Source of the DNA: Verrucomicrobiia bacterium
Lineage (GTDB): Bacteria; Verrucomicrobiota; Verrucomicrobiia; JABWAM01
DNA: 64,000 nt
NCBI GenBank assembly: GCA_020849895.1
Contig: JADZFN010000012.1
Location: 7,258-71,257, forward strand
Reading direction: 5' to 3'
Part shown: in pieces, positions 1 through 64,000 of the stretch
How the letters are laid out: each line of letters opens with the position of its first letter
Position numbering within the stretch: position 1 is the first letter of the stretch
Notes under the pieces: generated by a model
The model's database searches: none
What the model was told of the DNA's origin: nothing
Seen by the model: only the letters and a program-made list of their open reading frames with translations
Made by a program: the position numbers and the translations under genes

Positions 1-1
1 G

Positions 2-1378
2 CCGTGGATGTACGTGGCGGTCGGCCAGGGCAACTGGGAGCTTTTCGCCGTCAACGCCGACACGGGGGAGACGAAGTGCCTGGCGGACGTCCAGGGCGAG
101 AAATGCCGGGTCGAGGTCAGCCAGGGCAAGGACGTCTGCACCGCCTCCGTCAACGGAGGGGAGAAAAACGAGAAGTTCTGGTTGGTGGATGGCAAGGCCC
201 TGCCCATGGTGGCCGGGCAAACGCCTCCGGGCACGCCGATGAGCCAGAAGAAGTACGCGCACGTGGAGTGGAAGAACACCAAACCGATGGATGTCTCCCA
301 GCCGCCGGAGCTGGACAAGGAGCGCTGGGTGGAGGCGGATGGTCGGGGCGAGGGGGAAATCTTCTGGCGACCGGCCGGGTCCACGGGCGAGTACAAGTCG
401 CTCAAATTCGCGATCAAAAACGCGGAGCCTGTCCGCATCGAGTCGCTGATCGCCCTGCCGGATGGCTCGCTGCTGGGCAACACCGATTCGTACAACGGTT
501 TTTTCCGCTATTTCCCTGCGGACCGGAAGCTGGACTACTACGGCAAACACGGACCGAGCGGAGTCCAATCCGTGGTCGCCGAGGGGAAGGTCTGGTTCGA
601 CGGCTACCCCAACGTCCACCTGTATGCCTACGATCCCGCGCAACCGTGGACCTCGAAGCCGAACAACCCCAAGGACGCAAAGGTGAACCCGGAAGTCATC
701 GGCTCCTTCGGACAGGGCATCACCGAGGCTCACCACTGCAGGTTCCTCCTGGCCCCGGGCAACGGCCGAATCTACATCTGCGGCCACCGCGAGCGATGGA
801 GCACGGGTACGGGCCTGGGCTGGTACGAGATCGCCACCGGCAAGAAGTTCGGCCTGGGCCAGGCCAACAAGAAGGTCGAGCCCGAGGGCTTCATCGCCCT
901 GCCCAGGCTGGGACGGCTGGTTCTTTCCGTTCAGACCCTCGGGAAGGGCGACGCCCAGCTCATCGTCTACGACATGGATCTCAACGAGGTCGAGCGCCTC
1001 ACCCTCAAGCCCGGCCTGACCAATACCGGCCGGATCTTCAACGGTGACGACGATGGCAAGTTCCTTGGATGCTTTGAGAACCCTGGGCCCAACGATGCCG
1101 AGGCAAAGAGCCACACGCTGTACCTCTACGACCTGGCGGCGAAGAAGATCGAGAGGAGCGTGACCCTACCCTGCGACGCCATGGTCTTCCGTCGGCCCAA
1201 GGACGGCAGTTTCTGGATCAAGCTGGCCAACGGCCTGCTGGCCAGGCTGGATCCCCGCACGCTGGAGCTCAGGCCCGTGGGGCAGCTCGAACGGAAGTTC
1301 AGTTTTCCAACCTGGCAAGGGGCGGACCTCTACGGCGCCTGCGGGGGCGAGCTCGTGCGCGTCGTCGGCGTGAAGTGA
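2..1378 (+). CDS. secreted beta-propeller-like repeat protein, family paralog 1 (5'-truncated at window edge)
   Basis: Open frame runs from base 2. The ATG at 8 is internal: the context PW-MYVAVGQG matches PWVYVAVGQG in the interior of paralog 6217..8259. About 50 % identity to that paralog over blocks such as YNGFFRY and HRERWSTGTGLGWYEIATGKKFGLG. GC3-rich codon usage. The stop is coupled to the next gene (GTGA). Confidence 0.6.
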   Translation, partial: PWMYVAVGQGNWELFAVNADTGETKCLADVQGEKCRVEVSQGKDVCTASVNGGEKNEKFWLVDGKALPMVAGQTPPGTPMSQKKYAHVEWKNTKPMDVSQPPELDKERWVEADGRGEGEIFWRPAGSTGEYKSLKFAIKNAEPVRIESLIALPDGSLLGNTDSYNGFFRYFPADRKLDYYGKHGPSGVQSVVAEGKVWFDGYPNVHLYAYDPAQPWTSKPNNPKDAKVNPEVIGSFGQGITEAHHCRFLLAPGNGRIYICGHRERWSTGTGLGWYEIATGKKFGLGQANKKVEPEGFIALPRLGRLVLSVQTLGKGDAQLIVYDMDLNEVERLTLKPGLTNTGRIFNGDDDGKFLGCFENPGPNDAEAKSHTLYLYDLAAKKIERSVTLPCDAMVFRRPKDGSFWIKLANGLLARLDPRTLELRPVGQLERKFSFPTWQGADLYGACGGELVRVVGVK

Positions 1379-4005
1379 TCGCCATGGCCCCGACATCCTC
1401 AGGGTCCGCTGCGCCCGCGGCTTTGCGCGCGGGAGGCCTGTGGACCGCGGAGGTCCGATTCTGGCTGGCCCAGGAACCGTACTCCCCCGCGCACGCGCCG
1501 CACACCCGTTCCCGATGGTCCACCCGCGTCCGCTTCGCGGGGAGCGCGTCCGAGTGGCGCTTTGAGTTTGAGTGTCGCGCCGATCCGCCCGGGAAGGAGG
1601 CGCCGATCCGTCCCCTCGGCGACCCCGACGTGTGGCAGGGGGAATACGTGGAGGTCTTCATGCCCTGCGGTGAAGAGGGGGAATGCCTCCATCTGAGCGT
1701 GACGCGCTCCGGGTTGGCGATCAGCGAGCGCCACGACAAGCGGCGCGACCCGATCCCCGGCTGGCGGGGGACCGCCCGTGAGGTGAAGGACGGCTGGCGC
1801 GCCGAGATCGTCGTTCCGCGGGGTGCGCCGGGCCTCCCCGGGAAATTCCGTCTCGTGCGCTGGGTGCCGGGCGAGGGGCTTACCCGGTGGCCGACCCCGT
1901 TCGGTTCGTGGTGGCTCGTCGCCCCGCCGGATTTCCTTGAGGTCACCGGGGCAGGCGCCGCGCCCGCGCCCTCGGAGGACGAGATCGGGAAGTTCATCCG
2001 CGAACGCGAGCGGGGCCTTTTCGTTTCCGCCGGTCTCCCCGTGCCGGGAGAGGTCGCGGATCTCGGCTTCCTGGATCCGGTTCCCGCGGGGGAAGGGGGG
2101 TTTCTCCGGACGTTCCAGTTGCGCGCGGAAAAGAATCCGTGGCTGGGTTTCGACCTGCTTCCGCCGGCAAACATGGTGCATGCCCGCGACATGCTGGGGA
2201 ACCGCTTTTGGTATCACGACGCCTCCGTCCAGATGAGGGCGCCGTTCGACTGGGACACGGGCAGGGGCGACCCGTTCGTGATGGTCCACCTGACGCGTTT
2301 CGATTTCCTCGCGGACCTCGTGGCCGCGTGGCGTGAGACCGGCGACCTTGCCTTCGCCCGCAAGGCCATCGAGTGCGTCGCGACGTGGCTGGAGCGCCAC
2401 GACCTTCGCCAGTACCTGACGCCGGCGCGCTACCGCGCGCGTTGGAGCTGGCTGAACCTCCCTCATCGGCTCGTCTGCATGATGCAGACCGTGGGTTCGC
2501 TCGCCGGGACCGGCCTCGTCGGGGAGGGCCTTCTCCTGCGGCTTTACCAGGCCGTGGCGGGGGCGCTCCAGGTCCTCGATGGCAGCATGATGGCCCGGCA
2601 CTACAACAAGAACCACAGCCTGATCATCGCGGACCACGGGGTTGTGCTGTCGGTCCTCTGCTCGGAACTCCGCTGCGCGGCGCCGATGCGCGAGCGGTAC
2701 TTCGAGCATTTCCGCCGCTCCCTCGGGGTCCAGTTCCTTCCGGACGGTGTCCAGTGGGAGCTTTCGACGATCTACCACATGATCTGCTACCAGCGGCTGA
2801 CCGAGGCCACGTCGATGTGCGAGAAGGCCGGGATCCCCGTTCCTCCCGACCTCACCGGGTGGCGGCGCCGGATCATGACGGTGGGAGCGCGCTACCTCAC
2901 GCCGCACGGGCGGGTCTTCAACTTCAACGATGGAGGCATGCCGGGCACCGTGGACGCCATCGGCCGCCCCGACGACACCTTCGTCAGCCTGATCCTGCGG
3001 GAGGGCCCGTCCCTCGATGCGAACGAGGCGTTGGCCCTCGCCACGAACGGGCGGCAGGGAGCGATCTTTCCTCCTTACAGCCACGCGATGCCCTGGGCCG
3101 GGCACTTCATCCTGCGCGACGGCCCGGGGCCGGAGAGCACGGGCCTGGCGTTCGACGCCGGGCCGCTCGGCATGGGACACGCTCACGAGGACGCGCTCAC
3201 CCTCACGATGACCTCCTTCGGGAAGACGCTCCTCGCGGACCTCGGTTCGGGCGCCTACGACAACACCCTTCCCATGCGCGGCTACAGCATGTCCACCGAG
3301 GGACATTCGACGATCTGCGTGGACGGCTGCGGGCAGGCGGGCGCATGGTTCCCCGAGACCTGGAGCCGCAAGACTTCGCTCGAGGGGCGTCACTGGTTCG
3401 GTCGCGCCGTTCAGTTCGTGGCCGGGGAGTACGGCCTTGGGTACGGGGACGAGGGGGCGGTTCGCGTGGAGCATCGCCGCGCGGTCCTCCTCGTGAACGG
3501 GGCGTACGTGGTGGTCTTCGACCGGCTCCTCGGGGAAGGGGAGCACCTCCTTGAGTCGCGCTTCGTGTTCAACGCGCTTCCCTGGCGCGAGACCGAACGC
3601 GGCCTGCGGACGACCAGCGGCACCGGCGACCTCGACGTGCGGGCGATCTGGCCCGTCGCCCTCGCGAGGGAGGTGGCCTGTGGGCAGGAGAAGCCGTTCG
3701 CGGGCTGGGTGATCCGCGGCCTCTACGGGCAGGAACCCGCCCCGCGACTCACTTTCTCGGCGAAGGTGCCGCTCCCCGCCTGTTGGGTCACCCTCCTCAC
3801 GCCGTTCCGCGACGCCGCGGAGATCCCCGAGGTCGCGGCGGAGAAGCACCGCGATGAAATCAGGGTTCGCCTGGCGACCGCGCGTTCAACCGCGTTGCTC
3901 GTGGTGCGTGAGGACCCGTTCAAGGTTGATTTCGAGAATGAGCGGGTGACGTTTTCTGCCGCGGCCGGCGCGGGCGGGAAGTTTGCGTTCCGGGAGGAGG
4001 AGTAA
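1375..4005 (+). CDS. heparinase II/III-like family protein (putative polysaccharide lyase)
   Basis: 876-aa frame with the Hepar_II_III core motif GHAHEDALTLTMTSFGKTLLADLG and NFNDGGMPG. The GTG at 1375 (or ATG at 1384) overlaps the upstream stop. The TAA stop overlaps the next ATG (TAATG at 4003-4007). The opposite-strand 816-aa ORF is Arg/Gly-rich shadow. Confidence 0.7.
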   Translation: MIAMAPTSSGSAAPAALRAGGLWTAEVRFWLAQEPYSPAHAPHTRSRWSTRVRFAGSASEWRFEFECRADPPGKEAPIRPLGDPDVWQGEYVEVFMPCGEEGECLHLSVTRSGLAISERHDKRRDPIPGWRGTAREVKDGWRAEIVVPRGAPGLPGKFRLVRWVPGEGLTRWPTPFGSWWLVAPPDFLEVTGAGAAPAPSEDEIGKFIRERERGLFVSAGLPVPGEVADLGFLDPVPAGEGGFLRTFQLRAEKNPWLGFDLLPPANMVHARDMLGNRFWYHDASVQMRAPFDWDTGRGDPFVMVHLTRFDFLADLVAAWRETGDLAFARKAIECVATWLERHDLRQYLTPARYRARWSWLNLPHRLVCMMQTVGSLAGTGLVGEGLLLRLYQAVAGALQVLDGSMMARHYNKNHSLIIADHGVVLSVLCSELRCAAPMRERYFEHFRRSLGVQFLPDGVQWELSTIYHMICYQRLTEATSMCEKAGIPVPPDLTGWRRRIMTVGARYLTPHGRVFNFNDGGMPGTVDAIGRPDDTFVSLILREGPSLDANEALALATNGRQGAIFPPYSHAMPWAGHFILRDGPGPESTGLAFDAGPLGMGHAHEDALTLTMTSFGKTLLADLGSGAYDNTLPMRGYSMSTEGHSTICVDGCGQAGAWFPETWSRKTSLEGRHWFGRAVQFVAGEYGLGYGDEGAVRVEHRRAVLLVNGAYVVVFDRLLGEGEHLLESRFVFNALPWRETERGLRTTSGTGDLDVRAIWPVALAREVACGQEKPFAGWVIRGLYGQEPAPRLTFSAKVPLPACWVTLLTPFRDAAEIPEVAAEKHRDEIRVRLATARSTALLVVREDPFKVDFENERVTFSAAAGAGGKFAFREEE

Positions 4006-5549
4006 TGACTTCTGCTCTCCCCGTGATTCCCGTTCGGCGCGGCCCGCACCGAATCTGCTCTGATCAAATCAACGTGCCACGCCCCATGAACCCCAACCCG
4101 CCGCTTCTCATCCTCTCCCCGGCCTCTCCGACCGCTGCCTACACCCAGTACATTCGCCAGTTCGTGGATGTTGGCGTTCACTTTCCCTTCGCTGACGACT
4201 ACGCGTTGCCGCGCGGGCTGCCGTCGGACCTCGCGGGAATCCGGTGCGTGGTGATCGATCCGGCGCGGCGTGAGGAGTTTTCGCAGGGGCCGCTTGCGGC
4301 CCGGTTGATCGAGTTCGAGCGCGGCGGGGGCCACCTCTTCTGGCCCGACCCGAACACTCCCACCGGGGGAGCGACGGGCGACCTCATCGTCCGACATTCG
4401 GTCGCGCGCATCATCAACACCGCGGGCCTGCCCATGGGCGACCCGGCGATGATCGCGCGTTTGCAGGAGGTGGACGACGCGTTCCTGGTGGGCGCCTGCA
4501 AGGGTTCAACCGCGGACGAACTGGGCCAGTACGTGCGGATGAGGCACTATTTTCCGGAGCCCGTGGGCATGTGGGCGATGCCGACCGCGATCGAGGCCGC
4601 AGAGTTCTTTGGTGAACCGGCGCTTGCCGACCCGGTCTGGGCACATATCGCCGCGTATTACCCGCAGTGCGACCATCAACCCGACCGCCATGGCACCCAG
4701 CATTTCCTCGATTACGCGGAGAAGACCGGTGACCGGAAGCCCCTGGAGCATCTCGTCGCCGTTTGTCGAGCGTCGAACCCCTGGCCACGGCTCTGGCGGA
4801 AGGGAGACGTTTTCCTCAACTGCGACCTGCACGTGCCGGATGGCGCCGACGCGGACCATCCCCCGGAGATCGTCCTCCGCAACGCGTGGGTCTGGCCCGA
4901 GACCAACCTTTGGATCGGAGAGACGTATGCGACCGTGTCCCGCTTTACGGGGGAGGCGCGCTGGCTCGACCGCGCGGTGGCTCACGTGCTCGAGGCGCAC
5001 CGGTGGCTTTTCGAGCCGAAAACCGCCCTGTACTGGCACGTCGGACGGCCGGGCGGCCCGGACCTTCGTTCCGCGCCGTGGGCGCGAGGCGACTCTCATT
5101 TCCTTTGGGGCGTGCGCTCGATGCTGAACCTCATGCCGGAGGAGCATCCGAAGCGGCGAGACCTCTGCGGCCTGCTGGGCGACCACCTCGAGGGGTTGCT
5201 GCGCGTCCAGGGCGCCGACGGCCTGTGGCTCAACGTGCTCGATGCCTCCCCGTCGGATAGTCGGCCGTGCTCGTCGGCCTCCTCGCAATTCGTCCGCATC
5301 TACGCGCGGGCATACGCGAGGGGATGGCTCCGCGACGAGCGGATCCCGCCGATGGTGGAGCGCGCGTGGAAGGGCCTGAAGACGAAGATCTGGGACGGAC
5401 GCTTCCTTGCGTGGTGCGTGGGGACGTCGCACGGCCTCAACCGCCAAGTGTACCTGTCGCGGCCGCACGATTCCATGCGCTGCTGCCGCTCCGCGATCCT
5501 CTCCGCGTGGATGGAGATCCAGAAGATGCGCGGGGTGACGAAGGGATGA
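4005..5549 (+). CDS. glycoside hydrolase family 88/105-like protein (unsaturated uronyl hydrolase fold, PF07470-like)
   Basis: 514-aa frame. W-A-R-G-x-x-H-x-x-W-G (PWARGDSHFLWGV) and the LWLNVLD block resemble the (alpha/alpha)6 unsaturated glucuronyl/rhamnogalacturonyl hydrolases. Translationally coupled to the upstream lyase. Confidence 0.5.
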   Translation: MTSALPVIPVRRGPHRICSDQINVPRPMNPNPPLLILSPASPTAAYTQYIRQFVDVGVHFPFADDYALPRGLPSDLAGIRCVVIDPARREEFSQGPLAARLIEFERGGGHLFWPDPNTPTGGATGDLIVRHSVARIINTAGLPMGDPAMIARLQEVDDAFLVGACKGSTADELGQYVRMRHYFPEPVGMWAMPTAIEAAEFFGEPALADPVWAHIAAYYPQCDHQPDRHGTQHFLDYAEKTGDRKPLEHLVAVCRASNPWPRLWRKGDVFLNCDLHVPDGADADHPPEIVLRNAWVWPETNLWIGETYATVSRFTGEARWLDRAVAHVLEAHRWLFEPKTALYWHVGRPGGPDLRSAPWARGDSHFLWGVRSMLNLMPEEHPKRRDLCGLLGDHLEGLLRVQGADGLWLNVLDASPSDSRPCSSASSQFVRIYARAYARGWLRDERIPPMVERAWKGLKTKIWDGRFLAWCVGTSHGLNRQVYLSRPHDSMRCCRSAILSAWMEIQKMRGVTKG

Positions 5550-5556
5550 AGGAGGC

Positions 5557-5610
5557 GGTAGCCCGTGCTGTCCCGGCACGGGAGCTGCCGTAGGGACACG
5601 GCGGGCTACC
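5557..5610. repeat. REPIN (inverted REP doublet) GGTAGCCCGTGCTGTCCCGGCACGGGAGCTGCCGTAGGGACACGGCGGGCTACC
   Basis: Nested palindromes (GGTAGCCCG...CGGGCTACC, TCCCG GCA CGGGA, GTAGGGAC). A near-identical copy lies at 6167..6222. Sits immediately 3' of the RAYT gene. Confidence 0.75.
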
Positions 5611-6016
5611 GGGGACATGAGGTTTCCTGACCAAAGCCGAACCATTTCCACTCGGATGGTTCCCTGACCAAACCAGCGCGGACGGGGTTCAGGGCCATGT
5701 ACCAGGACTTCTCCTCGACGGATTCATCCTGCCGCAGGCGACGGTCAAAGAAGTTGTCCTGCCAGTGGAGGGCGAGAGTACGGGTGGTGTAGCGCTTCCA
5801 GTTCTGCATGAGTTTCGCGAGCGACACACCGAGTGGCAGCTGGATCAGCAGGTGAAGGTGGTCCGGCATGATGACGTACGCGCGGCAGAACCATTTGGCT
5901 TGGGCGTGGTAAACGAGAATCGACTCCACGATCCTCCCGGCACAAGCCAGCAGGACCTCGGATCGACGGGGTAGGGCGCATTGCGTCACGTAGAACGTGA
6001 AGTCTTCCGGACGCAC
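5606..6016 (-). CDS. REP-associated tyrosine transposase (RAYT, IS200/IS605 TnpA-like Y1 HUH enzyme)
   Basis: HUH motif YVIMPDHLHLLIQLP, the WQDNFFDRRLR block and the catalytic-Tyr block SWYMALNPVRAG. The N-terminal F-YVT motif (EDFTFYVTQCAL) follows a GTG at 6016. An alternative GTG lies at 6052. The track ORF extends to 6445 only by read-through across REP sequence. The TAG stop lies inside the REP terminus GGGCTACC. Confidence 0.75.
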   Translation of the reverse strand: MRPEDFTFYVTQCALPRRSEVLLACAGRIVESILVYHAQAKWFCRAYVIMPDHLHLLIQLPLGVSLAKLMQNWKRYTTRTLALHWQDNFFDRRLRQDESVEEKSWYMALNPVRAGLVREPSEWKWFGFGQETSCPR

Positions 6017-6113
6017 CGAATCCGGTGGTTGGTGCCGGAGGCGTGAGGCCACGACTGAGCGTAAGCACAGGCGAGGTTGCTGCTGCAACGAAATCCCGCG
6101 CGCGGATGTTGGA

Positions 6114-6140
6114 CCCGTCGTAGGGACACGACGGGCTACC
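6114..6140. repeat. single REP unit CCCGTCGTAGGGACACGACGGGCTACC
   Basis: Hairpin CCCGTCG/CGACGGG with a GGGCTACC tail. Variant of the REP half found in the two REPINs. Confidence 0.6.
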
Positions 6141-6166
6141 AAGGGGAATGTGGGGGAATGCTCTGC

Positions 6167-6222
6167 GGGTAGCCCGTGCCGTCCCGGCACGGGACCCGCC
6201 GTAGGGACACGGCGGGCTACCG
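6167..6222. repeat. REPIN GGGTAGCCCGTGCCGTCCCGGCACGGGACCCGCCGTAGGGACACGGCGGGCTACCG
   Basis: About 95 % identical to 5557..5610. Its terminal GGGCTACC supplies the TAG stop (6217-6219, minus strand) of the beta-propeller gene 6217..8259. Confidence 0.75.
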
Positions 6223-8259
6223 CCCTTCCACCTTCACGCGGAAGACCTCGCCATCCGCGGCGCCGTAGAGGTCGTTCCCGACCCACAGGACGGGATGGAG
6301 CGCCTTGGGAAGCTTTCCGACCGGGGTGAGTTCGAGGGTCTCCACGTTCAGTCGGCAGAGTGAGGAGTCCTTGATGATCCACCACGTCCCGTCCGAGGGA
6401 CGCTGGAAGGCGTTCTCCTGGAGAACCCCGTCCACGTCCGCCCACTTCACGACGGCCTTCTTCTCGAGGTCGTAGAGGTAGAGGGCGTCCTTCGCCTCGC
6501 CGTCGATCCTCCCGAGGAGGGCAGGATCCCTGCCGATCGCGGTGAGGAACCCGGTCGCGGGGAGCCCTTCCTTCACGGTAAGCCGTTCCACCTCCTTGAG
6601 GTCGAGGTCGTAGACCCGGAGTTGGGCGGTTCCGACCGGGGCGCCCTTGGTTTCGGAATGCACCCGCCCGGAGACCACCACTCGTCCGGCCTTCGGGAGC
6701 AGGGCGAAACCCTGGGGATCGACGTCCTTCATGTCAGACCCGAGCCCGAACTTCTTTCCCGTGGCGAGTTCGTAGTAGCCGAGGCCGGTTCCCGTGCTCC
6801 AGCGCTCGCGGTGTCCGAGGAGGTAGAGCCGGCCGTTGGGCCCGAGAAGGATCCCCTTGGAGTGGTGCGCCTCGGTGACGCCCTGCCCGAAGTAGCCGAC
6901 GAGGCGCGGGTTGTCGCCGGGGTTGCCGGCGTTGGCCTTCTGCGGCGCCTTCCAGGGCTGGTCCGGGTCATAGACGTACAGCCCCACGTTCGGATAGCCG
7001 ATGTACCAGGCCTTGCCCTCCGCGACGGTGATCAGCGGGCTGCTCGGGCCGGCCTTCCCGAAATATTCGAACTTCGAGACTTTGGTGTGGTAGCGGAAGA
7101 AGCCGTTGTACTGGACGACGCTTCCGAAAACGTCGCCATCGGGCAACTCGGCCATGGACACGATTTTCTGCGCCGCCGCGCTCTTCACGTGAAAGCTGAC
7201 CGTCTTGAAGTCCTCCTGCGCGCCGGCGGGGCGCCAGCGCACATGGGAGAGTCCCGAGGGATCCATTTCCCCGAGGCCCTGCGGATCGAGCTCGGGCGGC
7301 GTCCCCTCGGGGATGGGTTTCGTCAACTTCCACGGGATATGGGGATACGCGTTGTTCGCCAGGCGAGCGGAGTCCGGCGGCTGGGTCTCCGAGAGCTTGC
7401 CCTCCACGCACCACACGCGCTTGCCGCCGCCTTTCTCGGTGAGGCCGGCCGTGACAAAATCCTTCTCCGCCACCTCGATCCGCGAACCATCGCCCTTGCG
7501 CTCCGCAAGGAGGCGCTTTTCCCCGGTGTCCACGTTGAGGGCCACGAGTTCCCAGTCTCCCTGCCCGACGGCGACGTACACCCAGGGGAGGTCGAGGGCG
7601 AGGGTGTAGCCGTAGGTGAGGCTCGCGGGGCGGTTCGCCCCGATGTCGGTGAAGACCTTCCATTCGAGGGTGTCCGGGTTGATCCGCACGACCGCGGTCT
7701 TGCCGCTGTAGCCCTGGGTGGTCCCGTAGAGGCAGCCGTCCTTTCCGAGCCTGAACTGGTAAAGGCATCGGTCGTTGAAGAAGGGCTTCCACTCGGAGAG
7801 TTCCCCAAGGATCTTGAGCGCGTCCTCGACCGGGTCGTAGTACCACATCTGCATGAAGTCGACCGGGTAGAAGACGCGCCCGTTCTCCGCCCGGATCCCC
7901 AGGCGGCCGTGGAAGCCGGGCAGCCCCAGGGTCTTCACCTTGTTGCCGGCGAGGTCGGCGATGATCCACTCGGCGTCAGGCCGCAACTCGGGGTCTTCGA
8001 AGGCGACGTAGACGCGGCCGGTGCCCTCCACCTTCTTGCGCACGTACTTGAAGTCCGTGGTGCCCGCGTAGTTCATGAACTGCCCGATCCAGCGCCACTC
8101 GCCGCGGGAGTTCTCGACGAGGGTGCTCACGTTGGCGCGCGCCGTCTTCACCGGCGCGCCGAGGTTCTCGGCAAGAAGGGAAGGCACCTCCGCGCGGAGG
8201 AATGAAGTGGTGAGCAGCGAAGCGAGGAGCAGAACGGTGCGGCAGTTCATGGGGATCAT
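6217..8259 (-). CDS. secreted beta-propeller-like repeat protein, family paralog 2
   Basis: 680 aa with an N-terminal signal peptide (MIPMNCRTVLLLASLLTTSFLRAEVPS). Paralog of 2..1378 and a more distant relative of 13286..15382 (shared NPRLV..F.G and GHRERWSTGTG blocks). The antisense 527-aa ORF is shadow. Confidence 0.7.
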   Translation of the reverse strand: MIPMNCRTVLLLASLLTTSFLRAEVPSLLAENLGAPVKTARANVSTLVENSRGEWRWIGQFMNYAGTTDFKYVRKKVEGTGRVYVAFEDPELRPDAEWIIADLAGNKVKTLGLPGFHGRLGIRAENGRVFYPVDFMQMWYYDPVEDALKILGELSEWKPFFNDRCLYQFRLGKDGCLYGTTQGYSGKTAVVRINPDTLEWKVFTDIGANRPASLTYGYTLALDLPWVYVAVGQGDWELVALNVDTGEKRLLAERKGDGSRIEVAEKDFVTAGLTEKGGGKRVWCVEGKLSETQPPDSARLANNAYPHIPWKLTKPIPEGTPPELDPQGLGEMDPSGLSHVRWRPAGAQEDFKTVSFHVKSAAAQKIVSMAELPDGDVFGSVVQYNGFFRYHTKVSKFEYFGKAGPSSPLITVAEGKAWYIGYPNVGLYVYDPDQPWKAPQKANAGNPGDNPRLVGYFGQGVTEAHHSKGILLGPNGRLYLLGHRERWSTGTGLGYYELATGKKFGLGSDMKDVDPQGFALLPKAGRVVVSGRVHSETKGAPVGTAQLRVYDLDLKEVERLTVKEGLPATGFLTAIGRDPALLGRIDGEAKDALYLYDLEKKAVVKWADVDGVLQENAFQRPSDGTWWIIKDSSLCRLNVETLELTPVGKLPKALHPVLWVGNDLYGAADGEVFRVKVEGR

Positions 8260-8337
8260 CGAGGGAGTCGCGGGACAGTGGCGGCGAAGAAGACCCCGCA
8301 GTCAACGGCCTTGCGCCGTTGTTGGGATGCCATCGGT

Positions 8338-9003
8338 TTAAAACTCGAAGTAGAAATCCTCCTGGACCGTGTCTTTCAGATCGATTTTAGCCACTCGTCC
8401 GTCGGCGAAGGCGGCGTTGAATTTGGAATTGTGACAGGCGGACTCGTTGTAGTTGTCGATCCAGGCCGGCGGGGGGGTCCAACTTGGAATGAAATTATCG
8501 GGGCGAAAGGGCCCGCCGGACGCCCGGGAATCCATGAAGAGAACGAGACGCTCGGGCACCGCCTTCATGCTGGCCTTGCCATCGGACTCGTACACATACA
8601 GGACCCGGTTCAGTGCAATCTGCGTGTAGTGGTAGATGTCAGGGCTGACCGCATAGTTCTTGCTGGAGGGGCACCGCAAGATGGGAGTCAAAGTGCTCGG
8701 CTTGTTGTTTTGAGGGAAGCTCACGGGACCGATATAGGTGGTCAGGTTGCTTGCCCAAAAGTAGGTGTTCGGAGCGTGTTGCTCGTTGTCATTGGCATAG
8801 AGGCGAAGGGCCAAATTCAGTTGCCGCTGATTGTTCATGCAGACGATGGAGTGGGCCTGCTCCCGTGCTGACCTGAGCGCGGGCAGGAGCAGCGCCGCCA
8901 AAATTGCGATGATGGCGATGACGACCAGCAACTCGATGAGCGTGAAGCTCCTGCTGTCCGGCGGTTTCTTAATACACCTTTCCTGAAGGCGGGGAGAATT
9001 CAT
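8338..9003 (-). CDS. prepilin-type N-terminal cleavage/methylation domain protein with C-terminal H-X9-DG motif (DUF1559-like pseudopilin)
   Basis: Start at the ATG giving [43 protein letters not shown]. The track ORF start at 9159 is upstream read-through. C-terminal [12 protein letters not shown] matches H-X9-DG. Lies 78 nt upstream of the propeller gene. Confidence 0.8.
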
Positions 9004-9402
9004 CCGATTTGCCGGGAATCGAGGCCGCGGCTGGCCCCCTGCACACGGTCGAAAGGCCCATACCTTGGGCTCCCGCGAAACGCACGCCAACGGTCGGATC
9101 CTGAGGTCATGAGCCGTGGTCACAAGGGAGGTGGGGAGAAGGATGGCTTTTGAGATCATGAATCCATTGCGATTCTCCCAGCATGTCAGTCAGTCGTCAG
9201 CACTCGAACATTGATCATTGTATTGGCGATGGTGGAAGGATTCAGTATTTCGACATGTCCGTCCGAAAAACACAATTGATTGTCGAGGAATATGCGTGAT
9301 GGGGGTAGAGAGCGAGACGGCCCGTTCGATCTCGCGATCGTGCTCCCCGCGAACGACCCCGACATCGTCCCGCTCGTGCGGTCCTCGGAATGACACGGTC
9401 CG

Positions 9403-11964
9403 CTACGATTCCACTGCCTTCCAGGGCTTCTCGATCAACGGCGACACCCTTCCCTTCACCACAGTCGCGCCTTGCTCATCGCGGAGGAACGAGCCGTTGA
9501 CGACCGCCGCGCAGCGGCGATTCCCGTCCGCTCCGAAGCGCTCGACCGCGAGCCACCCGTCCGTCCGCCCGCCCACCGCAGGGCGCGCGTCCCAGCCACC
9601 CCAGCGGATGTGGAGAACATCCCGTGCGCCCTCGCGGAAGACCACCTCCACACAGGCGCCTCTGTCGTCCGTCCCCACCACCCGCACGGCGGGCGTCAGC
9701 GGCTCTCTCGCCGAGGGAACGAGCGCCCATACCTGCCGCATCGGCAGCGTCCCTTCCCAGTGGTGGATGGCGCAGAAGGCGGGGAAGCAGTTGAAATCCT
9801 GCGCCACCCAACCTTGCACGGGGTCCATCTGGCCGCTCACGGCCCGCAGCGACCAGCCTTCTTGGAGGGCGGGCGCGATCTCGAAGTTGGACAGCGCGGC
9901 GCGCGCGGTCGCCGCGCGGAGACCTTTCACGACGACGGGCATCGGCGCGAAGTGCCACAGCGCCTCCGCGGAGTGCTTCCCCTCCCCCTCGAGCTCGTCG
10001 ACCACGAGCCAGTAGTCGGGCTTCAGGAACAGGACCGCGCGGCGGTGCAGGGGCTCTCCCGTCACGCCGGGGTAGCCCCCGGCGTAGACGCCGGCACCCA
10101 CGTCGAGAGTCCCTCCGCTCGCCCAAAAGATCTCGCTGGAGACGTCGCGCTTCCTCGACTCTCGCGTCTCGGAGACGGCCCTCTGCTGGCCTTTTCCGTC
10201 CACGAGGAGCGTGTTGTGGGACGCCGTGGAGCGGTAGTACCGGAAGAACTCGTCCTCGCCGTAACCCGCGATGCCGGGGTCCACGAGGAAGGGCGAGCCG
10301 AAGGCATAGGTCTCGACCCCGAGGGCATCCTCGTGCTGGTGGCCCGCGCCGAACGGCCCGACGTCGAAGAGCGACCACCGGTCCTGCGCGTTCACGCCCG
10401 AGCGCATGACCAGGAGACCTGCGTTCCGAAAACCGTGCGACTCGCCCGACGGAGGTCGCCCCTCGGCGCCGCCGGTGGCGAGCCAGAGCATCCCCGCGTC
10501 CTTCCAGAGCCGCGCCCCCTCTCGAAGGAAGAGATCATGGGACCGCAGGAATCCGCCGGAATCGTTGTGAGCGGGGCAGGTGCCGTCCGGCCGCACGAGT
10601 CCCGCGATCGCGCTGTACATGGCGCGGAGCCGCGCGCCATAAACGCGCGGCATGGGGAAACCGTTGAGCCGCGCCACTTCGAAGGGCTGGACGAAGGCGT
10701 TCGCCGAGCTGATGTGGTAGCCGGGCGAAAGCTCGTTGTGGATGCCATCGGGGTAAACCGTCTCGGCCGCCAGCGCCGCGAGGCGGCCCAGGCCCTCGTC
10801 GCGCCACGAGGCGGACCGGCGGTGCTCTGGGAACGAAATCCCGATAAGCGAAAGCGCCTGCGACTCGATCACCGTCCAGTTGGTGCCCGAAATCGAACCG
10901 TGCCGAAGGAGAAACTCCGCGTGCTCGTGCATGGACTTGAGCATGTCGAACCAGGTGCGGTCCCGCAGCGCCGGTTCCCCGAGGAGACCGAAGAAGACCT
11001 GCAACCACGTCCGCTTGAAGCGGCACCCCGCCGTGAGGGTACTCCAGGCGCGACTCCCCTTGCCATCGTGCCCGACCGGCACCGGCGAGGCGGCGATCCA
11101 CGACGAGAGCACCTCGTCGATCTTGGCGGCGTACTTCCGTTTCCTCGCCGCGTGCCACGCGAGGAGCAGGTCCACCACGAAGTAGTGGCGGTGCAGGCCG
11201 TCCGGGTCCCCGACCTCGCCCGTCGCCAGCTTCCAGTCGAACGTCGGACCGAGGTCCTGTCCCCCGACCACGTTGCGGCAGGCGAGGTCCGCCACCGCCA
11301 GCGAGGTCGGCCACGCCGGGGGCGCAGCGAACGGGAGGCTCGGCTTCTTTCGCCGCGCGAGGTACGCGCGCAAGCCGCGGATCGCCCCCTTAAAGTCCCC
11401 CCGCTCCACCGAGAGCCGAGCCGCCTTGAGGCCGGGGCGGCCCCAGTCCCACGCCCGCGCGAAACCGGTGTCGGTCAGACGCGTCCCCGCAGGCACGCGG
11501 CGCTTCTGCAGGCGCACCGACGCGATCCGCGTCGGGCCGCCGTAGTAACCCCGGACTTGAACGCGCGTCACCCTTCCCCAGATCGAGCCCGGGACGAGGC
11601 CGAAGTTCTCGATCGGGTAGAGCACGTCGCGCCAGCCGTGCCAGCGCTCGCGCGTCATCGCGCCCGCACCGGTGATGCACCGGAGCCTCGGCTTTCCCTC
11701 ACGCTCCACGGTCACCTGGAGCTCGCACCCTTCCCCCTCGCGGAAACCGACGCGCAAAACGACCTGGTCGAAGTCTCCCCAGTCTCCCGCGCAGGGGAGC
11801 TCGACCTCCTGCTTCGACGCGTCGTATAGGGCGCAGGGAACGCCCTCGGGGGAACCTCTCCCGCCATCGGCGAGCCCCGGTGCCGCGGCGAGTTCCCCCG
11901 CGCCGAGCAACACCCGCTCGGCGAGGAGCTCGTCGGTCAGAGTTTCGGGGATCGTGGAGGCCAT
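9403..11964 (-). CDS. heparinase II/III-like family protein (putative polysaccharide lyase)
   Basis: Hepar_II_III core GHQHEDALGVETYAFGSPFLVDPG plus the NELSPGYH and AHNDSGGF blocks. Paralog of 1375..4005. ATG at 11964 (MASTIPE...), 1 nt after the stop of the upstream gene. The antisense 785-aa ORF is shadow. Confidence 0.7.
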   Translation of the reverse strand: MASTIPETLTDELLAERVLLGAGELAAAPGLADGGRGSPEGVPCALYDASKQEVELPCAGDWGDFDQVVLRVGFREGEGCELQVTVEREGKPRLRCITGAGAMTRERWHGWRDVLYPIENFGLVPGSIWGRVTRVQVRGYYGGPTRIASVRLQKRRVPAGTRLTDTGFARAWDWGRPGLKAARLSVERGDFKGAIRGLRAYLARRKKPSLPFAAPPAWPTSLAVADLACRNVVGGQDLGPTFDWKLATGEVGDPDGLHRHYFVVDLLLAWHAARKRKYAAKIDEVLSSWIAASPVPVGHDGKGSRAWSTLTAGCRFKRTWLQVFFGLLGEPALRDRTWFDMLKSMHEHAEFLLRHGSISGTNWTVIESQALSLIGISFPEHRRSASWRDEGLGRLAALAAETVYPDGIHNELSPGYHISSANAFVQPFEVARLNGFPMPRVYGARLRAMYSAIAGLVRPDGTCPAHNDSGGFLRSHDLFLREGARLWKDAGMLWLATGGAEGRPPSGESHGFRNAGLLVMRSGVNAQDRWSLFDVGPFGAGHQHEDALGVETYAFGSPFLVDPGIAGYGEDEFFRYYRSTASHNTLLVDGKGQQRAVSETRESRKRDVSSEIFWASGGTLDVGAGVYAGGYPGVTGEPLHRRAVLFLKPDYWLVVDELEGEGKHSAEALWHFAPMPVVVKGLRAATARAALSNFEIAPALQEGWSLRAVSGQMDPVQGWVAQDFNCFPAFCAIHHWEGTLPMRQVWALVPSAREPLTPAVRVVGTDDRGACVEVVFREGARDVLHIRWGGWDARPAVGGRTDGWLAVERFGADGNRRCAAVVNGSFLRDEQGATVVKGRVSPLIEKPWKAVES

Positions 11965-11965
11965 C

Positions 11966-12766
11966 CTACTTCCCATCCGCGAGCGAGAAAGAAACCTCCA
12001 ATTCGAACCCGCCCTGTGACGCGAACTCGCGTGAGGTGAAGGCGGCGTAGCCGTGGTCCTGGGCCCAGAACACAAACCCGCAACTTTTCCCCTCCTTCGC
12101 CATTGCCTGCACGAGTGCGGTCACGTCCGCGGTGAAACGCCCCTTGTCGGCGGAGTTCCAGCTGTCGGCCTGGACGGGCACCTCGGGGTCCTGGGTGAAG
12201 TCCTCCGTGCCGAAACCCCGCTTGTCATTGGGTGTGCCGGCCGGGACCCTCCACTCGGCGTCCTTCGCCTTGCCAGCCCAGGCACCCCCGTACTGAAAGG
12301 CGGCGTCAAAGGTTGGCCCATAGTTCGCGTTCTGCTTGTCGTCCGCCTCGACGGCGCCTCCCGTTCCCTCGGGGCCGGCGTCGCCGGGCGTTACGTACGA
12401 GAGCCAATCGGTGAGGCAGCGCCCCACGAAGATCTTGCCCTTCGCGGCGCTGTAGTCGTCCACGTAGAAGCTGCCGCAGAGGGTGGCCTTCACGATGCGG
12501 GCGCCCGGCGGGACGTGGCTCGGCCCGATGAGGCCCTTCACGCCCACCAGCCCGTAGTAGAAGGTTTGTCCGCTGGACTGAAAACCAACGCGCACCTCCT
12601 TCAGTTTCCCTTGGTTGAAGTTCTCGCGCCCGCCGACCACGTCGTGACCAACGTAGGTGTCCTCGATCTGGTCCGGAGCGAAATGGAGGATCTTCACCTG
12701 GGCGGAGGCCGCGCACGCGCCGGCGACGGTCAGGACGGTCGCAAGCAGGAGGGAGGAAGGTTTCAT
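11966..12766 (-). CDS. secreted ConA/LamG-like domain protein (putative carbohydrate-binding)
   Basis: Start at MKPSSLLLATVLTVAGACAASAQ (signal peptide). The 468 nt of open frame upstream lacks protein-like composition. LamG-like block GSFYVDDYSAAKGKIFVG. Tightly coupled to the downstream lyase. Confidence 0.45.
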   Translation of the reverse strand: MKPSSLLLATVLTVAGACAASAQVKILHFAPDQIEDTYVGHDVVGGRENFNQGKLKEVRVGFQSSGQTFYYGLVGVKGLIGPSHVPPGARIVKATLCGSFYVDDYSAAKGKIFVGRCLTDWLSYVTPGDAGPEGTGGAVEADDKQNANYGPTFDAAFQYGGAWAGKAKDAEWRVPAGTPNDKRGFGTEDFTQDPEVPVQADSWNSADKGRFTADVTALVQAMAKEGKSCGFVFWAQDHGYAAFTSREFASQGGFELEVSFSLADGK

Positions 12767-13285
12767 GGAGAACCCATCATGCGCCACCGCGCGAGTTTCG
12801 GGCAATCGCACGCGCGTGGCAATTCCTGGGAGCGAGGTCATGGGAACGGGGAAAGTTCGCGGACGATTTCGGCGTAACGGCGGACGCGCGCGACCGGGGT
12901 TGCGGGGGTGACGGGGCTGCCGAGGCTCATGATGAAACGGCCGACGTTGCGGCGGCCCGCGTCGAGCTGGCGGGCGAGATCGCCCTCCCCCGAAGCGGCA
13001 AAATCCTCGGGGTCGAAAGGAACGGCCGCCGGGACCATCGCATCCACCCCTGCTTCCGTCCCCGCGAGGCGCGCGAGGGAGCGAGTGATGCGCTCCGGCG
13101 ACCACGGGCTTCTCAAGGCGACGCAACTCCCCGCCGCGCGGATCCACGAGGCACACGCCACTCTCCGGCTCCTCGATGCGGAACCGCTCGCGATCTCGGC
13201 GCGGATGGGAGGGACGGACGTCGAACCAGTCCATCGCGGGGCGAACGGAGGAGCTTGCCCACGTTCCGAGGCACGCGGAACCACT

Positions 13286-15382
13286 TCAATCCCTGACGGC
13301 ATAGGGCGCCCCTTGCCTCGGGGTCTCGAGGACCTTCCGCGCAGCGCTCACGCGGCGAATCTTCGGAGCACCGTTCACGTAGAGGTTGCCCCCGAGGAAG
13401 AGGAACCGGTGCGCGCCGGGAACGCGGCCGAGGGGGAAGATTTCGAGAGGGTCGGGGGCGATGCGCAGGATCGCATCCATCTCCGCGGCCACGGAGACCC
13501 CGGTCCAGACCTTGCCGTCGGGGCCAAGGATGAAGTCGAAACCCTTGGCGGGCAGGGCGGTGGTGCCCTGCCTCCCCTGGATCAGGCCCGTGTACCGGAT
13601 GATCTCCTCGATCTTCTTCTTCCGGAGGTCGTAGCGGTAGACGAAGGTGGTCTTCTGCTCGGCGTCGGGAGCGAGACCCACCAGCTTGTTCGGTGCCACC
13701 TCGGCGACCCCCGTGAGCGCCTTGAAGCCCGGCAAGGGCACGTGGTCTTCGAGGTATTTCCGCTCGGCGAGGTCCACCACCCGCAGGCGGGCCTCGGCGG
13801 GAACCGCGGCGACAAGCTGGCGATTGGTCTGCACGGTCGTCGAGAGGAACAACCGCTTGCCGTCAAGCGAAAGGCTCGCCCAGGAAACGGCGAGGTGGTC
13901 GTTCCCGCCGCGGTCCTCGATCTCCCCCCTGGTCCCGTCGGCGGGGTTGTACCACACGACGTCGAACCCGAGGAAATGGCGATGCCTCGCGGTGACGATG
14001 TAGACGCAGCCATCCGGCCCCTTGAACATCCGCACCCCCATGTGCCCTCCGGAGCTGGTGTGTCCCGGAAAGTGGGCGACGAGGCGCGGGTTGGCGCGAG
14101 GGTCCTCGTCGGGGATCGCCGGTCGTCCCGGGAGGTCCACGCGGGAGGTCGAAGGCTTGGTGGTGTCCCAGCGCATGAGGGTGGTGCTCGGATAGCCGCT
14201 CGCGTAGACGGTCGGCCCGATGGCGACCATGCAGCGCCCGCTCACCGGCGCGAACGGGGCCTGGATCCCCTTGCCCGTTTTCGGGTCGAAGACGATCGCC
14301 GGGTTGTAGGGTCCCCCGAGCGCCGTGATGCGTCCATCGTCGAGCGCGGTGAGCGCCAGGGTGGGTTCACTCGCGAGGGGGGTGTCCAGGCGGACGTCCT
14401 TCCACTTGTTTTCGTCCTTCGGGTCCTGGTAGTGGATCGCGATCTTGGTCTGGCCCTCGAACAGGGGCGATTCGTCGAGGAGGACCTTCGGAGGAGGCTC
14501 AGCCACAGGCTCCGGAGCCTTGGCGGCGGGGGCATCGGCAGGCAGCGGCGTCGCCCGCCCGTTCGCCACGCCGTAGCGTTGCCAGGGGTCGTTGGGATCC
14601 TGCATGTTCACCCGCGTCGAGAAGTTGGTGCCACTCCCGTTGATGTAGCCGTCCACCGGCGCTGTGAGGATCGTCTCGCGGGCCTTCGTCTTCTTGTTGA
14701 CGGCCACCAGCAACCACGGGCTCTTGCCCCGCAGCGCGGCGTAGATGAAGTCGTTGTCCGAGCCGAGCTCGTAGACGTAGCCGTGCTTGTCGGAGAGGAT
14801 GCCGAACTTCGTCAGCGCCCCGCTCCCCGGGTCGTACATGCTCAACTCGGAGGCGGCGGCCGCGCCCATGGCAACCACGCCGTCCTGGGCCACCGACATT
14901 CGGAACGCCCCGACTTCGGCGTTCTCAAACGGGAGCGGCAGTTCGCGGATCGTGTCCGTGTCGGGATCGTAGACGTGGAACCCCCCGGGCAACCATGTGG
15001 TGAAGTAGAGCTTCCCGCCGGACCAGGCCGTGCGGCTCTGGCCGTAGCCCTTGATCTTGGGGTGCAGCTTGAGCTTGCCGTCGTCCAGCGTGAGCGTGGC
15101 GACGCGAAACTCCCGTGCGTCCCGCTTCTCCTTAAGGACGAGCATCTGGCGCCACTGCTTGGTGGAGGTCTGGAAGATGGGTCCCTTGCTGACCCAGGAC
15201 TGCGCGCCGGCGATGCCGACCTCCTCGGTCTCGAGGAGGGGGGTCGCCTCGGCCTTCAAGGGGACCGCGGGCATCTCGTCCAACGGATTGACGGCAAGGG
15301 CGACGCCCGCCAGGAGAATCGCGCAGCCCAGCGTGGCAAAAAGTCCTGAGAGGTTCTTGGCTATTCGGGTCGTCGGGTTCAT
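13286..15382 (-). CDS. secreted beta-propeller-like repeat protein, family paralog 3
   Basis: 698 aa with a signal peptide ([30 protein letters not shown]). Shares the [10 protein letters not shown] / [12 protein letters not shown] architecture with 6217..8259. Its start overlaps the upstream H-X9-DG gene by 4 nt. Confidence 0.65.
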
Positions 15383-16059
15383 TTGGGTTCAAAGGTGTGC
15401 ATCGCGCTCGAACTCTGCGAGAGTTCCTCGATCTTGTGGGACGCGGCGTGGCCGTCCACGAAGAAGACGTTGGCGCGGTTGCGGTGGTAGTATCCGGTCT
15501 GGTTCGTCGGGCTGCCGGGCACGTAGTAGGGGCGGTCGGATGGATCGCGACCGGCGTCCACGAAAAGCACCGTGGCCGCGGGACGGAGGACCGCCGAGAG
15601 AGGGATCGGGATCTCGAAGTAGCGCGGATTCGCCGGGTCCGAGGGCCAACTCGCGCCAAGGAAGCTGTTGAAGCCGTAGAGGGTATCCAGGCCGCCGAGG
15701 TTGGTGGCCTTGGGCTGGCCGGGACAGCGAAACACGGGCTTGATCTTGTCCGTGTCAGACACGGTGGCGAACTTCCCGAGGTTGAGGTAGGAATAGAGCC
15801 GTCCCGTCCAGTACTGGTTCACGGGGTTGTCCGTGGCGTATTGGGTCCAACGGTAGGAAAACCTACCCCCGGACTCGTCCGCGTACATGAGGCCCGCCAC
15901 GCCGATCTGGCGGAGGTTGCTTATGCACTGAGCGCTCCTCGCGGCGTCCCGCGCGTTCCTGAGCGCAGGGAGAAGGAGTGCTGCAAGGATCGCGATGATC
16001 GCCACGACGACCAGCAACTCGATCAAGGTGAAGGAATCCCGGTAAGAGGCTCGATTCAT
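15379..16059 (-). CDS. prepilin-type N-terminal cleavage/methylation domain protein with C-terminal H-X9-DG motif
   Basis: [33 protein letters not shown] followed by [12 protein letters not shown]. 4-nt overlaps on both sides (PEP-CTERM gene upstream, propeller downstream). Confidence 0.85.
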
Positions 16060-17789
16060 TCGGGCCGCACGCGGTGCGCCCGGCGAACGAGGAGGAGCGC
16101 GCCAAGGGCGACGAGGGCCAGCGAACCCGGCTCGGGGATCAGCGCGATGGGCAGGAGAGACCCCCCCCCGTTCAACAGGTAGCTGCCCCCGGTGCCCCCC
16201 GAGGCCAGGACGGGGTTAAGGTCGGCGACGTAATAGATGTTGAAGCTGCTGATGAGCGAGTTCGTGGCGATGGGGCTGAGGACCTGCACGTAAAGCGCCG
16301 TGCTCGCTAGAGAGTTGCCCGAGAAGAGCTGGAGGCGGTTGCCGCTCGCGAACCCGTCGAGGTCGAGGGTGCCGAGGGAGAAGTTGTTGCTGAACCCGAT
16401 CGTGGTCGCGCCGAGGTCGAACCCCGCCAACACGAGCCTCTGCGTGGCTGTGGCGGTCACGGGGCTGAACTTGAGCGTGCCGTCGAAACTGAATGCGTTC
16501 GAGACCGCGAGCGGTGCGACGTTGGAAAACCCCAGCGTGCTCTTGACCTCGACCAGGGCCGACGCTCCGACGGCGAGCTGCTGGAGGTTGGTCCCGAGCC
16601 GCACCCGGTCGGCGAGGAGGACGCCGTTGGTCATGTTGAAGGAACCCTTGCCGAGGTCCCCCACGCGCACGTGCGCATTGAGTGAGCCGTTGGTGACGAC
16701 GACCCGCCCACCATACTGCTCGAAGTAGCCCACCCCGTTCGCGTGGGCGCCGACCATCAGGGCGCCGGCGCTCGTGCCGTCGCCGTTGGCCGTGAGGAGA
16801 CCGCTGGCCACGACGAGCGTGACGGTCCCGCCGTTGTTCGATCCGACACGGATCTCGCCGGTGTCTGCGCCCACGCGGACGACGGTGGTGGTGCCGCCCT
16901 GCTGCACGAACCAGGCCCTTGCCCCCACTCCGTTGCCGATGCTCAGGTCGTTGTTGGCGTCGTTCATATTCCAGACGGCGCCCCGGTTCGTGATGCTGGC
17001 GTTCTGCCCGCTGAGGGCCACCCTGCCGCGCGTGCGGTCGAAAACCCCTCCGGCGAGGGTGAGCGATGCCGAGGTGTCGCCGCTCACGCTGACTGTCACG
17101 CTCCTCAAAAGGCTGGTCTCGGAAAGGCCGCTGTTGTCGATGTAGGCCACCTTCGTGCCCTGGCTGTACATACTGACATGCAGGAGGGTGTTGGTCACGT
17201 AGAGGCTGCCAGCCCCGATGACATTGTCGCCCACGGTGAGAGTGGCCGAATGGGTCCCGTTGGTGACGATCAGGCTGCCGCCGCTGAATGACGCCATCGA
17301 GCCGCTGCCGGAGCCGCCGATCCCGAAGTCGCGGTTGCCGGCCGGGGAGGTGATCGCCACGGAAGACCCGTTCTTCGCGATGAGCTGGCCGCGCACCCGG
17401 AGGTTGGTACCCACCGAGAGGGCGGTCCCGTCGAGAACGAGCACGCCCCGCTCATTGACCACGTTGGTGGTGGTGATGCGCCAAACCGTGGAAGCAGTCA
17501 CGGCGGAGAGCGTCTGCGTGGGGCCGGCTCCGCCCGTCTGGTGGCCGACCGCGAGGCTGAAGTTGGTGAGGGAAGCCCCGTCCGTGCCCGCGTCAATGGC
17601 GACCGTGTAGGAGGAGGCTGCGTTGGTGACAAAAACCGCGTGCGTCGCGGAGGGAGCCGCCACGGCGCTCCACTGGGCGGCATTCGTCCAGTCGCCGGAC
17701 CCGCCGGCCCAGACGTTGGTGGTGGACTGCGCACGGCCCGAAGCGGCGAGCGCCACAATGAGGAGAGCGATGCCCAAGAAACGGTTCAT
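16056..17789 (-). CDS. PEP-CTERM sorting domain surface protein with autotransporter-associated beta-strand repeats
   Basis: Signal peptide [22 protein letters not shown]. Gly/Ser/Thr/Asn-rich beta-strand repeats. C-terminal [23 protein letters not shown] is a PEP-CTERM anchor. A GGAGG RBS lies 7 nt before the ATG. Confidence 0.8.
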
Positions 17790-17875
17790 GACGAGTCCTC
17801 CGTGTTTCTACGCCTCCTATTCTACCTGGCCTCTCCTATGAACCAAGCAAAAACGGCTAGGCGGTTGAGCCAGAT

Positions 17876-17893
17876 GACGGATTGGCCTACTCG
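17876..17893 (-). promoter_or_regulatory. conserved 18-bp promoter-region motif GACGGATTGGCCTACTCG (copy B), 86 nt upstream of the PEP-CTERM operon start codon
   Basis: Exact 18/18 match to 24990..25007. A TAGAAT -10-like hexamer lies about 50 nt downstream on the transcribed (minus) strand. Confidence 0.45.
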
Positions 17894-17918
17894 ACCACCC
17901 GCGCCCTGACACGGCGAC

Positions 17919-19322
17919 CTATCCGCCGAGGCCCTCGCCTTCCGGTGGCTCGACGCGCTGAACGGACCCCGCCGAGTCCCTCGAGAGGGAGGCGCCGCGG
18001 ATGCGCGTGAAGCGGATCGAGGGCCCGGCCGAACGGGGCGCGGCCACCTCCAGCCGGTGGACCCGAAGGTCGCGCCCGTCCTCGACCTGCAGCTCCGGCC
18101 CCTCCTCGCATGCGAGGCGCACGTCCTGCAACTCGAGTGCGGCCACGTGCCGCGCCCAGAAGGCCTTCCTTGCCGCGATTCGCACCCCGACCATCCGGAC
18201 CCCCTCGAGAGGACACTCCTCAAGCCCGTGAAGGTAGGCGGCCTGTTCGGCCCCCGTCGCCTCGACCTGGTGGAAGCTGAAGTTGCGGAAGCGCGGGGTG
18301 CGCTCGCTGAGCGGCTCCGGCGGCATTGGCCGCGCGTAGTGCATGTCGAAGTGAAACGGATGCGGCACGCGGTCCATGACCACGTTGCTCGCGAGGAGGT
18401 TCTCCACGAGACCGCCGCGCCCGCGCATGGATTTCATCCGAAAGCCGGTCTCGGTCCCGATGAACAGGCAGTTGCTCACGGTGACGTTGCGCACGCCCCC
18501 CGACATGTCCGACCCGATGACCACTCCCCCGTGCCCCCGCCGCGTGACGCAGTTGGCGATCACGACGTTCTCCGTGGGCCCCAGGCCGGCCTCGTTCCAC
18601 CCGCTCTTGAGGCAGATGCAGTCGTCGTTCACGTCGAGGTCGCATCCCAGGACGAACACGTTGCGGCAGGAATCGAGGTCGATCCCATCGCCATTGCAGG
18701 CGCCGGGCGGGTTGCGGAGATTCACGCCCTCGACGCGCGCGACGTCGCAGGAGATCAGGTGCAGGTTCCAGAAGCCCGAGTTCTGAAGGGTGACTCCCTC
18801 GACCCGGACGTCCCTGCAACGCTCGAACTCGACGAGGCGCGGGCGGTGCCATATGCTTCGCTGGACTTCCTCCGGACGGGTCGGCATGGGCTGGGGTGGC
18901 GGTCGCTTCTCCTTCGGGACCGCGTAGTAATCGCGGATCGGCTTCCAAAAGGCTTCACCCTGCCCGTCCACGGTGCCGCGCCCCGTGATCGCGACGCGCT
19001 CGCAGTCCACCGCGTTTACGAGGGCGTCAATCGTGAGCTGCGTCGTCCCCGAGTACCGCCGCGTGACGAGCCGGTAATGCGGGCGCTCGGGCGTCCCGAG
19101 GAGGGTCGCGCCTGCCTCGAGGTGGAGGGTCACGTGGCTGCGGAGATCGATCGGCGCGATGAGATAGCGCCCCGGCGGAACGACGACGCACCCTCCGCCG
19201 GCCTCCCCGCAGGCGTCGATGGCCGCCTGGAGAGCGGCGGTGTCGAGGGCAAGTCCATCCCCCCGCGCGCCGAAGTGGCGAGGATCAAACACGCGCGGGT
19301 TTTTGCTCGTCGGATTGCTCAT
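17919..19322 (-). CDS. glycoside hydrolase family 28 (polygalacturonase/rhamnogalacturonase-like)
   Basis: GH28 signature blocks NGDGIDLDSC, NDDCICLKSG, RRGHGGVVIGS and GFRMKSM in a right-handed beta-helix context. No signal peptide. 23 nt after the upstream lyase gene. Confidence 0.8.
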   Translation of the reverse strand: MSNPTSKNPRVFDPRHFGARGDGLALDTAALQAAIDACGEAGGGCVVVPPGRYLIAPIDLRSHVTLHLEAGATLLGTPERPHYRLVTRRYSGTTQLTIDALVNAVDCERVAITGRGTVDGQGEAFWKPIRDYYAVPKEKRPPPQPMPTRPEEVQRSIWHRPRLVEFERCRDVRVEGVTLQNSGFWNLHLISCDVARVEGVNLRNPPGACNGDGIDLDSCRNVFVLGCDLDVNDDCICLKSGWNEAGLGPTENVVIANCVTRRGHGGVVIGSDMSGGVRNVTVSNCLFIGTETGFRMKSMRGRGGLVENLLASNVVMDRVPHPFHFDMHYARPMPPEPLSERTPRFRNFSFHQVEATGAEQAAYLHGLEECPLEGVRMVGVRIAARKAFWARHVAALELQDVRLACEEGPELQVEDGRDLRVHRLEVAAPRSAGPSIRFTRIRGASLSRDSAGSVQRVEPPEGEGLGG

Positions 19323-19345
19323 GCCGGGACGCTCCTGCTCGAGGC

Positions 19346-22300
19346 CTATCGGACCCGGATCAACCGTCGTCCATTGGCCAAGGCCTCCTCGGTGAAGGAT
19401 GTCGTGATCCCCCCGGTCTCGTCGATGACCGAGCTCGCGGCCTTCCAGGTAGCGCCCTCGTCGGCGGAGACCTCCACTTGTCTTCCCGGGAGGGTGAGGG
19501 TGCAGGCCGCGTTCGCACGGAGCTCGAAGACACCCGGGCCCCGCGCGTCGAGGCGCCGCAGGAAAAGGTGCGCGGCGACTGAAACCCGGTCGCCGGGGCC
19601 CTGGTCGTGGAAAACCACCATACGGCGTCCATCCCCGTCGGAATCCGGCAGGTCCGCCTCCTGGAGTTTGCGGCCTTCCACGCGCAGCCGGTAGGTGTCA
19701 CCCGGCATGTCGACGGTCCACTCGCGATCCCCCCGCTCGTTGCGGACAAGTTGCTGGTGGTAGGGCCAGCCGGGGTGCGGATCATTGGACGCGTCGAGGT
19801 ACTCTCGGGGGTGCTGGCGGGTGAAGAACATCAGGCCGTCCTCGCGGATCCGGGTGACCTCGAGATCGAGCATCTTCTCGCCGGGCTGGACCTCCACGAG
19901 GGTCTTGCCATCCGGCGCAAACTTGCGCTGCTTTTCCGTCGCAATCATGGCCAAGGTCAACTTGCCGTCCCCGTTGGCGTCCGTCACGTCCTGCTGCAAG
20001 AGGGTGTTCTGGTGGCGTCGTGCCGCGGGCCATCCGGTGTAGAAGAACCGGTCGCCGAGGGTGACCGAGACGCGGCCGATCGCTTTTCCCGCCTCGTTGA
20101 CCGCGGTCGTTCCCTCATACGCCTCGGGGTGATAGCTGTGCAGGTACGGGGGAACATCCAGCTCGGCGAACCCCTCCTTCGCGTCCAGGCGTCCCACACC
20201 GCCCTGGTAGACGGCCGAGGGGCGGTCGAACTCCAAGCGCGTGCCGTTGATGCGGGCCGCTTTCCGCGTGGTCTGGTGGCGGGGGTTGGCCACCTCAAGG
20301 ATCTCGCCATCGAGCAGCCGGGCCGGCCACGCGTCGCTCAGGGTGGCGATCCGTCCGCCGTCCGTCGTCGCCCTGATCTCCGAGCGGTATTCCGCCCGCG
20401 CGAGCCTCGCGGAAATCCCGGAGTGGGAGACCTCCGTCCCTCCCACGAGGCCGAGCAGCCGCAACCCTCGGGCATCCCGGGAGATGAACGCGAGATTTCC
20501 AGAAGCCCGCGCGTTTCCTTCGATCGCAGCGGACTTCGTGCGATCCGGGCCGGAGAAGAGAAGGTCGGTCTGACCGAACGCGGTCTTCACCTCGATCGCG
20601 ACGGCCCGGGTGGCGCCCTCGCCCGCGTTCTCAACCTTCAACTGTCTCACCGAGGTCACAAAGGGCTGGCCCGCGTACGGTTCGATCACCGAGGGATAGA
20701 CCGAGCCCGAGACCTCCGCACCGTCGCGGCGCACGTAAAGGAACGGAAAATTGTAGAAGCGCGAATCCATTTTCTTCGCGTACCAGTTGGCCACCATCAC
20801 CTTCTCCCCGCCGTGGCCGAGGAGGTGGACCTTCGTGAATTTCTCGGGGGCGGCCGGGTCGTACGATTTCCCGGACATCGCTCGCTCGGCGTTGCCCAGC
20901 TTGATCCCGTTCACGACCTCTTCCTTGCGCCGCAGTTTCCAGGTCGCCTCCAGCACCTCGGGGGCGACCCCCTCCCTTGCAGTGCCCTCGAGGTGCTCCT
21001 TCAGGTAGCGCTGGGCGACCCCACTCGTCGCCGGCGCCAGTCCGGCGTTGCTGGTGAACTCCTCCGAGACACACCCGTGGAAACACCAGGTGTGCGTCCT
21101 TCCGCCCCGGACGCGGAAGACATCGAACAGGTAGCCGCTGGGGGTTCTCTCCCTTCCGTTTCCCGGGTCGCACATCACCTGCAGCACGCCGCGTGCGTAG
21201 AGAGAGACCTGCGGGTGCGTCTCGGCCCTGGCCCCGCCGAGCACGTACTGCGCGCCCGGCAGTGGTTTGAAGGCGTCCAGCCACCCGAGGGCGGTCGTGT
21301 TCTGCGGCCCGCCGGAGAAATCCTGCTCGTCCACCTGGACGACGTTGTGCACGTACGAACTCATGCACGACGGGTGGCCGTACCGCCCAAGATGCCGACC
21401 TCCAAGATCGCTGCTCATTCGGAAACCGTGCGCGTATACCTCCAGGTCAAGGGTGTCGGGGTGCGCGTGCCCCGAACCGATTCCAAAGCGCAGCATCGCC
21501 GCGTTCTTGTGCCGCAGGTCCTCCGCGTCGGAGCCTTCCTCCAGCACGGCGATCCCGAAACCCTCGAGGACCCGGCTCGCGGCGTGGCGGACCGGGTCTC
21601 GTCCTGCCTGCGCAGCCTTCACGATCTGCTGCCATTCCGCGTCCGGGCAGGCGCCCTGGCCCATTTGGTTCGCAAGCACCCAGGCGATCCGCGGGTCTTT
21701 CGTCCATTCCCAGCTTCGGAGGAAGTACTCGCGCCACGCGGGGTCGTACATGAGCTTCGGGGCGAGGGTCGGCGTACCTACGTCGCCCACGCCCGCCGCA
21801 TGCCCGCCGGCCACGTGCAGCCCGAGGATCGAGGCCGCCTGCGCGGCGAGTTGCGGGAAGCGGGACGGGTTGACCACGTCGAAGCGCTTGTCCCCGCCCG
21901 CCGAGACGTGGCGGGCCAGCAAGTCCGCCACCTCGAAGAGTTCGTCCTTCGACTCGAAAGGGGCGTAGTAAGTCGAGCCGATGTAGTTCAGGCCGTCGCG
22001 GCTGTAGTTCCCCACCACGCTGTCGGGAAAACCGCAGAGAGTGTTGCGCAAGTAGATGCGTCGGAAGTATCCGTCAAGGATCCGCGTGCTGACTTCGTTC
22101 GGGCCAAGCACGGCCGCCGAGACGGGGACCACGGTCTGCGCGTAGAAGACGTGCTGCACGCCGTCCTGCGCCCCGCGCTGCACCAGGAAGGTGTCCAGCA
22201 GGCGAATGACGTCTTCCGGCGACCTCACCCAGGGGATGAACCGCCCCAGGCGCGCGGCGAGCTCGGCGTTTCCCTGGATGTAGGGGAAGAGCTTGTCGTA

Positions 22301-23626
22301 AGCGTGGCAGAGCCGGACATACTCGGGGCCGCTCCATTGCCCCGCGGGGCCGCGACCACCCTCGCCCGCCCTGAAGGCCCGTCCAGGGTAGTAGATGTTC
22401 TCCACCGCGTGCAGCTTGTAGTCGTAGCCGGGAAACCGGTACGCGACCGCGGCCAGAAGGAACGCGGCGTCCGCCGCGGCCCCGAGGTCGTCATAGAGCA
22501 GGTAGCGGTCCGCAAGGGAGGGCTTCTCGGGATCGCCGCCGCACAACGCCCCCATCATCGCGGCGTATCGGCTGCCGATATGGCGCGGAAGGATACCGTA
22601 GTTGAACGAGGCCTCGAGGCCGGTCTTCTCTTTCTCGTAGAAGAAACCGCCGCCGTCTTCCGGAAAGGGCCAGGGCGCGGGCAGCGGGCGGCCCGCGCGG
22701 TAATCCGCCATCGTGTATCCCAACGCGAGGGTGCGGTTGGTGAGCGTGCCCGGCTGATCCCAGACCGCGCCATGGGCGCTCACCCAGTTGCCGAGGGGCT
22801 TCCCAAGGACTTTCTCCTGATGGGAGATCGCCTGCTTGAGCATGTCCGACGCCTTCGGCGCGCATATATCGAGGAGGTAGTAGTTCCCGCAATTCGCGTT
22901 GATGGGCATCAGCGACTCGTTCCAGATCACCCGGTCGCGCGCCGCACGCACTTCCATCGAAAGGGGCGCGGACTGGACCGGCGCGTGGACCCTTCCCCCT
23001 TTCGCGGCAGTCGCCCGAAGCTGTTGGATTTCCTCGGGCGTGGAGAGCGTACGGCGGTTCTTGAGCGCGCGGAACGCGAAGTTCGCAAGAGGGTTGCGCA
23101 ACTCCACGCGGTCGACCACCAACTCGCGGATCCGTCCGCGCGGGCCAAGATAGATTTCGGCAGAGTAGCCCCGCTCCTCGGGCGTGTGGAAGTAGATGCG
23201 GGCGACGTGCTCGTACAGGCCGCGTTCGGGGAGCGGCACGCGAAGCCGGTACTCCTCCGCCCCGCCCCCGGGGGCGCTGTTCACCTTCAGGTGGAGGTAG
23301 AGCGGCACGGCCTCCCGCGTGCCCGGTCCCGCCACAAACGGGTCGGGACCGCCAAGCCGGGCGGCAACATGCACACTGTGCATCCCCACGGGCAGGCGGC
23401 CAAGTTCGAGCCTGAAGCCCGAGCCTTCCCCCGCGAGGAGCACGGCCTTGCCTCCGCTGGCGGCCCGATCGTCGATAACCCTGGCCGCGCCCAGCGCCGG
23501 GAGGGTTTCCGCCTCGAACGACCGAACCAAGGGGTCCGGCTCGAGCACCTGGGTCAGCGTGTCGAGGTGGGCGAACGCCGTCGGGACAGCGAGCAGGCAG
23601 GCAAGCGGAACAGCGGGGAGCCTCAT
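19346..23626 (-). CDS. large secreted heparinase II/III-like family protein (putative polysaccharide lyase, 1426 aa)
   Basis: Signal peptide MRLPAVPLACLLAVPTAFA. Hepar_II_III core IGSGHAHPDTLDLEVYAHGFRMSSDLGG. Its ATG overlaps the upstream stop (ATGA). The antisense 1435-aa ORF is shadow. Confidence 0.65.
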   Translation of the reverse strand: MRLPAVPLACLLAVPTAFAHLDTLTQVLEPDPLVRSFEAETLPALGAARVIDDRAASGGKAVLLAGEGSGFRLELGRLPVGMHSVHVAARLGGPDPFVAGPGTREAVPLYLHLKVNSAPGGGAEEYRLRVPLPERGLYEHVARIYFHTPEERGYSAEIYLGPRGRIRELVVDRVELRNPLANFAFRALKNRRTLSTPEEIQQLRATAAKGGRVHAPVQSAPLSMEVRAARDRVIWNESLMPINANCGNYYLLDICAPKASDMLKQAISHQEKVLGKPLGNWVSAHGAVWDQPGTLTNRTLALGYTMADYRAGRPLPAPWPFPEDGGGFFYEKEKTGLEASFNYGILPRHIGSRYAAMMGALCGGDPEKPSLADRYLLYDDLGAAADAAFLLAAVAYRFPGYDYKLHAVENIYYPGRAFRAGEGGRGPAGQWSGPEYVRLCHAYDKLFPYIQGNAELAARLGRFIPWVRSPEDVIRLLDTFLVQRGAQDGVQHVFYAQTVVPVSAAVLGPNEVSTRILDGYFRRIYLRNTLCGFPDSVVGNYSRDGLNYIGSTYYAPFESKDELFEVADLLARHVSAGGDKRFDVVNPSRFPQLAAQAASILGLHVAGGHAAGVGDVGTPTLAPKLMYDPAWREYFLRSWEWTKDPRIAWVLANQMGQGACPDAEWQQIVKAAQAGRDPVRHAASRVLEGFGIAVLEEGSDAEDLRHKNAAMLRFGIGSGHAHPDTLDLEVYAHGFRMSSDLGGRHLGRYGHPSCMSSYVHNVVQVDEQDFSGGPQNTTALGWLDAFKPLPGAQYVLGGARAETHPQVSLYARGVLQVMCDPGNGRERTPSGYLFDVFRVRGGRTHTWCFHGCVSEEFTSNAGLAPATSGVAQRYLKEHLEGTAREGVAPEVLEATWKLRRKEEVVNGIKLGNAERAMSGKSYDPAAPEKFTKVHLLGHGGEKVMVANWYAKKMDSRFYNFPFLYVRRDGAEVSGSVYPSVIEPYAGQPFVTSVRQLKVENAGEGATRAVAIEVKTAFGQTDLLFSGPDRTKSAAIEGNARASGNLAFISRDARGLRLLGLVGGTEVSHSGISARLARAEYRSEIRATTDGGRIATLSDAWPARLLDGEILEVANPRHQTTRKAARINGTRLEFDRPSAVYQGGVGRLDAKEGFAELDVPPYLHSYHPEAYEGTTAVNEAGKAIGRVSVTLGDRFFYTGWPAARRHQNTLLQQDVTDANGDGKLTLAMIATEKQRKFAPDGKTLVEVQPGEKMLDLEVTRIREDGLMFFTRQHPREYLDASNDPHPGWPYHQQLVRNERGDREWTVDMPGDTYRLRVEGRKLQEADLPDSDGDGRRMVVFHDQGPGDRVSVAAHLFLRRLDARGPGVFELRANAACTLTLPGRQVEVSADEGATWKAASSVIDETGGITTSFTEEALANGRRLIRVR

Positions 23627-24900
23627 GCGCGCCTCATGCCCGGCGCTCCCCGCGAAGGGGGACCGACCGCTGCCGACGGCGCCCGCGCCGAACGCTCGCG
23701 AGATCCGCGCCCCGCTGAGGGTTCCGCGGGCGGAGGCGGCGGGATGTCCACCGGGATTCTCGTTTCAACACTCCGGTCGATGGCCTCGCACAGGGCGACC
23801 GCGTTGCGCCCATCGAGGATGTCGGGGTGGACCTGGCGGTTGTTCCGGATCGCGTCCTCGATCAGCAGGGACATGCTCTTTTCGCCCCCGCCATGCGCCA
23901 CTCCCTGGGGATAGAAGTTGGCGCGCTCGACGCGGGCCGAGTCACGTGGGCGATACTCCAGGAAGAGCCGTTCGTCCATCGCGTAGCGGACGAAGATCGC
24001 GCCCCTGTCGCCGATCACCTCGTAGGTGGTCTGGTACTCGGGCGTGAACTGGCACTCGACGTAGCTGCAGCGCCCGCCCCCCTTGTAGTCGATGGTGGCG
24101 ATGGCGTTGTCGTAGACATTCGTCTCCCGCGCGAACACGCAGAGCGAATCGGGGAAGGGAAACGGCATCCCCCCGATGAGGGCCTTGTCGCCGTTCTCCG
24201 GACACGTGCCGCGCTCGTCGCACGCCCTGCACTTGAGGTCGTCCGGCTTGTCCCCGCCGAAGTGATCGAGGCCACCCGACGCGAAGACGCGCACGGGGTC
24301 GTCGCCCATGAAGAGGTTGCAGATGTCGAGGAAGTGGACCCCCTTCGCCAGCGTCAGCGACCGCACCTGGTCCTTCCGTCGATAGCGGGAGGCGCGGTAG
24401 AAGCACGCCCCCATGCCCACGCTGTCGAGGCAGGTCACCAGTCGCACCTTGCCGACCGCCCCCTCGTCGATGAGTCTCTTCGCTTCCTGGATCAGAGGAC
24501 AGGTGCGGATCTGCATGTCCACGATGCCGATCCTCCCCGATCGCCTCCACGCGGCCACTAGGCGGTCGGCTTCCTCGATGCTCTGGCACATCGGTTTGGC
24601 AACCTGGATGTTGAGACCCGCTTCTAGGCAGTCGATGGCATTCTGGGCATGGTGGTTGTCCCACGAGTTGATCGTCACCACGTCCGCGTCCGCGCGGGCA
24701 AGCCAGGACGTGAGATCGGACGTGAACTCCGCCTTCGCAGCCTTGTCTCCGAAGAACTGCTTTGCCTTGTCCAGCGCCGCGGGGCTGGGGTCCACCACCG
24801 CGACAACTTCGCAATGGACGAACCGGAGCCAGTAGTTGATGACATGTCGGCCCCGTTCGCCCGCCCCCAGGAGCGCGACTCGGATGGGATTTTTATGCAT
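23623..24900 (-). CDS. Gfo/Idh/MocA family NAD(P)-dependent oxidoreductase
   Basis: Rossmann N-terminus MHKNPIRVALLGAGERGRHV after the ATG at 24900. The track start at 24960 is upstream read-through. Pro-rich C-terminal tail. Overlaps the start of the lyase gene by 4 nt. Confidence 0.8.
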   Translation of the reverse strand: MHKNPIRVALLGAGERGRHVINYWLRFVHCEVVAVVDPSPAALDKAKQFFGDKAAKAEFTSDLTSWLARADADVVTINSWDNHHAQNAIDCLEAGLNIQVAKPMCQSIEEADRLVAAWRRSGRIGIVDMQIRTCPLIQEAKRLIDEGAVGKVRLVTCLDSVGMGACFYRASRYRRKDQVRSLTLAKGVHFLDICNLFMGDDPVRVFASGGLDHFGGDKPDDLKCRACDERGTCPENGDKALIGGMPFPFPDSLCVFARETNVYDNAIATIDYKGGGRCSYVECQFTPEYQTTYEVIGDRGAIFVRYAMDERLFLEYRPRDSARVERANFYPQGVAHGGGEKSMSLLIEDAIRNNRQVHPDILDGRNAVALCEAIDRSVETRIPVDIPPPPPAEPSAGRGSRERSARAPSAAVGPPSRGAPGMRRA

Positions 24901-24989
24901 GGGGAACTCCTTCCGCGGCGGCGACCTGCTCAAGCTTCCGTGGGCGTCGGCGACAGGCAAGGGGATTGCCGTAGGGAAATCATGGCCCG

Positions 24990-25007
24990 GACGGATTGGC
25001 CTACTCG
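24990..25007 (-). promoter_or_regulatory. conserved 18-bp promoter-region motif GACGGATTGGCCTACTCG (copy A), 89 nt upstream of the Gfo/Idh/MocA-lyase-GH28 operon start and just downstream of araC
   Basis: Identical to 17876..17893. Lies in the 111-nt araC-operon spacer. Confidence 0.45.
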
Positions 25008-25011
25008 GGTT

Positions 25012-25884
25012 TCATGCCCCCCTTCCCCGGGCCACGCTGCCACGGCGCTGGGCAAACGAAGCGGTCGGGTTGGTCCCAAAGTGTTCCTTGAACGCCTTGC
25101 TGAAGTCGTTGGGATAGTGGTAACCCAACTGGTACGCGACTTCCTTCACCGACATCTGCCGCAGCATCTCCCTGGCGCGCTCCATCTTGAGCTGCTGGAA
25201 GAAGGCCGCGGGCGACCTCCCGAGGCCATCCAGAAAGGCGCGCCGAAGCGTCGAGGGGGAGACCTGCAGGTAGTCGCAGATATGATGGACGGGGTTGGCG
25301 ACTTCCAGGTGCTCCCGCATCCAACGGACCGCGAGGGCGCACGGTCCTTCCTGCGACAACACCGATATCCCCGCCCCGCGGGAACGCGCCAGCGCCACTT
25401 CCAGCGCCAGGCGCAGGTGCTTGAGGGCGAGCGGCGTGAACTGGTCCGAATAAAAGACCTCCTGGCGACATTCGGCGTGGATCTGCTCGAGACGGCGCAC
25501 GACCCCCGGGCTCGCCTTCCAGCGGAGCAATCCCTTCCGCGGGGGAATGCAGGCCTCGCAGGCCGGCGGGGCCTCCCACTGCCACACCAGCACGTTCGAC
25601 TGACGGTCGCTCACGTCCCACAGCGACTGAACGCACCCCGGCGCGAACACGAAGACGTCGTTCGCTCCCACGGGAAACTCCTTCAGCCCCCAGCGGAGGA
25701 TGGGATTGCCCCGGCGGATCACGTGCCAGCCCCACGCCGTGGCCGGCACGTGCGGGGAAGGTTTCTGCCCATAGAACCGGTGGCCCCACGCGAGGTAGAG
25801 AAGATCGAGACGCGAGCCGCGGGGACGCATCCAGTGGAGCCGGTGCGGCGTGGGGAACGTGGAGACCTGGACCGGATCGTCCAT
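25012..25884 (-). CDS. AraC family transcriptional regulator
   Basis: C-terminal AraC HTH (ICDYLQVSPSTLRRAFLDGLGRSPAAFFQQLKMERAREMLRQMSVKEVAYQLGYHYPNDFSKAFKEHFGTNP). Cupin-like N-terminal part. ATG at 25884 (MDDPVQV). Confidence 0.85.
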   Translation of the reverse strand: MDDPVQVSTFPTPHRLHWMRPRGSRLDLLYLAWGHRFYGQKPSPHVPATAWGWHVIRRGNPILRWGLKEFPVGANDVFVFAPGCVQSLWDVSDRQSNVLVWQWEAPPACEACIPPRKGLLRWKASPGVVRRLEQIHAECRQEVFYSDQFTPLALKHLRLALEVALARSRGAGISVLSQEGPCALAVRWMREHLEVANPVHHICDYLQVSPSTLRRAFLDGLGRSPAAFFQQLKMERAREMLRQMSVKEVAYQLGYHYPNDFSKAFKEHFGTNPTASFAQRRGSVARGRGA

Positions 25885-26063
25885 CCGTCCGGTCAGCCTA
25901 CCCCTCCTGCGCCAAGAGGGCAATCCTCCGCTTTCTGCACGGCGGACGGGTGCGCGACAACAAGGTTGGCGAACCGCGTCCGATGGGTCTCTGATTGGAG
26001 CCGCGACGCCCCCGTCGCGCCCTGTCCTAAATTAGGAAGGGCCGCAGTTCGGTGAGCGAGAAG

Positions 26064-26137
26064 TGGCTACCCGAGAAGGATTCGAACCTTCACTAAAGGC
26101 TCCAAAGGCCTCTGTGCTACCATTACACCATCGGGTA
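26064..26137 (-). tRNA. tRNA-Gln (anticodon UUG)
   Basis: Cloverleaf folded by hand: acceptor UACCCGA/UCGGGUA with the U1:A72 pair typical of bacterial tRNA-Gln, D-arm GUG-UAAUGGUAG-CAC, anticodon stem GAGGC/GCCUU with loop CUUUGGA, T-arm GAAGG-UUCGAAU-CCUUC, discriminator G, CCA encoded. Confidence 0.85.
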
Positions 26138-26246
26138 GAACGAAGTTCATGGTAGGGCGAAGAAGGCCGCCGCGCAAGGCCGCGCGAACAGCCGACGGAG
26201 CGCTGGCGCACCACAGTTTTTGCAGTCCCGTTCGCGAACGGCGAAT

Positions 26247-26792
26247 TCAGGCCCGGATGCCCGAGCCGCCTGCATCCACGCGGCGACGGTAGACGCGAAC
26301 AACGTCCGCAGCGACCGCGCGCGGCGGGCGATTCGAGCCTTCCACACTCAACGGGATCGCATCGTAAAGCGGCTGCCGCTTCGCGAACAGCTCGCGCAGG
26401 CGCGCTTCACCGTCAGGCCCCGCCACCAGCGGGCGGTGGCCGTGGCCGCGCGCACGCGCCCAGGCGCACTCCGGGGTGACGTGCAGATGCACAATCACGC
26501 CCGCCACGCCGAGCCGCTCGAGGTTGACGGGGCGGAGCACGATCCCTCCACCGGTCGCGATCACCTGCCCCCGCCTCTCCGCCACCTCCGTGGCGACCTT
26601 CGACTCGATCCGGCGGAACTCCTCCTCGCCGCACGTCTCGAAGATGCGGGTGATCGTCGCGCCTTCGCGCTGCTCGATCTCGTGGTCGAGATCCACGAAA
26701 CGCAGCCCGAGATCGGCGGCGGCGAGGCGCCCGACCGAGCTTTTCCCAGAGCCCATGAAACCCACGAGAACCAGGTTCGGACGCGTGTCCAT
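26247..26792 (-). CDS. aroK: shikimate kinase
   Basis: MDTRPNLVLVGFMGSGKSSVGR (P-loop) after the ATG at 26792. The remainder of the 596-aa track ORF is antisense of polX. Confidence 0.85.
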   Translation of the reverse strand: MDTRPNLVLVGFMGSGKSSVGRLAAADLGLRFVDLDHEIEQREGATITRIFETCGEEEFRRIESKVATEVAERRGQVIATGGGIVLRPVNLERLGVAGVIVHLHVTPECAWARARGHGHRPLVAGPDGEARLRELFAKRQPLYDAIPLSVEGSNRPPRAVAADVVRVYRRRVDAGGSGIRA

Positions 26793-26909
26793 GACGAAAA
26801 CATACCAGAAGCCGGCGGGCCTTTCACTCAAGACTCTCCCTCCTTCGTGTGATCGCGCGGCTCCTCCGATGCTTTGCAGCGCAGCAAGACACCTGATACG
26901 GTTTCCACG

Positions 26910-28649
26910 ATGGACAAGAACGCGATCGCCAAGATGCTGCGCGAGATCGGGGTGCTCCTCGATCTCAAGGGCGAAAACCGCTTCAAGTCGCTCGCCTACG
27001 CGAACGCCGCGCGCACGCTCGAAACCCTTCAGGAAGACTTCGATGTCCTCGTCGCCCAAGGCCGTCTCGGCGAACTCAAGGGCATCGGCGCGGAGCTTTC
27101 CAAGAAGATCGCTGAACTCCATGCCACCGGACACCTCCCTTACTACGAAGAACTCAAGGCCTCGTTTCCGACGGGTCTGCTTGATTGCCTCCGCATCCCG
27201 GGGCTTGGCCCCAAGAAAGTAAAGACGCTCTGGGAGCGCCTCCAGATTGATTCGCTCGGCGATCTCAAGCTCGCCTGCGACCGCGGCGTGATTGCCGGAC
27301 TCGACGGGTTCGGCGAGAAGACTCAGGCGAAGATCCTCGAAGGGATCGCCAACCTCGACAAATACCGGGGGCAGTTCCTGCTCCTCGAGGCCGAAGCCGC
27401 CGCCGCGCCGCTCCTCGCCGCCCTGCGCGTCTGCAAGGCCGCGCGACGCGTCGAGATCGCCGGCAGCCTCCGCCGCCGCAAAGAGGTGGTGCGCGATCTC
27501 GATTTCGTCGTCGCTACCGAGGCGCCCAACGTCGTGATGGACGCCTTCTTCGCCGCGCCCGGCGCGGGAAAGATCGTCGCCCGCGGGCCGACCAAGGCGA
27601 GCCTGCTCCTCGAAAACGGGATGCAGGCCGACGTGCGCTGCGTGACGCCCGACGAGTTCCCGTTCGCCCTCGCCTACTTCACAGGATCGAAGGAACACAA
27701 CATCGCGATGCGCCAGCGCGCGATCGAACAAAAGCTCAAGCTCAACGAATACGGATTGTTCCCTCTCGTCGAAGGAAAGGAAAAAACCCTTCCCTGCCGG
27801 GATGAGGCGGATCTCTACCGCGCGCTCGGCCTCGCCTGCGTGCCGCCCGAGCTCCGCGAGGACCTGGGCGAGTTCGCAGCCGCCGAAAAGGATGCCCTGC
27901 CTCGCCTCGTCCGCGCGGACGACCTGCGCGGCGTGTTCCACTGCCATACAACGGCGAGCGACGGCCGAAATTCCCTCGAAGAGATGGCTCGCGCCGCGAT
28001 CGCGCTCGGTTGGGAATACCTCGGCATCGCCGACCACAGCAAGACATCAGCCATCGCCCATGGCCTCGATGCGAAACGCCTCGCCAGGCAGGGCAAGGAG
28101 ATCGCCGCACTCAACCGGCGCCTCGCCGACGAAGGGATCCGATTCCGCGTCTTTGCGGGCAGCGAGGTGGATATCCTCGCCGACGGGCGCCTCGATTTTT
28201 CCGACGACGTGCTGGCGGGCCTCGACTTCGTGGTCGCCTCGATCCACCAGGGTTTCGGAAGCGAGGAGGCGAAGCAGACCACGCGCATCCTCCGCGCGCT
28301 GGAAAATCCGCATGTGACCATGCTGGGGCACGCCACGGGACGTCTACTCCTCGGCCGCGAGCCGCTCCGCCTCGATCTCACCGCGATCCTCGAAGCGGCG
28401 GCGAAAAAGAAGGTCGTCATCGAGTTCAACACAACCCCTTCGCGAATGGAACTCGACTGGCGCTGGTGGCGACGCGCGCGCGACCTCGGGGTGATGTGTT
28501 CCATCAATCCCGACGCGCATTCCACCGAACAGCTTCGCATGGCGCTCGACGGCACCGCCACCGCGAGCAAGGGGTGGCTCCGCCCCGAAGACGTCCTCAA
28601 CACCCGATCGCTCGCGAAGGTGGAAAAACTGCTCCTCCGACGGCGATAA
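26910..28649 (+). CDS. polX: family X DNA polymerase with C-terminal PHP phosphoesterase domain
   Basis: HhH/pol-beta fingers ([28 protein letters not shown]), nucleotidyltransferase core and a PHP domain (HCHTTASDG...ADHS). ATG at 26910 ([10 protein letters not shown]). Confidence 0.85.
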
Positions 28650-28723
28650 CCCGCGAACGGACCGGCCGGCGTCCGCATCCGCATTGCCGCGGAGGGCTTT
28701 CGGAGCTACGTTTCGCCCCTTTG

Positions 28724-30568
28724 ATGACTCTTCCCATCCGCAACGTAGCGATCATCGCCCACGTGGACCACGGCAAGACCACGCTCGTGGACCAGCTCCT
28801 CCGCCAAGGCGGCGCCTTCCGCGCCAATCAGATCGTCCAGGAATGCGTGATGGATTCCATGGACCTCGAACGCGAGAAGGGGATCACCATCCGCGCCAAA
28901 AATGCCTCCGTGAACTGGCATCCGCCGGGCGGCGGTACCGAGGTGAAGATCAATCTCGTGGACACCCCCGGCCACGCCGACTTCGGCGGAGAGGTCGAGC
29001 GGATCATCCGCATGGTGGACGGCGCGCTGCTCATGGTGGACGCCTACGAAGGTCCGCAGGCACAGACCAAGTTCGTCCTGCGCAAGGCGCTCGCGCAGGG
29101 TCTCCGTCCGATCGTGCTCATCAACAAGGTGGACCGCGAGCACGCCGAGCCGCACCGCGCGCTCGACAAGGTCTTCGACCTCTTCGTGGCGCTCCACGCG
29201 ACGGACGCTCAGCTCGATTTCCCCGCGCTCTACGGCAGCGGACGCGGCGGCTACATGCTCCCGCATCTCGAGGAATGCGCCGACCCCGAAAGGCGCAAAC
29301 TGGGGCTGCTCCCGCTCTTCGAGACGATCGTCCGCCACGTCCCGCCGCCCAAGGCCGACCCGAACGGGCCGTTCCAGTTTCTGGTCTGCAACCTCGGCTA
29401 CGACGACCACCTCGGGCGGGTGGCCTACGGCAAGATCATGAGCGGGAGCACGGCCATCGGCACTTCCGTTTATGCCGCTCACAAGGACGGTCGCCGGGAA
29501 GAGGGCAAGGTCACCATGTTCTTTTCGTTCGCCGGGATCGCGCAGCGCCGCGCAGACGAAATCACGGCAGGCGACATCGCGGGGATTACCGGCTTCGAGG
29601 AAATCGACATCGGCGAAAGCCTCGTCGCCGCGCCGGATACCCCCGCGCCGCCCTTCGTCGAGATTGATCCCCCCACGATCACGATGTCCCTCGGAGTGAA
29701 CGATGGTCCCCTCGCAGGCCGCGAGGGGAAATGGGTCACGGCACGGAACATCCGCGAACGGTTGATCCGCGAGGCGCGCAACAACGTGAGCCTCGCCGTC
29801 GAGGACTCCGACTCGGGCAACATCTTCGCGGTGAAAGCGCGCGGCGAGATGCAGATCGCCGTGCTCGTCGAGCAGATGCGCCGCGAAGGCTTCGAGGTCG
29901 TGGTCTCTCGCCCCGAGGTGATTTTCCGCAAGGAAGGCGGAAAGACGCTCGAACCCTACGAGGAACTCGCCGTCGAGATCGCCGGCGAGAAGCTGGGAGA
30001 CGTGCTCCAGGCGCTTGCGCGGCGCAAGGCGAAGGTGACGCACCTTGATCACCACGGCACGCAGGCGACCGTCATGGCCGAAATCCCAACACGCGGCCTC
30101 ATCGGTTTTGAGACCGAACTCGTGAACATGACGAGCGGCGAAGGCCTCCTCAGCCACCTCTTCCTCGAGTATCGCGAACAGGCTGGAGAAATCCCCTCCC
30201 GCCTCACGGGCGTCCTCGTGGCCATGGAGGCGGGGTCCTCCAAGGCCTATGCCCTCGACCAGCTCCAGGAACGCGGGCGCCTCTTCATTGACCCCGGCGA
30301 GGAGGTCTATGTCGGCATGATTGTCGGCGAAAACGCGCGCAACGAGGACATCAATGTGAACCCCTGCAAGGCGAAACATCTCACCAACATGCGCAGCGTC
30401 GGCGAAGGCAAGGGCATCATGCTCGAGCCTCCGCTCCGCATGTCGTTGGAGCGCGCCATCGAGTATATCGCCGCGGACGAGCTCGTCGAGGTCACCCCAA
30501 AAACCCTCCGTTTCCGCAAACGGATTCTCGATCCCGTGCGCCGCAAGCGCGCCGCCTTCCGGGATTGA
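28724..30568 (+). CDS. typA: translational GTPase TypA/BipA
   Basis: [31 protein letters not shown] and NKVDR G-motifs. ATG at 28724. The upstream part of the 852-aa track ORF is non-coding read-through. Confidence 0.9.
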
Positions 30569-30706
30569 AAACCCGGGTCGCTTGCCCCAGAATGCGCGCC
30601 TTCGCAGGCCTCGACCCGGTCCGCCCCACACCCCATGCGCTACATCTGGATTTGCATCATTGACGGCTGCATCGTCCGTTCGGGCGCGGTGCAGGCCGGG
30701 GAAACC

Positions 30707-31339
30707 ATGCCCAAGCTTATCGAGCGGATCTCACGCCACTTGCCGCACATGGCTTCCGACTCGATGAAGGTCGTCGGCGAAGACGGCAAGGTCTACGACA
30801 GCCACGCCTGGTTCCCCGGTCCCGCCCCCGAAACGCCCGGTGCCCCGCCCGAAACCGAACTGATCGCCGCCGGCGTCGTCGAATCGTTTTTCGGAGTCAA
30901 ACTCCATCACGGGGCAACCCCCGAAGACGTGATCCAGGCGGAAGCCCAATCCTTCAGCGGACGCATTGACGACATGGTGGATTTCGGTGTGTTCGATTTC
31001 TCCGGCGAACAGCTTGCTTCAATCGAGGACATGGTGGCTTACGTTCAGCAGACGGAACCCGACAAGGCGCCCGATTACGTGGACGAATCGAAAGGCCCGC
31101 CGCACGAAGGCGAAGGCGGCGATGGCAGACGCCGCCGGGGACGAAACCGTCAACGCGGGCACCGGAACCGTCGCGATTTCCGCCGCCGGGGAAACGGCGG
31201 CGGAGCTCCTGAGGGGCCGAAAACCCAAGGGACGAAGGATCCCGAAACGCCGGCGCCTTCGGGAGGCGATGCCCCGCCGGCATCGCCGGACGTCGGCAAC
31301 GCCCCGCCTCCTCCTCCCACGCCACCCGCAACGGCCTGA
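30707..31339 (+). CDS. hypothetical protein with acidic N-domain and Arg/Gly-rich C-tail
   Basis: Strong GC3 codon bias from the ATG at 30707 (MPKLIERISRHL...). C-terminal RRRRGRNRQRGHRNRRDFRRRGNGGG. No recognised family. Confidence 0.45.
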   Translation: MPKLIERISRHLPHMASDSMKVVGEDGKVYDSHAWFPGPAPETPGAPPETELIAAGVVESFFGVKLHHGATPEDVIQAEAQSFSGRIDDMVDFGVFDFSGEQLASIEDMVAYVQQTEPDKAPDYVDESKGPPHEGEGGDGRRRRGRNRQRGHRNRRDFRRRGNGGGAPEGPKTQGTKDPETPAPSGGDAPPASPDVGNAPPPPPTPPATA

Positions 31340-31415
31340 ACGGCCGCCTCTCGATCGAAGCGGCGAACGGGTGCTCTCCGCGGCGAAAGATCCCTCGCCG
31401 GAAGGTTTTTGCTTC

Positions 31416-33731
31416 CTATTTCTTCTCCGCCGGCTGAGCGGAGACACAGCGGAACCCGATCTGGCGGCTGCGCTTAAGAGGCGAGTTGCGCAGATCGCGC
31501 AGATCCAGGCGAACGTCCTTCGACGCCCAGGAACCGCCCCGGACGACCGGCACTTTCGAGGTGGGAAAGTCGGGATTGAAGTCGAAGGAATCCGTCCACT
31601 CGCTCACGTTGCCGGCCATCTCCATCACTCCATACCAGCTCCGGTCGCTCCGCACCGCGCCCACGGGCGCCCACAGGCTGAATCCATCCTTCTGGCCGGA
31701 GGAAGGATCGCCGGGGCCGTCTTCGAGATCGGCGCCGGTGTTGGCGAATTTCGCGCTGAATTCGTTGCCCCAAGGATAACGGTTGCCCTGAGGGCCGCGC
31801 GCCGCCTTTTCCCATTCCTCCTCGGTCGGGAGCCGTTTGCCGGCCCATCGCGCGTAGGCCCACGCGTCGTAATAATCCACATCAAAGACCGGGGTGTTCA
31901 CGAAGACGCGCACGCCGCGATAGAGTTTTCCTTGCTGAACGCCTTCTGTCCAGACGGAACCCCATTCAGGCGGGGTATGGTCCTTGTTTTTTCGGGCGTC
32001 GGGATGTTCCTGAATCGCCGCACGATTCTTTGCGCACGCCTCAAGGAACTTCGCGTATTGGCCGAGAGTGACCTCGTATTTATCCATCCAAAACGAGGGA
32101 AGGACCTTTTTCTGCTGTTCTTGATACACGAACTCTCCGCCCTTAATTTCCACGGTGGCGTCGAGATCCTTGGCGCCTGCGTTCTTGAAGCGCAGCGAGG
32201 TATACCAAAGCGTCCCGTAAAGCAGCGCACCGGCCGCAACCGCGCCCGCCGCCCACAGCATCCACGGCTTCACGACCTTTTTCTCCTCGGGCACGATCAC
32301 GCGGCTGGCGGCGAGAGGGCGCACCACCCGCATCGCGCGGCGGCGCAAATCCAGCTGATGCCCTTCATGCAGCAAGGCGTCCCACGCAGCGAACCCTCCC
32401 TCTCCGGCGCGGTCCATTCGTTCGAGGAGACTCTGAAACTCCACGCTGGCCGTCGCGGCGCCCTCCATCGCCTCGCGGAGAATTCTCGCGAGGCGCTTCA
32501 TCTCGTCATATTCGCCCGATGAGACCTCTCCGTCTTCGAGAGTCACGTTGTTGAGGAGCTTCGGCACTCCGACGTTCGGCATGAGGATCTGCTCCATGCT
32601 GAGCGGGGTGTGCAGGATTCCGTTCTTCTTCTCGTAATTGAGCGCCTCACTGATGTTGAGGAGGACGCGAAGGGCGAGCTCTTCGGCGAGCACCTGGCCC
32701 TGCTGGCAACGGTCGTGAAGGTTGGCGCCGTCGAGATATTCGCGCGCGTAAAAATAAAGCCCGTTGCTCTCCCCCGCTTCGTAGACCGCCGTGATGTAGG
32801 GATTCTGCGCCCGTGCCATCGCCGCGGTGAAGGCGACAAACTGCTGAACCTGCTGGGGGTCCTCGTAAAACGCGGGCTGAAGGATCTTCAGCGCAACCGT
32901 GCGGTTTACGGCAATCTGCGTGGCCTCGTAGAGCGTCCCCCAATAATCCGTCGCAAGACGTTTTCGGACGCGGAACGGGCCGACCATGCGTCCGATCAGC
33001 TGTTCGCCCAAAGCCTCCTTCCTCAGGTCGCTCGCCTCATCTTCGCCGCGTTCGTCGCGCCGGCGGGCGCCTTCCATGAGCAGGTGCTCCCAACCCGCGC
33101 TGACCGTAAGCTTCGGGGCGCCGACGCCCTCTTCCAACGCAACCTCCGCGCCGTCCCATCCCAGCATTTCGTAGACCGCCTCCTCCCCTTCGAGCCCGGG
33201 GATCGCGGCGTGCGCCACCGTGCCGCCATGGATGTAGACCGCGCCTTCCTGACTGCCCGCCACAACGCGCAAACAGCCCGTCTTCTGGCTGATGCAGCAC
33301 ATCTGGATCAGGTCTGCGAGCTTGAACGCCGCCACGACTCCGGCGGCCGCCGGCGCCGACGCAGGCGCCCTCTCCCCCGCTCCCGTCGGAGATGGGAGAA
33401 AAGGCGCGGCAGCGACGGGCGTCAATGGCGCGGGCATCAGATCCGCTGCGCCAAAGGCGCGCACGGCGGTGGCCTCTTCCGGCGCGGGGTCCTCGACATA
33501 GCCCACGAGGCGCACCGAGGGAAAATTCGCGGCGACCGCGCCGCACACCTGCGCGCTCCATTCTCCGTCGCGCGCGTGACGGAAGAAAAGCGCGTCGCAC
33601 GACGCGGCTTCCAACGCCACAAAGGCCGCCTCGAGGGTTGCGGCCCCCGCGGCGTCGAACCCCGCTTCGCGAAAGGCCTTTTCGAGGTTCGCTGCGGATT
33701 CCGGTTGCGGGTCGAGGATGACGATTCTCAT
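31416..33731 (-). CDS. multidomain signalling protein: REC-like / DUF4388 / degenerate Ser-Thr kinase domain / TM / FGE-sulfatase (SUMF1-like) domain
   Basis: N-terminus MRIVILDPQ..SCDALFF (receiver-like). DUF4388 block LADLIQMCCISQKTGCLRVV. Kinase subdomain II VALKIL but the catalytic loop is replaced by ILHTPLSMEQ (pseudokinase). TM segment KPWMLWAAGAVAAGALLYGTLWY. C-terminal RGGSWASKDVRLDLRDLRNSPLKRSRQIGFRCV is classic FGE-sulfatase. Confidence 0.7.
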   Translation of the reverse strand: MRIVILDPQPESAANLEKAFREAGFDAAGAATLEAAFVALEAASCDALFFRHARDGEWSAQVCGAVAANFPSVRLVGYVEDPAPEEATAVRAFGAADLMPAPLTPVAAAPFLPSPTGAGERAPASAPAAAGVVAAFKLADLIQMCCISQKTGCLRVVAGSQEGAVYIHGGTVAHAAIPGLEGEEAVYEMLGWDGAEVALEEGVGAPKLTVSAGWEHLLMEGARRRDERGEDEASDLRKEALGEQLIGRMVGPFRVRKRLATDYWGTLYEATQIAVNRTVALKILQPAFYEDPQQVQQFVAFTAAMARAQNPYITAVYEAGESNGLYFYAREYLDGANLHDRCQQGQVLAEELALRVLLNISEALNYEKKNGILHTPLSMEQILMPNVGVPKLLNNVTLEDGEVSSGEYDEMKRLARILREAMEGAATASVEFQSLLERMDRAGEGGFAAWDALLHEGHQLDLRRRAMRVVRPLAASRVIVPEEKKVVKPWMLWAAGAVAAGALLYGTLWYTSLRFKNAGAKDLDATVEIKGGEFVYQEQQKKVLPSFWMDKYEVTLGQYAKFLEACAKNRAAIQEHPDARKNKDHTPPEWGSVWTEGVQQGKLYRGVRVFVNTPVFDVDYYDAWAYARWAGKRLPTEEEWEKAARGPQGNRYPWGNEFSAKFANTGADLEDGPGDPSSGQKDGFSLWAPVGAVRSDRSWYGVMEMAGNVSEWTDSFDFNPDFPTSKVPVVRGGSWASKDVRLDLRDLRNSPLKRSRQIGFRCVSAQPAEKK

Positions 33732-33753
33732 GATCGGCAGTCGCGGTTTCTCC

Positions 33754-34878
33754 TCACTCCATCCCCGTCTCGCGCGCAAGCGACGGCGAATCCGCGTAGC
33801 GATCGTTCAATTCGCCATGGAAGTAAAGCTTCGCCACAATTCCACAGTAGGAGTATGCGGTTCCTGATCGCATCGTCTTTCCCCGAAAGTATCCGCGCGG
33901 CACGGAGTAATTCAAGGAAAGCGTCTGGCGTTCTCCCGCGATCCATTCCCGCCGCGGCTGAAGCTTGAAGGGAAGCCCCGGCGCTTCCACCCGGACGGGG
34001 CGGAAAATTCCGTCCGCTCCGCGCGTCTGATCGTAGAACGCCACCTCGAGGCGGACGCCCGAAAGTTCCACTGTGCCGAGGAAACCTTCCGAGTCGAGGG
34101 TGAACTCGAGGCGAAACCTCAGGTCGTACAAATCCTCGAGCGGGAGATCCACGCGCGCGACTCTTGCGATGCGAAGGCGCGCCGCGGACGCGACCGGCGC
34201 AGCGGCATCCAGCAAGCCCGGAACCGGTGTTAGAACGATCGGCTTGTCGCCCGCCTTGCGAATCGCGTCGTCCACGCCGGCGAGCCGCTTCAGGTTCGAC
34301 TGAATCTCCGCGGCCGCGGCGGGATCCCCGCCCGCGACCGATCCGGCTTTCTCCCATAAAAATCGTGCTTGGGAAGCCAACCCCTGATCTTCGTAAAGAG
34401 GCGCGAGGCGTCGGATGGCGGGCAGATAGCCCGGCGCCCGGCGGAGCGCAGCCTCGAACGCCTCCGCCGCCGGCTGACGCAGTCCCGACTGAAGCAGGGC
34501 CTCGCCCCGCTGTTGAAACGCCGCCGCATCCTTCTCGGCGGCGCCCTGGAGCGAAGCCGACTGCTGCTCCTGGAGCCGCGCGCGTGCGCGTTCGCGCTCC
34601 GCGCGCTCCATGGCCCGCGTCACGTCGTCCTGCACCGGGCGACGCGCCTCGCGCCGCGCCTGCTCGGCGCGCTGAAGCCCGAGGGTGTCGTTCACCGATT
34701 CCGTCGAACGCACCGTTTCGAATTCCGAAAAGACGACGGGGTCGAAACGATGCCCGAAGGCCGTGCGCGACCAGAACACCGAGAGGAGGGCGGCGGCCTG
34801 CAGGAGCAGAATCGCGCCAACCAACGTCCCGACGCCGATCAGAACGGGCGAGGGCTTTCCCGGTTTTTCCTCGGACAT
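33754..34878 (-). CDS. hypothetical single-pass membrane protein with coiled-coil/TPR-like periplasmic region
   Basis: TM segment PVLIGVGTLVGAILLLQAAALLSVFW near the N-terminus, protein-like composition. Lies between pilT and the kinase-FGE gene with 22-25-nt spacers. Confidence 0.5.
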   Translation of the reverse strand: MSEEKPGKPSPVLIGVGTLVGAILLLQAAALLSVFWSRTAFGHRFDPVVFSEFETVRSTESVNDTLGLQRAEQARREARRPVQDDVTRAMERAERERARARLQEQQSASLQGAAEKDAAAFQQRGEALLQSGLRQPAAEAFEAALRRAPGYLPAIRRLAPLYEDQGLASQARFLWEKAGSVAGGDPAAAAEIQSNLKRLAGVDDAIRKAGDKPIVLTPVPGLLDAAAPVASAARLRIARVARVDLPLEDLYDLRFRLEFTLDSEGFLGTVELSGVRLEVAFYDQTRGADGIFRPVRVEAPGLPFKLQPRREWIAGERQTLSLNYSVPRGYFRGKTMRSGTAYSYCGIVAKLYFHGELNDRYADSPSLARETGME

Positions 34879-34903
34879 GACGTGGCCCGTCCGTATCCCC
34901 GCC

Positions 34904-35995
34904 TCAGCCGATGATCCGGCGGGATTCGTCGAGGAAGATTCCCTTCAGGTTCATCTTCAACTGGTCGGGGTTCGAGGACTTGGCGATCCCGTCTTCTTCG
35001 CTGACCAGCCCCGCCTTGATCAGCTTGTAGATGGACTGGTTGAAGGACTGCATCCCGTCCTCGCCTCCGCTTTCGATCGCGGCGGGGATCTTCTCGAGCT
35101 TTCCTTCTTCGAGAAGCTTGCGGACCATCGGGGCGTCGAGGAGGATCTCGACCGCCGGCACCGCGCCCCCCCCCTTGCCGGGAATCATCCGCTGGCAGAT
35201 CACCGCCCGGAGACTGTTTCCGAGCGCCCGAAGGACGGCGATGCGGTCCTCCTGAGGGAAGAAATCGAGGATGCGTGTGATCGTCTGGGCGGCGTTGTTC
35301 GAGTGGACGGTGCTCATCACGAGGTGTCCGGTCTCGGCGGCGGTCACCGCAGCGGCAAAGCTTTCCGCGTCGCGCATCTCCCCCACCATGATGATGTCGG
35401 GATCCTGGCGCAGGACGTTTTTCAGCGCGTGATGGAACGAGAGCGTGTCGAGCCCGATCTCTCTCTGGTTGATCACACACTGGCGATCCTCGAACACATA
35501 TTCGATGGGATCCTCCAGCGTGATGATGTGACAGCGGTCGTGCGCGTTCACGTATTCGATCATGCAGGCCAGCGTGGTGGACTTGCCGCTGCCGGTCGCG
35601 CCCGCGACCAGGACGATCCCCCGCTCGCTCATCGCGAGCCGCTGGATGATCGCAGGCAGGTTCAGCGTCGCGAAGTCGGGCACCTTCCCTTTCACGTGCC
35701 GCATCGCAATATTCACCAATCCGCGCTGCTTGTAGACGTTGGTGCGGAAACGCCCGATCGCCGGAGAAAAATAGGAAAAATCCACCTCATGCTCCTTCTC
35801 GAACCTCGGCCTCAGGAACTCGGGGATGATCAGCGACGCGATCTGAACCATGTCCATGTCCGTCGGAGGTTCCGCCTCGACAGGCAACAACTGCGCCGAC
35901 ACCCGCAGGATCGGGGCCTTGTTCGCCTTGAGATGAATGTCCGACGCCCCAAGGTTCACCGCGTAGCGCAGGATTCCGTCGAGATAATCCTTCAT
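34904..35995 (-). CDS. pilT: type IV pilus retraction ATPase PilT/PilU family
   Basis: Walker A GATGSGKSTT, Asp-box, Walker B and His-box (TVHSNNAAQ) of the PilT subfamily. 363 aa. Confidence 0.85.
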   Translation of the reverse strand: MKDYLDGILRYAVNLGASDIHLKANKAPILRVSAQLLPVEAEPPTDMDMVQIASLIIPEFLRPRFEKEHEVDFSYFSPAIGRFRTNVYKQRGLVNIAMRHVKGKVPDFATLNLPAIIQRLAMSERGIVLVAGATGSGKSTTLACMIEYVNAHDRCHIITLEDPIEYVFEDRQCVINQREIGLDTLSFHHALKNVLRQDPDIIMVGEMRDAESFAAAVTAAETGHLVMSTVHSNNAAQTITRILDFFPQEDRIAVLRALGNSLRAVICQRMIPGKGGGAVPAVEILLDAPMVRKLLEEGKLEKIPAAIESGGEDGMQSFNQSIYKLIKAGLVSEEDGIAKSSNPDQLKMNLKGIFLDESRRIIG

Positions 35996-36029
35996 GAGAT
36001 TCCTGGACTTGATCGTCCGGGCGCGGAGG

Positions 36030-36872
36030 CTAGCGGGACGATGGGAGCACGCGCTCGCCCGATTCTTGCAGGAGGCGAAGGGCCTTTCGAATTTTCTCCG
36101 TCAAATCCGCCTTTGCACGAAGGCGCGCGGTGAAGGCGTCCTGCGCTCCGGCGACGACGGCAGCCTCCGCCTTTTCGCGTGCCACGTCCACCTGTTCGGC
36201 GGCCAAAGCGAGCTCGGCATCCGGCTCGATATACGCCCGCCGGACGACGAAATGGATCAGGGCCGAAAGCCGTCCGGGGCTTGCCGAAAGGCTGTCGCGC
36301 TCTCCGGCCACGTAGCTTTCCCATTCCCGCTGGGCGGCGGCGTCCTCTCCCAGGCGGAGCCGGCGCGCCACCTCATCGAAATCCGCCAGCGTGCCGGGTC
36401 CGATTTTTAGCTCGCGCGCGGCGTAGATGACGAGCGGCGTCGCAGGGGAACCCGCAGCCTCCGTCGGGCGTGCGAGGCCTGCGGGCGACGGAGGAGGCGC
36501 TTCGCGAGACGGCGCTGCCGCAAGTTTCGGCGGCGGCAGCGTCGCTCGCGGCAGAGTCGCGGTCTCGTGAGCCGGAGGCGGCGCGGGGCTTCGCCCGGCC
36601 TCCATCGCAGCCAAAGAATTCGCCGGGGCCGGCACCGCGCCGGGACGCAACACCTGCTGAAGCTCCTTCATGCGGCGAACCTTGTCGCGGAGCGCGCGCC
36701 GAAGCATCGCCTGCTGCGATGCAGCGCCGGGGTCCGCGAGGCGGACTTCCAATTCGCTGACCTCGACGCGCAGCCGTTCGAGTTCGTCGGAGGGCGATTC
36801 GGCATGCACGCGAGAAGGCGCCAGCGTCAGCCCGCCCGCGACCAGCAGCGAAAGAAGGAGGTTTCGTTTCAC
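36030..36872 (-). CDS. hypothetical secreted protein (signal peptide, coiled coil, Pro-rich linker)
   Basis: Best start is the GTG at 36872, giving VKRNLLLSLLVAGGLTLAPSRVHA as the signal peptide. The track start at 36920 would overlap leuC by 23 nt. Confidence 0.45.
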   Translation of the reverse strand: MKRNLLLSLLVAGGLTLAPSRVHAESPSDELERLRVEVSELEVRLADPGAASQQAMLRRALRDKVRRMKELQQVLRPGAVPAPANSLAAMEAGRSPAPPPAHETATLPRATLPPPKLAAAPSREAPPPSPAGLARPTEAAGSPATPLVIYAARELKIGPGTLADFDEVARRLRLGEDAAAQREWESYVAGERDSLSASPGRLSALIHFVVRRAYIEPDAELALAAEQVDVAREKAEAAVVAGAQDAFTARLRAKADLTEKIRKALRLLQESGERVLPSSR

Positions 36873-36897
36873 GGGAAGGAATGCGGAAGCGAACGTT

Positions 36898-38274
36898 TCA
36901 AGAGGAGGGGAGATGCTCACGCGGATCGGTGATTCGCCCGGTCAGCGCCGAAGCCGCCACGGTATAGGGCGAAGCGAGATAGACCTTCGAATCCTTGTGC
37001 CCCATGCGTCCGGGGAAATTGCGGTTGGTGGCGGTGATGCAGTTCATCGGGCGGTTCAGGCGCCCGAACGTGTCCTCCGGCCCGCCGAGGCACGCCGCGC
37101 ACGACGCGTTTTCCGTCATCCGCACTCCGGCTTCCTCCAACACGCGCCATGCGCTTTTCCCGTCCATCTGGAAGACCTGAAGCTCGCGAACCACCTCGGG
37201 CGTCGCGGGCACGCCGAAGGTGTCGATCTTGACGCGCTTTCCTTTCACCACCCGGGCGAAGGCGAGAAAATCACTCGCCTTGCCGCCCGTGCAGGAACCG
37301 ATATAGGCGCGGTCGAGGGCGATGTCCCCGCAATCGCGCGCGAGGGCGCGCTGCCCGGGATCGGGATGTTTCGCGACGGTCGGCTCGATCTTCGAAAGGT
37401 CGAAGGTTTTGTCGTAGACGAACTTCTGCTCGCGATCGGCCTCCACGGGTTCGTAGGCGGCGCGTGTCCCGTTGGCGCGGATGCGCGCGTCCACGTAAGC
37501 CTTCGTCTTGGCGTCGAATTCGAAGATGCCGTTCTTGCCGCCGGCTTCAATCGCCATATTGGCGATCGTCATGCGGTCGTCCATGGAGAGAGACCGGGCG
37601 CCTTCGCCGTCGAACTGCATCGCGCGATACGTCGCCCCGTCGAACCCGATCTCCCCGATCACATGGAGGATCGCGTCCTTGGCCATCACCCCGAAGGGGA
37701 GCGCGCCTTCCAAGCGAAACCGCATCGTCTCGGGCACTTTCAAGAGGAGTTTGCCCGTGCCCATCACGAAGCCGGCGTCGGTATTTCCAATGCCGGTGGC
37801 GAAGAGGTTGAACGCCCCCGCCATGCAGGTATGCGAGTCGGTGCCGAGGAGCACTTCGCCGGGGCGGGTGTGCCCCTTTGCGGCGAGCGCGGTATGGCAG
37901 ACGCCTGCAAATGCGTCGCCGTATTGCCGCTTGAGCTGCCCCTTGGCCGCATCGAACTTCCAGACGCTTTTCGGATCGTCAATCACATCGTAGAACCAAC
38001 GGATCCCCTGCTCGCGCACGAACTCCCGCAGGAGATCCACGTTGCGGTTCGAACGCGAATCGGCCGTGAAGATGTAGTGGTCCGGGATGATCACGATGCG
38101 CGAGGCGTCCCAAACCTTCGCATCCCGGCCGAACTCGCGGTGGAAAACGCCGATGGTCCCCGGGCCGCACACGTCGTGAGTCATCAATACGTCCACCTGC
38201 ACCCAGACGTTTTCGCCAGGCGCTACGCGCATCTTCCCGCCCGCGCGGGCGAGCAGTTTTTCCGTAAGCGTCAT
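36898..38274 (-). CDS. leuC: 3-isopropylmalate dehydratase large subunit (aconitase family, LeuC/HACN type)
   Basis: Aconitase-family Fe-S ligands and substrate blocks (GSCTGGKASDF, NASCAACLGG, NRNFPGRMG). 458 aa. Confidence 0.8.
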   Translation of the reverse strand: MTLTEKLLARAGGKMRVAPGENVWVQVDVLMTHDVCGPGTIGVFHREFGRDAKVWDASRIVIIPDHYIFTADSRSNRNVDLLREFVREQGIRWFYDVIDDPKSVWKFDAAKGQLKRQYGDAFAGVCHTALAAKGHTRPGEVLLGTDSHTCMAGAFNLFATGIGNTDAGFVMGTGKLLLKVPETMRFRLEGALPFGVMAKDAILHVIGEIGFDGATYRAMQFDGEGARSLSMDDRMTIANMAIEAGGKNGIFEFDAKTKAYVDARIRANGTRAAYEPVEADREQKFVYDKTFDLSKIEPTVAKHPDPGQRALARDCGDIALDRAYIGSCTGGKASDFLAFARVVKGKRVKIDTFGVPATPEVVRELQVFQMDGKSAWRVLEEAGVRMTENASCAACLGGPEDTFGRLNRPMNCITATNRNFPGRMGHKDSKVYLASPYTVAASALTGRITDPREHLPSS

Positions 38275-38596
38275 GCCGGCAATCTAGCGCAAATCTTTCG
38301 CACAGCGAATGAATATTTCAGGGCGGGACGCGGGCGAAAGCCGGCGGGCCGTCAGGACCGGCGGCCACCGTGCGGCCCTTGCGGAAGAACCCGCCGAAAC
38401 GGTCCCGCATCCGGACGCACAAGGTGTTGGCAGGAGGGCTGGCAAAGATGACGCCCAGCCGTCCCCCGTCTGGGTCTGACCCGAGACCGCATCGCCACAA
38501 AGGCATTCGAGGCTGAGCAAACTGTTTTTCGCCGCTCTCGAACGACGACCGGCAAATCTGCCGCATGTCCGGACGCGCATTGGATGGGAAAGGGGG

Positions 38597-38624
38597 TTGA
38601 CACCCCCTGCTTTTAGCTAATAGC
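38597..38624 (+). promoter_or_regulatory. sigma70-like promoter candidate (TTGACA ... TAATAG) for the aminotransferase gene, overlapping a GGGGGTTGACACCCCC hairpin
   Basis: TTGACA at 38597 and a TAATAG -10-like hexamer 15-17 nt downstream, about 60 nt before the ATG at 38688. Confidence 0.3.
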
Positions 38625-38687
38625 ATGGACCTCATTCACCTCCGACCTCTTAAGAGAGGCGGATCCTCCCCTCCCCCTCCCTCCTCC

Positions 38688-40049
38688 ATGTCCACGTATC
38701 CTTTGACTCCCAAAACCGTTCCTCACGTTCAAACCGCGTATCGGACCATCCGCACCCAGCTCCCCGTGCCGGAATCGCTTCCGATCCTCGAGGAGATGCG
38801 CAAATACGAGCCGCAATCCATGAGCGGCCTTCCTCCCGTGGTTTGGAAGAAGGGCGAAAACGATCTCGTGCATGATTATTGGGGCAACCGCTGGATTGAT
38901 TGGTCGTGCGGCGTCCTCATCACCAACGTCGGCCACGGGCGCAAGGAGATCGTGGATGCGATCGTCACCCAAGCGCAGAGCGGTCTACTCACCAATTACC
39001 TCTTCCCTCACGCCCTCCGCGGCAAGCTCGCCCGGTTGCTTGTCGAGCGCGCCCCGAAAAACCTCGACAAGGCCTTCATCCTTTCCACCGGCTCGGAAAC
39101 CCTCGAGTGCGCGATCAAGCTGTGCCGCACCCGCGGGATGAACCTTTCTCCCTCCAAACGGGTCATCGTCAGCTTCATCAACGCCTTTCACGGGCGCACC
39201 CTCGGTTCCCAGATGATCGGCGGCGTCCCCGGCCTGAAGGCCTGGATCGGCCATCAGGACCCGAGGATGGTCCAGGTCCCCTTCCCCGAAGGTTTCCGAT
39301 GCAAGGACCTGAGCTTCGAACTCTTCAAGAGCTCGCTCGCGAAGGCGGGCGTAAAACCCGCGGACGTCTGCGGGGTGATCCTCGAAAGCTACCAGGGCGG
39401 CAACGCCAGCTTTGCGGACGTCGCGTATATCAAGGCTCTCCGCGAGTGGTGCGACGAGCACTCCGCGCTTCTGGTCTTCGACGAGGTGCAGGCCGGCTTC
39501 GGGCGCACCGGAAAATACTGGGGGTTCGAACACTACGGCGTCCGCGCCGACATCCTCTGCTGCGGCAAGGGGATCAGCGGTTCGCTCCCGCTCTCCGCCG
39601 TGATCGCCCATCACGAGGTGCTCGACCTCTATGCGCCCGGCTCGATGACCTCCACTCATTCCTGCAATCCGGTCTGCTGTGCGGCGACCATCGCCAATCT
39701 CGAAGTGCTCGATCGCGAAAAGGCGGTGGAAAACGCCGCGCGCCTCGGCGAGACGCTCCACGCCAGCTTGCGCACCCTGCAGAAGAAACACGCGTCGCGC
39801 ATCGGCGCGGTCCATGGCAAAGGGCTGGTCGCCGCGCTTCACATGGTGAAGGCCGGCTCCGAAGATCCGGACGCCGACGCGGCGTGGAAGATCGTGGAGG
39901 CCTGCTACGAACGCGGAGTGCTCATGTTCTCTCCGGTCGGTTTCGGCGGCGCTTCGGTAAAGATCGCTCCACCGCTCACGATCGCGCGCGAAGCGCTTGA
40001 GGAAAGCCTCGGGGTGCTCGGGGAATCCCTGAAGGCCGTGCTGGGTTGA
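38688..40049 (+). CDS. class-III PLP-dependent aminotransferase
   Basis: DEVQAGFGRTGKYWGFEHYGVRADILCCGKGISG (PLP-Lys block) and the GHGRKEIVDAI block. ATG at 38688 (MSTYPL). Confidence 0.8.
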   Translation: MSTYPLTPKTVPHVQTAYRTIRTQLPVPESLPILEEMRKYEPQSMSGLPPVVWKKGENDLVHDYWGNRWIDWSCGVLITNVGHGRKEIVDAIVTQAQSGLLTNYLFPHALRGKLARLLVERAPKNLDKAFILSTGSETLECAIKLCRTRGMNLSPSKRVIVSFINAFHGRTLGSQMIGGVPGLKAWIGHQDPRMVQVPFPEGFRCKDLSFELFKSSLAKAGVKPADVCGVILESYQGGNASFADVAYIKALREWCDEHSALLVFDEVQAGFGRTGKYWGFEHYGVRADILCCGKGISGSLPLSAVIAHHEVLDLYAPGSMTSTHSCNPVCCAATIANLEVLDREKAVENAARLGETLHASLRTLQKKHASRIGAVHGKGLVAALHMVKAGSEDPDADAAWKIVEACYERGVLMFSPVGFGGASVKIAPPLTIAREALEESLGVLGESLKAVLG

Positions 40050-40119
40050 GGGCGGCGCGCCCTTGCGCCCTCGGAGAGGAAGGTTGCGGCCCGCCGCGCT
40101 CCATCTGTAACCTTCCTCC

Positions 40120-40716
40120 ATGCCCCTTCGCCTCTCATTTTACGGCGATCCGATCCTCCGTAAAAAGGGCGCCGAGATCGTCCGCGTGGACGACGCGATC
40201 CGCGTTTTCGCGCGCGAGATGATCGAAACGATGCATGCCCACCGCGGGGTCGGCCTCGCCGCCCAACAAGTCGGCCGCGCCCTCATGCTCTGCGTGGTGG
40301 ACGTGCGCAACGTCGAACGCCCTTCCCAACTCTTCGTCGGAGGGTGCGAAGTTCCCGTGGAAAGCCTCATGCCGATCGTCCTCATCAACCCGCGCCTTCA
40401 AGAGGCGCCAGAGAGCGAGGAAGGAGTCGAAGGCTGCCTCAGCTTCCCCGGACTTGCCGCGCCGGTGCCGCGCAGCCCTTCGACTCAAGTGAGCGCGCTC
40501 GGACTCGAGGGACGCCCGCTTGCGCTCATGGCCACCGGTTTCCTCGCACGCGCGATCCAGCACGAAGTGGACCATCTCAACGGCGTCCTCTTCATTGACC
40601 GCATGACGCCCGAGGCGCGAAAGCCTCTCGAACCCGATATCCTGCGTCTCGAACGCGCCACGAAGGCCGAACTCAAGAAATCCCGCCGGCGTTCGGCGAA
40701 GCCGGCGCCTCATTGA
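40120..40716 (+). CDS. def: peptide deformylase
   Basis: Motifs GVGLAAQQVG, EGCLSFPG and HEVDHLNG. Confidence 0.9.
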   Translation: MPLRLSFYGDPILRKKGAEIVRVDDAIRVFAREMIETMHAHRGVGLAAQQVGRALMLCVVDVRNVERPSQLFVGGCEVPVESLMPIVLINPRLQEAPESEEGVEGCLSFPGLAAPVPRSPSTQVSALGLEGRPLALMATGFLARAIQHEVDHLNGVLFIDRMTPEARKPLEPDILRLERATKAELKKSRRRSAKPAPH

Positions 40717-40757
40717 TTTCAGTGGAAATTCTCCTCTGACGTCGCGAAACTGACGAC

Positions 40758-41576
40758 ATGGCGAATCTGGGCCTCAAGATCGGTTTCCTCGGGGCGGGCC
40801 GGATGAGCGCCGCCCTCGCACGCGGCGTCCTCGACGCCGGGCTTTGTGAGCCTTCCCAGATCCTGGCGAGCGATCCCGACGCCGCCCAACGCGCCGCCTT
40901 TCAGAAAGAAACCGGTGGGACGCCCTTCGCCCGCAACGCGGAGGTCGCCTCCGCCTGCGATCTCGCCGTCCTCGCCGTGAAACCGAGCCATGCATACGAA
41001 GTGCTCGACGAGATCCGCAAGCCCTTCGGCGCGCGTCTTCTTCTCTCTGTCGCCGCGGGAGTCTCTCTGGCCAGGATCGAAGCGGGGCTTGATGAAAACG
41101 CGCGCGTCGTTCGCGCGATGCCGAACACGCCCGCCCTGATCCGCCGCGGCGCGTCCGCCTACAGCGCGGGGCGCAACGCCACCGAAGCGGACCTCGCCCT
41201 CGTCGAAGCCCTCCTCGGCGCCGTCGGCCTCGCCGTGTGCCTTCCCGAAAAGATGCTCGATGCGGTCACCGGCCTCAGCGGGAGCGGCCCCGCCTATCTC
41301 TTCCTCGCCATCGAAGCGCTCTCCGACGGTGGCGTCGAGATGGGCCTGCCCCGCGACGTCGCCCTCAAGCTCGCCGCCCAGACCGTCCTCGGCGCAGCCG
41401 AGATGGTCCTCGCCACCGGCAAACATCCCGGCGTGCTCAAGGACATGGTCGTCTCTCCCGGTGGCACCACCATCGAGGGGCTCCGCGCGCTCGAACAGGC
41501 CGGCGTCCGCGCCGCCTTCATGGGCGCCGTCCGCGCCGCGGCGGAAAAATCCCGCAGGCTCGGCCAAGGGCGATAA
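40758..41576 (+). CDS. proC: pyrroline-5-carboxylate reductase
   Basis: IGFLGAGRMSAAL Rossmann N-terminus. P5CR C-terminal dimerisation block SPGGTTIEGLRALEQAGVRAAFMGAV. Confidence 0.85.
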   Translation: MANLGLKIGFLGAGRMSAALARGVLDAGLCEPSQILASDPDAAQRAAFQKETGGTPFARNAEVASACDLAVLAVKPSHAYEVLDEIRKPFGARLLLSVAAGVSLARIEAGLDENARVVRAMPNTPALIRRGASAYSAGRNATEADLALVEALLGAVGLAVCLPEKMLDAVTGLSGSGPAYLFLAIEALSDGGVEMGLPRDVALKLAAQTVLGAAEMVLATGKHPGVLKDMVVSPGGTTIEGLRALEQAGVRAAFMGAVRAAAEKSRRLGQGR

Positions 41577-41833
41577 GCGCGGCGCCCTTGGAGCGCAAGG
41601 GACATTGCCGCCATCACGTCCTTTGAGCCTGCTCATCGGCAACGCCTTTTGACGCAACGCGTGTTGCTGCGATCCGTTGGCGGCGCCGTTGGATCGCCTG
41701 TGGCCGAACCACCCCGAGCTGTGGTTCGTCACCGACCACGGCGACATCCGTCATCCGAATACGGAATGCCATCCCGATCAACCTTCGGACTTCCGATTCT
41801 TGGACCATCCAAAAAATCAGAGAAGGAGGCGGT

Positions 41834-42790
41834 TCAGAGGGCGCCTGCAATCATCTCGCGCACCGCTTCTTCGACCCCGCGCCGCGGGCGGAAGCCCGTC
41901 AGCCTCTCGAGACGCGACACGTCGGGAATCCGCGACGGCATGTCGGCAAAATCGGTGTCGTACACCTCGCGCGGATCCACGTGGAGAATCGTCGAACGCG
42001 AGCCGGCCAGGCGGATGACCCTCCTTGCCAAATCAAGCATCGTTACGGACTCGGGATTCCCCACGTTCACAATCTGCCTCTCGGCGTCGGGCGCGTTCGC
42101 GAGGCGGAGCGTGGCTTCCACCGCGTCCGCCACATGCATAAAGCATCGCGATTGCGAGCCGTCGCCGAACACGGTGAGCGGCTCACCCGCCACCGCCTGG
42201 CGCACGAAGCGAGGCAGCACCATTCCGTGATCGGGGATCTGGCGCACCCCGACCGCATTGAAGCAACGCAACGCCACGAAGCGCAACCCCTGCCGCTTCG
42301 CCTGGGCGAAGGCGTAAAACTCGGCCAGCGCCTTGCTGCACGCGTAGCCCCAGCGCCCGATGGTCGGCGCGCCGAGGACAAGGTCGGAGTCTTCGACAAA
42401 CGCACCGCCCGGTGCCTTCCCGTAGACCTCGCTCGTCGAAGCGAACAGGATCTTCTTGCCGAGCCGCGCGCCGGCGTCGAGAACGTGGCGCGCGCCGACG
42501 AAATTGGTTTCGAGGGTGCGAATCGGGTCGCGGATTACGAGGCGCACTCCCACCACCGCGGCGAAGTGAAACACGAGGTCCGCCTCGCCGACCAAACGCC
42601 CGACGAGCGCCGCATCGAGCACCGAGCCGTTCACGATCCGCAGGCGCGGATCCCTCCGGCACGCGTCGAGGTTTTCCTCGCGCCCCGTGGAGAAATCGTC
42701 GAGCACGACGGCTTCTCCTCCCCGCGCGAGCCATGCCTCCGTCAGATGGGAGCCGAGGAACCCTCCGCCACCCGTAATTAACGCTTTCAT
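41834..42790 (-). CDS. NAD-dependent epimerase/dehydratase (extended SDR, UDP-sugar epimerase/decarboxylase-like)
   Basis: ITGGGGFLGSHL and the YACSK catalytic dyad. 318 aa. Confidence 0.8.
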   Translation of the reverse strand: MKALITGGGGFLGSHLTEAWLARGGEAVVLDDFSTGREENLDACRRDPRLRIVNGSVLDAALVGRLVGEADLVFHFAAVVGVRLVIRDPIRTLETNFVGARHVLDAGARLGKKILFASTSEVYGKAPGGAFVEDSDLVLGAPTIGRWGYACSKALAEFYAFAQAKRQGLRFVALRCFNAVGVRQIPDHGMVLPRFVRQAVAGEPLTVFGDGSQSRCFMHVADAVEATLRLANAPDAERQIVNVGNPESVTMLDLARRVIRLAGSRSTILHVDPREVYDTDFADMPSRIPDVSRLERLTGFRPRRGVEEAVREMIAGAL

Positions 42791-42887
42791 CCGCGCTTCA
42801 CGTTATCGAGGGATTCCGCCGAAAGAAAGCGCGCGGCGACGCACTCCTCTTTCGCCGGCAAACACGCGCGACGCCGCGCCGCGCCGA

Positions 42888-43601
42888 TTACGTCGCCCCG
42901 CGCTGATGGAAGAGGAGGCGTCCGCAATTGGTGCAGGCGACGAGCAGGTCTTCGCGCCGGGCGTCGTGGAGAGTCTGTGTGGTGAGCTTCAGATGGCACC
43001 CCGAGCAGATCCCGTGGACGATTCCCACCACCGCCTGTCCGTGGCGATGCGCGAAGATCCGTTCGTAGCGCGAGAGCGCGTCTTCCGGAATCCCTTCGGT
43101 CAGCGCCTTGCGATCTTCGCCCAGCTTTTCGATTTCCCCACGCATCGCGCCTTCCCGAACTTCCAGATCCTTTTTCTGGAGGGCGGTCCGCGCGGCGGTT
43201 TCCTTCTGCCGCGCTTCCGCGGCCTTCGCTTCACGCTGAAGGTTTTCGACCTGCTCCATGAATTCGAGTTCGCGGTCCTCGATTCTGCGAATGTCCTGCT
43301 CCGCCGCGGCGATCTCGTGCTGCAGGGCGTGAAACTGATCGTTGTTTTTGATTTCGAGAAGCTGGGTCTTGTATTTTTGGATCTGGGCCTGTTTCGAGGA
43401 GACCTCGATCTCCAGCTTTTTGCGCTCGGCCTCCGCGTGGCGCATGGCGGCCTTGGCGTCTTCAGCGCCTTTCGCCGCGGCATCTTCCTTTCTCTCGAGC
43501 TCTGCGCGCTCTTTCGGCGCGTACTCCAGCGCCGTTTTCAGATCGAGGAGACGCTTGTCGCGATCCTGAAGAACCAGCAGTTTCTCGAGCGCGGGGTTCA
43601 T
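42888..43601 (-). CDS. coiled-coil zinc-ribbon protein (DUF164/COG1579-like C4 zinc ribbon)
   Basis: ATG at 43601 (MNPALEKLLVLQDRDKRLLDL). Long coiled coil. C-terminal CSGCHLKL...CTNCGRLL. 4-nt overlap with ribE. Confidence 0.65.
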   Translation of the reverse strand: MNPALEKLLVLQDRDKRLLDLKTALEYAPKERAELERKEDAAAKGAEDAKAAMRHAEAERKKLEIEVSSKQAQIQKYKTQLLEIKNNDQFHALQHEIAAAEQDIRRIEDRELEFMEQVENLQREAKAAEARQKETAARTALQKKDLEVREGAMRGEIEKLGEDRKALTEGIPEDALSRYERIFAHRHGQAVVGIVHGICSGCHLKLTTQTLHDARREDLLVACTNCGRLLFHQRGAT

Positions 43602-44200
43602 GTCCTCCGCACCTTCTCTCCCAGGGCTTTCCACGCATATTTGGCGAGCATGTCGGCTTCGAGATTCACAAAATCCCCGACGCATTTCCATCCTAAAGTC
43701 GTGATCTCGAGCGTGTGCGGGATCAGCCAGATCCCGAACCGCGCGGAGGAGACGGAGCTGACCGTGAGACTGACCCCATCGAGGGCGACGCATCCCTTCA
43801 TCACGATCCAGCGCATGAATCCGCGCGGCGGCGCGATCTCGATGTAGAGGTCCGCGCCCTTCGTGCGACGCGCAACGAGACGCCCGATTCCGTCAATGTG
43901 GCCCGTCACAAAGTGTCCGCCGAGAGTGTCGCCAAGCTTCAGCGACGTCTCGAGATTGATCCTTTCGGGAGGCTTCGCGCGATGGAATACGGTGCGCTTC
44001 CAGGTTTCCCGGAGGACGTCGAACTCCAGAAGCCCGCCGCGGTTTTCCACCACGGTGAGACAACAGCCGTTGACGGCTACGGACGATCCCGTCTTCGCCT
44101 CGCGTGCCAGGCCGAGATGGCGGATGCGCACGCGGATGCTTTTCCGGCCGGGGCGAATGCTTTCGAGAAGACCTTGACCGGCGACGATTCCGCTGAACAT
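43598..44200 (-). CDS. ribE: riboflavin synthase alpha chain
   Basis: MFSGIVAGQG...GSSVAVNGCCLTV...GGHFVTGHIDGIG...LIPHTLEITTLG, the duplicated lumazine-binding repeats. Confidence 0.85.
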   Translation of the reverse strand: MFSGIVAGQGLLESIRPGRKSIRVRIRHLGLAREAKTGSSVAVNGCCLTVVENRGGLLEFDVLRETWKRTVFHRAKPPERINLETSLKLGDTLGGHFVTGHIDGIGRLVARRTKGADLYIEIAPPRGFMRWIVMKGCVALDGVSLTVSSVSSARFGIWLIPHTLEITTLGWKCVGDFVNLEADMLAKYAWKALGEKVRRT

Positions 44201-44342
44201 GGAGCTTCGAGGTTACCGAAACCGCCGCGGGCACGACAGCAAAATCGTGCGCCTGCTGGGCGATACCACAAAGAAGACAGAATGCAGGATTGATCGCCTC
44301 TTGGAAGACTCTAAAGTTCAAGAGATCGTTTCGCCTCTCGAC

Positions 44343-46769
44343 ATGACGTTCCGCCTTACCCGCTTTCCGCTCTCCGTTTCTTGCGTCTTGACCGTCGCCG
44401 CGTTTCTGGGGCTCGTCCCATCGCTGGCGCCCGCGGCGCCGGCGCCATCCGCGGCGGCGCCGGTCACCGTCAAGGTCTTCAGCCTGCCTTCGAAACAGGC
44501 GGGGAACCCCGACGGCATCGCGAACTATCGAGTGTTGGAACGCTTTCACGAACTTCACCCCCATATCCGCCTGACTTCCTCCACGGCCCTCCAGATCGAG
44601 GGACGCGGGAGCGACACCGCCCCCCTCATGTCCATCGCGGGCGGCTCCTCACCCGACATCATTTACGTCAATTTTCGCATCTCGGACACCTACATCAGCC
44701 AGGGTTTCCTGCAGCCTCTCGACGAATATCTCGCAAAGATGAGTCCCGAGGAGCGCGCAGAACGGCTTCCCAAAACCGTGCTCCCCGTCGTCTATCGTCA
44801 TGGCCCCGGAGGCAAACACTACTGGGCCATGCCGCAGCGCGTCCTGGCCACCGTTCTCATCTATCGTCGGGACCTCTTCGCCGCCGCCGGACTCGATCCG
44901 AACCGAGCGCCGCGCGACTGGAACGAGCTGCGGGAGTTCGCGCGAAAGGTCGCCGACCCGGCCAAGGGCATCTACGGCCTCGCGTTTCCCGTAAGCCCCC
45001 ACGCCTCCGCCGCCATCAACTCCTACCTCTGCAGCGCGGGCGCCCATGCGGTCACCCAGCTTCCGGACGGCGAATGGCGCGCCACGTTCGACTCGGATGA
45101 GGCGGTCACCGCCTACTCTTTCGTGGACGAACTCCAGAAGGAGAAGGTCGTCCGCGACGGCAAAGAAGGCTTCCTCGCCTACCGCGCCGTGGACGCCAGC
45201 AAGAAATGGGCCGACGGACGGATCGCGATGACCTTCATCTATCTGGGCGGCGGCCGGCTCGGCGATCTCAACCCCGAGCTGATCGGGGTGGCGCCGGTCC
45301 CCAAAGGCCCGACCGGTCGCTCGAGTTCCGAGGTGAACTGCATGATGCTCGGCATCTTCGCGGGGCAGAAGGACCAACGGGTGCGCGACGCCGCGTGGGA
45401 GTATATCCGCTTCCTCGACAGTCGGGAGGCGCGCCGCATCTTCACGCAGACCATGGTCGAGCAGGGCGGCGCGCGCATGGTCCATCCCAAATGGCTCCGC
45501 GAGTTCGGCTATCCGCAACTCGCCCTCCTCTCCCCGCCCGGCCTAGCGGAGGCTTACGAGCAGGCCCTCGTCAACGGCACGCCGGAACCCTACGGCCGAA
45601 ACTGCCAATCCATCTACTACATGATGACGAGGCCGCTGGAGCAGATTTATTTCACCGATTTCACTGGCATGAACGCGGAACAACGTCTCGCCAAGATCAA
45701 GGATTTCCTCTCCGCCGCCGTCCGCGAAGCCAACGAAAAGCTGATCGGCCACGTCCCCGAGTCCGTCCGCCGCACGCGCAACGCCGTCGCGTGGGGAGTC
45801 GCCGTCTTGGTCGCCGTGGGGTTCGTCGCCCTTCTCGCAAAGGTCTTCCGTTGGATCAGCGTCGGCCAGGCGCCTCCGGACGAGAAGTCCTCGGCCTACA
45901 AGACGTGGTTCGCCCTCGGCCTGCTTGCCCCCGCCTTGGGCCTCATCCTTCTCTGGCATTACGTGCCGCTCGCGCGCGGCACACTCATCGCCTTCCAAGA
46001 CTACCGCGTGATGGGCGGTGTTCCCTGGGTCGGGATCAGCAACTTCGCGGACGTGCTCTTCGATACGCGCTTCTGGCTCTCCCTCTGGCACGCCGCCTAC
46101 TTCTGCGCCCTGTGGATGCTCCTCGGTTTTCTCCCTCCGATGTTTCTCGCCATCTTGCTCCAGGAAATCCCGAAGGGAAAAATCCTTTATCGCGTCCTTT
46201 TCTATCTCCCCGCCGTCGTTTCGGGGGTGGTGATCCTGTTCATGTGGCGCGCCATCTACGATCCGATGCCCGACGGCATCCTCAACCGCATCCTCGGCGT
46301 CTTCGGCGTCCCGCCCCAGCAATGGCTCCAGGACCCTTCCATCGCCATGCTCTGCGTCGTCTTTCCGCTTGCGTGGGCGCACCTCGGCCCCGGTTGCATC
46401 ATCTACCTCGCCGCCCTCAAAGGCATCCCCGACGAGCTTTATGAGGCCGCCGACATTGACGGCGCCGGCTTCTCCACCAAGGTGCGCTTCATCGTCATCC
46501 CCTACATGAAGCCGCTCCTCGTCATCAACGGCGTCGGCGCCCTCATCCATGGCTTCAACTCCGGCAGCGCCGTCCTCGCCATGACCGGCGGCGGGCCCAA
46601 CATGGCGACCCACGTCGTCGGTTACGAAATCTTCGAACGCAGCTTTCTCTTCCTGCGCTTCGGCCACGGCACCGCGATGGCCTGGATCGTCGGCCTCCTC
46701 CTCCTCTCCTTCACCGCCGTCCAGCTCCGCATCCTCAATAAGGTTGAATTCCGTACCGCCAACCGCTGA
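44343..46769 (+). CDS. ABC sugar transporter: fused periplasmic solute-binding domain + MalF-type permease
   Basis: Signal peptide MTFRLTRFPLSVSCVLTVAAFLGLVPSLAPAA, then an SBP family-1 domain (about 450 aa), then 6 TMs with the EAA loop EAADIDGAGFSTKVRFIVIPYMKP. Confidence 0.7.
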   Translation: MTFRLTRFPLSVSCVLTVAAFLGLVPSLAPAAPAPSAAAPVTVKVFSLPSKQAGNPDGIANYRVLERFHELHPHIRLTSSTALQIEGRGSDTAPLMSIAGGSSPDIIYVNFRISDTYISQGFLQPLDEYLAKMSPEERAERLPKTVLPVVYRHGPGGKHYWAMPQRVLATVLIYRRDLFAAAGLDPNRAPRDWNELREFARKVADPAKGIYGLAFPVSPHASAAINSYLCSAGAHAVTQLPDGEWRATFDSDEAVTAYSFVDELQKEKVVRDGKEGFLAYRAVDASKKWADGRIAMTFIYLGGGRLGDLNPELIGVAPVPKGPTGRSSSEVNCMMLGIFAGQKDQRVRDAAWEYIRFLDSREARRIFTQTMVEQGGARMVHPKWLREFGYPQLALLSPPGLAEAYEQALVNGTPEPYGRNCQSIYYMMTRPLEQIYFTDFTGMNAEQRLAKIKDFLSAAVREANEKLIGHVPESVRRTRNAVAWGVAVLVAVGFVALLAKVFRWISVGQAPPDEKSSAYKTWFALGLLAPALGLILLWHYVPLARGTLIAFQDYRVMGGVPWVGISNFADVLFDTRFWLSLWHAAYFCALWMLLGFLPPMFLAILLQEIPKGKILYRVLFYLPAVVSGVVILFMWRAIYDPMPDGILNRILGVFGVPPQQWLQDPSIAMLCVVFPLAWAHLGPGCIIYLAALKGIPDELYEAADIDGAGFSTKVRFIVIPYMKPLLVINGVGALIHGFNSGSAVLAMTGGGPNMATHVVGYEIFERSFLFLRFGHGTAMAWIVGLLLLSFTAVQLRILNKVEFRTANR

Positions 46770-46790
46770 CGCGCCCCGCCCCTCCGCCTC

Positions 46791-48632
46791 ATGCCCATCC
46801 TGAACTCCATTCAACGACGCTCCCGCGGCGGACGCCTCCTTTTCGGAGTCGTCTACGCCCTGCTGACCCTCGGCGCCGCATGGATGGTGTATCCCTTCCT
46901 CCTCCTGCTCAGCGGCGCCCTCAAAAGCGAAACCGATATCCGCCACTTCGACGTCTTCCCGAAGTATCTCACCGACGATCTCATGCTTTTCCGGAAGTTC
47001 GAGGACCAACGCTACGGCGGCAGCCTCGACCTCTTCACCAGCACCACCGGCGTGCCGCTCTACTCCTTCGAACAAACGCCCAAGCCTCCTCCCTCCGCAC
47101 CAGCCGTCCTCGCCGATTGGCGCGAGTTTCTTCGCGGTTCGGACGCATGGCCTGAGCCCTTTCTCCGCCTCGGCCACGTCTTGGGCTATCGCACCCTCGG
47201 TGAAGTCACGCTCGAATACCAACATCGCCTCGCGAAAGCGTTTCCGGATCTCCAGAAGGAGGAGTTTGCGGTCCGACTCGTGAGCGAAGCGTGGCCTTCC
47301 CGCTCCTATCAGCCCGTGCATGGCCTGTTCGCCCCCGTCTACCAAAAACTCCGCCGCGACCTGCCGCGCCGCTATTTCTATCCGACTTCGCTCCAAGGCA
47401 ACTTCGAGACCTCTTATCTCCGGGCGCGTTATGGCACTGGAGAAGATGGAGTCGAGAAGCTCAACGCTCGCTGGGGCACGCGCTACGCAAGCCTTCAGGA
47501 CGCCATCCTGACGCCCGAGCCCCCCCTCCAGCCGGGGATGCGCGAAGACTGGTGGATCTACGTCCGCGACAGCCTTTCGTCCCGCTTCATCCGCTGCGCG
47601 CCCTCGCTGCTGCCGGAGTACCGCGCCTTTCTCCGGGATAAGTATCGGGATCTCGCCGCCTTCGGCGACGCCTACGGACGTCCGTTCCGTTCGTGGAACG
47701 ACGCCGCCTTCCCTGCGCCGGACGCGCGCGCGCTCGCCTTCAGCGATTTCGAAGTCTTTCTCCAGACCCGCAAAGGTCCCGAGGGGGTTTCTCTCGACGG
47801 GCCGGAGTTTCGCTGGCGCGCCTTTCTCCGAGAAAAATACGGAGACGATCTCGCCGCGTTCCAACGAGCCCACGGCGGCGTCTCGACCTTCGAAGGCGTC
47901 AGGATGCCCGTTTTTGCCGACGACTGGCAGATCATGCAGGAGCACAAAGGCGCGATCCTCCGGGACTTCCTGACCCGGAACTTCCGCATCGTCTGGGACC
48001 AGCTCTCCGTGCGCGGGCGCGCCTTCCAGAACACGATCATCTTCTGCGCCCTCGCCATCCTCACCGCCCTCATCGTGAACCCGCTGGCCGCCTACGCCCT
48101 CTCCCGCTTCCAACCGCGCTGGGGCTACAAGGCCCTTTTCTTCCTCATGGCGACCATGGCCTTTCCCGCGGAAGTCACCCAGATTCCAAACTTCCTCATG
48201 CTCCGCGAGCTCGGCCTCCTCAACACCTTTGCTGCGCTGATCCTCCCCGGCGCCGCCAGCGGCTACTCCATCTTCCTCTTGAAAGGCTTTTTCGACAGTC
48301 TCCCCCGCGATCTCTACGAATCGGCCAATCTGGACGGCGCAAGCGAACTCCGCATCTTCTTCACCATCACCCTGCCGCTCTCCAAACCGATCCTGGCGGT
48401 GATCGCCCTCGGCGCATTCACTCACGCCTACGGCGCGTTCATGTTCGCCCTGCTCGTCTGTCAGAAGGAATCCATGTGGACCCTCATGGTTTACATCTAT
48501 CAGCTCCAGATGGGGTTCGGTCCCCCGGTCGTCTTCGCCGCCCTCATCATGGCCGCGGTCCCGACCCTGCTCGTCTTCGTCTTCTGCCAGAACATCATCA
48601 TGCGCGGCATCGTGGTCCCCGTCGAAAAATGA
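46791..48632 (+). CDS. ABC sugar transporter permease (MalG-type) with about 370-aa periplasmic insertion after TM1
   Basis: TM1 at residues 17-40, a long hydrophilic insert, then TMs with the EAA loop ESANLDGASELRIFFTITLP. The stop overlaps the next start (ATGA). Confidence 0.7.
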   Translation: MPILNSIQRRSRGGRLLFGVVYALLTLGAAWMVYPFLLLLSGALKSETDIRHFDVFPKYLTDDLMLFRKFEDQRYGGSLDLFTSTTGVPLYSFEQTPKPPPSAPAVLADWREFLRGSDAWPEPFLRLGHVLGYRTLGEVTLEYQHRLAKAFPDLQKEEFAVRLVSEAWPSRSYQPVHGLFAPVYQKLRRDLPRRYFYPTSLQGNFETSYLRARYGTGEDGVEKLNARWGTRYASLQDAILTPEPPLQPGMREDWWIYVRDSLSSRFIRCAPSLLPEYRAFLRDKYRDLAAFGDAYGRPFRSWNDAAFPAPDARALAFSDFEVFLQTRKGPEGVSLDGPEFRWRAFLREKYGDDLAAFQRAHGGVSTFEGVRMPVFADDWQIMQEHKGAILRDFLTRNFRIVWDQLSVRGRAFQNTIIFCALAILTALIVNPLAAYALSRFQPRWGYKALFFLMATMAFPAEVTQIPNFLMLRELGLLNTFAALILPGAASGYSIFLLKGFFDSLPRDLYESANLDGASELRIFFTITLPLSKPILAVIALGAFTHAYGAFMFALLVCQKESMWTLMVYIYQLQMGFGPPVVFAALIMAAVPTLLVFVFCQNIIMRGIVVPVEK

Positions 48633-49879
48633 GAAGAGCCTCGCCCTTCCCCGCCCCTTCTCTCGAACTCCCTCTGAACGAAGAGCGCGCCGCCTGCCCC
48701 CGCTGCGGCGGTCTCCTCGTCTTTCCCGCCGGCCGCGAGCGCCTGGCCTGCGCCGGCTGCCGCGCCGACTGGTTGCGACCGGTCGCCTCGGCGCGCGCGC
48801 TCGTGTTCGAAACCGCCGGACGTCGTCTCGCGTTCGGACGCCGCTGGATCGGCGTCGCGCATCGGCCGCGCTACCCGTTCCACCACGCTCTCCACGCGGA
48901 ACCCGAGGTCCGCAAGCTCGCCGCGGAATTCGGCGTTCCCCGCCGGCTCCGTGGGAAAACGCAATGGGAACGCCAACGCGATCTCCTCCGGGTCCTGCGG
49001 ATCGAACTGTTTCGCCATCGCCCGCCGGCGCCCGTCCTGCGACGCCTCGCCCTTTGGACGATCGCGCGGACCAACCGCCACTGGTACTGCACGCACCTCG
49101 CCTATTTCTACTCGGCCTTTGCCGCCTCCCTCGGCTGGACGGCCCGCATTCTCAACATCGGCCGGGACCATCTGGAAAAAACCGACGGCCACATGATCGC
49201 GGAAATCTGGAACGACGATTGGCAGAAATGGGTGATGGTGGATCCGCTCTTCGCCGCCTGGTTCTCGCGCCGCGGACGCCCTTCCGAACCGCTCTCCTTC
49301 TTCGAGGTCCGCCAGGACTGGCTCCGCGGCGGAGGCCGTCGCATGATCCTCCATCATCGGGTACGCAGCGCGAGCCAAGACCTCATCGGCCCCGAGCGCA
49401 CGCTCCCCGCGCTTCGCGACGACACGCGAAACCGCAGCCTGCATCCCTCCCACTACTTCTGGGCGATCGCCTATCTCAGCAACCGCTTTCTCACCGAACC
49501 TTATGAAGACGGACGGTTTCTCGCCCTGTTCTGGCGCGACCGCTGGAACACGGGCCGCGCCTGGTACAACCGAGACAAGCCCGTCGGCTACTATCGCGCG
49601 CGACACGTCGTGGAAACCTCGACTCCCCTCGATTTTCATCCTCCGCTCAACAACACAGCGGTCTGGCTGTTGCGCGACGCGGTCCGTCCGCGCGTCTTCC
49701 TGCGCGCCTACTGCCCCAACTTCGCCCGCTTCGAAATGAAGCGGGACGGCGCTTGGCGGCGCATCCCCGCCGAATTTCCGCTTCCGCCCGCGCATGGCCG
49801 CTTCGCCTGGGAGTTCCGCGCCGTGAACCGCTTCGGCGTCGCCGGAAAACCCGCCGCCCTAACGGGGATCGCGCGCTGA
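48629..49879 (+). CDS. zinc-ribbon + transglutaminase-like (Cys-His-Asp) domain protein
   Basis: CPRCGG..x15..CAGC ribbon. Transglutaminase-like core [20 protein letters not shown] ... DGHMIAEIW ... WVMVDP. ATG at 48629 overlaps the permease stop. Confidence 0.55.
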
Positions 49880-49922
49880 CTCCTCATTGTCAAATCCGCC
49901 ATCCTCGGCGAGACTGGAGGGA

Positions 49923-50711
49923 ATGTCCGCCCCCCTGCTTATCGCCGGCCGCGAGTTCCGGTCCCGCCTGCTCCTCGGCACCGGCAAGTTCTCCTCGAAC
50001 GAAAGAATGAAAGAGGCCATCGAGGCTTCCGGCGCGGAGCTCGTTACGGTCGCCCTCCGCCGCGCCGATCTCACCGGTCGACACGATCCGTTCGCCAACA
50101 TCCTCGAATACATTGACGCGGAAAAGTGTCTCGTGCTCCCGAACACCTCGGGCGCGATGAACGCCGAGGAAGCCGTCCGCCTCTGCCGCCTCGCCGCCGC
50201 CGCCGGCCTCCCTCGCTGGGTGAAACTCGAAATTCATCCCGATCCGCGCTATCTCCTTCCCGATCCGGTCGAGACCCTCGCCGCCGCTGAAATCCTCGTG
50301 AAGGAAGGCTTCACCGTCCTCCCCTACATCAACGCCGACCCCGTGCTCGCCCTGCGCCTGCAGGATGCCGGCTGCGCCACGGTGATGCCGCTCGGCGCCC
50401 CCATCGGCTCGAACCGCGGCATCGAGACGCGCGCCCAAATCGAAATCATCCTCGAACAGGCGCGCGTCCCCGTCGTCGTGGACGCCGGGCTCGGCGCGCC
50501 CTCTCAGGCCGCCGAGGCGATGGAAATGGGCGCCGACGCCGTGCTCGTGAACACCGCCATCGCCGTCGCGAAGGATCCGATCCGCATGGCGCGCGCCTTC
50601 CGCGCCGCCGTCGAGGCGGGTCGCGACGCCTTTGAGGTCGGTCTCGCCGCCGAACGTCGCACCGCCGATCCCACCAGTCCCCTCACCGCTTTCCTCCACG
50701 CCGCCAAATGA
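49923..50711 (+). CDS. thiG: thiazole synthase
   Basis: ThiG TIM-barrel blocks ([57 protein letters not shown]). ATG at 49923. Confidence 0.85.
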
Positions 50712-50726
50712 GGCGGAAAGCGTGGG

Positions 50727-53700
50727 TCAAGGGACCAGCTTCTGAAACAGCGCCATTCCCCGGATGGGGTTGAAGCGGGCGTCGCCGCGGACGGTGTTGA
50801 TGAGATTGGTGTCCAGCGAGAACGCTTTCGCGAGATTGCTGCAGGCGGCCTCGCCGCGAAGCGAAGACGCATGGAAAACGGCGAGGGTGTACCACGCGAA
50901 GGCGTTCTTCGGCTCGCGTTTCACGAGGCGCTGGAGGAGGGTTTCGATGCGGTCGAGGCGGTTGGGCGGCACGTAGAACTGCTGGATCACCTCAAACCAG
51001 AGGGTGGCGGGGGTCGTTGGACGATCCAGAAACTCGTCCACGACGCGATCGGCAGCCGCAGATTTTCCGCGTTCCCTGAGCACGTTGGCGTATTGAAGGA
51101 CAAACTGAGGATCGTTCTTGCAAGTGGAGTAAAGAGAGGCCAGCTCGGCCTCCTTGCGCTCCAGTGTGCGCAGCATCGTGACCTTCTGAAGGACGTCCTG
51201 CGGAGCGGAATTGAAGGGGTCGAGCTTGAGCCATTCCTCGCAGTTGACGAAAGCCTCGTCGTAGCGCCCCTGACTGACGAGACACTCGGTGAGGCGGGAG
51301 CGCGCCTCGGCGCTGGCGGGATAAAAATCGAGCGCCTGGTGGAGGCTCTTCTCCGTCTCATAATGCATGCCGCGGAAAAGGTACAGGCCGCCGAGCGAAC
51401 TGCGCAGCTTCGAAAAGGATTTTCGCGCCACGTCGTCGCGGAGAAACTTCGGGTCGGCCATCAACCGGGCGACGAGGCCGGACCAGAGCGCCATGTCGCG
51501 CCGCACCGCCTCGGGAGGGATCGCCTTGATGGGCTCCTTGTTGATTTTCATAATGAGCCCGGCGGGCTCGAGGTAGGGGTACATCCACGGAATGGGATAG
51601 CTTTCTTCGACGTAGAAGGTGTGTCTCGCCTTGTTCATCTCGAAGATCCATTTGGCGATCGCGCCGTTAATGGCGAACACGCCCTCGACCCCCTGCACGC
51701 TGGCGCGTACGACTTTACCCATCGCATCGCGTTGGAAGGTGACGCCCTTCTGCGAGTTGCTCTGCGCCTCCTGCACCACCTGGCTGAAGATGAGATTGAA
51801 CTCGTTGTCGTTCGGCAGGCGGAGCGGCTCTTGGGGATAGAGGCGGTCGCGCCCCAGCAGGCGGTGATACCAGCGGTCCATCTTCTCGCGGCCCGTGTCA
51901 TAGTGGCCGCGGATGTAGTTCATGTAGGTCTGGTCCGCGAGGGCGTTCTGCGTGATGATGTAGAGATCGCGGCGGTCGAAGTCCGGGTCCTCGCGCCAGC
52001 GTTTCGGCTGGAAGCTCTCGACGAAAATCATGTAGGTCGGCACGAAACGTCCGGGATCGGTGCCGCCATAGACCACGGCGTCCCGATCGAGGTCCTTGAG
52101 CATGTCGTGTCCGTAGAGCCAACCGAAGTCGTGCCCGCGCATCTCGCTGTCGGCCCAGTTCATGCAGAGGGGCACGAGGGGGATCGCCGCGACGAACGCG
52201 AGCCCGCCGCGCGACCATCCGGGATGCTGGACGAGGCGGATCAGGATGCCGAGAAACAGCGCCGCCCCCGCAAGCCAGAGCGTTTCCGTCGTCCACGCGC
52301 GTTCAAGGTGGAACCCCAGAAAGGCGGCGAAGACGAACCCGAGGGCGACGGCGAATGCCGGGGTCGCGCGCTTCGCGCCCTGCACCCAGTGGAGGAGGAA
52401 AATCGTTCCGAGGCCGATCCAGAGCGAATACACTCCGTGCGAAAGGGAATAGAAGACGCGGATGATGAAGGAAGTCTGGAGATCGAATTTCGCATTGAGC
52501 AGATAGACGAGCATGAAGCCCATGAAGACGAAACAGAGGACCGTGAACGCAAGATAAGCCTTCTCTCGCCGGGGAAAATCGCGGATGAACACGAGCGGGA
52601 GCACCCCGAGCAGACAGAGCGGGAGAGAGAAATTCTCCTCCAGATCGTTGAAGAACTGGTTGTACTGGCCGAGGAGCACCTTCAGCGGACGGGACGTCTG
52701 GATCCGTTCATACTGGCCGCGAGTGATGTGGTGGCGGAAACCTTCGACCGTTCGCGTGTAGCCCCAATTCATCGGGGGGTTTGTCGCCGAGGAAAGGGGC
52801 ATATAGAGGTAGACACTGCTTCCCGCGGTAAACATGATGAAGCTCAAGAGGAACGGCGCGATCGCCTTGAGCGCGCCATGGCGCGTGAGAAGGTCGAAAA
52901 TGAGAATGCCGACCCACGCGGCGAAAAGCACGGCGGCGAGGAAAATCCAGAGCGGGCGATCGTCCATTGCCGAGAAGACGATCATGGCGAGCGCGGCGAG
53001 GAGCATCGAAAACGTGGCGCTGAAGAGGTTGCGGACGTTCCACGCGTGCGGCTCGCGGAGCATCAGCCAGAGGTAGTGCAGCAAGAATCCCGCAGAGAAA
53101 ACCCACAGGAGTCCCAGCGAGCTTTGCCACGCGAAGATCGCGCAGGAAAGCGACGCCAGGAACGCGCAGTCCCGGTAGAGCACGCGGTCGGCGTAGAACA
53201 TCGCGAAGATGAACGCCGGGGCGCTCACCAGCAACGTCTGGTGGTTCGTGATCCCCAGGCCGAAGACGAGCGCGATCAGGCAGGCCCAACGCCACTGGTG
53301 CGGAGCGTCGAACCACCGCAGGACGAGCAGACAGAGAAGCGTGAAAAAGAAATCGTTGAGCGGATAAACCTCCGTGACCGTCGCCTGCGCCCACGTGGTG
53401 TCAATGAAGGCATAGACGAGCCCCGCCACCAGTCCGGCGATGAGGATGAGGACCTCGCGGGAAATCCCGGGCAGCGTGAAGTCCTTCAGGCGTTCCAGGC
53501 TCCAGAGCCGCTCGGCCAGCTTGCAGGTGAGCAGCGTCATCAGGCCGCAGGCCAGCGCTCCGTAGAACGCGGCCATGAAGTTCCCTCGCCACGCGGCGTT
53601 CCCGTACGGGAGGATCCGCTCGAAGAGGTTCGCCGAAATCGTCCAGATGGGGTAGCCCGGCGGGTGCGGCACGCCCCAGTGGTACGCCGCAGTCAGGAAC

Positions 53701-53825
53701 TCGCCCGAATCCTCGAGCGTCACGTTCGGGGCGAGCGTGTAGACGTACACGCTCAGCGAGATCAGCGTCGTGATCCAGAACCCCAGCCATTCGGTCCTGG
53801 AGAAATAGCGCGGTCGGAGGCTCAT
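50727..53825 (-). CDS. DUF2723-like GT-C-fold membrane glycosyltransferase (PMT/TMEM260-like) with C-terminal TPR repeats
   Basis: ATG at 53825 (MSLRPRYF). N-terminal motif YVYTLAPNVTLEDSGEFLTAAYHWGVPHPPGYPIW. More than 10 TMs, then about 400 aa of soluble TPR-like C-terminus. Confidence 0.55.
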   Translation of the reverse strand: MSLRPRYFSRTEWLGFWITTLISLSVYVYTLAPNVTLEDSGEFLTAAYHWGVPHPPGYPIWTISANLFERILPYGNAAWRGNFMAAFYGALACGLMTLLTCKLAERLWSLERLKDFTLPGISREVLILIAGLVAGLVYAFIDTTWAQATVTEVYPLNDFFFTLLCLLVLRWFDAPHQWRWACLIALVFGLGITNHQTLLVSAPAFIFAMFYADRVLYRDCAFLASLSCAIFAWQSSLGLLWVFSAGFLLHYLWLMLREPHAWNVRNLFSATFSMLLAALAMIVFSAMDDRPLWIFLAAVLFAAWVGILIFDLLTRHGALKAIAPFLLSFIMFTAGSSVYLYMPLSSATNPPMNWGYTRTVEGFRHHITRGQYERIQTSRPLKVLLGQYNQFFNDLEENFSLPLCLLGVLPLVFIRDFPRREKAYLAFTVLCFVFMGFMLVYLLNAKFDLQTSFIIRVFYSLSHGVYSLWIGLGTIFLLHWVQGAKRATPAFAVALGFVFAAFLGFHLERAWTTETLWLAGAALFLGILIRLVQHPGWSRGGLAFVAAIPLVPLCMNWADSEMRGHDFGWLYGHDMLKDLDRDAVVYGGTDPGRFVPTYMIFVESFQPKRWREDPDFDRRDLYIITQNALADQTYMNYIRGHYDTGREKMDRWYHRLLGRDRLYPQEPLRLPNDNEFNLIFSQVVQEAQSNSQKGVTFQRDAMGKVVRASVQGVEGVFAINGAIAKWIFEMNKARHTFYVEESYPIPWMYPYLEPAGLIMKINKEPIKAIPPEAVRRDMALWSGLVARLMADPKFLRDDVARKSFSKLRSSLGGLYLFRGMHYETEKSLHQALDFYPASAEARSRLTECLVSQGRYDEAFVNCEEWLKLDPFNSAPQDVLQKVTMLRTLERKEAELASLYSTCKNDPQFVLQYANVLRERGKSAAADRVVDEFLDRPTTPATLWFEVIQQFYVPPNRLDRIETLLQRLVKREPKNAFAWYTLAVFHASSLRGEAACSNLAKAFSLDTNLINTVRGDARFNPIRGMALFQKLVP

Positions 53826-54125
53826 GCGGAAAAGGGAGACCCTACCAGAACCCGTTCCGTTGCGGCAAACACAACTCCCGACCCCTCGGAGCGCCTCATG
53901 CCGCCGATCGGCGCCTGCAGTTGCACCGATGGCTCGACCGATTGGCCGGTCCCCGCTTGAGAACGGCGAAAAAGGAGAGAACGGAGGGCCCACAGGGAAA
54001 CGGGCCTTCCCGTCTTGCGTCTCTCCTCCTTCGAGCTCCTTGCGACTCCCGACATCTTTGCTTCACTCCCAGTTGCGCCCTCGTCGCTTTGCGCTTGCGG
54101 CAAACCGCGCGCTGCTCTACCGCCC

Positions 54126-54893
54126 ATGGGCATGAACCCTTGGGACCGCTTCTGGTCGAGCCGCGCCGATGCGGAGGAGTTCTACCCGCAACACGAGCGC
54201 ATCGAACGCGCCGTGCGCGAGGAGGGCGAATGGCGCGGCGCGCGCTCCCTCGAAGTGGGATGCGGCGCCGGCGGCTCCGCCGCGTTCCAACTCGAACTCG
54301 ACCTCCGTCCGGTGCTCCTCGATTTCTCGCTCGCTTCGCTCGCCAAATGCCGGATGCGACTCCGCGGGGAAACGCGCGCCGCCCTTGTGCGCGGAGACGC
54401 CTTTCGCCTCCCCTTCAAGGACGGCGCATTCGACCTCGTCTTCCACCAGGGACTCATCGAACATTTCCGCGGAGACGGCCCCGACCGCATCGTCCGCGAG
54501 AACCTGCGCGTGCTGCGCTCCGGCGGCGCCGTCGTGGTGGACGTCCCCCAGTCTTTCCACTGGGAGAGCCTGTTTTCCCGGCCTTTCATCTGGGCGGGGA
54601 AATGGTTCGCCGGATGGCAGACCTATTACACGCCGACGGCGCTCCGCCGCCTCGCGGAGCGCACGGGCCTGCGTCACGCGCGTTTTTATGGGAGCTGGAT
54701 GAGCCCCTCCTACTTTTACCGGGTGCTGCGTTTCGTGCTACGCTCGCGACTTCGGCTGCCGCTCCGCCCTCCGCAAATTCCTCCCCTCGCACGCCTTCGG
54801 GCCTGTGCGCGGCAGCGACTCTTCCACAGCCCGTTGGCGCTCTGGACCGGCGCCAGCATCGGCTTTCTCGCCAGAAAACCGAAGTCGCCCTAG
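54126..54893 (+). CDS. class I SAM-dependent methyltransferase
   Basis: Motif I LEVGCGAGGSA and post-I acidic residue. ATG at 54126 or 54132. Confidence 0.7.
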   Translation: MGMNPWDRFWSSRADAEEFYPQHERIERAVREEGEWRGARSLEVGCGAGGSAAFQLELDLRPVLLDFSLASLAKCRMRLRGETRAALVRGDAFRLPFKDGAFDLVFHQGLIEHFRGDGPDRIVRENLRVLRSGGAVVVDVPQSFHWESLFSRPFIWAGKWFAGWQTYYTPTALRRLAERTGLRHARFYGSWMSPSYFYRVLRFVLRSRLRLPLRPPQIPPLARLRACARQRLFHSPLALWTGASIGFLARKPKSP

Positions 54894-54933
54894 CGCCTGG
54901 CGAACTCCCAGTTCTTCGGAAACGGAGCGGCGC

Positions 54934-55650
54934 TCATGACCTCCATCTCAACATCGGCACGAGGAACGCCGCTTCCCGGACGATGCGGGGATCCATCTTC
55001 GAGACGCCCTGGTGGCGGTCCGTGAAGACGATCGGCACTTCGGCGAGGTGGAAGCCCTTCTTCCAAAGGTAATAGCTCACCTCGATTTGAAAGGCGTAAC
55101 CGTTGGAACGAATGCGCGAGAGGTCGAGCGCGGCCAGCGCCTCCCGGCGGAAACACTTGAACCCACTTGTCGGGTCGGTGAGCGGCAGACCCGTCCAGAA
55201 CCGCGTATAGGCGGAGGCGAAACGACTCAGGAAAAGCCGTCGCAGCGGCCAGTTGATGATCCGGATGCCGTCGAGATACCGCGAGCCGACGACGAGGTCC
55301 GCGCCGTTGTTCGCGCGCCGCACGAAGTTCGGGATCTCCGAAGGATCGTGCGAAAGGTCGGCGTCCATCTCGAACACGAGGTCGTACCCGCGTTCGAGCG
55401 CCCACGCGAAGCCCGCGACGTAGGCCGTGCCGAGCCCCATCTTTCCGGGACGTTCGAGTAGGTGCGTTCCGGGACGGCGCACCTGCAATTCGCGGATCCA
55501 TTCCGCCGTGCCGTCGGACGAGCGGTCGTCCACAAAGAGGAGGTCCGTGGCGGGCGCCGGAGGAATCCTTTCCACGAGGCGGGGCAGATTCTCCCGCTCG
55601 TTATAGGTCGGAATGACCAGCAGAATCCGTTGAGAGGTTCCGGAGTTCAT
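54934..55650 (-). CDS. GT2 polyprenol-phosphate glycosyltransferase (Dpm1/ArnC-like)
   Basis: ILLVIPTYNERENL, DDRSSDGT and the DADLSH (DXD) blocks. ATG at 55650. Confidence 0.8.
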   Translation of the reverse strand: MNSGTSQRILLVIPTYNERENLPRLVERIPPAPATDLLFVDDRSSDGTAEWIRELQVRRPGTHLLERPGKMGLGTAYVAGFAWALERGYDLVFEMDADLSHDPSEIPNFVRRANNGADLVVGSRYLDGIRIINWPLRRLFLSRFASAYTRFWTGLPLTDPTSGFKCFRREALAALDLSRIRSNGYAFQIEVSYYLWKKGFHLAEVPIVFTDRHQGVSKMDPRIVREAAFLVPMLRWRS

Positions 55651-55687
55651 CGTCCGCGATTTCGGCCATCGGCTGTCGGAAAGGTCT

Positions 55688-56803
55688 TCAGGTCTTCTGC
55701 TGCCGCCACAAGAGATACCCGCCGAAAGCCTGGAAGACAAGATTGGGCAACCAGACGACAAATTCCGGATAGAGATGCGGGCTGCGCTTGAGCCCCTCCG
55801 CAAAGAGCACGAGGAAATAGTAGGCCACCGCGAGCACGAGGCTGATCAGAATCCCGATCGAAGTCTCCCGCCGATGCACGCGGACTCCCAGCGGGACCGC
55901 CACCGTCACGAACGCGAGGCAGGCCGTGCCGAGCGCCAGCCGCTTGTGCAGTTCCACCAGCATCGGCGTGGGATGCACTCCTTGCCTTCCCAGCCGTCGC
56001 GCCTGCCGCCACAGCTCCGTCGAAGAGCAGTGGTGCGCCTCCTTCACCGCCCGGCGCTGGTCAATCAAACGGGCGAGATCGAGTTCCAACGGATATTCCG
56101 CCACGGTCATCCCCCACTTCCGTTTCTCGATGTTTTCCGGATCGGTCGGGTCGCGCTGATCAATCTGCGCGTTAAACAGGCGCAGGTGCAGCTTGAGCTG
56201 AAGCGGATCCACCGACAGCGCGCCGCGTTCGGCGTGGATCTCCTGCGACATCTCGTTGTTTTCAAGCGTGGTGATCCGCACGTCGTAGAGCATGTTTTGA
56301 CGGATATCGCGTCGTCCGATGTAGAGCACCATGTCCTGAAAATCCCGGAGATACGTCCCCTCTTCGAGAAGCGAGATGGGGCTCTTGATCGCAAGCTCCA
56401 CGAAGGCCTGGTTGAAGCGGTGCTTCAGGCCCGGCGCGACAAAGCAGTTCACCCAGAGACAGGCCAACGACAGCGCCGCAGCCACCCCAAAGATCGGCGC
56501 GGTCACGTGCAGAAAGCTCAATCCCGTTGCGCGGCAGGCCGTCAGCTCGCCGTCCGCCGAGAAGGCGCCCATCACCAGCAGCGTCGCCGCGAGGAGCGCC
56601 ATCGGCATCGAGAACGAAAGCACATACGGCATCAGCAACGCCAAAAACCGCCCGATCGTCCAGACGTCAATGGTGCGGTTCGACAGCAGCGCCACCAGAT
56701 CTTTGAAGATGTTTCCCAGCAGCAGGACGAAGGTGAACACCGCCAGCGTCATTCCCAGGCTGACGAGATGCGAAGTCAGGAGGTATCGGTGCAGGACGCC
56801 CAT
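55688..56803 (-). CDS. LptF/LptG (YjgP/YjgQ) family permease
   Basis: 6-TM YjgP/YjgQ architecture with a periplasmic beta-jellyroll insert. ATG at 56803 (MGVLHRYLL). Confidence 0.7.
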   Translation of the reverse strand: MGVLHRYLLTSHLVSLGMTLAVFTFVLLLGNIFKDLVALLSNRTIDVWTIGRFLALLMPYVLSFSMPMALLAATLLVMGAFSADGELTACRATGLSFLHVTAPIFGVAAALSLACLWVNCFVAPGLKHRFNQAFVELAIKSPISLLEEGTYLRDFQDMVLYIGRRDIRQNMLYDVRITTLENNEMSQEIHAERGALSVDPLQLKLHLRLFNAQIDQRDPTDPENIEKRKWGMTVAEYPLELDLARLIDQRRAVKEAHHCSSTELWRQARRLGRQGVHPTPMLVELHKRLALGTACLAFVTVAVPLGVRVHRRETSIGILISLVLAVAYYFLVLFAEGLKRSPHLYPEFVVWLPNLVFQAFGGYLLWRQQKT

Positions 56804-56951
56804 GAACCTCCGCCTCTTACCCGTCAGGCCGGCGCCTCGCAAGGCCCATTCGTTTCCCCCGAGAACCGGGCAGCCCTTGCCCGCCGAGTTCGAACGCAGC
56901 CGTTCCGCATTCCGCGGTTTCTCTCGTCGGAAACGCCTGCCGCAAGCGGCG

Positions 56952-59597
56952 TTACGCGGAAGCCGAGACGGCGCCCTTCACCTTGAGGAACTCCAAATCG
57001 CCCGTTTTTCCTGGGCGGGCGACGAGGTGATCGCCCTCCCTGAACTTTCCGTCAAGGAGGTCGAGCGAGAGCCGGTCGAGCACCTCCCGCTGAATCGCAC
57101 GTTTGAGCGGGCGCGCGCCGAACACGGGATCGAACCCGTCTTTCGCGAGCAGGGCGCGCGCGGCAGGCTCGAACTCGATTTCGAGCCGCTGCTCGCGCAA
57201 GCGCTGCCTCACCCGTTCCAACTGGAGGCCCACGATCTTCCCGATCTCCTCCTCGCGCAGCGAACGGAATACGACGATCTCGTCGAGGCGGTTGAGAAAC
57301 TCAGGGCGGAAGTGACGCCGAAGCTCGGCCATCACCTCCTTTTCCATCGCCTTGTAAGCGGAGCTGTCGGCGTCGCCGCTCCCCTGCCCCGCAAAGTATT
57401 CCTGAATGATCGGGCTGCCGATGTTCGAAGTCATCACCACGAGGGCGTTGCGAAAATCCACCGTCCTTCCCTGTCCGTCCGTGAGCCGTCCATCGTCGAG
57501 AAGCTGGAGGAGTGCGTGGAACACTTCGGGATGCGCCTTTTCGATCTCGTCGAAAAGGATCACGGAATAGGGCCGCCGTCGCACCGCCTCGGTGAGCTGG
57601 CCGCCCTCCTCGTAGCCGACGTAACCCGGCGGGGCGCCGATGAGACGGGCCACGGAATGCTTCTCGCCGTATTCGGACATGTCCACGCGCACCATGGCGT
57701 TTTCGTCATCGAAGAGGAACTCGGCGACCGCGCGTGCCAGTTCGGTCTTCCCCACGCCGGTCGGCCCCATGAAGATGAACGATCCGATCGGACGATTCGG
57801 GTCCTGCAGGCCCGAGCGGGAGCGGCGGATCGCGTGGCTCACCGCGCGCACCGCGTGGTCCTGCCCGATCACGCGCTGATGGAGGCGTTCCTCCATGTGC
57901 ACGAGTTTCTGCCGTTCGCCCTCCAACATGCGCGTCACGGGGATGCCCGTCCATGAAGCCACAACGCGGGCGATGTCCTCTTCGCGCACCTCCTCCTGGA
58001 CCATGCTTCCGCTTCTCTGAAGTTCGGCCTGTTTCTTCTGGGCCTTGGCGAGCTTCTTTTCGAGTTCAGGAAGCGTTCCGTGCTGGAGTTCGGCGGCGCG
58101 GGTCAGATCGCCTTTCCGCTTGGCCTGATCGAGCGCCTCCTTCGCTTTCTCCACCTGGGCCAACAGCGCCTGGCCCTCGGCGAGATGCTTCTTCTCGCTC
58201 TGCCACTGCGCCTTGAGGGCGGCCGATTTCTCCCGGAGCCGCCCCACTTCCGCATGCAGCTTCTTCAGCCGTTCCCGACTCGGGGCGTCCTCCTCCTTTT
58301 TGAGCGCCTGCTCCTCGATCTGGAGCTGCATAAGCCGCCGTTCGATCTCGTCAATTTCGGAGGGGACGCTGTCGATCTCGATCTTCAGGCAGGACGCCGC
58401 CTCGTCCATGAGATCCACCGCCTTATCCGGCAAAAAGCGTTCGCTGATGTAGCGATGCGACAGGGTTGCCGCCGCGACGAGCGCGGCGTCGCTGATCCGC
58501 ACCCCGTGATGCAGTTCGTAGCGCTCTTTGAGTCCGCGCAGGATCGCCACGGTGTCCTCCACCGAAGGCTCGTTCACCTGGACGGGTTGGAAGCGGCGTT
58601 CGAGCGCCGCGTCTTTCTCCACATATTTCCGATACTCGTCCAGGGTCGTCGCCCCGATGCAGCGCAGCTCGCCGCGCGCGAGCTGGGGTTTCAGCAGATT
58701 CGCAGCGTCCACGGCGCCCTCCGCCTTGCCCGCGCCGACGAGCGTGTGCAGCTCGTCCACAAAAAGGATGATCCGCCCTTCCGAGGAAGTCACTTCCTTG
58801 AGGAAGGCCTTCAGGCGGTCTTCGAACTCTCCGCGGTATTTCGCGCCGGCAATCATCGCACCGAGATCCATCGCCACGAGGCGCTTCTCCTTGAGCCCTT
58901 CAGGGACGTCGCCCGCCACGATTCGCCGCGCGAGCCCTTCGACGATCGCGGTTTTTCCCACGCCGGGCTCCCCGATGAGAACGGGATTGTTCTTCGTGCG
59001 CCGCGACAGCACCTGCATCACTCGGCGGATCTCGGGATCGCGCCCGATCACCGGATCAATCTTCCCCTGACGTGCCGCGGCGGTCAGGTCGCGCCCGTAG
59101 CGTTCCAACGACTGAAATTTCTCCTCCGGATTCGGATCGGTCACCTGCTGGTTCCCCCGCAACTCCTGAAGGGCGCGGAGGAGCGAGACCTTGTTCACGC
59201 CCATCCCCTTGAGCAGAGCGGCGGCATCCGTCTTGCCGTGCTCGACGATCCCCAGCAGGAGATGATCGGTGCTCACGTACTTGTCCCGCAACCGTTCGCT
59301 CTCCTTTTCGGCCTGGAGGAGAACCGCATTCATCTCCGAAGAAAGCACGGTTTGCGCGGCGGCGCCGGAGACCTGCGGCTTGCGATTCAGCGTCGCATCG
59401 AGAAGCGACTGCAGCCGCTTCACGTCCGCGCCCAGCTTTTGCAGCAGGGGGCGGACGAGGCCCTCCTCCTGCTTGAGGAGGGCGGCCAGAAGATGTTCCG
59501 GCGAGAGTTCGGAATGCCCCTGCGCCTCGGCTTCGCGATGAGCCTCCTGAATCGCCTCCTGCGCCTTGACGGTCAACTTGTTGAACTGGAACGCCAT
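56952..59597 (-). CDS. clpB: ATP-dependent chaperone ClpB
   Basis: Two AAA+ modules ([30 protein letters not shown]) and the middle coiled-coil domain. ATG at 59597 ([15 protein letters not shown]). Confidence 0.9.
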
Positions 59598-59607
59598 AAA
59601 TTCAACG

Positions 59608-60324
59608 TCACGTTTCCTCCACAACCTCCGTAAGGGCAAATTTCTTCTCGTAAAGCGCCTTGCCGACGATCACGCCTTCCAGGTTGGCGTGGCGCAGCCC
59701 TTGGATCGCGCGCACATCGTCCAGCGTGCCGACACCGCCGGAGGCGACGACGAAACCGGGCACCGACACACAAACCCGCCCGATGCTGGAGAGCGGCGGG
59801 CCGCGCATCGTGCCGTCGGTCGCCACATCGGTAAAGACAAAACGGGTTGCGCCCATCGCGCCGGCCTTTCTCGCAAACTCGAAGGCATCCACCGCGGTCG
59901 TCTGCGTCCAACCCTGCACGGCGATCTTGCCGTCGCGCGCATCAATCCCGACCACGATCCGGTCGCTGAACTCCGCCAGCATCCGGTCGAGGAACGGTTC
60001 TGAGAGCGCTTTCGTGCCGAGGACCACACGCGCCACCCCGGCGCCGAGCGCGCGTTCGACGGCGTCGCGCGTGCGCAGGCCGCCGCCGAGCTGCACCGCA
60101 CAGCGAACGGCCGAGCAGATGCGCGAAATCCACTCCAGATTCTTCTGCTTCCCGCTGAAGGCCCCGTCGAGATCCACGACGTGCAGGATCGTGGCGCCCT
60201 GCGCCTCCCAATGGCGCGCCATCGCAACGGGATCCTGGGAATACACGGTGACCTCCTCGGCGCGCCCTTGGCGAAGCCGCACGCATTGGCCCTCTTTCAG
60301 ATCAATGGCGGGGATCACGAACAT
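59608..60324 (-). CDS. hisA: phosphoribosylformimino-5-aminoimidazole carboxamide ribotide isomerase
   Basis: [17 protein letters not shown] ... VVDLDGA ... GGGLR ... (beta/alpha)8 HisA blocks. Confidence 0.85.
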
Positions 60325-60586
60325 GGCGACAGCTTCGGGAATCGCCGCGCCAATTTCGAGGGAAATCCTGCGGAAGGCGCACGGGCGGCCGCGCCGGGGA
60401 GTGCGCGGAGGGTTTTGGGAAAATTAATTGGCTTCCGCCCTTTCGGCGGCCGGCGCCTCATTTCCTTGCCGCCGTTCCCGCTCCTCATTCATCCAACCGG
60501 GCCCGCGAATTTTCCGCAGTCGGATCTCGGACAAGGCCTTTGCGCTCCCGCCTCTGTGAGGCCGATGATCCACTCCAGCAGGCGGA

Positions 60587-61375
60587 TCAGGCCCGCAGGT
60601 GCGCGAGGAGGGCGCGCGTGGCGCTCTCGACGTCGGAACGGCGCATGAGGCCTTCTCCGACGAGAACGGCGCTCGCGCCGGCGGCACGGACACGACGGAG
60701 GTCCTCGTCGCGCCCGAGGCCGCTTTCGCTCACGACGATCCGGTCGCGCGGAACGCGCGGGGCAAGCGTTTCGGTCACCGAGAGATCCACCTTGAAGGTC
60801 TTCAGGTTCCGGTTGTTGATTCCGAGGACCGACGCGTTCGCCTGGAGCGCGGCGTCGAGCTCGCGGCCATCGTGCACCTCGACGATCGCGTCGAGCCCCG
60901 CCGCGCGCGCGATTTCGAGAAGGCGGACCAGTTCGCGATGGAGCAGCGCGGCAACGATGAGCAGGATCGCGTCCGCGCCGGCGGCGCGCGCCTCCCAGAC
61001 CTGATATTCGGAGATGATGAAGTCCTTGCGGAGGCAAGGGAGCGTCGTCGCGGCGCGAGCGGCGCGAAGGTGGTCGAGATGCCCGTGGAAATAGGCCTCG
61101 TCGGTGAGCACGGAAAGGGCGTTGGCGCCGCCGCGTTCATAGGCGGCGGCGAGCGCGGCGGGGTCGAAGTCGGAGCGGATCGTTCCCGCGGAGGGAGAAG
61201 CTCGCTTGATCTCGGCAATGAGGGCGAGGCCGTTCGAGGCGCGGAGGGCGGCGGCGAACGGGCGCGCCGCACCGCGCGGATCGGGAAGGGCGCGAAGCCT
61301 TCCCAGAGGAAGCGTCCGGGAGCGCGTCGCAACCTCGGCGCGTTTCGTCTCCAGGATTTTCTCGAGAAAGTTCAT
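60587..61375 (-). CDS. trpC: indole-3-glycerol phosphate synthase
   Basis: LIAEIKRASPSAG, LRKDFII and ESGL blocks. Confidence 0.85.
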   Translation of the reverse strand: MNFLEKILETKRAEVATRSRTLPLGRLRALPDPRGAARPFAAALRASNGLALIAEIKRASPSAGTIRSDFDPAALAAAYERGGANALSVLTDEAYFHGHLDHLRAARAATTLPCLRKDFIISEYQVWEARAAGADAILLIVAALLHRELVRLLEIARAAGLDAIVEVHDGRELDAALQANASVLGINNRNLKTFKVDLSVTETLAPRVPRDRIVVSESGLGRDEDLRRVRAAGASAVLVGEGLMRRSDVESATRALLAHLRA

Positions 61376-61441
61376 TGTCGAAAAAGGCGCGGGCGGCGCC
61401 GGAAAGGAATTGCCATGAGAACCCGTCCTTCGGCAAGGCCC

Positions 61442-62579
61442 TCAATCCTCCTCTTCGGCGTCGGCGGCGGCGGCCTTCTTCCCTTTGAGCGAGGCCTCGA
61501 TGAAGGGCTGGATTTCGCCATCGAGCACGCCCTGAACGTTGCTGGTGTGCTCTCCCGTGCGGCGGTCTTTCACGAGCTGGTAGGGCTGGAGGACGTAGGA
61601 GCGGATGTGCTGTCCGAAGGCGATGTCGCCTTTCTCGCTGTAGTGCCGCTCGATCTCGGCGCGCTTCTTGTCCATCTCGATCTCGTGGAGGCGCGCCTTG
61701 AGGATCCGCATGGCGGTCACCCGGTTTTTCTGCTGGGAGCGCTCGTTTTGGCAGGCGACGACAATCCCCGTGGGAAGATGGGTGAGGCGGACGGCGGAAT
61801 CGGTCTTGTTCACGTGCTGGCCGCCGGCGCCGCTGGAGCGGTAGGTGTCTACGCGGAGGTCCTTGTCCAGAATCTCGATCTCGATGTCGTCCTCCATCTC
61901 AGCGAGGACGTCGAGCGAAGCAAACGAGGTGTGGCGGCGCGCGTTCGAGTCGAACGGCGAAATCCGCACGAGGCGATGGACGCCTCGTTCGGTTTTGAGA
62001 TAACCGTAAGCGTTCGGCCCGCGGACGATGAAGGTGACGTTCTTGAGCCCCGCCCCCTCGCCGGGAAGGGCCTCGGTGACTTCGACCTCGAATCCGTGGC
62101 GCTCGCAGTAGCGGCGGTACATGCGGAAAATCATGTCGGCCCAGTCGAAGGCCTCCGTGCCGCCCGCGCCCGAGTGGATGCTGAGGATGGCGTTTCGGGC
62201 GTCTTCGGGACGGGCGAGGAGCAGGGCGAGCTCGAAATCTCCGAGGAGGCGGCGGGCCTCGCCGAGCTCGCGCGAGGCCTCTTCGAAGAGCTTGGCCGAA
62301 TCGGACGACTCGGGATCGGCCTGAATCAGTTCGGCGTAGGCGGCAAGGTCCGCGAGGCGGCGCTGGAGGTCCTCGTAACGCGTGAGCCGGTCTTTAATCG
62401 CGCTGATCTCAGAAGTCGTTTCCTTCGCCTTCTTCGGAGCGTCCCAAAAGCCGGGCTCCGCCATCCGTCCTTCGAGCTGCGCGACGCGCGATTTCAGTTT
62501 GGCGACGTCAAAGAAACCTCCGAAGGTCGCTCAGGCGGTTTTCCAAGGCGGTGATCTCGGGTCGAAGATCGCTGATCAT
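61442..62579 (-). CDS. prfB: peptide chain release factor 2, expressed via programmed +1 ribosomal frameshift
   Basis: Frame-0 leader begins at the ATG at 62579 (MISDLRPEITALENRLSDLRRFL) and ends at an in-frame TGA (62510-62508). The main body resumes in the +1 frame (DVAKLKSRVAQLEGRMAEPGFWD...) and contains the GGQ motif SGAGGQHVNKTDSAVR. Confidence 0.85.
62508..62522 (-). other. RF2 autoregulatory +1 frameshift site: AGG-spacer-CTT TGA C (minus strand: cggAGGtttCTTTGAC)
   Basis: Canonical CUU UGA C slippery/stop context with an upstream SD-like AGG, 3 nt 5' of CTT. Confidence 0.8.
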
Positions 62580-62744
62580 GCAGCGAGCCTAACGGCTCCC
62601 CATCCCGGAGGCAACCTCGGGCGAGATGGAGGCGCGGCCGAGAGTCGGAGGCCGCTCGAAAACGACGAAAAAAAACAAGGAGCCGGAGATCGCGCAGAGA
62701 CGCGAGTCCTCCCGTCGCCCGTCTCCTGTCTCGCGTCTCTTCTC

Positions 62745-64000
62745 CTACTTGGCGGGGAGGATGGCCGGCGCGGTTTTCTCCGCCTCGTCGTGGAGAGAGC
62801 TCCGTCGGAAAAGGGGGATGCGATCGAGCACCTTTTCCTGAAAGGTTTCCAACTCGAGGAAGATCACCGGCGTGAGATAAAGCGTGATCACTTGCGAGAC
62901 CACGAGGCCGCCGACGATGCAGAGGCCGAGAGGACGGCGGGATTCACCGTCGCTTCCATAACCGAGCGCGATCGGGACCGCGCCCATGAGAGCGGCGAAC
63001 GTCGTCATGAGGATCGGACGGAGGCGTTCCATGCAGGCTTCCTTGGTGGCCGCGACACGATCGAGGCCCTCGTTCATTCGATGGAGGGCGAAGTCCACGA
63101 TCATGATGCCGTTTTTCTTCACGATCCCCATGAGGAGGAAGAGGCCGACGTCGGCGTAGAGTGACAGCTCCGAGCGGAAGATCCACAGCGTCAACAGCCC
63201 CCCGAGGGTGGCGACGAAGAGGCCGGAGAGCACCGTGAGCGGGTGGACATAGCTCTCGTAGAGAATGCCGAGCAGGACATACATGACGAAGATGGCCACC
63301 ACGCCCATGACCATCAGAGACCGCACCGCTTCGGAGAAGGTCTGGGCTTCTCCCATGAAGGCGCGGATCAGGGTCGGATCCAAAATCTGATCCGCAAGTT
63401 TCGTGATTTTCGCGGTGACTTCCCCGATGGAGGCGTGCGGCGACAGGTCGAAGAAAATCGTCGTCGCGTCGAACTGGTTGATATGGTTGACCGACTGGGG
63501 GCCGAGCGTGGGGCGCCATTCGGCGACGGCCTCGATGGGAACCAGGCTGCCGCTTGAGGAATTGAGCCAGAGGAGCGCGAGGTCCTCGGGGCGCCTGCTG
63601 AAGGCGTCGTCCACCTCGACAATCACCTGATACTGCTGAAGAGGCTCCTTGATGAGATAGGTGTAATTTTGGGAATAGGCATTGCGGAGGGCGCCCTCGA
63701 CGGCGCCGGCGGTGACGCCGTAGGTGGAGGCGGGATCGCGTTTGAGCTCCACCGCCAGCCGCGGGGTGTTCAGATGGAGGTCGGAGGACGCGAGAGTGAC
63801 TCCCGGAATTTTCCGGATTTCGTCCAAGAGTTTCGAAGCCCCATCGTACACCTTGTTGCGGTCGGTGCCCGAGATGGCGAAGGCGTATTTGCCCTGGTTT
63901 TGAGCGGTGGCGCCGGTGCTGATCGAGAGCACCGGATTGGGGCGAATCGCGGGAAAAACCCCAGGAATCGCGAACAAATCTCGGGCCAGTTGATCCGAGA
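62745..64000 (-). CDS. RND family efflux transporter permease (AcrB/HAE1-like), C-terminal part; gene continues past window end
   Basis: C-terminal TM bundle and periplasmic docking blocks typical of AcrB (VMGVVAIFVMYVLLGILYESYVHPLTVLSGL ... GSDGESRRPLGLCIVGGLVVSQVITLYLTPV). Confidence 0.75.
   Translation of the reverse strand, partial: SDQLARDLFAIPGVFPAIRPNPVLSISTGATAQNQGKYAFAISGTDRNKVYDGASKLLDEIRKIPGVTLASSDLHLNTPRLAVELKRDPASTYGVTAGAVEGALRNAYSQNYTYLIKEPLQQYQVIVEVDDAFSRRPEDLALLWLNSSSGSLVPIEAVAEWRPTLGPQSVNHINQFDATTIFFDLSPHASIGEVTAKITKLADQILDPTLIRAFMGEAQTFSEAVRSLMVMGVVAIFVMYVLLGILYESYVHPLTVLSGLFVATLGGLLTLWIFRSELSLYADVGLFLLMGIVKKNGIMIVDFALHRMNEGLDRVAATKEACMERLRPILMTTFAALMGAVPIALGYGSDGESRRPLGLCIVGGLVVSQVITLYLTPVIFLELETFQEKVLDRIPLFRRSSLHDEAEKTAPAILPAK

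What the first reader, a model, noticed from the sequence alone, without database searches (positions are those of the whole stretch)
2..25884. Accessory uronate-polysaccharide degradation supercluster with three Hepar_II_III-like proteins under a single AraC regulator
Within 26 kb the window holds three proteins carrying the GH(A/Q)HxD(A/T)L heparinase II/III core (1375..4005, 9403..11964 and the 1426-aa 19346..23626). It also holds a GH28 without signal peptide, a GH88/105-like hydrolase, a Gfo/Idh/MocA oxidoreductase, a LamG-like secreted protein, three beta-propeller paralogs and one AraC regulator at the head. Gene junctions are 1-4-nt overlaps or spacers under 30 nt, so these are long operons. 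The combination of lyase, unsaturated-uronyl hydrolase and GH28 suggests degradation of an acidic plant or algal polysaccharide (pectin/RG-I, ulvan, alginate or a GAG-like polymer). The substrate cannot be assigned from sequence alone. The single intracellular-looking GH28 alongside secreted lyases suggests extracellular depolymerisation followed by cytoplasmic exo-cleavage.
Basis: partly seen in the sequence, partly recalled or inferred. Interest (0 to 1): 0.55.

Follow-up and report, generated by a model that had tools for sequence, protein, structure and literature searches.

The report
Verrucomicrobial acidic-sugar degradation gene cluster
This is a real but fairly ordinary carbohydrate-degradation gene cluster from an uncultured Verrucomicrobiae bacterium; its most interesting part is a 1,426-residue secreted protein with the fold of a uronate lyase, from a large protein family that no domain database names.

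Summary
GH[AQ]HxD[AT]L occurs exactly three times in the six-frame translation, once in each named ORF.

- **Other confirmed parts.** GH28, a GH88/105-like protein, Gfo/Idh/MocA, AraC and three propeller paralogs (the modelled one a tandem double propeller).
- **Corrections.**
  - Only the giant protein has a signal peptide; both PL12-like proteins, GH28, the GH88/105-like protein and the oxidoreductase do not.
  - Five of 12 junctions are 51-519 nt.
  - The plus-strand trio starts outside the window, so "a single AraC" is untested.
  - No LamG domain was found.
Two prepilin/DUF1559 genes, a PEP-CTERM protein, a REP-associated transposase and a tRNA-Gln.
- **In relatives.** The recurring partners are the giant protein, a heparinase-like protein, Gfo/Idh/MocA, a regulator and DUF1559 genes. 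GH28 and GH105 do not recur.

The substrate is unresolved. The source is a Verrucomicrobiae MAG (IT578_01675-01740).

The parts
2..1378 (+). G1: 3' part (456 of 694 codons) of a double beta-propeller protein, paralog of G4. The window start cuts the gene.
   Evidence: 100% identical to residues 239-694 of P0041 = IT578_01675. 47% identical to G4. GC3 0.87. No Pfam or NCBIfam hit.
1375..4005 (+). G2: heparinase III (PL12)-like protein, 876 aa, with an extra N-terminal region of about 290 aa and no signal peptide.
   Evidence: Hepar_II_III_C 87.5 bits and Hepar_II_III_N 55 bits. PDB heparinase III 4mmh E 7e-11. Carries NKNH, STIYH and GHAHED. 29% identical to G6. Maximum N-terminal hydropathy 0.74. 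4-nt overlap with G1.
4005..5549 (+). G3: GH88/GH105-like (alpha/alpha)6 protein, 514 aa, with an unrecognised N-terminal region of about 290 aa and no signal peptide.
   Evidence: Pfam Glyco_hydro_88 96.8 bits, profile positions 136-351 only. PDB 3k11 E 6e-17; YteR, GH105 and the unsaturated rhamnoglycuronyl hydrolase at 1e-6 to 1e-8. The W-x-D of GH105 structures aligns to W297-P298-E299.
5557..6222 (-). REP-associated tyrosine transposase (homologous part 5642..5998) flanked by three REP copies, at the convergent junction of the two gene arrays.
   Evidence: NCBIfam REP_Tyr_transpos 84.1 bits (cut-off 80) and Pfam Y1_Tnp. GTAGGGACACGRCGGGCTACC at 5590, 6120 and 6201, with 0 expected by chance. 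Palindromic units visible.
6217..8259 (-). G4: secreted tandem double beta-propeller, 680 aa, from an unnamed family.
8338..9003 (-). G5: prepilin-type (N_methyl) / DUF1559 / H-X9-DG protein. The probable start is 9003; the ORF is open to 9159.
   Evidence: N_methyl 32.6 bits and weak SBP_bac_10. GspG-like N-terminus. FTLIELLVV and H-x9-DG are seen in the sequence.
9403..11964 (-). G6: heparinase III (PL12)-like protein, 853 aa, no signal peptide. NCBI names it 'alginate lyase family protein' (MCC7517879.1).
   Evidence: Hepar_II_III_N 135.9 bits and Hepar_II_III_C 111.1 bits. P. heparinus heparinase III E 6.7e-36. Equivalents of Asn240, Tyr294, His295 and His424 are kept and are invariant or nearly so in the family (N362, Y416, H417, H542, H544, D546).
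11966..12766 (-). G7: small secreted protein (about 266 aa from MKPSSLLL) with weak DNRLRE/CBM96-like similarity.
   Evidence: NCBIfam DNRLRE_dom E 1.5e-5, 25 bits against a cut-off of 34. Pfam CBM96 E 0.011. Signal-like N-terminus in the sequence.
13286..15382 (-). G8: secreted or anchored 698-aa protein, a distant paralog of G4 and G1 (propeller family).
   Evidence: 25% identity to G4 and G1 over about 350 residues, E 1e-15 and 1e-11. Ortholog at 65% identity in Verrucomicrobiota locus L010, next to G13- and G6-like genes. N-terminal hydrophobic segment.
15379..16059 (-). G9: prepilin-type / DUF1559 / H-X9-DG protein, 226 aa, overlapping G8 and G10 by 4 nt each.
   Evidence: SBP_bac_10 31.9 bits and N_methyl 29 bits. 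TIGR04294 HX9DG weak.
16056..17789 (-). G10: secreted Ser/Gly/Thr-rich 577-aa protein with a PEP-CTERM sorting signal.
   Evidence: PEP-CTERM 18.4 bits, just below the cut-off. C-terminus ...[23 protein letters not shown] in the sequence. The C-terminal 228 aa are 38% identical to the gene downstream of the G12 ortholog in L007.
17919..19322 (-). G11: GH28, exo-polygalacturonase-like, no signal peptide.
   Evidence: Glyco_hydro_28 118.6 bits. PDB T. maritima exo-poly-alpha-galacturonosidase 3jur E 1.3e-53 and 5olp 2e-53. The GH28 motifs NGD, DD, GHG and RMK are visible in the sequence.
19346..23626 (-). G12: 1,426-aa secreted protein. Layout: signal peptide, CBM35/CBM6-like beta-sandwich (about 33-177), helical toroid (about 197-673), beta-sandwich with GHAHPD (about 685-1130), then further C-terminal beta domains. 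It is a distant member of the heparinase II/III fold superfamily (MCC7517886.1, 'hypothetical').
23623..24960 (-). G13: Gfo/Idh/MocA NAD(P)-dependent oxidoreductase, overlapping G12 by 4 nt.
   Evidence: GFO_IDH_MocA N- and C-terminal domains. Orthologs at 81% (L007) and 74% (L010) sit beside G12-like and G6-like genes. Best PDB hit 8qc2 at 2e-18, Rossmann part only.
25012..25923 (-). G14: AraC-family regulator at the 5' end of the minus-strand array, 51 nt upstream of G13.
   Evidence: HTH_18 75.3 bits and weak AraC_binding. AraC-family genes also lie beside G12 homologs in L001/L002, L007 and L090.
26064..26137 (-). tRNA-Gln (anticodon TTG), marking the upstream edge of the cluster.
   Evidence: Rfam tRNA 67.1 bits. 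ARAGORN. Beyond it lie a PolX/PHP gene and housekeeping genes.

Best explanation
This is a carbohydrate-active gene cluster without SusC/SusD, from a Verrucomicrobiae MAG, that most likely breaks down a uronic-acid-containing glycan by beta-elimination followed by hydrolysis.

**Layout.** There are two convergent arrays: G1-G3 on the plus strand and G14-G4 on the minus strand. A REP/RAYT element separates them. An AraC regulator and a tRNA-Gln sit at the head of the minus-strand array.

**Proposed flow (inferred).**
1. At the cell envelope, the exported proteins bind the polymer and make the first cuts. G12 (CBM35-like module plus heparinase-fold core) is the only candidate extracellular lyase. 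The others are the double propellers G4, G8 and G1, the small CBM96-like G7, the PEP-CTERM-anchored G10 and the prepilin/DUF1559 proteins G5 and G9.
2. Oligosaccharides then enter the cell through a transporter that is not encoded in the cluster.
3. Inside, the two PL12-like lyases G2 and G6 cleave next to uronates. The GH88/105-like G3 removes the unsaturated uronate. The exo-type GH28 G11 removes saturated galacturonate-type residues. The Gfo/Idh/MocA enzyme G13 oxidises or reduces a released sugar or a glycoside intermediate.
4. AraC G14 controls at least the G13-G12-G11 unit.

**Shown:** gene calls; family, fold and catalytic-residue assignments; presence or absence of N-terminal hydrophobic leaders (a crude measure); recurrence of the module in related loci.

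**Inferred:** localisation, substrate, order of the steps, co-regulation, and any role for the propellers and prepilin-like proteins.
For: - Domain and fold assignments.
- Catalytic positions. The signature of PL12/15/17/39/40 enzymes is an Asn-Trp/His carboxylate neutraliser, a Tyr acid, and a His base next to a second His, as described for PL40 Uly1040 in PMC12915356. It is present in G6 (TNW, GYH, GHQHED) and G2 (NKNH, IYH, GHAHED). In G12 the Tyr and His-x-His are present.
- Hydrophobic N-termini are found only in G4, G5, G7, G8, G9, G10 and G12.
- All recognisable carbohydrate-active genes of the 64-kb window lie within 1-26 kb. The rest is housekeeping.
- Family-level recurrence of G12-like + Gfo/Idh/MocA + regulator + DUF1559 + heparinase-like or other glycan-active genes:
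  - L007: G12 64%, G13 81%, G10-like, AraC, two prepilin-like genes.
  - L010: G8 65%, G13 74%, G6 47%, G12-like 30%, two DUF1559 genes, beta-helix proteins, a GH63-like gene.
  - L090: G12 49%, GH20, Gfo, AraC, DUF1559 followed by Hepar_II_III_C.
- G6-type lyases in other phyla sit beside sulfatases (30 loci) and UxuA-like mannonate dehydratases (9 loci). This links the family to acidic-glycan catabolism.
Against: - The cluster holds no transporter, no KduI/KduD/KdgK/KdgA or Uxa/Uxu genes, and no sulfatase or esterase.
- PL12-type enzymes are known only for heparan-type GlcA/IdoA-GlcNAc linkages, whereas the GH28 points to galacturonate. No known single substrate needs both.
- GH28 and the GH88/105-like gene never accompany G6 homologs in 80 other loci, so the "lyase + hydrolase + GH28" logic may be an accident of adjacency.
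- G3 has Glu where GH105 structures have the W-x-D Asp.
- G12 homologs also occur as isolated genes (L003).
- Five intergenic gaps of 51-519 nt and the transposase argue against a single regulon.
- Signal-peptide calls rest on a hydropathy script, not on a trained predictor.
Confidence: 0.65

Rival explanations
1. The 26 kb is a mosaic of several independent small units that merely lie side by side, with different substrates and regulators. Candidate units are G1-G3, G14-G11, G10-G8, G7-G6 and G5-G4. Under this reading it is not one "supercluster" or regulon.
For: - Five intergenic gaps of 51-519 nt (coordinates).
- A REP/RAYT mobile element sits between the two arrays.
- The modules occur separately elsewhere:
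  - prepilin followed by propeller, alone, in L009;
  - G12 + G10-like + G13 in L007;
  - G8 + G13 + G6 in L010;
  - G12 alone in L003.
- GH28 and GH105 are absent from all related loci.
Against: - All units encode glycan-related or exported proteins, and nothing else interrupts them.
- Seven junctions are overlaps or gaps of 23 nt or less.
- The same families co-occur again in L010 and L090 in different orders, which suggests functional linkage rather than chance.
- The terminator scan found no more sites than expected from shuffles.
Confidence: 0.3
2. The heparinase-fold proteins, or at least G12, are not lyases. They are uronate C5-epimerases or non-catalytic binding proteins, and the cluster remodels the cell's own surface polysaccharide or exopolysaccharide rather than feeding on an external one.
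For: - The position of the carboxylate-neutralising Asn is Gln or variable in the G12 family.
- A PEP-CTERM protein is present. From my own knowledge, this sorting signal is often linked to exopolysaccharide-producing systems.
- Glycosyltransferases lie beside the G12 homolog in L001.
Against: - The window cluster has no glycosyltransferase, flippase, polymerase or exosortase.
- It does hold a GH88/105-like protein, which makes sense only downstream of a lyase, and an exo-acting GH28.
- G2 and G6 keep the complete PL12 catalytic set.
- The top structural matches of G12 are lyases.
Confidence: 0.1
3. The locus targets an unsulfated glycosaminoglycan-like or heparosan/glucuronan-type polymer rather than pectin, ulvan or alginate. 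Such a polymer could be a bacterial capsule or a host- or algal-derived GlcA-HexNAc chain. On this reading GH28 is a passenger.
For: - The only characterised close relatives of G6 and G2 are heparinase III enzymes, at E 7e-36 and 7e-11.
- G6-type genes in other phyla neighbour sulfatases with an SGSH_C domain in 30 of 80 loci.
- GH20 hexosaminidases lie next to G12-like and G4-like genes in L090 and L009.
- A GH88-type hydrolase is the usual partner of glycosaminoglycan lyases (my own knowledge).
Against: - The window cluster has no hexosaminidase, sulfatase or deacetylase.
- GH28 resembles exo-polygalacturonases at E 1e-53.
- G3 matches GH105 structures (rhamnogalacturonyl and rhamnoglycuronyl hydrolases) at least as well as GH88.
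- Identity to heparinase III is low, and NCBI names G6 an alginate lyase family protein.
Confidence: 0.2

Closest known systems
Heparinase III (PL12) of Pedobacter heparinus (4MMH) and Bacteroides thetaiotaomicron BT4657 (5JMD, 5JMF; a further heparinase III entry, 4FNV)
   Same: G6 and G2 share both Pfam domains (Hepar_II_III_N and Hepar_II_III_C). They align over about 430 residues. They keep the equivalents of Asn240, Tyr294, His295 and His424.
   Different: - Similarity is remote (phmmer E 7e-36 and 7e-11; the shown alignment of G6 to 4MMH has many mismatches).
- G2 and G6 have extra N-terminal regions of about 290 and 200 aa with no recognisable domain.
- Neither has a signal peptide, whereas (from my own knowledge) the characterised heparinases are exported.
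- There are no sulfatases or other heparin-locus genes nearby.
- The substrate is untested.
Toroid-plus-beta-sandwich uronate lyases: PL17 (AlgL17, 9IRQ), PL40 (Uly1040, 9VTK), PL15 (Atu3025, 3A0O; exoHep, 6LJL), PL39 (Dp0100, 6JPH), PL21 (heparinase II, 3E7J)
   Same: - The H-x-H motif (catalytic base plus metal-site His in Uly1040, PMC12915356) and a Tyr at the acid position are invariant in the G12 family.
   Different: - No sequence-level match to any solved structure (best E 0.2), and Pfam is below threshold.
- G12 is about twice the size, with an N-terminal CBM35-like module and about 300 extra C-terminal residues.
- The Asn neutraliser position is Gln or variable.
- The model has low confidence right around the His motif.
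Bacteroides polysaccharide utilisation loci, for example the B. thetaiotaomicron heparin/heparan sulfate locus with the BT4663 hybrid two-component sensor
   Same: - Lyases, an unsaturated-uronyl-hydrolase-type protein, binding proteins and a regulator are clustered together.
- The tandem double-propeller architecture of G4 also occurs in the glycan-sensing periplasmic domains of BT4663 and BT4673 (Foldseek ranks 4-14).
   Different: - No SusC/SusD pair and no TonB-dependent transporter.
- The regulator is AraC-type, not a hybrid two-component system.
- The propeller match is generic (TM about 0.3, 10-11% identity).
- The exported partners are PVC-specific prepilin/DUF1559 and PEP-CTERM proteins.
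Pectin and rhamnogalacturonan degradation loci that combine GH28 and GH105
   Same: G11 resembles exo-polygalacturonases at E 1e-53 and has no signal peptide. G3 matches the GH105 unsaturated rhamnogalacturonyl hydrolase YteR.
   Different: - No pectate or rhamnogalacturonan lyase families (PL1, 9, 10, 11, 22) and no pectin esterases were detected.
- The lyases present are PL12-like.
- G3 has Glu at the W-x-D position.

Membership tests
PL12 / heparinase III-like lyases (G2, G6) | Hepar_II_III_N and Hepar_II_III_C domains above Pfam's gathering scores | tested here: met
   G6 scores 135.9 and 111.1 bits; G2 scores 55 and 87.5 bits; the cut-offs are 22 and 24.
PL12 / heparinase III-like lyases (G2, G6) | Significant sequence similarity to experimentally characterised heparinase III | tested here: met
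   4mmh: E 6.7e-36 for G6 and 7e-11 for G2. 5jmd and 4fnv also match.
PL12 / heparinase III-like lyases (G2, G6) | Catalytic Asn (carboxylate neutraliser), Tyr, and His of the GH-x-H segment | tested here: met
   The alignment to 4mmh pairs G6 N362, Y416, H417 and H542 with chain residues N216, Y270, H271 and H400. With an assumed 24-residue offset these are Asn240, Tyr294, His295 and His424. They are invariant or nearly so across the G6/G2 family. The residue roles come from my own recollection of the heparinase III literature and, for the shared mechanism, from PMC12915356.
PL12 / heparinase III-like lyases (G2, G6) | CAZy/dbCAN family assignment and lyase activity on heparan sulfate | not testable with these tools
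   No dbCAN library is available and no biochemistry can be done here.
Heparinase II/III fold superfamily (G12) | Pfam Hepar_II_III_C at or above the gathering score | tested here: not met
   14 bits, E 0.038, against a cut-off of 24, and only residues 717-769. No PDB sequence hit. One of 24 homologs carries a precomputed PF07940 hit.
Heparinase II/III fold superfamily (G12) | Profile-level homology to bona fide family members | tested here: met
   hhalign of the G12 family against the G6/G2 family: prob 96.9%, E 2e-10, 539 columns, G12 390-1075 against G6 267-836. Against G6 alone: prob 91%.
Heparinase II/III fold superfamily (G12) | (alpha/alpha)n toroid followed by an antiparallel beta-sandwich | tested here: met
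   [not shown]
Heparinase II/III fold superfamily (G12) | Complete catalytic set (Asn, Tyr, His-x-His) | tested here: inconclusive
   Y554, H720, H722, H760 and N761 are invariant in 21 of 21 sequences that cover those columns. The Asn position aligns to Q491 (Q in 16 of 24; D, T or R in the rest). The Tyr register is uncertain by one residue. The model has low confidence at 718-721 and 743-754.
GH28 (G11) | Pfam GH28 domain and the conserved NxD, DD, G/SHG and RxK catalytic motifs | tested here: met
   118.6 bits. NGDGID, NDDC, GHGG and RMK are visible in the translated sequence. The motif list is from my own knowledge. Exo-polygalacturonase 3jur E 1.3e-53.
GH88 / GH105 unsaturated uronyl hydrolases (G3) | Full (alpha/alpha)6 barrel domain match | tested here: inconclusive
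   The Pfam score is above the cut-off (96.8 against 26.6) but covers only profile positions 136-351 of 352. The first 290 or so residues match nothing.
GH88 / GH105 unsaturated uronyl hydrolases (G3) | Catalytic Asp in the W-x-D segment | tested here: inconclusive
   In the alignments to 3qwt (MWDDT) and 3k11 (LWLDD), G3 has VWPET, so Glu299 stands at the Asp position. Which Asp is catalytic is from my own recollection.
Bacteroidota-type PUL | Adjacent SusC-like TonB-dependent transporter and SusD-like lipoprotein | tested here: not met
   No such Pfam domains in any of the 15 proteins of the cluster.
AraC/XylS regulators (G14) | C-terminal double helix-turn-helix (HTH_18 / HTH_AraC) | tested here: met
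   HTH_18 75.3 bits. The AraC_binding domain is only weak, at 17.4 bits.
Beta-propeller proteins (G1, G4, G8) | Propeller fold | tested here: met
   [not shown]
Propeller-fold polysaccharide lyases (PL22, PL24, PL25, PL42) | Specific structural or sequence similarity to these lyases | tested here: not met
   [not shown]
Type IV pilin / T2SS pseudopilin-like DUF1559 proteins (G5, G9) | N-terminal cleavage/methylation motif, DUF1559 start, C-terminal H-X9-DG | tested here: met
   N_methyl 32.6 and 29 bits. SBP_bac_10 is 31.9 bits for G9 and 20.6 bits (below the cut-off) for G5. H-x9-DG is present in both sequences. Both have Ser instead of the usual Gly before FTLIELLVV.
   No such hit in any window protein, even at E up to 10 for the unannotated ones. 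Laminin_G_3 does occur in distant G12-family members P0097 and P0112.

The most novel reading that the evidence does not exclude
G12 would be a member of a large, unnamed family of secreted enzymes of about 1,300-2,000 aa. The family has at least 187 clusters at 50% identity with E<=1e-30 and 991 with E<=1e-3. No Pfam model covers its core of about 900 residues. On this reading it is a new polysaccharide lyase (or uronate epimerase) family built on the heparinase fold.

In PVC bacteria this enzyme would work together with prepilin-type DUF1559 proteins, tandem double propellers and a Gfo/Idh/MocA oxidoreductase. Together they would form a SusC/SusD-independent apparatus for capturing and degrading acidic glycans. 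The prepilin-like proteins would tether or partner the exported protein encoded immediately downstream of them.
Probability: 0.25. Interest if true: 0.6.

Novelty: new member of a known kind. Interest (0 to 1): 0.36.

Why it matters
Verrucomicrobia and other PVC bacteria are major degraders of complex acidic glycans, but they lack the SusC/SusD systems that make Bacteroidota loci easy to read. Here the recognisable enzymes look cytoplasmic, and every exported protein is unannotated.

- The giant heparinase-fold protein belongs to a family with hundreds of representatives and no name.

If these proteins are the outer capture and cleavage machinery, this cluster and its relatives (L007, L010, L090) offer a compact set of candidates for finding a new lyase family. 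They could also give DUF1559 proteins a first function. If not, it is one more uncharacterised CAZyme cluster in a MAG.

Tried and rejected
- **Source contig look-ups.** Exact-sequence look-ups for G12 and for full-length G1 (P0041) found nothing. The region upstream of the window, and so the head of the plus-strand array, could not be read.
- **Structured RNAs.** Rfam found only the tRNA-Gln and no riboswitch in the large gaps.
- **Promoters and terminators.** The promoter scan found nothing, and the terminator scan found no more than shuffles give.
- **Defence systems.** PADLOC gave no hits for the unannotated proteins.
- **LamG domain.** Not found.
- **A conserved "PL12 + GH105 + GH28" locus.** Rejected. 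Among 80 genome loci with G6-type genes, none holds a G3 or G11 homolog. The recurrent neighbours there are sulfatases, UxuA-like, PEBP, PcRGLX-like and DUF6785 proteins.
- **A strict rule that prepilin genes precede only exported proteins.** Weakened by L007, where such a gene precedes the Gfo/Idh/MocA ortholog.
- **Word-index homolog searches.** These suggested that G12 is very rare (24 hits). The exhaustive search corrected this to hundreds of representatives.

Full report
**Source and gene map**

The window is 66% G+C, so I filtered ORFs by third-position GC. In 1-26 kb this leaves 15 genes in two convergent arrays.
- Plus strand: G1 (2..1378, cut by the window start), G2 (1375..4005) and G3 (4005..5549).
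- Minus strand: G14 (25012..25923), G13, G12, G11, G10, G9, G8, G7, G6, G5 and G4 (6217..8259).

Identical proteins in the public collection carry the names [quoted passage not shown] on a 93.8-kb contig. G1 is residues 239-694 of IT578_01675. The rest of the window (26-64 kb) is housekeeping: PolX, a sugar ABC transporter at 44-48.6 kb, ThiG, ClpB, LptF/G and a release factor. A tRNA-Gln at 26064..26137 bounds the cluster.

**Checking the observation**

G2 and G6 carry both heparinase II/III Pfam domains above threshold. They match solved heparinase III structures at E 7e-11 and 6.7e-36. In the alignment to the P. heparinus enzyme, G6 keeps the Asn, Tyr-His and His positions that correspond to Asn240, Tyr294/His295 and His424. 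These positions are invariant or nearly so across G6, G2 and nine homologs. The same set is described for the related PL40 enzyme Uly1040: an Asn-Trp/His neutraliser, a Tyr acid, a His base and a second His at a metal site (PMC12915356).

G12 is different. It has no Pfam or NCBIfam hit at threshold and no sequence match in the PDB. Three lines of evidence still place it in the superfamily.
- A profile of its 24 homologs aligns to the G6/G2 profile with 96.9% probability (E 2e-10) over 539 columns.
- The AlphaFold model (pLDDT 80) shows a beta-sandwich, a helical domain and a large beta domain.

The other parts are also confirmed.
- GH28: 118.6 bits, and exo-polygalacturonase 3jur at E 1e-53.
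- A GH88/105-like protein. Only the C-terminal two thirds of the barrel is recognisable, and Glu299 stands where GH105 structures have the W-x-D Asp.
- Gfo/Idh/MocA and AraC.
- Three propeller paralogs: G1/G4 are 47% identical and G8 is 25% identical to both. The G4 model (pLDDT 93) is a tandem double seven-bladed propeller.

No LamG domain was found. The small secreted G7 has only weak DNRLRE/CBM96 similarity.

- G5 and G9 are prepilin-type (N_methyl) DUF1559 proteins with the H-X9-DG C-terminus. [quoted passage not shown]
- G10 ends in a PEP-CTERM signal.
- A REP-associated tyrosine transposase flanked by three REP copies sits between the two arrays.
- Junctions: seven are overlaps of 4 nt or less, or gaps of 1-23 nt. 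Five are larger: G14-G13 51 nt, G11-G10 129 nt, G8-G7 about 519 nt, G6-G5 243-399 nt and G5-G4 about 78 nt.
- Localisation. Hydrophobic N-terminal leaders are present in G4, G5, G7, G8, G9, G10 and G12. They are absent from G2, G3, G6, G11 and G13, even at the most upstream start codons. The recognisable enzymes other than G12 therefore look cytoplasmic, and the exported set is made of unannotated proteins.
- The cluster holds no transporter and no downstream uronate catabolism genes.

**Related loci**

The word-index searches returned few hits for each family: 24 for G12, 52 for G4 and 11 for G6. The named ones are from PVC MAGs. An exhaustive search with the G12 core (residues 190-1140) found 991 representatives at E<=1e-3 and 187 at E<=1e-30. 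Most of the 150 listed are 1,300-2,000 aa long. Five diverse members have no Pfam domain on the core, only accessory Laminin_G_3, FN3 or PKD modules.

Contexts of G12 homologs vary.
- Isolated genes occur in L003.
- In L001/L002 the gene sits beside an AraC gene.
- In L007 the 64%-identical ortholog lies with a G10-like gene, an 81%-identical G13 ortholog, AraC and two prepilin-like genes.
- In L090 a 49% homolog lies with GH20, a DUF6785 membrane protein, Gfo/Idh/MocA, AraC and a DUF1559 gene followed by a Hepar_II_III_C protein.

A genome scan with the G6/G2 profile gave 80 loci from Verrucomicrobiota, Armatimonadota, Latescibacterota, Zipacnadia, Lentisphaerota, Kiritimatiellia, Planctomycetota and others. 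None contains a G3 or G11 homolog. Recurrent neighbours there are sulfatases (30 loci), a DUF6785 membrane protein (20), PEBP (11), UxuA-like dehydratases (9) and PcRGLX-like proteins (7).

Only two Verrucomicrobiota loci share more with the window.
- L010 has a G8 ortholog (65%), a G13 ortholog (74%), a G6 homolog (47%), a GH63-like gene, beta-helix proteins, a GntR/LacI-type regulator, two DUF1559 genes and a G12-like gene (30%).
- L011 has a G8 fragment directly upstream of a G6 ortholog (65%).

The recurring core is therefore G12-like + heparinase-like + Gfo/Idh/MocA + regulator + DUF1559 genes. The glycoside hydrolases vary: GH28 and GH105-like here, GH63-like in L010, GH20 in L090.

DUF1559 genes sit directly upstream of large exported proteins in the window (G5 before G4, G9 before G8) and in L009, L010 and L090. 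They also sit upstream of the Gfo ortholog in L007. The pairing is suggestive but not proven, and several of the cases are close orthologs.

**Most likely mechanism**

1. An acidic, uronate-containing glycan is bound and first cleaved at the envelope. G12 is the candidate lyase. The propellers, G7, G10 and the prepilin-like proteins would help with binding or anchoring.
2. Oligosaccharides are imported by a transporter encoded elsewhere.
3. They are finished in the cytoplasm by G2 and G6 (beta-elimination), G3 (removal of the unsaturated uronate), G11 (exo-removal of galacturonate-type residues) and G13 (a redox step).
4. AraC G14 controls at least the adjacent unit.

Family, fold and residue assignments are shown. 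Localisation rests on a crude hydropathy measure. Substrate, order of steps, regulation and the roles of the unannotated proteins are inferred. I put 0.65 on the general reading, which is catabolism of a uronate-containing glycan by this gene set.

The substrate stays open. The PL12 and GH88 relations, together with sulfatase and GH20 neighbours in relatives, point to glycosaminoglycan- or heparosan-like chains. GH28 and the GH105 relations point to galacturonate-containing polymers.

**Rivals**

- The region may be a mosaic of independent units (0.3).
- The heparinase-fold proteins may act as epimerases or binders in remodelling the cell's own polysaccharide (0.1).
- A sub-hypothesis is an unsulfated glycosaminoglycan-like substrate with GH28 as a passenger (0.2).

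**Novelty and score**

As a whole this is a new member of a known kind: a CAZyme cluster in a PVC bacterium. The unusual elements are the unnamed but widespread G12 family, which has a heparinase fold that no Pfam model detects, and the repeated association with DUF1559 prepilin-like genes and double propellers. I could not check CAZy, so I cannot say whether the G12 family is already classified there. Interest is 0.36. For the most novel reading, a new lyase family within a PVC-specific capture apparatus, I give probability 0.25 and interest 0.6 if true.

Noticed in passing
window 5557..6222: A REP-associated tyrosine transposase gene is flanked by three copies of GTAGGGACACGRCGGGCTACC (5590, 6120, 6201) inside palindromic units of about 55 nt. 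It sits exactly between the stop codons of the convergent genes G3 and G4, and the last REP copy overlaps the G4 stop codon. No other copy occurs in the 64-kb window.
   Followed up: partly
window 26064..26137 (-): A tRNA-Gln (anticodon TTG) lies directly upstream of the AraC gene and marks the edge of the cluster. GC is 66.8% in 1-26 kb against 64.4% in 26-64 kb. These are weak hints of an island-like origin and were not tested further.
   Followed up: partly
window 12767..13285: A gap of about 520 nt between G8 and G7 holds only Arg/Pro-rich ORFs that look non-coding, for example 12838..13302 (-). NCBI's protein accession numbers imply one extra annotated CDS somewhere between G6 and G12. 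No Rfam family matches here.
   Followed up: partly
window 8338..9003 and 15379..16059; L009 8941-9972; L010 11484-12356 and 13987-14814; L090 4484-5188 and 21934-22599; L007 16217-17125: Prepilin-type DUF1559/H-X9-DG genes sit immediately upstream of large exported unannotated or glycan-active proteins, often overlapping them. The downstream genes include propellers, beta-helix proteins, a G12-like protein and a Hepar_II_III_C protein. In L007 one instead precedes a cytoplasmic-looking Gfo/Idh/MocA gene. Both window copies have Ser rather than Gly before FTLIELLVV.
   Followed up: partly
L028, L050-L084 (20 loci) and L090 16651-18729: A membrane protein of about 650-690 aa carrying DUF6785 and DUF6784 recurs next to G6-type heparinase-like genes in 20 loci, mostly Latescibacterota. 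It also lies next to the G12 homolog in L090. It could be the missing transporter for this enzyme set. It is absent from the window cluster.
   Followed up: no
L005 7967-9913 and 13916-15190; L006 361-3357; contig of P0034: More distant members of the G4 double-propeller family lie near URO-D (uroporphyrinogen decarboxylase-like) genes in three contexts. Two of these (L005, L006) also hold a Pel9A-like beta-helix gene, and L005 has a B12-binding radical SAM gene directly downstream. The meaning is unknown.
   Followed up: no
window 44199..48632 (+): Two large genes fuse or combine an extracellular solute-binding domain (SBP_bac_1) with ABC permease domains. This is a sugar-type ABC importer 18 kb from the cluster. 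A link to the cluster is possible but untested.
   Followed up: no
window 4005..4880 and 1375..2240, 11365..11964: G3, G2 and G6 each have 200-290 N-terminal residues that match no Pfam, NCBIfam or PDB entry.
   Followed up: no

Follow-up and report, generated by a model that had tools for sequence, protein, structure and literature searches.

In a 64-kb stretch of Verrucomicrobiia DNA (hereafter, the window), a gene for a RAYT (TnpA_REP) transposase is located between a GH88-like gene and a propeller-like gene, together with five copies of a single family of short palindromic repeats (REPs), all of which lie between positions 5557 and 6221. The features of this probable REPtron and of its neighbors are given below.

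4005..5549, plus strand: GH88-like gene, outside the element; converges on the REPtron, with its own TGA 7 nt before the REP doublet
5557..5582, plus strand: REP copy 1, forming the outer half of the left doublet (tail-to-tail); stem variant A (GGTAG-CCCGTGC(T)-loop-GCACGGG)
5584..5610, minus strand: REP copy 2, stem variant B (GGTAG-CCCGCCGT-GTCCCT-ACGGCagc); 3' stem decayed
5606..6052, minus strand: gene for the RAYT (TnpA_REP), which has 148 aa; stop at 5606-5608, probable start GTG 6052
6114..6140, minus strand: solo REP of variant B whose 8-bp stem is perfect; the RAYT start lies 61 nt downstream
6168..6193, plus strand: REP copy 4, forming the inner half of the right doublet (tail-to-tail); variant A with a 9-bp stem and a TCC loop
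6195..6221, minus strand: REP copy 5, of variant B with a perfect 8-bp stem; the last codon and stop of the propeller-like gene come from its head
6217..8259, minus strand: propeller-like gene, outside the element; GenBank IT578_01695, 677 aa from ATG 8250

Read 5' to 3' on its own strand, the REP unit consists of a (C/T)GGTAG head, a stem of 8-9 bp that starts CCCG, a loop and a second arm that ends CGGG, and in each unit GGTAG stands directly at the foot of the hairpin. The loop is GTCCCT (consensus GTCCCY), or TCC where the stem is 1-2 pairs longer. The two doublets (5557-5611 and 6168-6222, ~55 nt each) are 95% identical and are each made up of two inverted REPs, and a third copy of the 30-nt REP unit occurs at 6111-6140. 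The solo REP at 6114-6140 has its head directed away from the RAYT gene and stands head-to-head with the REP at 6168 across a 27-nt spacer. All five REPs are found 0-170 nt from the ends of the RAYT gene, in inverted orientations (within ±1 kb), and on both sides of the gene a single repeat type alternates in orientation, as in BIMEs. Scanning the window with the pattern GTAGCCCGNNNNGTCCC gave exactly five exact matches, all at the REPtron, and the REP/REPIN palindromes of the original prediction, i.e., two doublets and a solo unit, were found where it had placed them. When up to two mismatches were allowed, 11 matches were obtained vs. 3.5 ± 1.7 in shuffled sequences, and none of 100 shuffles reached 11. 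A general scan of the window for perfect hairpins preceded by GT[AG]G returned the REPtron sites and two others (chance expectation, 2.3), with no other GT[AG]G-hairpin family above chance. Pattern and hairpin scans likewise found no REP of this family elsewhere in the window (~63 kb). Folding of the REP units and doublets as single-stranded DNA gave z-scores of -3.8 to -5.3, with none of 200 shuffles folding as well. Scans of positions 5300-6500 detected neither intrinsic terminators nor sigma-70 promoters, and no T-run follows the palindromes.

The minus-strand frame of the RAYT gene is open back to 6445 in a mechanical ORF listing. Since five homologs start M-[AP]-x-R-L-x-H ~17 residues before a conserved FYVTQC strand, the real start is most likely GTG 6052, which has no obvious ribosome-binding site. 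The GenBank product (P0001, annotated "transposase") comprises 107 aa from GTG 5929 and is devoid of the FYVTQC strand; judged against the homologs, that gene call is too short, and its correction has small but real practical value. The original prediction of a Y1 HUH transposase of the REP-associated class was borne out by profile searches, in which NCBIfam NF047646 (REP_Tyr_transpos) matched with 86 bits (cutoff, 80) over profile positions 10-145 of 146, whereas NF033573 (transpos_IS200) scored 25.5 bits, below its cutoff of 55. Pfam Y1_Tnp gave a partial match (31.5 bits), which is the behavior reported for class-2 proteins (PMC6006769). The sole PDB sequence match was 4ER8, the E. coli TnpA_REP (E = 9e-9, residues 19-143), to whose H-M-H and Tyr115/N119 the HUH and Tyr of the RAYT align. 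The protein carries the motifs PDHLHLL (HUH) and WQDNFFDRRLR and a catalytic Tyr in YMALNP(V). This signature, i.e., DHLH, WQ, Asp and Arg at E. coli positions 100/101, a retained Arg104 and Y-x3-NP (the class-2 signature; PMC6006769), with no group-2 C-terminal tail, fits class 2, in particular subclass 2.5 or 2.7 ("group 3"), whose enzymes were described by Quentin et al. and Corneloup et al. as using short, unbulged REPs (PMC6006769, PMC8266576). Of the reference RAYTs that Di Nocera et al. give in their supplement, Opitutus terrae Oter_2468 matched best (31% identity, E = 2e-18), followed by the acidobacterial aba_3477 and then by Pseudomonas group-3 proteins. The window contains one RAYT copy, and no TnpB is found beside it, its neighbors being the GH88-like and propeller-like genes. 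Instead of the outcome that had been set against the original prediction (an IS200/IS605 protein with a partner TnpB and a palindrome confined to this locus), we found a RAYT without TnpB and a palindrome that recurs in related genomes. The conserved core of the RAYT ends WKWFG[FY], and the tails beyond it vary in length among homologs.

The minus-strand stops at 5606-5608 and 6217-6219 had both been placed inside REP termini, and each was indeed found to be the TAG of a REP head. The RAYT ORF ends ...TGT CCC CGG TAG, where CGG-TAG is the (C)GGTAG head of the REP at 5584-5610, and the propeller-like ORF (680 aa) ends ...GAA GGG CGG TAG, where CGG-TAG is the head of the REP at 6195-6221; the REP contributes the last Arg codon and the TAG to both genes. 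On the other side of the element, REP copy 1 has its head TAG at 5559-5561, in the reading frame of the GH88-like gene and four codons past that gene's own TGA. Two ORFs stop at the TAG of a GGTAG head because there the REPs are no more than one or two codons from where the genes natively end. The original prediction spoke of reading frames that were "re-terminated or just abutted", of which only the latter part held, since at its C-terminus the propeller-like protein matches its two closest orthologs in length. It ends VKVEGR*, while the ortholog with 85% identity (P0065, locus L058) ends VKVEAR* and that with 78% identity (P0066, locus L059) ends VKEAGR*, these two being 79% identical to each other. 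In three more distant propeller paralogs or homologs, the C-terminus is one residue shorter and the last residue is K. The alignment of propeller paralogs, proposed as a check for residues gained or lost at the REP junction, thus indicates a change of at most one or two residues.

The orthologous loci also provide a view of the age of the insertion. At the orthologous propeller stop, L059 has CGG-TAG-CCCGCCGTGTCCC followed by unrelated DNA, i.e., a half-REP (head plus 5' stem), and the ortholog of the window's heparinase gene follows directly, 64 bp after the half-REP. No GH88 gene, RAYT or other REP was found at this syntenic site. In L058, the propeller ortholog ends AGA-TAG at the same codon position, and no REP follows. 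Since a half-REP stands at the orthologous stop in L059, insertion of a REP at the propeller stop appears to be old, and we infer that it predates the split from the relative carrying the 78% ortholog. Given the identities among the three propeller proteins, the simplest history would be that a REP inserted long ago at the gene end, that a deletion later cut it short in one lineage and that another lineage lost it, while the Arg-TAG end was kept; separate insertions at a favored site are a possible alternative. A single old insertion would make this a dated example of a REP-donated Arg-TAG gene end surviving speciation, as well as an example of a deletion ending inside a REP.

Close homologs of the RAYT (n = 5, including P0003 at 54%) share 51-56% identity with it. 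In the groundwater locus L051 (P0002), one REP is found on each side of the RAYT gene, the two being inverted with heads outward, and the RAYT ORF reads through the 3' REP. GRDGLP-type tails of several RAYT homologs can be explained by such read-through of the 3' REP, and the tails GHNGLP and GRERLP (homologs among P0003, P0005, and P0006) look like REPs read in another frame, which suggests that REPs flank those genes too. In L054/L055 (P0004), a head-to-head REP pair is located upstream of the RAYT gene and two tail-to-tail doublets downstream; the RAYT stop, TGG-TAG, is a REP head, and the stop of a convergent Mur-ligase gene, AGG-TAG, is the head of the outermost REP. Vertical, single-copy persistence is a hallmark of domesticated RAYTs of which the loci examined give no sign, since the genes adjacent to the RAYT differ in every one of them. 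When a metagenome collection was searched with the RAYT alignment, the only hits were two loci that had already been identified, so that this RAYT clade is rare in that collection.

To describe the distribution of the REP family, species-representative genomes (a set outside which the window's MAG falls) were scanned with GGTAGCCCG-N4-GTCCC-N2-C-N3-GGG, yielding 50 stretches. More than half of these (26 of 50) came from four Verrucomicrobiota MAGs, with at least 17 in CAZZBZ01, at least seven in CAZNSF01, and one each in CAYYYL01 and CAYZAE01; other taxa (Streptomyces, Planctomyces, and others) contributed one or two stretches each, consistent with chance. Re-scanning of the 26 loci identified ~45 REPs, arranged as singles, tail-to-tail dimers of the kind seen in the window, and head-to-head dimers 5 or 22 nt apart, and no RAYT was detected in these loci by tblastn. 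In an alignment of 56 REP copies, the GGTAG head was invariant and the loop nearly so, and the base before the GG of the head was mostly C or T. Across the stem, 96.6% of cells were paired vs. 34-48% when the partners were slid, and six of the eight stem pairs changed on both sides (58 cells), a level reached in none of 500 shuffles. As read from this alignment, it is the hairpin itself, beyond its sequence, that is conserved and under selection. At least five species-level Verrucomicrobiota genomes have in common one REP family, whose head and loop are conserved and whose stem covaries. As the remaining ~63 kb of the window contain no further REP of the family, the system may be dormant or close to extinction in the genome from which the window derives.

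Considered together, the locus is very probably a REPtron, i.e., the gene for a domesticated single-stranded-DNA transposase (RAYT, class 2 Y1-HUH) within an array of cognate GTAG-type REPs that, going by homology to TnpA_REP, would be spread by the enzyme. The architecture, the protein family, the dispersal of gene-less REPs in relatives, and selection on the hairpin are matters of observation, and the steps of the mechanism are drawn by analogy with TnpA_REP of E. coli, Stenotrophomonas, and Marinomonas (PMC3333891, PMC3479197, PMC8266576). Biochemical work on TnpA_REP has demonstrated strand-specific binding of the folded REP, cleavage, and rejoining (PMC8266576); in the systems studied, GTAG belongs to the REP itself, standing where IS608 has its guide sequence, and the DNA is cut at a CT or CA dinucleotide (PMC8266576). 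By this analogy, the RAYT of the window would bind the folded, single-stranded REP hairpin in a strand-specific manner, with the 5' GTAG and probably the conserved GTCCCY loop serving as recognition and guide elements. It would then cut at a nearby dinucleotide via a 5'-phosphotyrosine link and rejoin the strands. Such activity would spread or remove REPs and REPINs, with the gene itself remaining single-copy, and gain or loss would probably take place on single-stranded DNA at replication forks.

The compactness of the unit (~0.58-0.67 kb, similar to IS200) and the hairpins that bracket the gene could also suggest an autonomous, tnpA-only insertion sequence of the IS200 type that transposes as a whole, with the "REPs" being its ends and MITE-like derivatives. 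RAYT homologs in differing neighborhoods at every locus seen, and the absence of a RAYT gene from the syntenic site in L059, would also be expected of such a mobile unit. We nevertheless consider this very improbable, since the protein fails the IS200 model (25.5 vs. 55 bits) while passing the RAYT model, has Y-x3-NP in place of the Y[IV]ENQ motif of subclass 1.1, and has neither IS608 nor ISDra2 TnpA among its PDB matches at E < 1. Moreover, the flanks consist of one repeat type in alternation and not of distinct left and right ends, TnpB is absent, and gene-less REPs outnumber genes in relatives (26 loci without RAYT). Even less probable is that the palindromes serve the host as regulatory or terminator hairpins where two genes converge, with the transposase-like gene a coincidental relic. 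They do lie between convergent genes and immediately after stop codons, and effects of REPs on mRNA stability, termination, and translation are known (PMC3733652, PMC12306157); however, there is no T-run, the terminator scan was negative, RAYT homologs of 51-56% identity have the same repeat on their flanks although their neighborhoods are unrelated, and the protein family is defined by its association with such repeats. A host function and RAYT-driven spread are, in any case, not mutually exclusive.

A further question is why the REPs coincide with stop codons. In the two REPtrons of the window and L054 (P0004), all ORF-facing outward heads (5/5) are in frame with their ORFs. This would be expected if REPs integrated directly 3' of a pre-existing (G)GTAG, TAG stops being natural landing sites at which proteins are left untouched. 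IS200/IS605 elements do insert 3' of a specific tetra- or pentanucleotide (PMC8266576), and the L058 ortholog (85%) ends AGA-TAG without a REP at the same codon position as the REP-bearing orthologs. However, that site is ATAG and not GTAG, and the GG before TAG is invariant in 56/56 REP copies, which is easier to understand if the head travels with the element. In addition, experiments place GTAG within the REP, at the guide position, with cleavage at CT/CA (PMC8266576), and the outward heads in CAZZBZ01 do not coincide with ORF ends. On the strength of the invariant GG and the published guide-sequence role, GTAG was judged unlikely to be an insertion target as opposed to part of the element, although we regard this as somewhat less improbable than an IS200-type unit. 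Survivorship of in-frame insertions accounts for the phase equally well. A REP landing out of frame in the last codons would cause translation to run on through the hairpin and lengthen the protein, as in L051, and only in-frame arrivals would terminate at once with the protein unchanged and hence survive; we therefore read the phase bias of ORF-facing heads as survivorship and not as evidence of targeting. At the CAZZBZ01 loci, none of ~13 outward heads ends a credible ORF, the in-frame upstream ORFs being short or Arg/Ser/Pro-rich wrong-frame products. Gene termination by REP-head TAGs was accordingly rejected as a general rule of the family.

A REPtron at this locus has clear precedent within the phylum. 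Di Nocera et al. (2013) described GTAG repeats in the PVC superphylum, including Planctomycetes (PMC3733652), and reported four REP families (GTAG-17 to GTAG-20) and the RAYT Oter_2468 in O. terrae, a species they call "highly enriched". The O. terrae GTAG REPs occur as singles and as head-to-head and tail-to-tail dimers, some 1-5 bp apart, and many are intragenic (PMC3733652). In the same survey, head-to-head and tail-to-tail dimers with 1-2 bp between the units were described, REPtrons were found in most GTAG-bearing species, some with 3' gene overlap, and GTAG REP termini were often found to donate a TAG stop to flanking ORFs (PMC3733652). Our locus resembles that of O. terrae in phylum, in its short, GTAG-tagged hairpins in singles and dimers, in its RAYT, and in its REP-donated TAG stops. 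It differs in that the RAYTs share 31% identity, with Oter_2468 ~30 aa longer at the C-terminus, and in that O. terrae is REP-enriched, with many REPs intragenic, whereas those of the window are limited to the REPtron in 64 kb. The original prediction that REP/RAYT systems are scarcely described in PVC bacteria is fair as to rarity, but novelty cannot be claimed given the O. terrae and Planctomycetes cases of 2013 (PMC3733652). Every element of the finding has precedent, and the locus is an ordinary REPtron that changes no concept; what is new is only this REP family, for which the comparison with GTAG-17 to GTAG-20 is one of descriptions, and its distribution in uncultured Verrucomicrobiota. 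Combined with RAYTs whose identity has fallen to ~50%, the family should be useful for studies of REPIN-RAYT co-evolution outside Proteobacteria.

Better-known enzymes provide further comparisons. Group 3 RAYTs (subclass 2.5; Pseudomonas, Stenotrophomonas; PMC2817692, PMC6006769, PMC8266576) have in common with the RAYT of the window a length of ~150 aa, DHLH and WQ motifs, an Asp at E. coli position 100 and the lack of a group-2 C-terminal tail, and their REPs are likewise short, unbulged hairpins right after GTAG, with a conserved loop and doublets. They differ in having YI[VI]ANP where the window protein has YMALNP, and identity is 33-40% over only ~85 residues. Subclass 2.5 proteins (~151 aa; DH[LF]H, WQ, YI[VI]ANP) are reported to be mostly limited to xanthomonads and pseudomonads (PMC6006769). 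The E. coli TnpA_REP (YafM, 4ER8; group 2, subclass 2.2) aligns at the HUH and Tyr, and its gene is flanked by REP pairs, but identity is 24%, the E. coli REPs are longer, bulged, and strictly GTAG-dependent, and the ~20-residue C-terminal extension that contacts GTAG in the E. coli protein is absent here. More remote are the IS200/IS605 TnpAs (IS608, ISDra2), which share the HUH-Y1 fold family, recognition of single-stranded hairpins, and a tetranucleotide guide 5' of the hairpin. These have Y-x3-Q instead of Y-x3-NP, and their profile cutoff was not reached; furthermore, the window element is without distinct left and right ends or TnpB, and gene-less repeats are dispersed in relatives.

The position of the REPs at the two stop codons could conceivably have consequences for translation. 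In E. coli, a REP located <16 nt from a stop codon lowers translation and stalls the terminating ribosome (Liang et al., 2015, as presented in PMC12306157). In the window, the REP hairpin starts one base after the TAG stop, and by analogy it is possible that a hairpin in this position lowers translation of both the RAYT and the propeller-like gene. More speculatively, placement of the RAYT stop in a REP head may be a conserved, cis-acting translational brake on the very transposase that moves the REP, an idea that we consider doubtful, if less so than the alternatives weighed above. If true, the REP would throttle translation of its own mover and of neighbors such as the propeller gene; as a corollary, the in-frame TAG of GGTAG would be a selected, "self-terminating" feature, and REPINs would settle in the last codons of genes. 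The RAYT stop lies inside a REP head in two REPtrons, those of the window and of L054, whose proteins are only 54% identical.

The GH88-like gene in the window stops at TGA 5547-5549, and the TAG of the neighboring REP head (5559-5561) lies in the same frame, four codons past this TGA. Each of the window's three outward-facing heads is thus in phase with the gene that runs into it. The window, in which two genes stop inside REP heads (GGTAG at the hairpin foot), has a counterpart in L054, another REPtron, whose RAYT (P0004) is 54% identical. There, REP heads hold the stops of the RAYT gene and of a convergent Mur-ligase-like gene, as follows.

L054 894-899 and 1066-1070: REP-head stops, TGG-TAG of the RAYT gene and AGG-TAG of the Mur-ligase-like gene

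At its other end, the window's RAYT gene probably extends beyond GenBank's call, P0001, which starts at GTG 5929 and comprises 107 aa. Five homologs reach back as far as GTG 6052, a start that gives 148 aa and includes the conserved FYVTQC strand. Judged by this alignment, P0001 appears to be an N-terminally truncated version of RAYT.

Window 5929-6052, minus strand: probable N-terminal part of RAYT outside the GenBank call, from the alignment with five homologs

Comparison of window positions 4000-6221 with L059, a locus of a related organism, showed that the propeller ortholog there terminates in a half-REP consisting of head, 5' stem and loop only (L059 6895-6970), 64 bp from the heparinase ortholog. 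The GH88-like gene, RAYT and four REPs are absent between these two orthologs in L059. Relative to the window, this looks like the result of a deletion of ~2.2 kb, one of whose breakpoints falls in the REP loop; alternatively, the window lineage may have gained these parts. In L058 (2690-2720), the propeller ortholog closest to that of the window (85% identity) ends in AGA-TAG. This end matches that of the REP-bearing genes in codon position, but no REP lies 3' of it. Either a REP was lost and the Arg-TAG left behind, or the Arg-TAG end is older than the REP.

In MAG CAZZBZ01, head-to-head REP dimers with a gap of only 5 nt occur at L017 (1181-1237), L020, L021, L025, L040 and L050, with the sequence GGGCTACCG-N-CGGTAGCCC. 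These dimers always pair a GCCGT stem variant with a GTGCT partner, and the recurrent heterodimer may be the mobile unit in this genome.

In the window's MAG, the 680-aa "propeller" family is represented by at least three paralogs.

Window 1-1372: propeller family member
Window 6217-8259, minus strand: propeller family member
Protein P0067: propeller family member

The family has no match in Pfam, and its sole domain match is a weak one to DUF5074 in one paralog. Both window paralogs adjoin heparinase II/III-like genes, and the family probably belongs to a cluster for the utilization of glycosaminoglycans or polysaccharides. The heparinase II/III-like gene (1375-4005) and the GH88-like gene overlap, stop on start, in the sequence ATGA (4002-4005), which suggests that the two genes are translationally coupled and that GH88 is a long-standing operon member rather than cargo brought with RAYT. 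A further ORF separates the propeller gene from a second heparinase II/III-like gene (9403-12075).

Window 8338-9159, minus strand: ORF with a prepilin-type N-terminal methylation motif and a weak DUF1559 match

Proteins of this prepilin-type N-terminal methylation/DUF1559 class are abundant in Planctomycetes and Verrucomicrobia.

Follow-up and report, generated by a model that had tools for sequence, protein, structure and literature searches.

A 64,000-nucleotide stretch of Verrucomicrobiia DNA (the window) carries prepilin-like genes beside genes for secreted beta-propeller proteins, raising the question of whether the pilin-like protein is the dedicated secretion or display partner of a new carbohydrate-active propeller, as an earlier note on the sequence had proposed. 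Two DUF1559/H-X9-DG prepilin-like genes (pil1 and pil2) lie on the minus strand, each directly upstream of a secreted propeller paralog (propA and propB, respectively), and the coordinates and junctions first given for this twice-occurring pair were all verified (Table 1). The pil1 stop codon (TAA, 8338–8340) and the propA start codon (ATG at 8259) are separated by a 78-nt gap, and pil2 and propB share an ATGA overlap. The coupling of a PEP-CTERM gene to the second pair was likewise verified as an ATGA overlap with pil2.

A six-frame motif scan of the window returned pil1 and pil2 as the only prepilin-like ORFs. Both directly precede one of the three propeller genes among the ~45 genes of the window, and by our own arithmetic the chance of both adjacencies under random gene order is on the order of 1e-3; the adjacency of prepilin genes to secreted proteins in the window is not random. 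PropA and propB are 25% identical over the C-terminal half only (E = 1e-16), and the similarity between pil1 and pil2 is confined to the N-terminal ~100 residues; a recent tandem duplication thus does not account for the two pairs. Because both pairs are ancient and diverged, the alternative that the arrangement is just a local tandem duplication is wrong.

Table 1. Features of the cluster, numbered from the first nucleotide of the window
Feature	Coordinates	Strand	Description
propC	2..1378	+	C-terminal 458 aa; A/C-type double-propeller paralog, cut by window edge
Hepar1	1375..4005	+	Heparinase II/III-like polysaccharide lyase; Pfam Hepar_II_III_N + Hepar_II_III_C
GH88/GH105	4005..5549	+	GH88/GH105-type unsaturated uronyl hydrolase; Pfam Glyco_hydro_88, E = 1.7e-27
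propA	6217..8259	-	680 aa, signal peptide; secreted double 7-bladed beta-propeller, uncharacterised family
pil1	8338..9003	-	221 aa; prepilin-like H-X9-DG protein; N_methyl 33 bits
Hepar2	9403..12075	-	Second heparinase II/III-like lyase; Hepar_II_III_N 136 bits, Hepar_II_III_C 111 bits
422-aa ORF	11966..13234	-	Between propB and Hepar2; GC3 0.78; weak DNRLRE-domain match
propB	13286..15382	-	698 aa; secreted B-type double-propeller paralog
pil2	15379..16059	-	226 aa; DUF1559/H-X9-DG prepilin-like; ATGA overlaps both sides
PEP-CTERM	16056..17789	-	577 aa; surface protein; C-terminal IPEP, hydrophobic stretch, RR
GH28	17919..19322	-	Polygalacturonase/rhamnogalacturonase-like; Pfam Glyco_hydro_28, E = 4e-34
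1426-aa protein	19346..23626	-	Conserved member of cluster type; no known domain
GFO/IDH/MocA	23623..25011	-	Oxidoreductase (Pfam)
AraC-type	25012..26031	-	Regulator; Pfam HTH_18

Prepilin-like and propeller proteins

The DUF1559/H-X9-DG genes encode true type IV pilin or pseudopilin-like proteins. Both pil1 and pil2 carry the class III signal motif FTLIELLVV, with a small residue at −1 (Ser in pil1), Phe at +1 and Glu at +5, and a literal H-x9-DG, which was identified by eye in pil1. Pfam N_methyl scores above cut-off and TIGR04294 slightly below cut-off in both proteins; DUF1559 is above cut-off in pil2 (31.9 vs 23.3 bits) and below it in pil1 (17.5). The AlphaFold2 model of pil2 contains a 50-residue α1 helix and a 4-stranded sheet, and the N-terminal region of these proteins aligns with solved pilins. 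Structure comparison of the prepilin head gave no match pointing to sugar or cargo binding. Signal motif, α1 helix and pilin alignment, along with the cluster genes described below, bear out the earlier assignment of pseudopilin-like proteins to a carbohydrate-degradation cluster.

The propellers, core members of this cluster type, belong to an uncharacterised family of secreted proteins, each with tandem 7-bladed propellers. The AlphaFold2 model of propA (pLDDT 91) is all-beta, with two tandem 7-bladed propellers, in agreement with the fold originally proposed. PropB matches the propeller HMM with E = 2e-146, and the third paralog at the window edge, propC, is 47% identical to propA, close to the ~50% first estimated. 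Full-length propC is found in the same MAG (P0017, 694 aa), and its stop codon (TGA, 1376–1378) abuts or overlaps the start of Hepar1. An IS200/RayT-like gene adjoins propA.

Profile searches of Pfam, NCBIfam and PDB with propA found no sequence relative. Among the fold matches listed, YncE, WD40 proteins, virginiamycin B lyase and Bacteroides hybrid two-component sensor domains rank best. For propA, the matches listed by the fold search that the earlier note suggested were generic propellers only, and none of these 50–60 came from a PL or GH family; propA is a double propeller, and the supposed structural link to PL11, PL22, PL24 and PL25 is not supported. Conserved polar residues in the propeller include H465, R477, Y479, R484, E485, R486, D431 and N450. 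A and B types retain the R-[E/H]-R motif, which a FecR fusion (P0248) has lost. A natural fusion (P0188) joins the propeller to Big_9 and Hepar_II_III_C, and further fusions involve Laminin_G_3, Ig-like, FGE-sulfatase and FecR domains. We infer that a conserved Arg-x-Arg/His/Tyr site in the second propeller lets these proteins recognise or process acidic oligosaccharides, with roles as enzyme and as non-catalytic binder about equally likely.

The surrounding gene cluster

As part of an overall explanation in which we place slightly more confidence than doubt, the first 26 kb of the window (1–26 kb) are read as a PVC-type polysaccharide utilisation cluster directed at an acidic polymer that contains uronate. 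Besides the GH28 and GH88/105 genes placed near the pairs by the earlier note and borne out by Pfam, it holds two Hepar_II_III (heparinase II/III-like) lyase genes, an oxidoreductase and an AraC regulator, the last being the probable cluster boundary. The presence of GH28 suggests a pectin-like substrate, that of the Hepar_II_III genes one resembling GAG or alginate. NCBIfam models for PglA, galacturonidase and rhamnogalacturonidase all score below cut-off on the GH28 gene, and Hepar1 shows a weak match to HepC. The true start of Hepar2 is probably downstream of position 12075. The 422-aa ORF has no match in a Pfam search, and NCBIfam DNRLRE_dom reaches 25 bits, under cut-off; PEP-CTERM HMMs score slightly below their cut-offs on the 577-aa protein. 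Pfam and NCBIfam searches gave no match for the 1426-aa protein, which has homologs in loci L105 (66% identity) and L021 (31%). The cluster contains no T2SS or type IV pilus machinery, and the sole T2SSE-type ATPase lies ~9 kb past its AraC end.

A precedent comes from the verrucomicrobial isolate Verruconatronum alginivorum, for which a 2026 paper described a PulG-like pseudopilin, one with 67 paralogs, in a lyase cluster induced by alginate and another pseudopilin over-expressed on alginate, its authors proposing T2SS export of the alginases (PMC13274419). A connection with type II secretion or surface display, as suggested in the earlier note, is plausible and has since been put forward for this cultured verrucomicrobium (PMC13274419).

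Neighbours in related loci

The earlier note had described a fixed pairing. However, among the ~30 propeller genes with enough flank to be counted, a prepilin lies directly upstream of only 7, spread over ~3 lineages; 23 have none (21 scanned copies and the P0010 and P0036 loci), and propeller genes occur in 0 of 80 sampled prepilin loci. Upstream prepilins are found at propA orthologs or paralogs in L001, L002 and L024, at a propB ortholog in L108 and at a 34%-identical propeller in L021. Since most propeller loci lack a prepilin neighbour, propellers must be able to function without the pseudopilin. The earlier note had suggested a partner gene just off the window edge, upstream of propC; in the syntenic locus L002, the gene ahead of the propC ortholog (82% identity) encodes a GFO/IDH/MocA oxidoreductase and not a prepilin, and this oxidoreductase family adjoins propellers in L002, P0010 and P0036.

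The window, L002 (Verrucomicrobiota), L007 (Planctomycetota) and L014 (Kiritimatiellia) each carry GH88 along with an A/C-type and a B-type propeller, and a Hepar1-type lyase is additionally present in the window, L002 and L014; propB-type orthologs are found in L002, L007, L014 and L108, and L021 combines A/C-type propellers with GH88 and a Hepar1-type lyase. Propellers are adjoined by GH88 orthologs (48–82% identity) in L002, L007, L014 and L021, by Hepar1 orthologs in L002, L014, L021 and L105, and by an AraC gene in P0036, with an AraC-like match in L005. Over Verrucomicrobiota, Planctomycetota and Kiritimatiellia, it is GH88 and Hepar_II_III lyases that constantly accompany the propellers, not pilin-like genes.

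Prepilins in related loci precede GH88, DUF1961, Hepar_II_III lyase and 1,400-aa protein genes, and in L021 separate prepilins precede DUF1961, GH88 and a propeller; H-X9-DG genes with unrelated neighbours, named in the earlier note as evidence against its proposal, are thus present in the loci surveyed. L105/L106 show the order PEP-CTERM, prepilin, 1414-aa protein, as well as a PEP-CTERM-like gene before the pil2 ortholog and a prepilin before Hepar1; downstream of the pil2 ortholog there is no propeller but a converging lyase gene. The order in L107 is PEP-CTERM, prepilin, Laminin_G_3-PEP-CTERM, prepilin. PEP-CTERM orthologs (38–73% identity) precede pil2 orthologs in L105–L108. The junction from PEP-CTERM to pil2 is conserved at 5 of 6 loci, and both the window and L108 have the one from pil2 to propB; coupling of the pil2 clade to its upstream PEP-CTERM gene is the more constant. 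Prepilin neighbours in the metagenome sample, surveyed with naive ORF calls and uncorrected for the background frequency of exported enzymes in such genomes, include sulfatase, FGE-sulfatase, beta-helix, GH65-like, DUF4838 and DUF4465-PEP-CTERM proteins and small CarboxypepD_reg proteins, several with an N-terminal signal peptide ending in Cys. The prepilin head at the conserved position upstream of propA orthologs is only 28–31% identical while the propA orthologs themselves are 72–85% identical, which leaves the notion of a dedicated partner unsupported.

Models for the pseudopilin genes

That divergence also weighs against the model of H-X9-DG pseudopilins as secretion adaptors or display anchors, each dedicated to the propeller encoded downstream, with the propeller being a new lyase or hydrolase; we regard this model as quite unlikely. 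The window's two pairs, both ancient and diverged and one joined by an ATGA overlap, would fit it, as would recurrence of the pair beside propA-like propellers, the propB ortholog and the 34%-identical propeller, and the conserved polar residues listed above could build an active site; however, 23 of the ~30 propeller genes have no prepilin partner, unrelated proteins follow prepilins of the same clades, the L105/L106 pil2 ortholog faces a converging lyase gene, and no PL or GH is among the fold or sequence matches listed. An absence of functional coupling, in which abundant, mobile, duplication-prone DUF1559 genes gather in exchanged CAZyme regions and propeller adjacency is hitch-hiking, is unlikely. 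In its favour, the paralog families are very large, with 7,720 of 8,000 scored candidate proteins matching at E ≤ 1e-5. DUF1559 paralogs number 68 in Planctopirus limnophila (PMC10632474), and six transfer events were inferred for the 67-member V. alginivorum family (PMC13274419). Diverse prepilin neighbours, turnover of the prepilin at a fixed position and the IS200/RayT-like gene beside propA also agree with hitch-hiking, but tight or overlapping junctions are kept over 38–79% sequence divergence (PEP-CTERM to pil2 and pil2 to propB), gene orientation is consistently co-directional, and a cluster-embedded pseudopilin protein is induced on substrate in an isolate (PMC13274419).

Rather than enzymes or uptake proteins, the propellers might be ligand sensors or scaffolds, much like the periplasmic twin propellers in hybrid two-component systems of Bacteroides; the pilin-like and PEP-CTERM proteins would then form a separate surface structure. 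Top Foldseek double-propeller matches do include BT4673 and BT4663 (a heparin/heparan sulphate sensor), P0248 is fused to a FecR anti-sigma sensor domain, and the cluster has an AraC regulator. However, TM-scores to the two-component sensor domains are only ~0.3 with no Reg_prop match, the window propellers have a signal peptide but neither a transmembrane nor a signalling domain, the R-x-R/His motif conserved in the cluster-associated types has been lost from the FecR-fused member, and three paralogs per cluster are many for a sensor; we consider this very unlikely.

The best explanation overall, towards which we lean, is a polysaccharide utilisation cluster of PVC type in which the pseudopilins are accessory and the double propellers represent an uncharacterised family. 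The pair is a lineage-specific feature of a conserved acidic-polysaccharide degradation cluster whose pilin-like genes front many secreted proteins. In at least two lineages, this verrucomicrobial one included, pilin-like genes are interleaved before or behind any exported protein present (propeller, lyase, GH88, lectin-like or PEP-CTERM). The pseudopilins would be co-expressed with the cluster, cleaved by prepilin peptidase and incorporated as cluster-specific minor subunits of a shared T2SS pseudopilus or type IV-like fibre, where they may help to export or surface-tether the cluster's proteins or capture its substrate, rather than act as propeller-specific chaperones. Counting against this explanation are the cluster's lack of T2SS or type IV pilus machinery, the many propeller loci with no prepilin beside them and the prepilin head's lack of a structural match for sugar or cargo binding. 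Compared with P. limnophila, where DUF1559 paralogs make up ~1.6% of about 4,300 genes, this cluster type is enriched in prepilin genes: L105 has 3 among 7 genes, L021 has 3 among 15 and the window cluster has 2 among ~14.

Cluster layout and the two prepilin-propeller pairs

Because the window has a G+C content of ~66%, its genes were chosen by third-position GC. Domain scans of the window genes place a single carbohydrate-degradation cluster in the first 26 kb, and the remainder consists mostly of housekeeping genes. In these scans no gene of the 1-26 kb region has a SusC- or SusD-like domain. With no SusC/SusD pair beside the CAZyme genes, the region is not a polysaccharide utilisation locus as strictly defined for Bacteroidota. 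The region is a PVC-type CAZyme gene cluster composed of lyases, glycoside hydrolase genes and a regulator.

Features of the degradation cluster and of the remainder of the window
Feature	Position (nt)	Strand	Remarks
propC	2-1378	+	propeller
Heparinase II/III-like lyase (Hepar1)	1375-4005	+	
GH88/105	4005-5549	+	
Y1 transposase remnant, IS200/RayT-like	5606-6130	-	between GH88 and propA; Pfam Y1_Tnp 31.5 bits
propA	6217-8259	-	propeller
pil1	8338-9003	-	prepilin-like
Second heparinase II/III-like lyase (Hepar2)	9403-12075	-	
422-aa ORF	between Hepar2 and propB	-	
propB	13286-15382	-	propeller
pil2	15379-16059	-	prepilin-like
PEP-CTERM protein	16056-17789	-	
GH28	beyond PEP-CTERM gene	-	
1426-aa protein	19346-23626	-	no known domain (no Pfam or NCBIfam match)
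GFO/IDH/MocA oxidoreductase	beyond 1426-aa gene	-	
AraC regulator	beyond oxidoreductase	-	last cluster gene
796-aa protein	31416-33806	-	DUF4388, Ser/Thr protein kinase and C-terminal FGE-sulfatase-like domain
396-aa ORF	33754-34944		no Pfam match
T2SSE-family (PilT/PilB-like) ATPase, ~398 aa	34904-36100	-	
863-aa ORF	44178-46769	+	SBP_bac_1 (extracellular solute-binding) and BPD_transp_1 (ABC permease)
620-aa permease	46770-48632	+	long N-terminal extension
1111-aa TMEM260-like O-mannosyltransferase/TPR gene	50727-54062	-	

The pair formed by a prepilin-like gene and a following propeller gene occurs twice in the window, as the earlier note had described, and all of the genes and junctions are present. 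ATGA overlaps join the PEP-CTERM gene to pil2 and pil2 to propB, and 78 nt separate pil1 from propA. A 7-bp hairpin is present in this gap but folds no better than shuffled controls (z = -0.02), and the gap contains nothing resembling a terminator or a promoter. At the junction of propC with the lyase gene, the propC stop lies at 1376-1378 and the next start at 1375 or 1384. The paralogy of propC to propA also holds, at 47% identity. Over the C-terminal half propA shares only 25% identity with propB, and the similarity of pil1 to pil2 is confined to their N-terminal parts, which rules out a recent tandem duplication as the origin of the two pairs and indicates that both are old. By motif scan the 64 kb contain just two prepilin-like ORFs, each directly preceding one of the three propeller genes; the chance of this arrangement is on the order of 1e-3 by rough arithmetic, and the association is not fortuitous in this lineage.

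Two further observations concern the cluster itself. The ~1,400-aa domainless protein is kept in this cluster type, with counterparts in the related loci L105 (66% identical, 1458-5702) and L021 (31% identical, 13117-17352), and in L105 a prepilin gene lies directly upstream of it. The Y1 transposase remnant looks like a lineage-specific insertion, since the syntenic relative L002 has only ~280 nt at that place.

The pilin-like and PEP-CTERM proteins and their gene neighbourhoods

Both prepilin-like proteins carry class III signal sequences, with a short charged leader, a small residue at -1, Phe at +1, Glu at +5 and a hydrophobic stretch of ~20 residues. The N-terminus of pil1 reads ...DSRS up to position -1 and [22 protein letters not shown] from there on, and that of pil2 reads ...YRDS followed by [22 protein letters not shown]. 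The residue before Phe +1 is thus Ser in both; across the family G, A or S predominates there. The Pfam N_methyl model scores 33 bits in pil1 and 29 bits in pil2, against a cut-off of 21.2. The AlphaFold2 model of pil2 (pLDDT 82) has the long α1 helix of pilins (50 residues, 12-62) on a small antiparallel sheet of four strands (128-130, 164-169, 195-200 and 205-209), the last hairpin of which is the H-x9-DG motif. Residues 5-62 can be aligned to the N-terminal part of pilins of known structure, and the whole model gave no Foldseek match with E < 1. The Pfam name SBP_bac_10 had prompted consideration of a solute-binding fold, which was dropped because the pil2 model resembles a pilin and falls well short of the size required. 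The GspG major pseudopilin was also rejected, the TIGR01710 scores being 36.6 and 30.8 bits against a cut-off of 88.85 and covering the N-terminal 50-60 residues only.

Assignment to the DUF1559/H-X9-DG family (PF07596, SBP_bac_10; TIGR04294) is clearest for pil2, which is named a DUF1559 protein by NCBI and scores 31.9 bits with PF07596, above the cut-off of 23.3, whereas pil1 lies below it at 17.5 bits; with TIGR04294 both are below the cut-off of 19 bits (17.1 and 12.7). At ~220 aa the two proteins are at the short end of a family for which the Pfam model alone has 268 positions. The literal H-x9-DG and N_methyl motifs and a conserved Cys pair are found in both, and among 43 homologs C45, C112, N131, H192 and D202 are invariant, with G203 and H204 nearly so. 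The PEP-CTERM protein ends in ...[28 protein letters not shown], with HMM scores slightly below the cut-offs (18.4 against 20.7 for PF07589 and 15.3 against 16 for TIGR02595). Neither a prepilin peptidase nor an exosortase gene was found among the window genes scanned.

The earlier note had proposed that prepilin and propeller form a fixed pair. Propeller neighbourhoods were compared in 18 loci from species-representative genomes and in further contigs with family members, a partner being a prepilin ORF that ends within 400 nt upstream of the propeller on the same strand. Such a partner stands at 7 of ~30 propeller copies with enough flank, from ~3 independent lineages: propA and propB of the window, propA orthologs or paralogs in L001 (72% identical), L002 (85%) and L024 (72%, its prepilin recognised by the H-x9-DG tail), the propB ortholog of L108 (76%), and one 34%-identical copy in L021. 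It is absent from the 21 other copies with enough flank, which come from metagenome contigs and from MAGs labelled Verrucomicrobiota, Planctomycetota, Pirellulaceae, Phycisphaeraceae, Kiritimatiellia and Victivallis, and also from the loci of the homologs P0010 and P0036. Seen from the prepilin side, the propeller HMM matched no six-frame ORF in any of 80 metagenome prepilin loci; these had been retrieved with seven aligned prepilins, taken from the window and from loci related to it. On these counts the notion of a fixed couple of pseudopilin and propeller fails, which makes the finding a useful lead rather than a discovery. Nor is a prepilin partner likely to lie just off the window beside propC, as the propC ortholog of L002 follows a GFO/IDH/MocA gene; L002 is syntenic with the window (GH88 82%, lyase 74%, propC 82% and propA 85% identical).

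The prepilins are promiscuous in their downstream neighbours. In the metagenome loci ~49 downstream ORFs were called naively and 20 scanned against Pfam; the commonest identifiable gene, which is absent from the window, encodes a small CarboxypepD_reg protein (4 of 20). Other matches are to sulfatase, an FGE-sulfatase protein, a pectate-lyase-like β-helix, a GH65-like protein, DUF4838, DUF6807, a DUF4465 protein with PEP-CTERM, ZnuA, an acetyl-xylan-esterase-like hydrolase, a xylose-isomerase-like TIM barrel, an ABC-2 permease and an aminotransferase, and at least three other downstream ORFs are themselves prepilin genes. The family is very large and extends beyond the PVC phyla, with matches named from Omnitrophica, Ratteibacteria and Armatimonadetes. 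A similar spread is seen in L021, which is of the same cluster type as the window (GH88 51%, lyase 50% and large protein 31% identical) and has three closely related prepilin genes, placed upstream of a DUF1961 protein, of GH88 and of a propeller, respectively. The CarboxypepD_reg followers (L047, L056, L080 and L099) are ~120-200 aa with weak matches, several opening with a signal peptide that ends in Cys, and in L053 a similar small protein without a Pfam match follows the DUF1559 gene; DUF1559 with such a protein may be the commoner pair for the family.

For the clade of pil2, the gene orders in L105, L106, L107 and L108 identify the upstream PEP-CTERM gene, and not the propeller, as the constant partner. 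L105 and L106 carry a pil2 ortholog (56% identical) in the order PEP-CTERM, prepilin, 1414-aa protein, PEP-CTERM-like protein, pil2 ortholog; a lyase gene with its own prepilin upstream converges on the last of these, and there is no propeller. The order in L107 is PEP-CTERM, prepilin, Laminin_G_3-PEP-CTERM, prepilin, and L108 retains the full triple of PEP-CTERM, pil2 and propB. The upstream PEP-CTERM gene overlaps by 4 nt in five of six cases, and the pair persists across 38-73% divergence of the PEP-CTERM protein; it was found in none of the 80 sampled metagenome prepilin loci. A different pattern is seen at the propA-ortholog position, where the head domains of the prepilins (L002 5876-6652; L001 2-742) are 28-31% identical to that of pil1, no closer than random paralogs, while the propellers downstream of them retain 72-85% identity to propA. 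The position is kept and the sequence is turned over, either by rapid diversification or by paralog replacement. The PEP-CTERM and prepilin gene pairs with a 4-nt overlap are located in L105 (1-1385 and 5759-8340), L106 (2421-4978), L108 (712-3104) and the window (15379-17789).

Fold and relatives of the propeller family

The AlphaFold2 model of propA, built with 31 homologs, shows two tandem 7-bladed β-propellers (residues ~27-290 and ~337-676; pLDDT 91, pTM 0.86). Pfam and NCBIfam scans, and a search of PDB sequences with a family profile, gave nothing above noise for the propellers, and Foldseek against the PDB returned generic double propellers (WD proteins of the SSU processome, LRP6, and the periplasmic sensor domains of the Bacteroides hybrid two-component systems BT4673 and BT4663) with TM-scores of only ~0.3. 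A word-indexed search found 52 relatives, all annotated as hypothetical and, where organisms are named, from Verrucomicrobiae, Kiritimatiellia and Planctomycetes; an exhaustive profile search gave 396, 1,281 and 2,648 clusters at 50% identity with E ≤ 1e-30, 1e-10 and 1e-3, respectively.

Several known propeller proteins are natural candidates for kinship. The PL11, PL22, PL24 and PL25 lyases share the propeller fold and the context of uronate-polymer degradation with the window propellers, as does GH74, and the earlier note had looked to the four lyase families for relatives. These lyases are single propellers (7- or 8-bladed), and no match to them was obtained by sequence or profile; among the 50-60 structural matches listed for propA there is no polysaccharide lyase or glycoside hydrolase family. 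GH74-type hydrolases are closer in architecture, being tandem 7-bladed propellers as in the propA model, but have BNR/Asp-box repeats, and no BNR or GH74 match appeared in Pfam, PDB sequences or the listed fold matches. A hybrid two-component sensor with a Reg_prop twin propeller is suggested by BT4663, a heparin/heparan sulphate sensor, and by BT4673, which like propA have two tandem 7-bladed propellers, are extracytoplasmic and belong to acidic-glycan degradation loci. Their sensor domains match propA with TM ~0.3 and 10-12% identity, however, and propA is a free secreted protein that ends after its second propeller; it matches neither Reg_prop nor Y_Y_Y and lacks any membrane or kinase portion, and this candidate was likewise rejected.

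What links the propellers to GH88 and heparinase-like lyases is a shared gene neighbourhood, seen in three phyla, and one natural fusion. L002, L007, L014 and the window each have an A/C-type propeller (like propA and propC), GH88 and a B-type propeller (like propB), with a Hepar1-type lyase also in L002, L014 and the window, and L021 combines A/C-type propellers with GH88 and a Hepar1-type lyase. The fusion is P0188, a metagenome cluster representative of 1527 aa, in which the double propeller (28-671) is followed by Big_9 and Hepar_II_III_C domains. Other members are fused to an N-terminal FecR sensor (P0248), Laminin_G_3 (P0187 and P0309) or FGE-sulfatase (P0225 and P0294), and some longer ones to Ig-like domains. 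An R-[E/H]-R motif (R484-R486 in propA), His465 and Tyr479 are kept in the A and B types and lost in the FecR fusion. These residues are predicted to form a site for an acidic sugar, with catalysis and binding about equally likely. The double propellers are a new, uncharacterised family, a well-defined candidate for a carbohydrate-active or glycan-binding one, predicted to act with GH88 and the Hepar_II_III lyases on acidic glycans.

Role of the pseudopilins and comparison with known systems

The locus is a PVC-type polysaccharide utilisation cluster in which accessory pseudopilins and PEP-CTERM proteins are interspersed, and not the dedicated pseudopilin-propeller module that had been suggested. 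We think it somewhat more likely than not that the pseudopilins join a shared type II secretion or type IV-like filament as minor subunits specific to their cluster, and that they would be co-expressed with whatever exported proteins it encodes. A more ambitious reading, which we regard as improbable, is that DUF1559/H-X9-DG pseudopilins are a missing 'adaptor' layer of PVC polysaccharide utilisation and the double propellers a new family that binds or cleaves acidic glycans beside the Hepar_II_III lyases. Each degradation cluster would then carry its own fast-evolving pilin-like subunits, which would plug its PEP-CTERM proteins, double propellers, lyases or substrate into the shared type II secretion or type IV-like fibre. 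If true, this would supply a functional counterpart of the Bacteroidota SusD and surface-glycan-binding proteins and explain the huge paralog families, DUF1559/H-X9-DG being among the largest in Planctomycetota and Verrucomicrobiota and lacking an assigned function. Here the prepilin genes are placed between genes for exported proteins in a conserved degradation cluster, the stop codon of one gene often overlapping the start of the next, and the locus offers concrete testable pairs: the PEP-CTERM protein with pil2, pil2 with propB, and pil1 with propA.

An archaeal parallel is the 'bindosome' of Sulfolobus, whose sugar-binding proteins carry class III prepilin-like signal peptides. Pilin-type signal peptides set sugar-utilisation proteins at the cell surface in that case; there the binding protein itself has the pilin signal, whereas in the window the pilin-like protein is a small one, distinct from the large proteins that are exported. 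In the 'fishing-rod' hypothesis (Boedeker et al. 2017), as outlined in a review (PMC12078418), dedicated pilin-like proteins form polysaccharide-binding surface fibres for planctomycetal uptake. That idea would fit cluster-embedded, substrate-specific pilin paralogs, which would be putative fibre subunits; the hypothesis names no gene family and no genomic linkage to degradation clusters. DUF1559 has been described as a large family without assigned function; of its 68 paralogs in Planctopirus limnophila two are essential (PMC10632474).

Embedding of pseudopilins in degradation clusters already has a published precedent. In the isolate Verruconatronum alginivorum, studied in 2026, a PulG-like pseudopilin with 67 paralogs lies inside an alginate-induced lyase cluster and another is over-expressed on alginate. 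Induction was seen in proteomic data, and the alginases are proposed by the authors to leave the cell through type II secretion (PMC13274419). Both systems are verrucomicrobial and place pseudopilin genes amid polysaccharide lyase genes for an acidic polymer. The V. alginivorum pseudopilin is only possibly related to pil1 and pil2, and its cluster has no propeller or PEP-CTERM partner described, unlike the window locus, which belongs to an uncultured Verrucomicrobiae MAG (locus tags IT578_). The literature searched contains nothing linking DUF1559, H-X9-DG or prepilins to propellers or PEP-CTERM proteins. The undescribed features, each a good lead, are the coupling of PEP-CTERM and pseudopilin genes, the prepilins that keep their position as their sequence turns over, and the propeller family together with the fusion to a lyase domain.

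Outside the cluster, the T2SSE-type ATPase, ~9 kb past the AraC end, is the sole secretion or pilus-machinery gene seen in the window and is adjoined by the 396-aa ORF. The combination of SBP_bac_1 and BPD_transp_1 in the 863-aa ORF, which the 620-aa permease gene directly follows, could be a real fusion or could reflect a frameshift or a gene boundary that went unrecognised. Within the TMEM260-like gene, AT skew is locally strong (+0.265) at 52001-54000.
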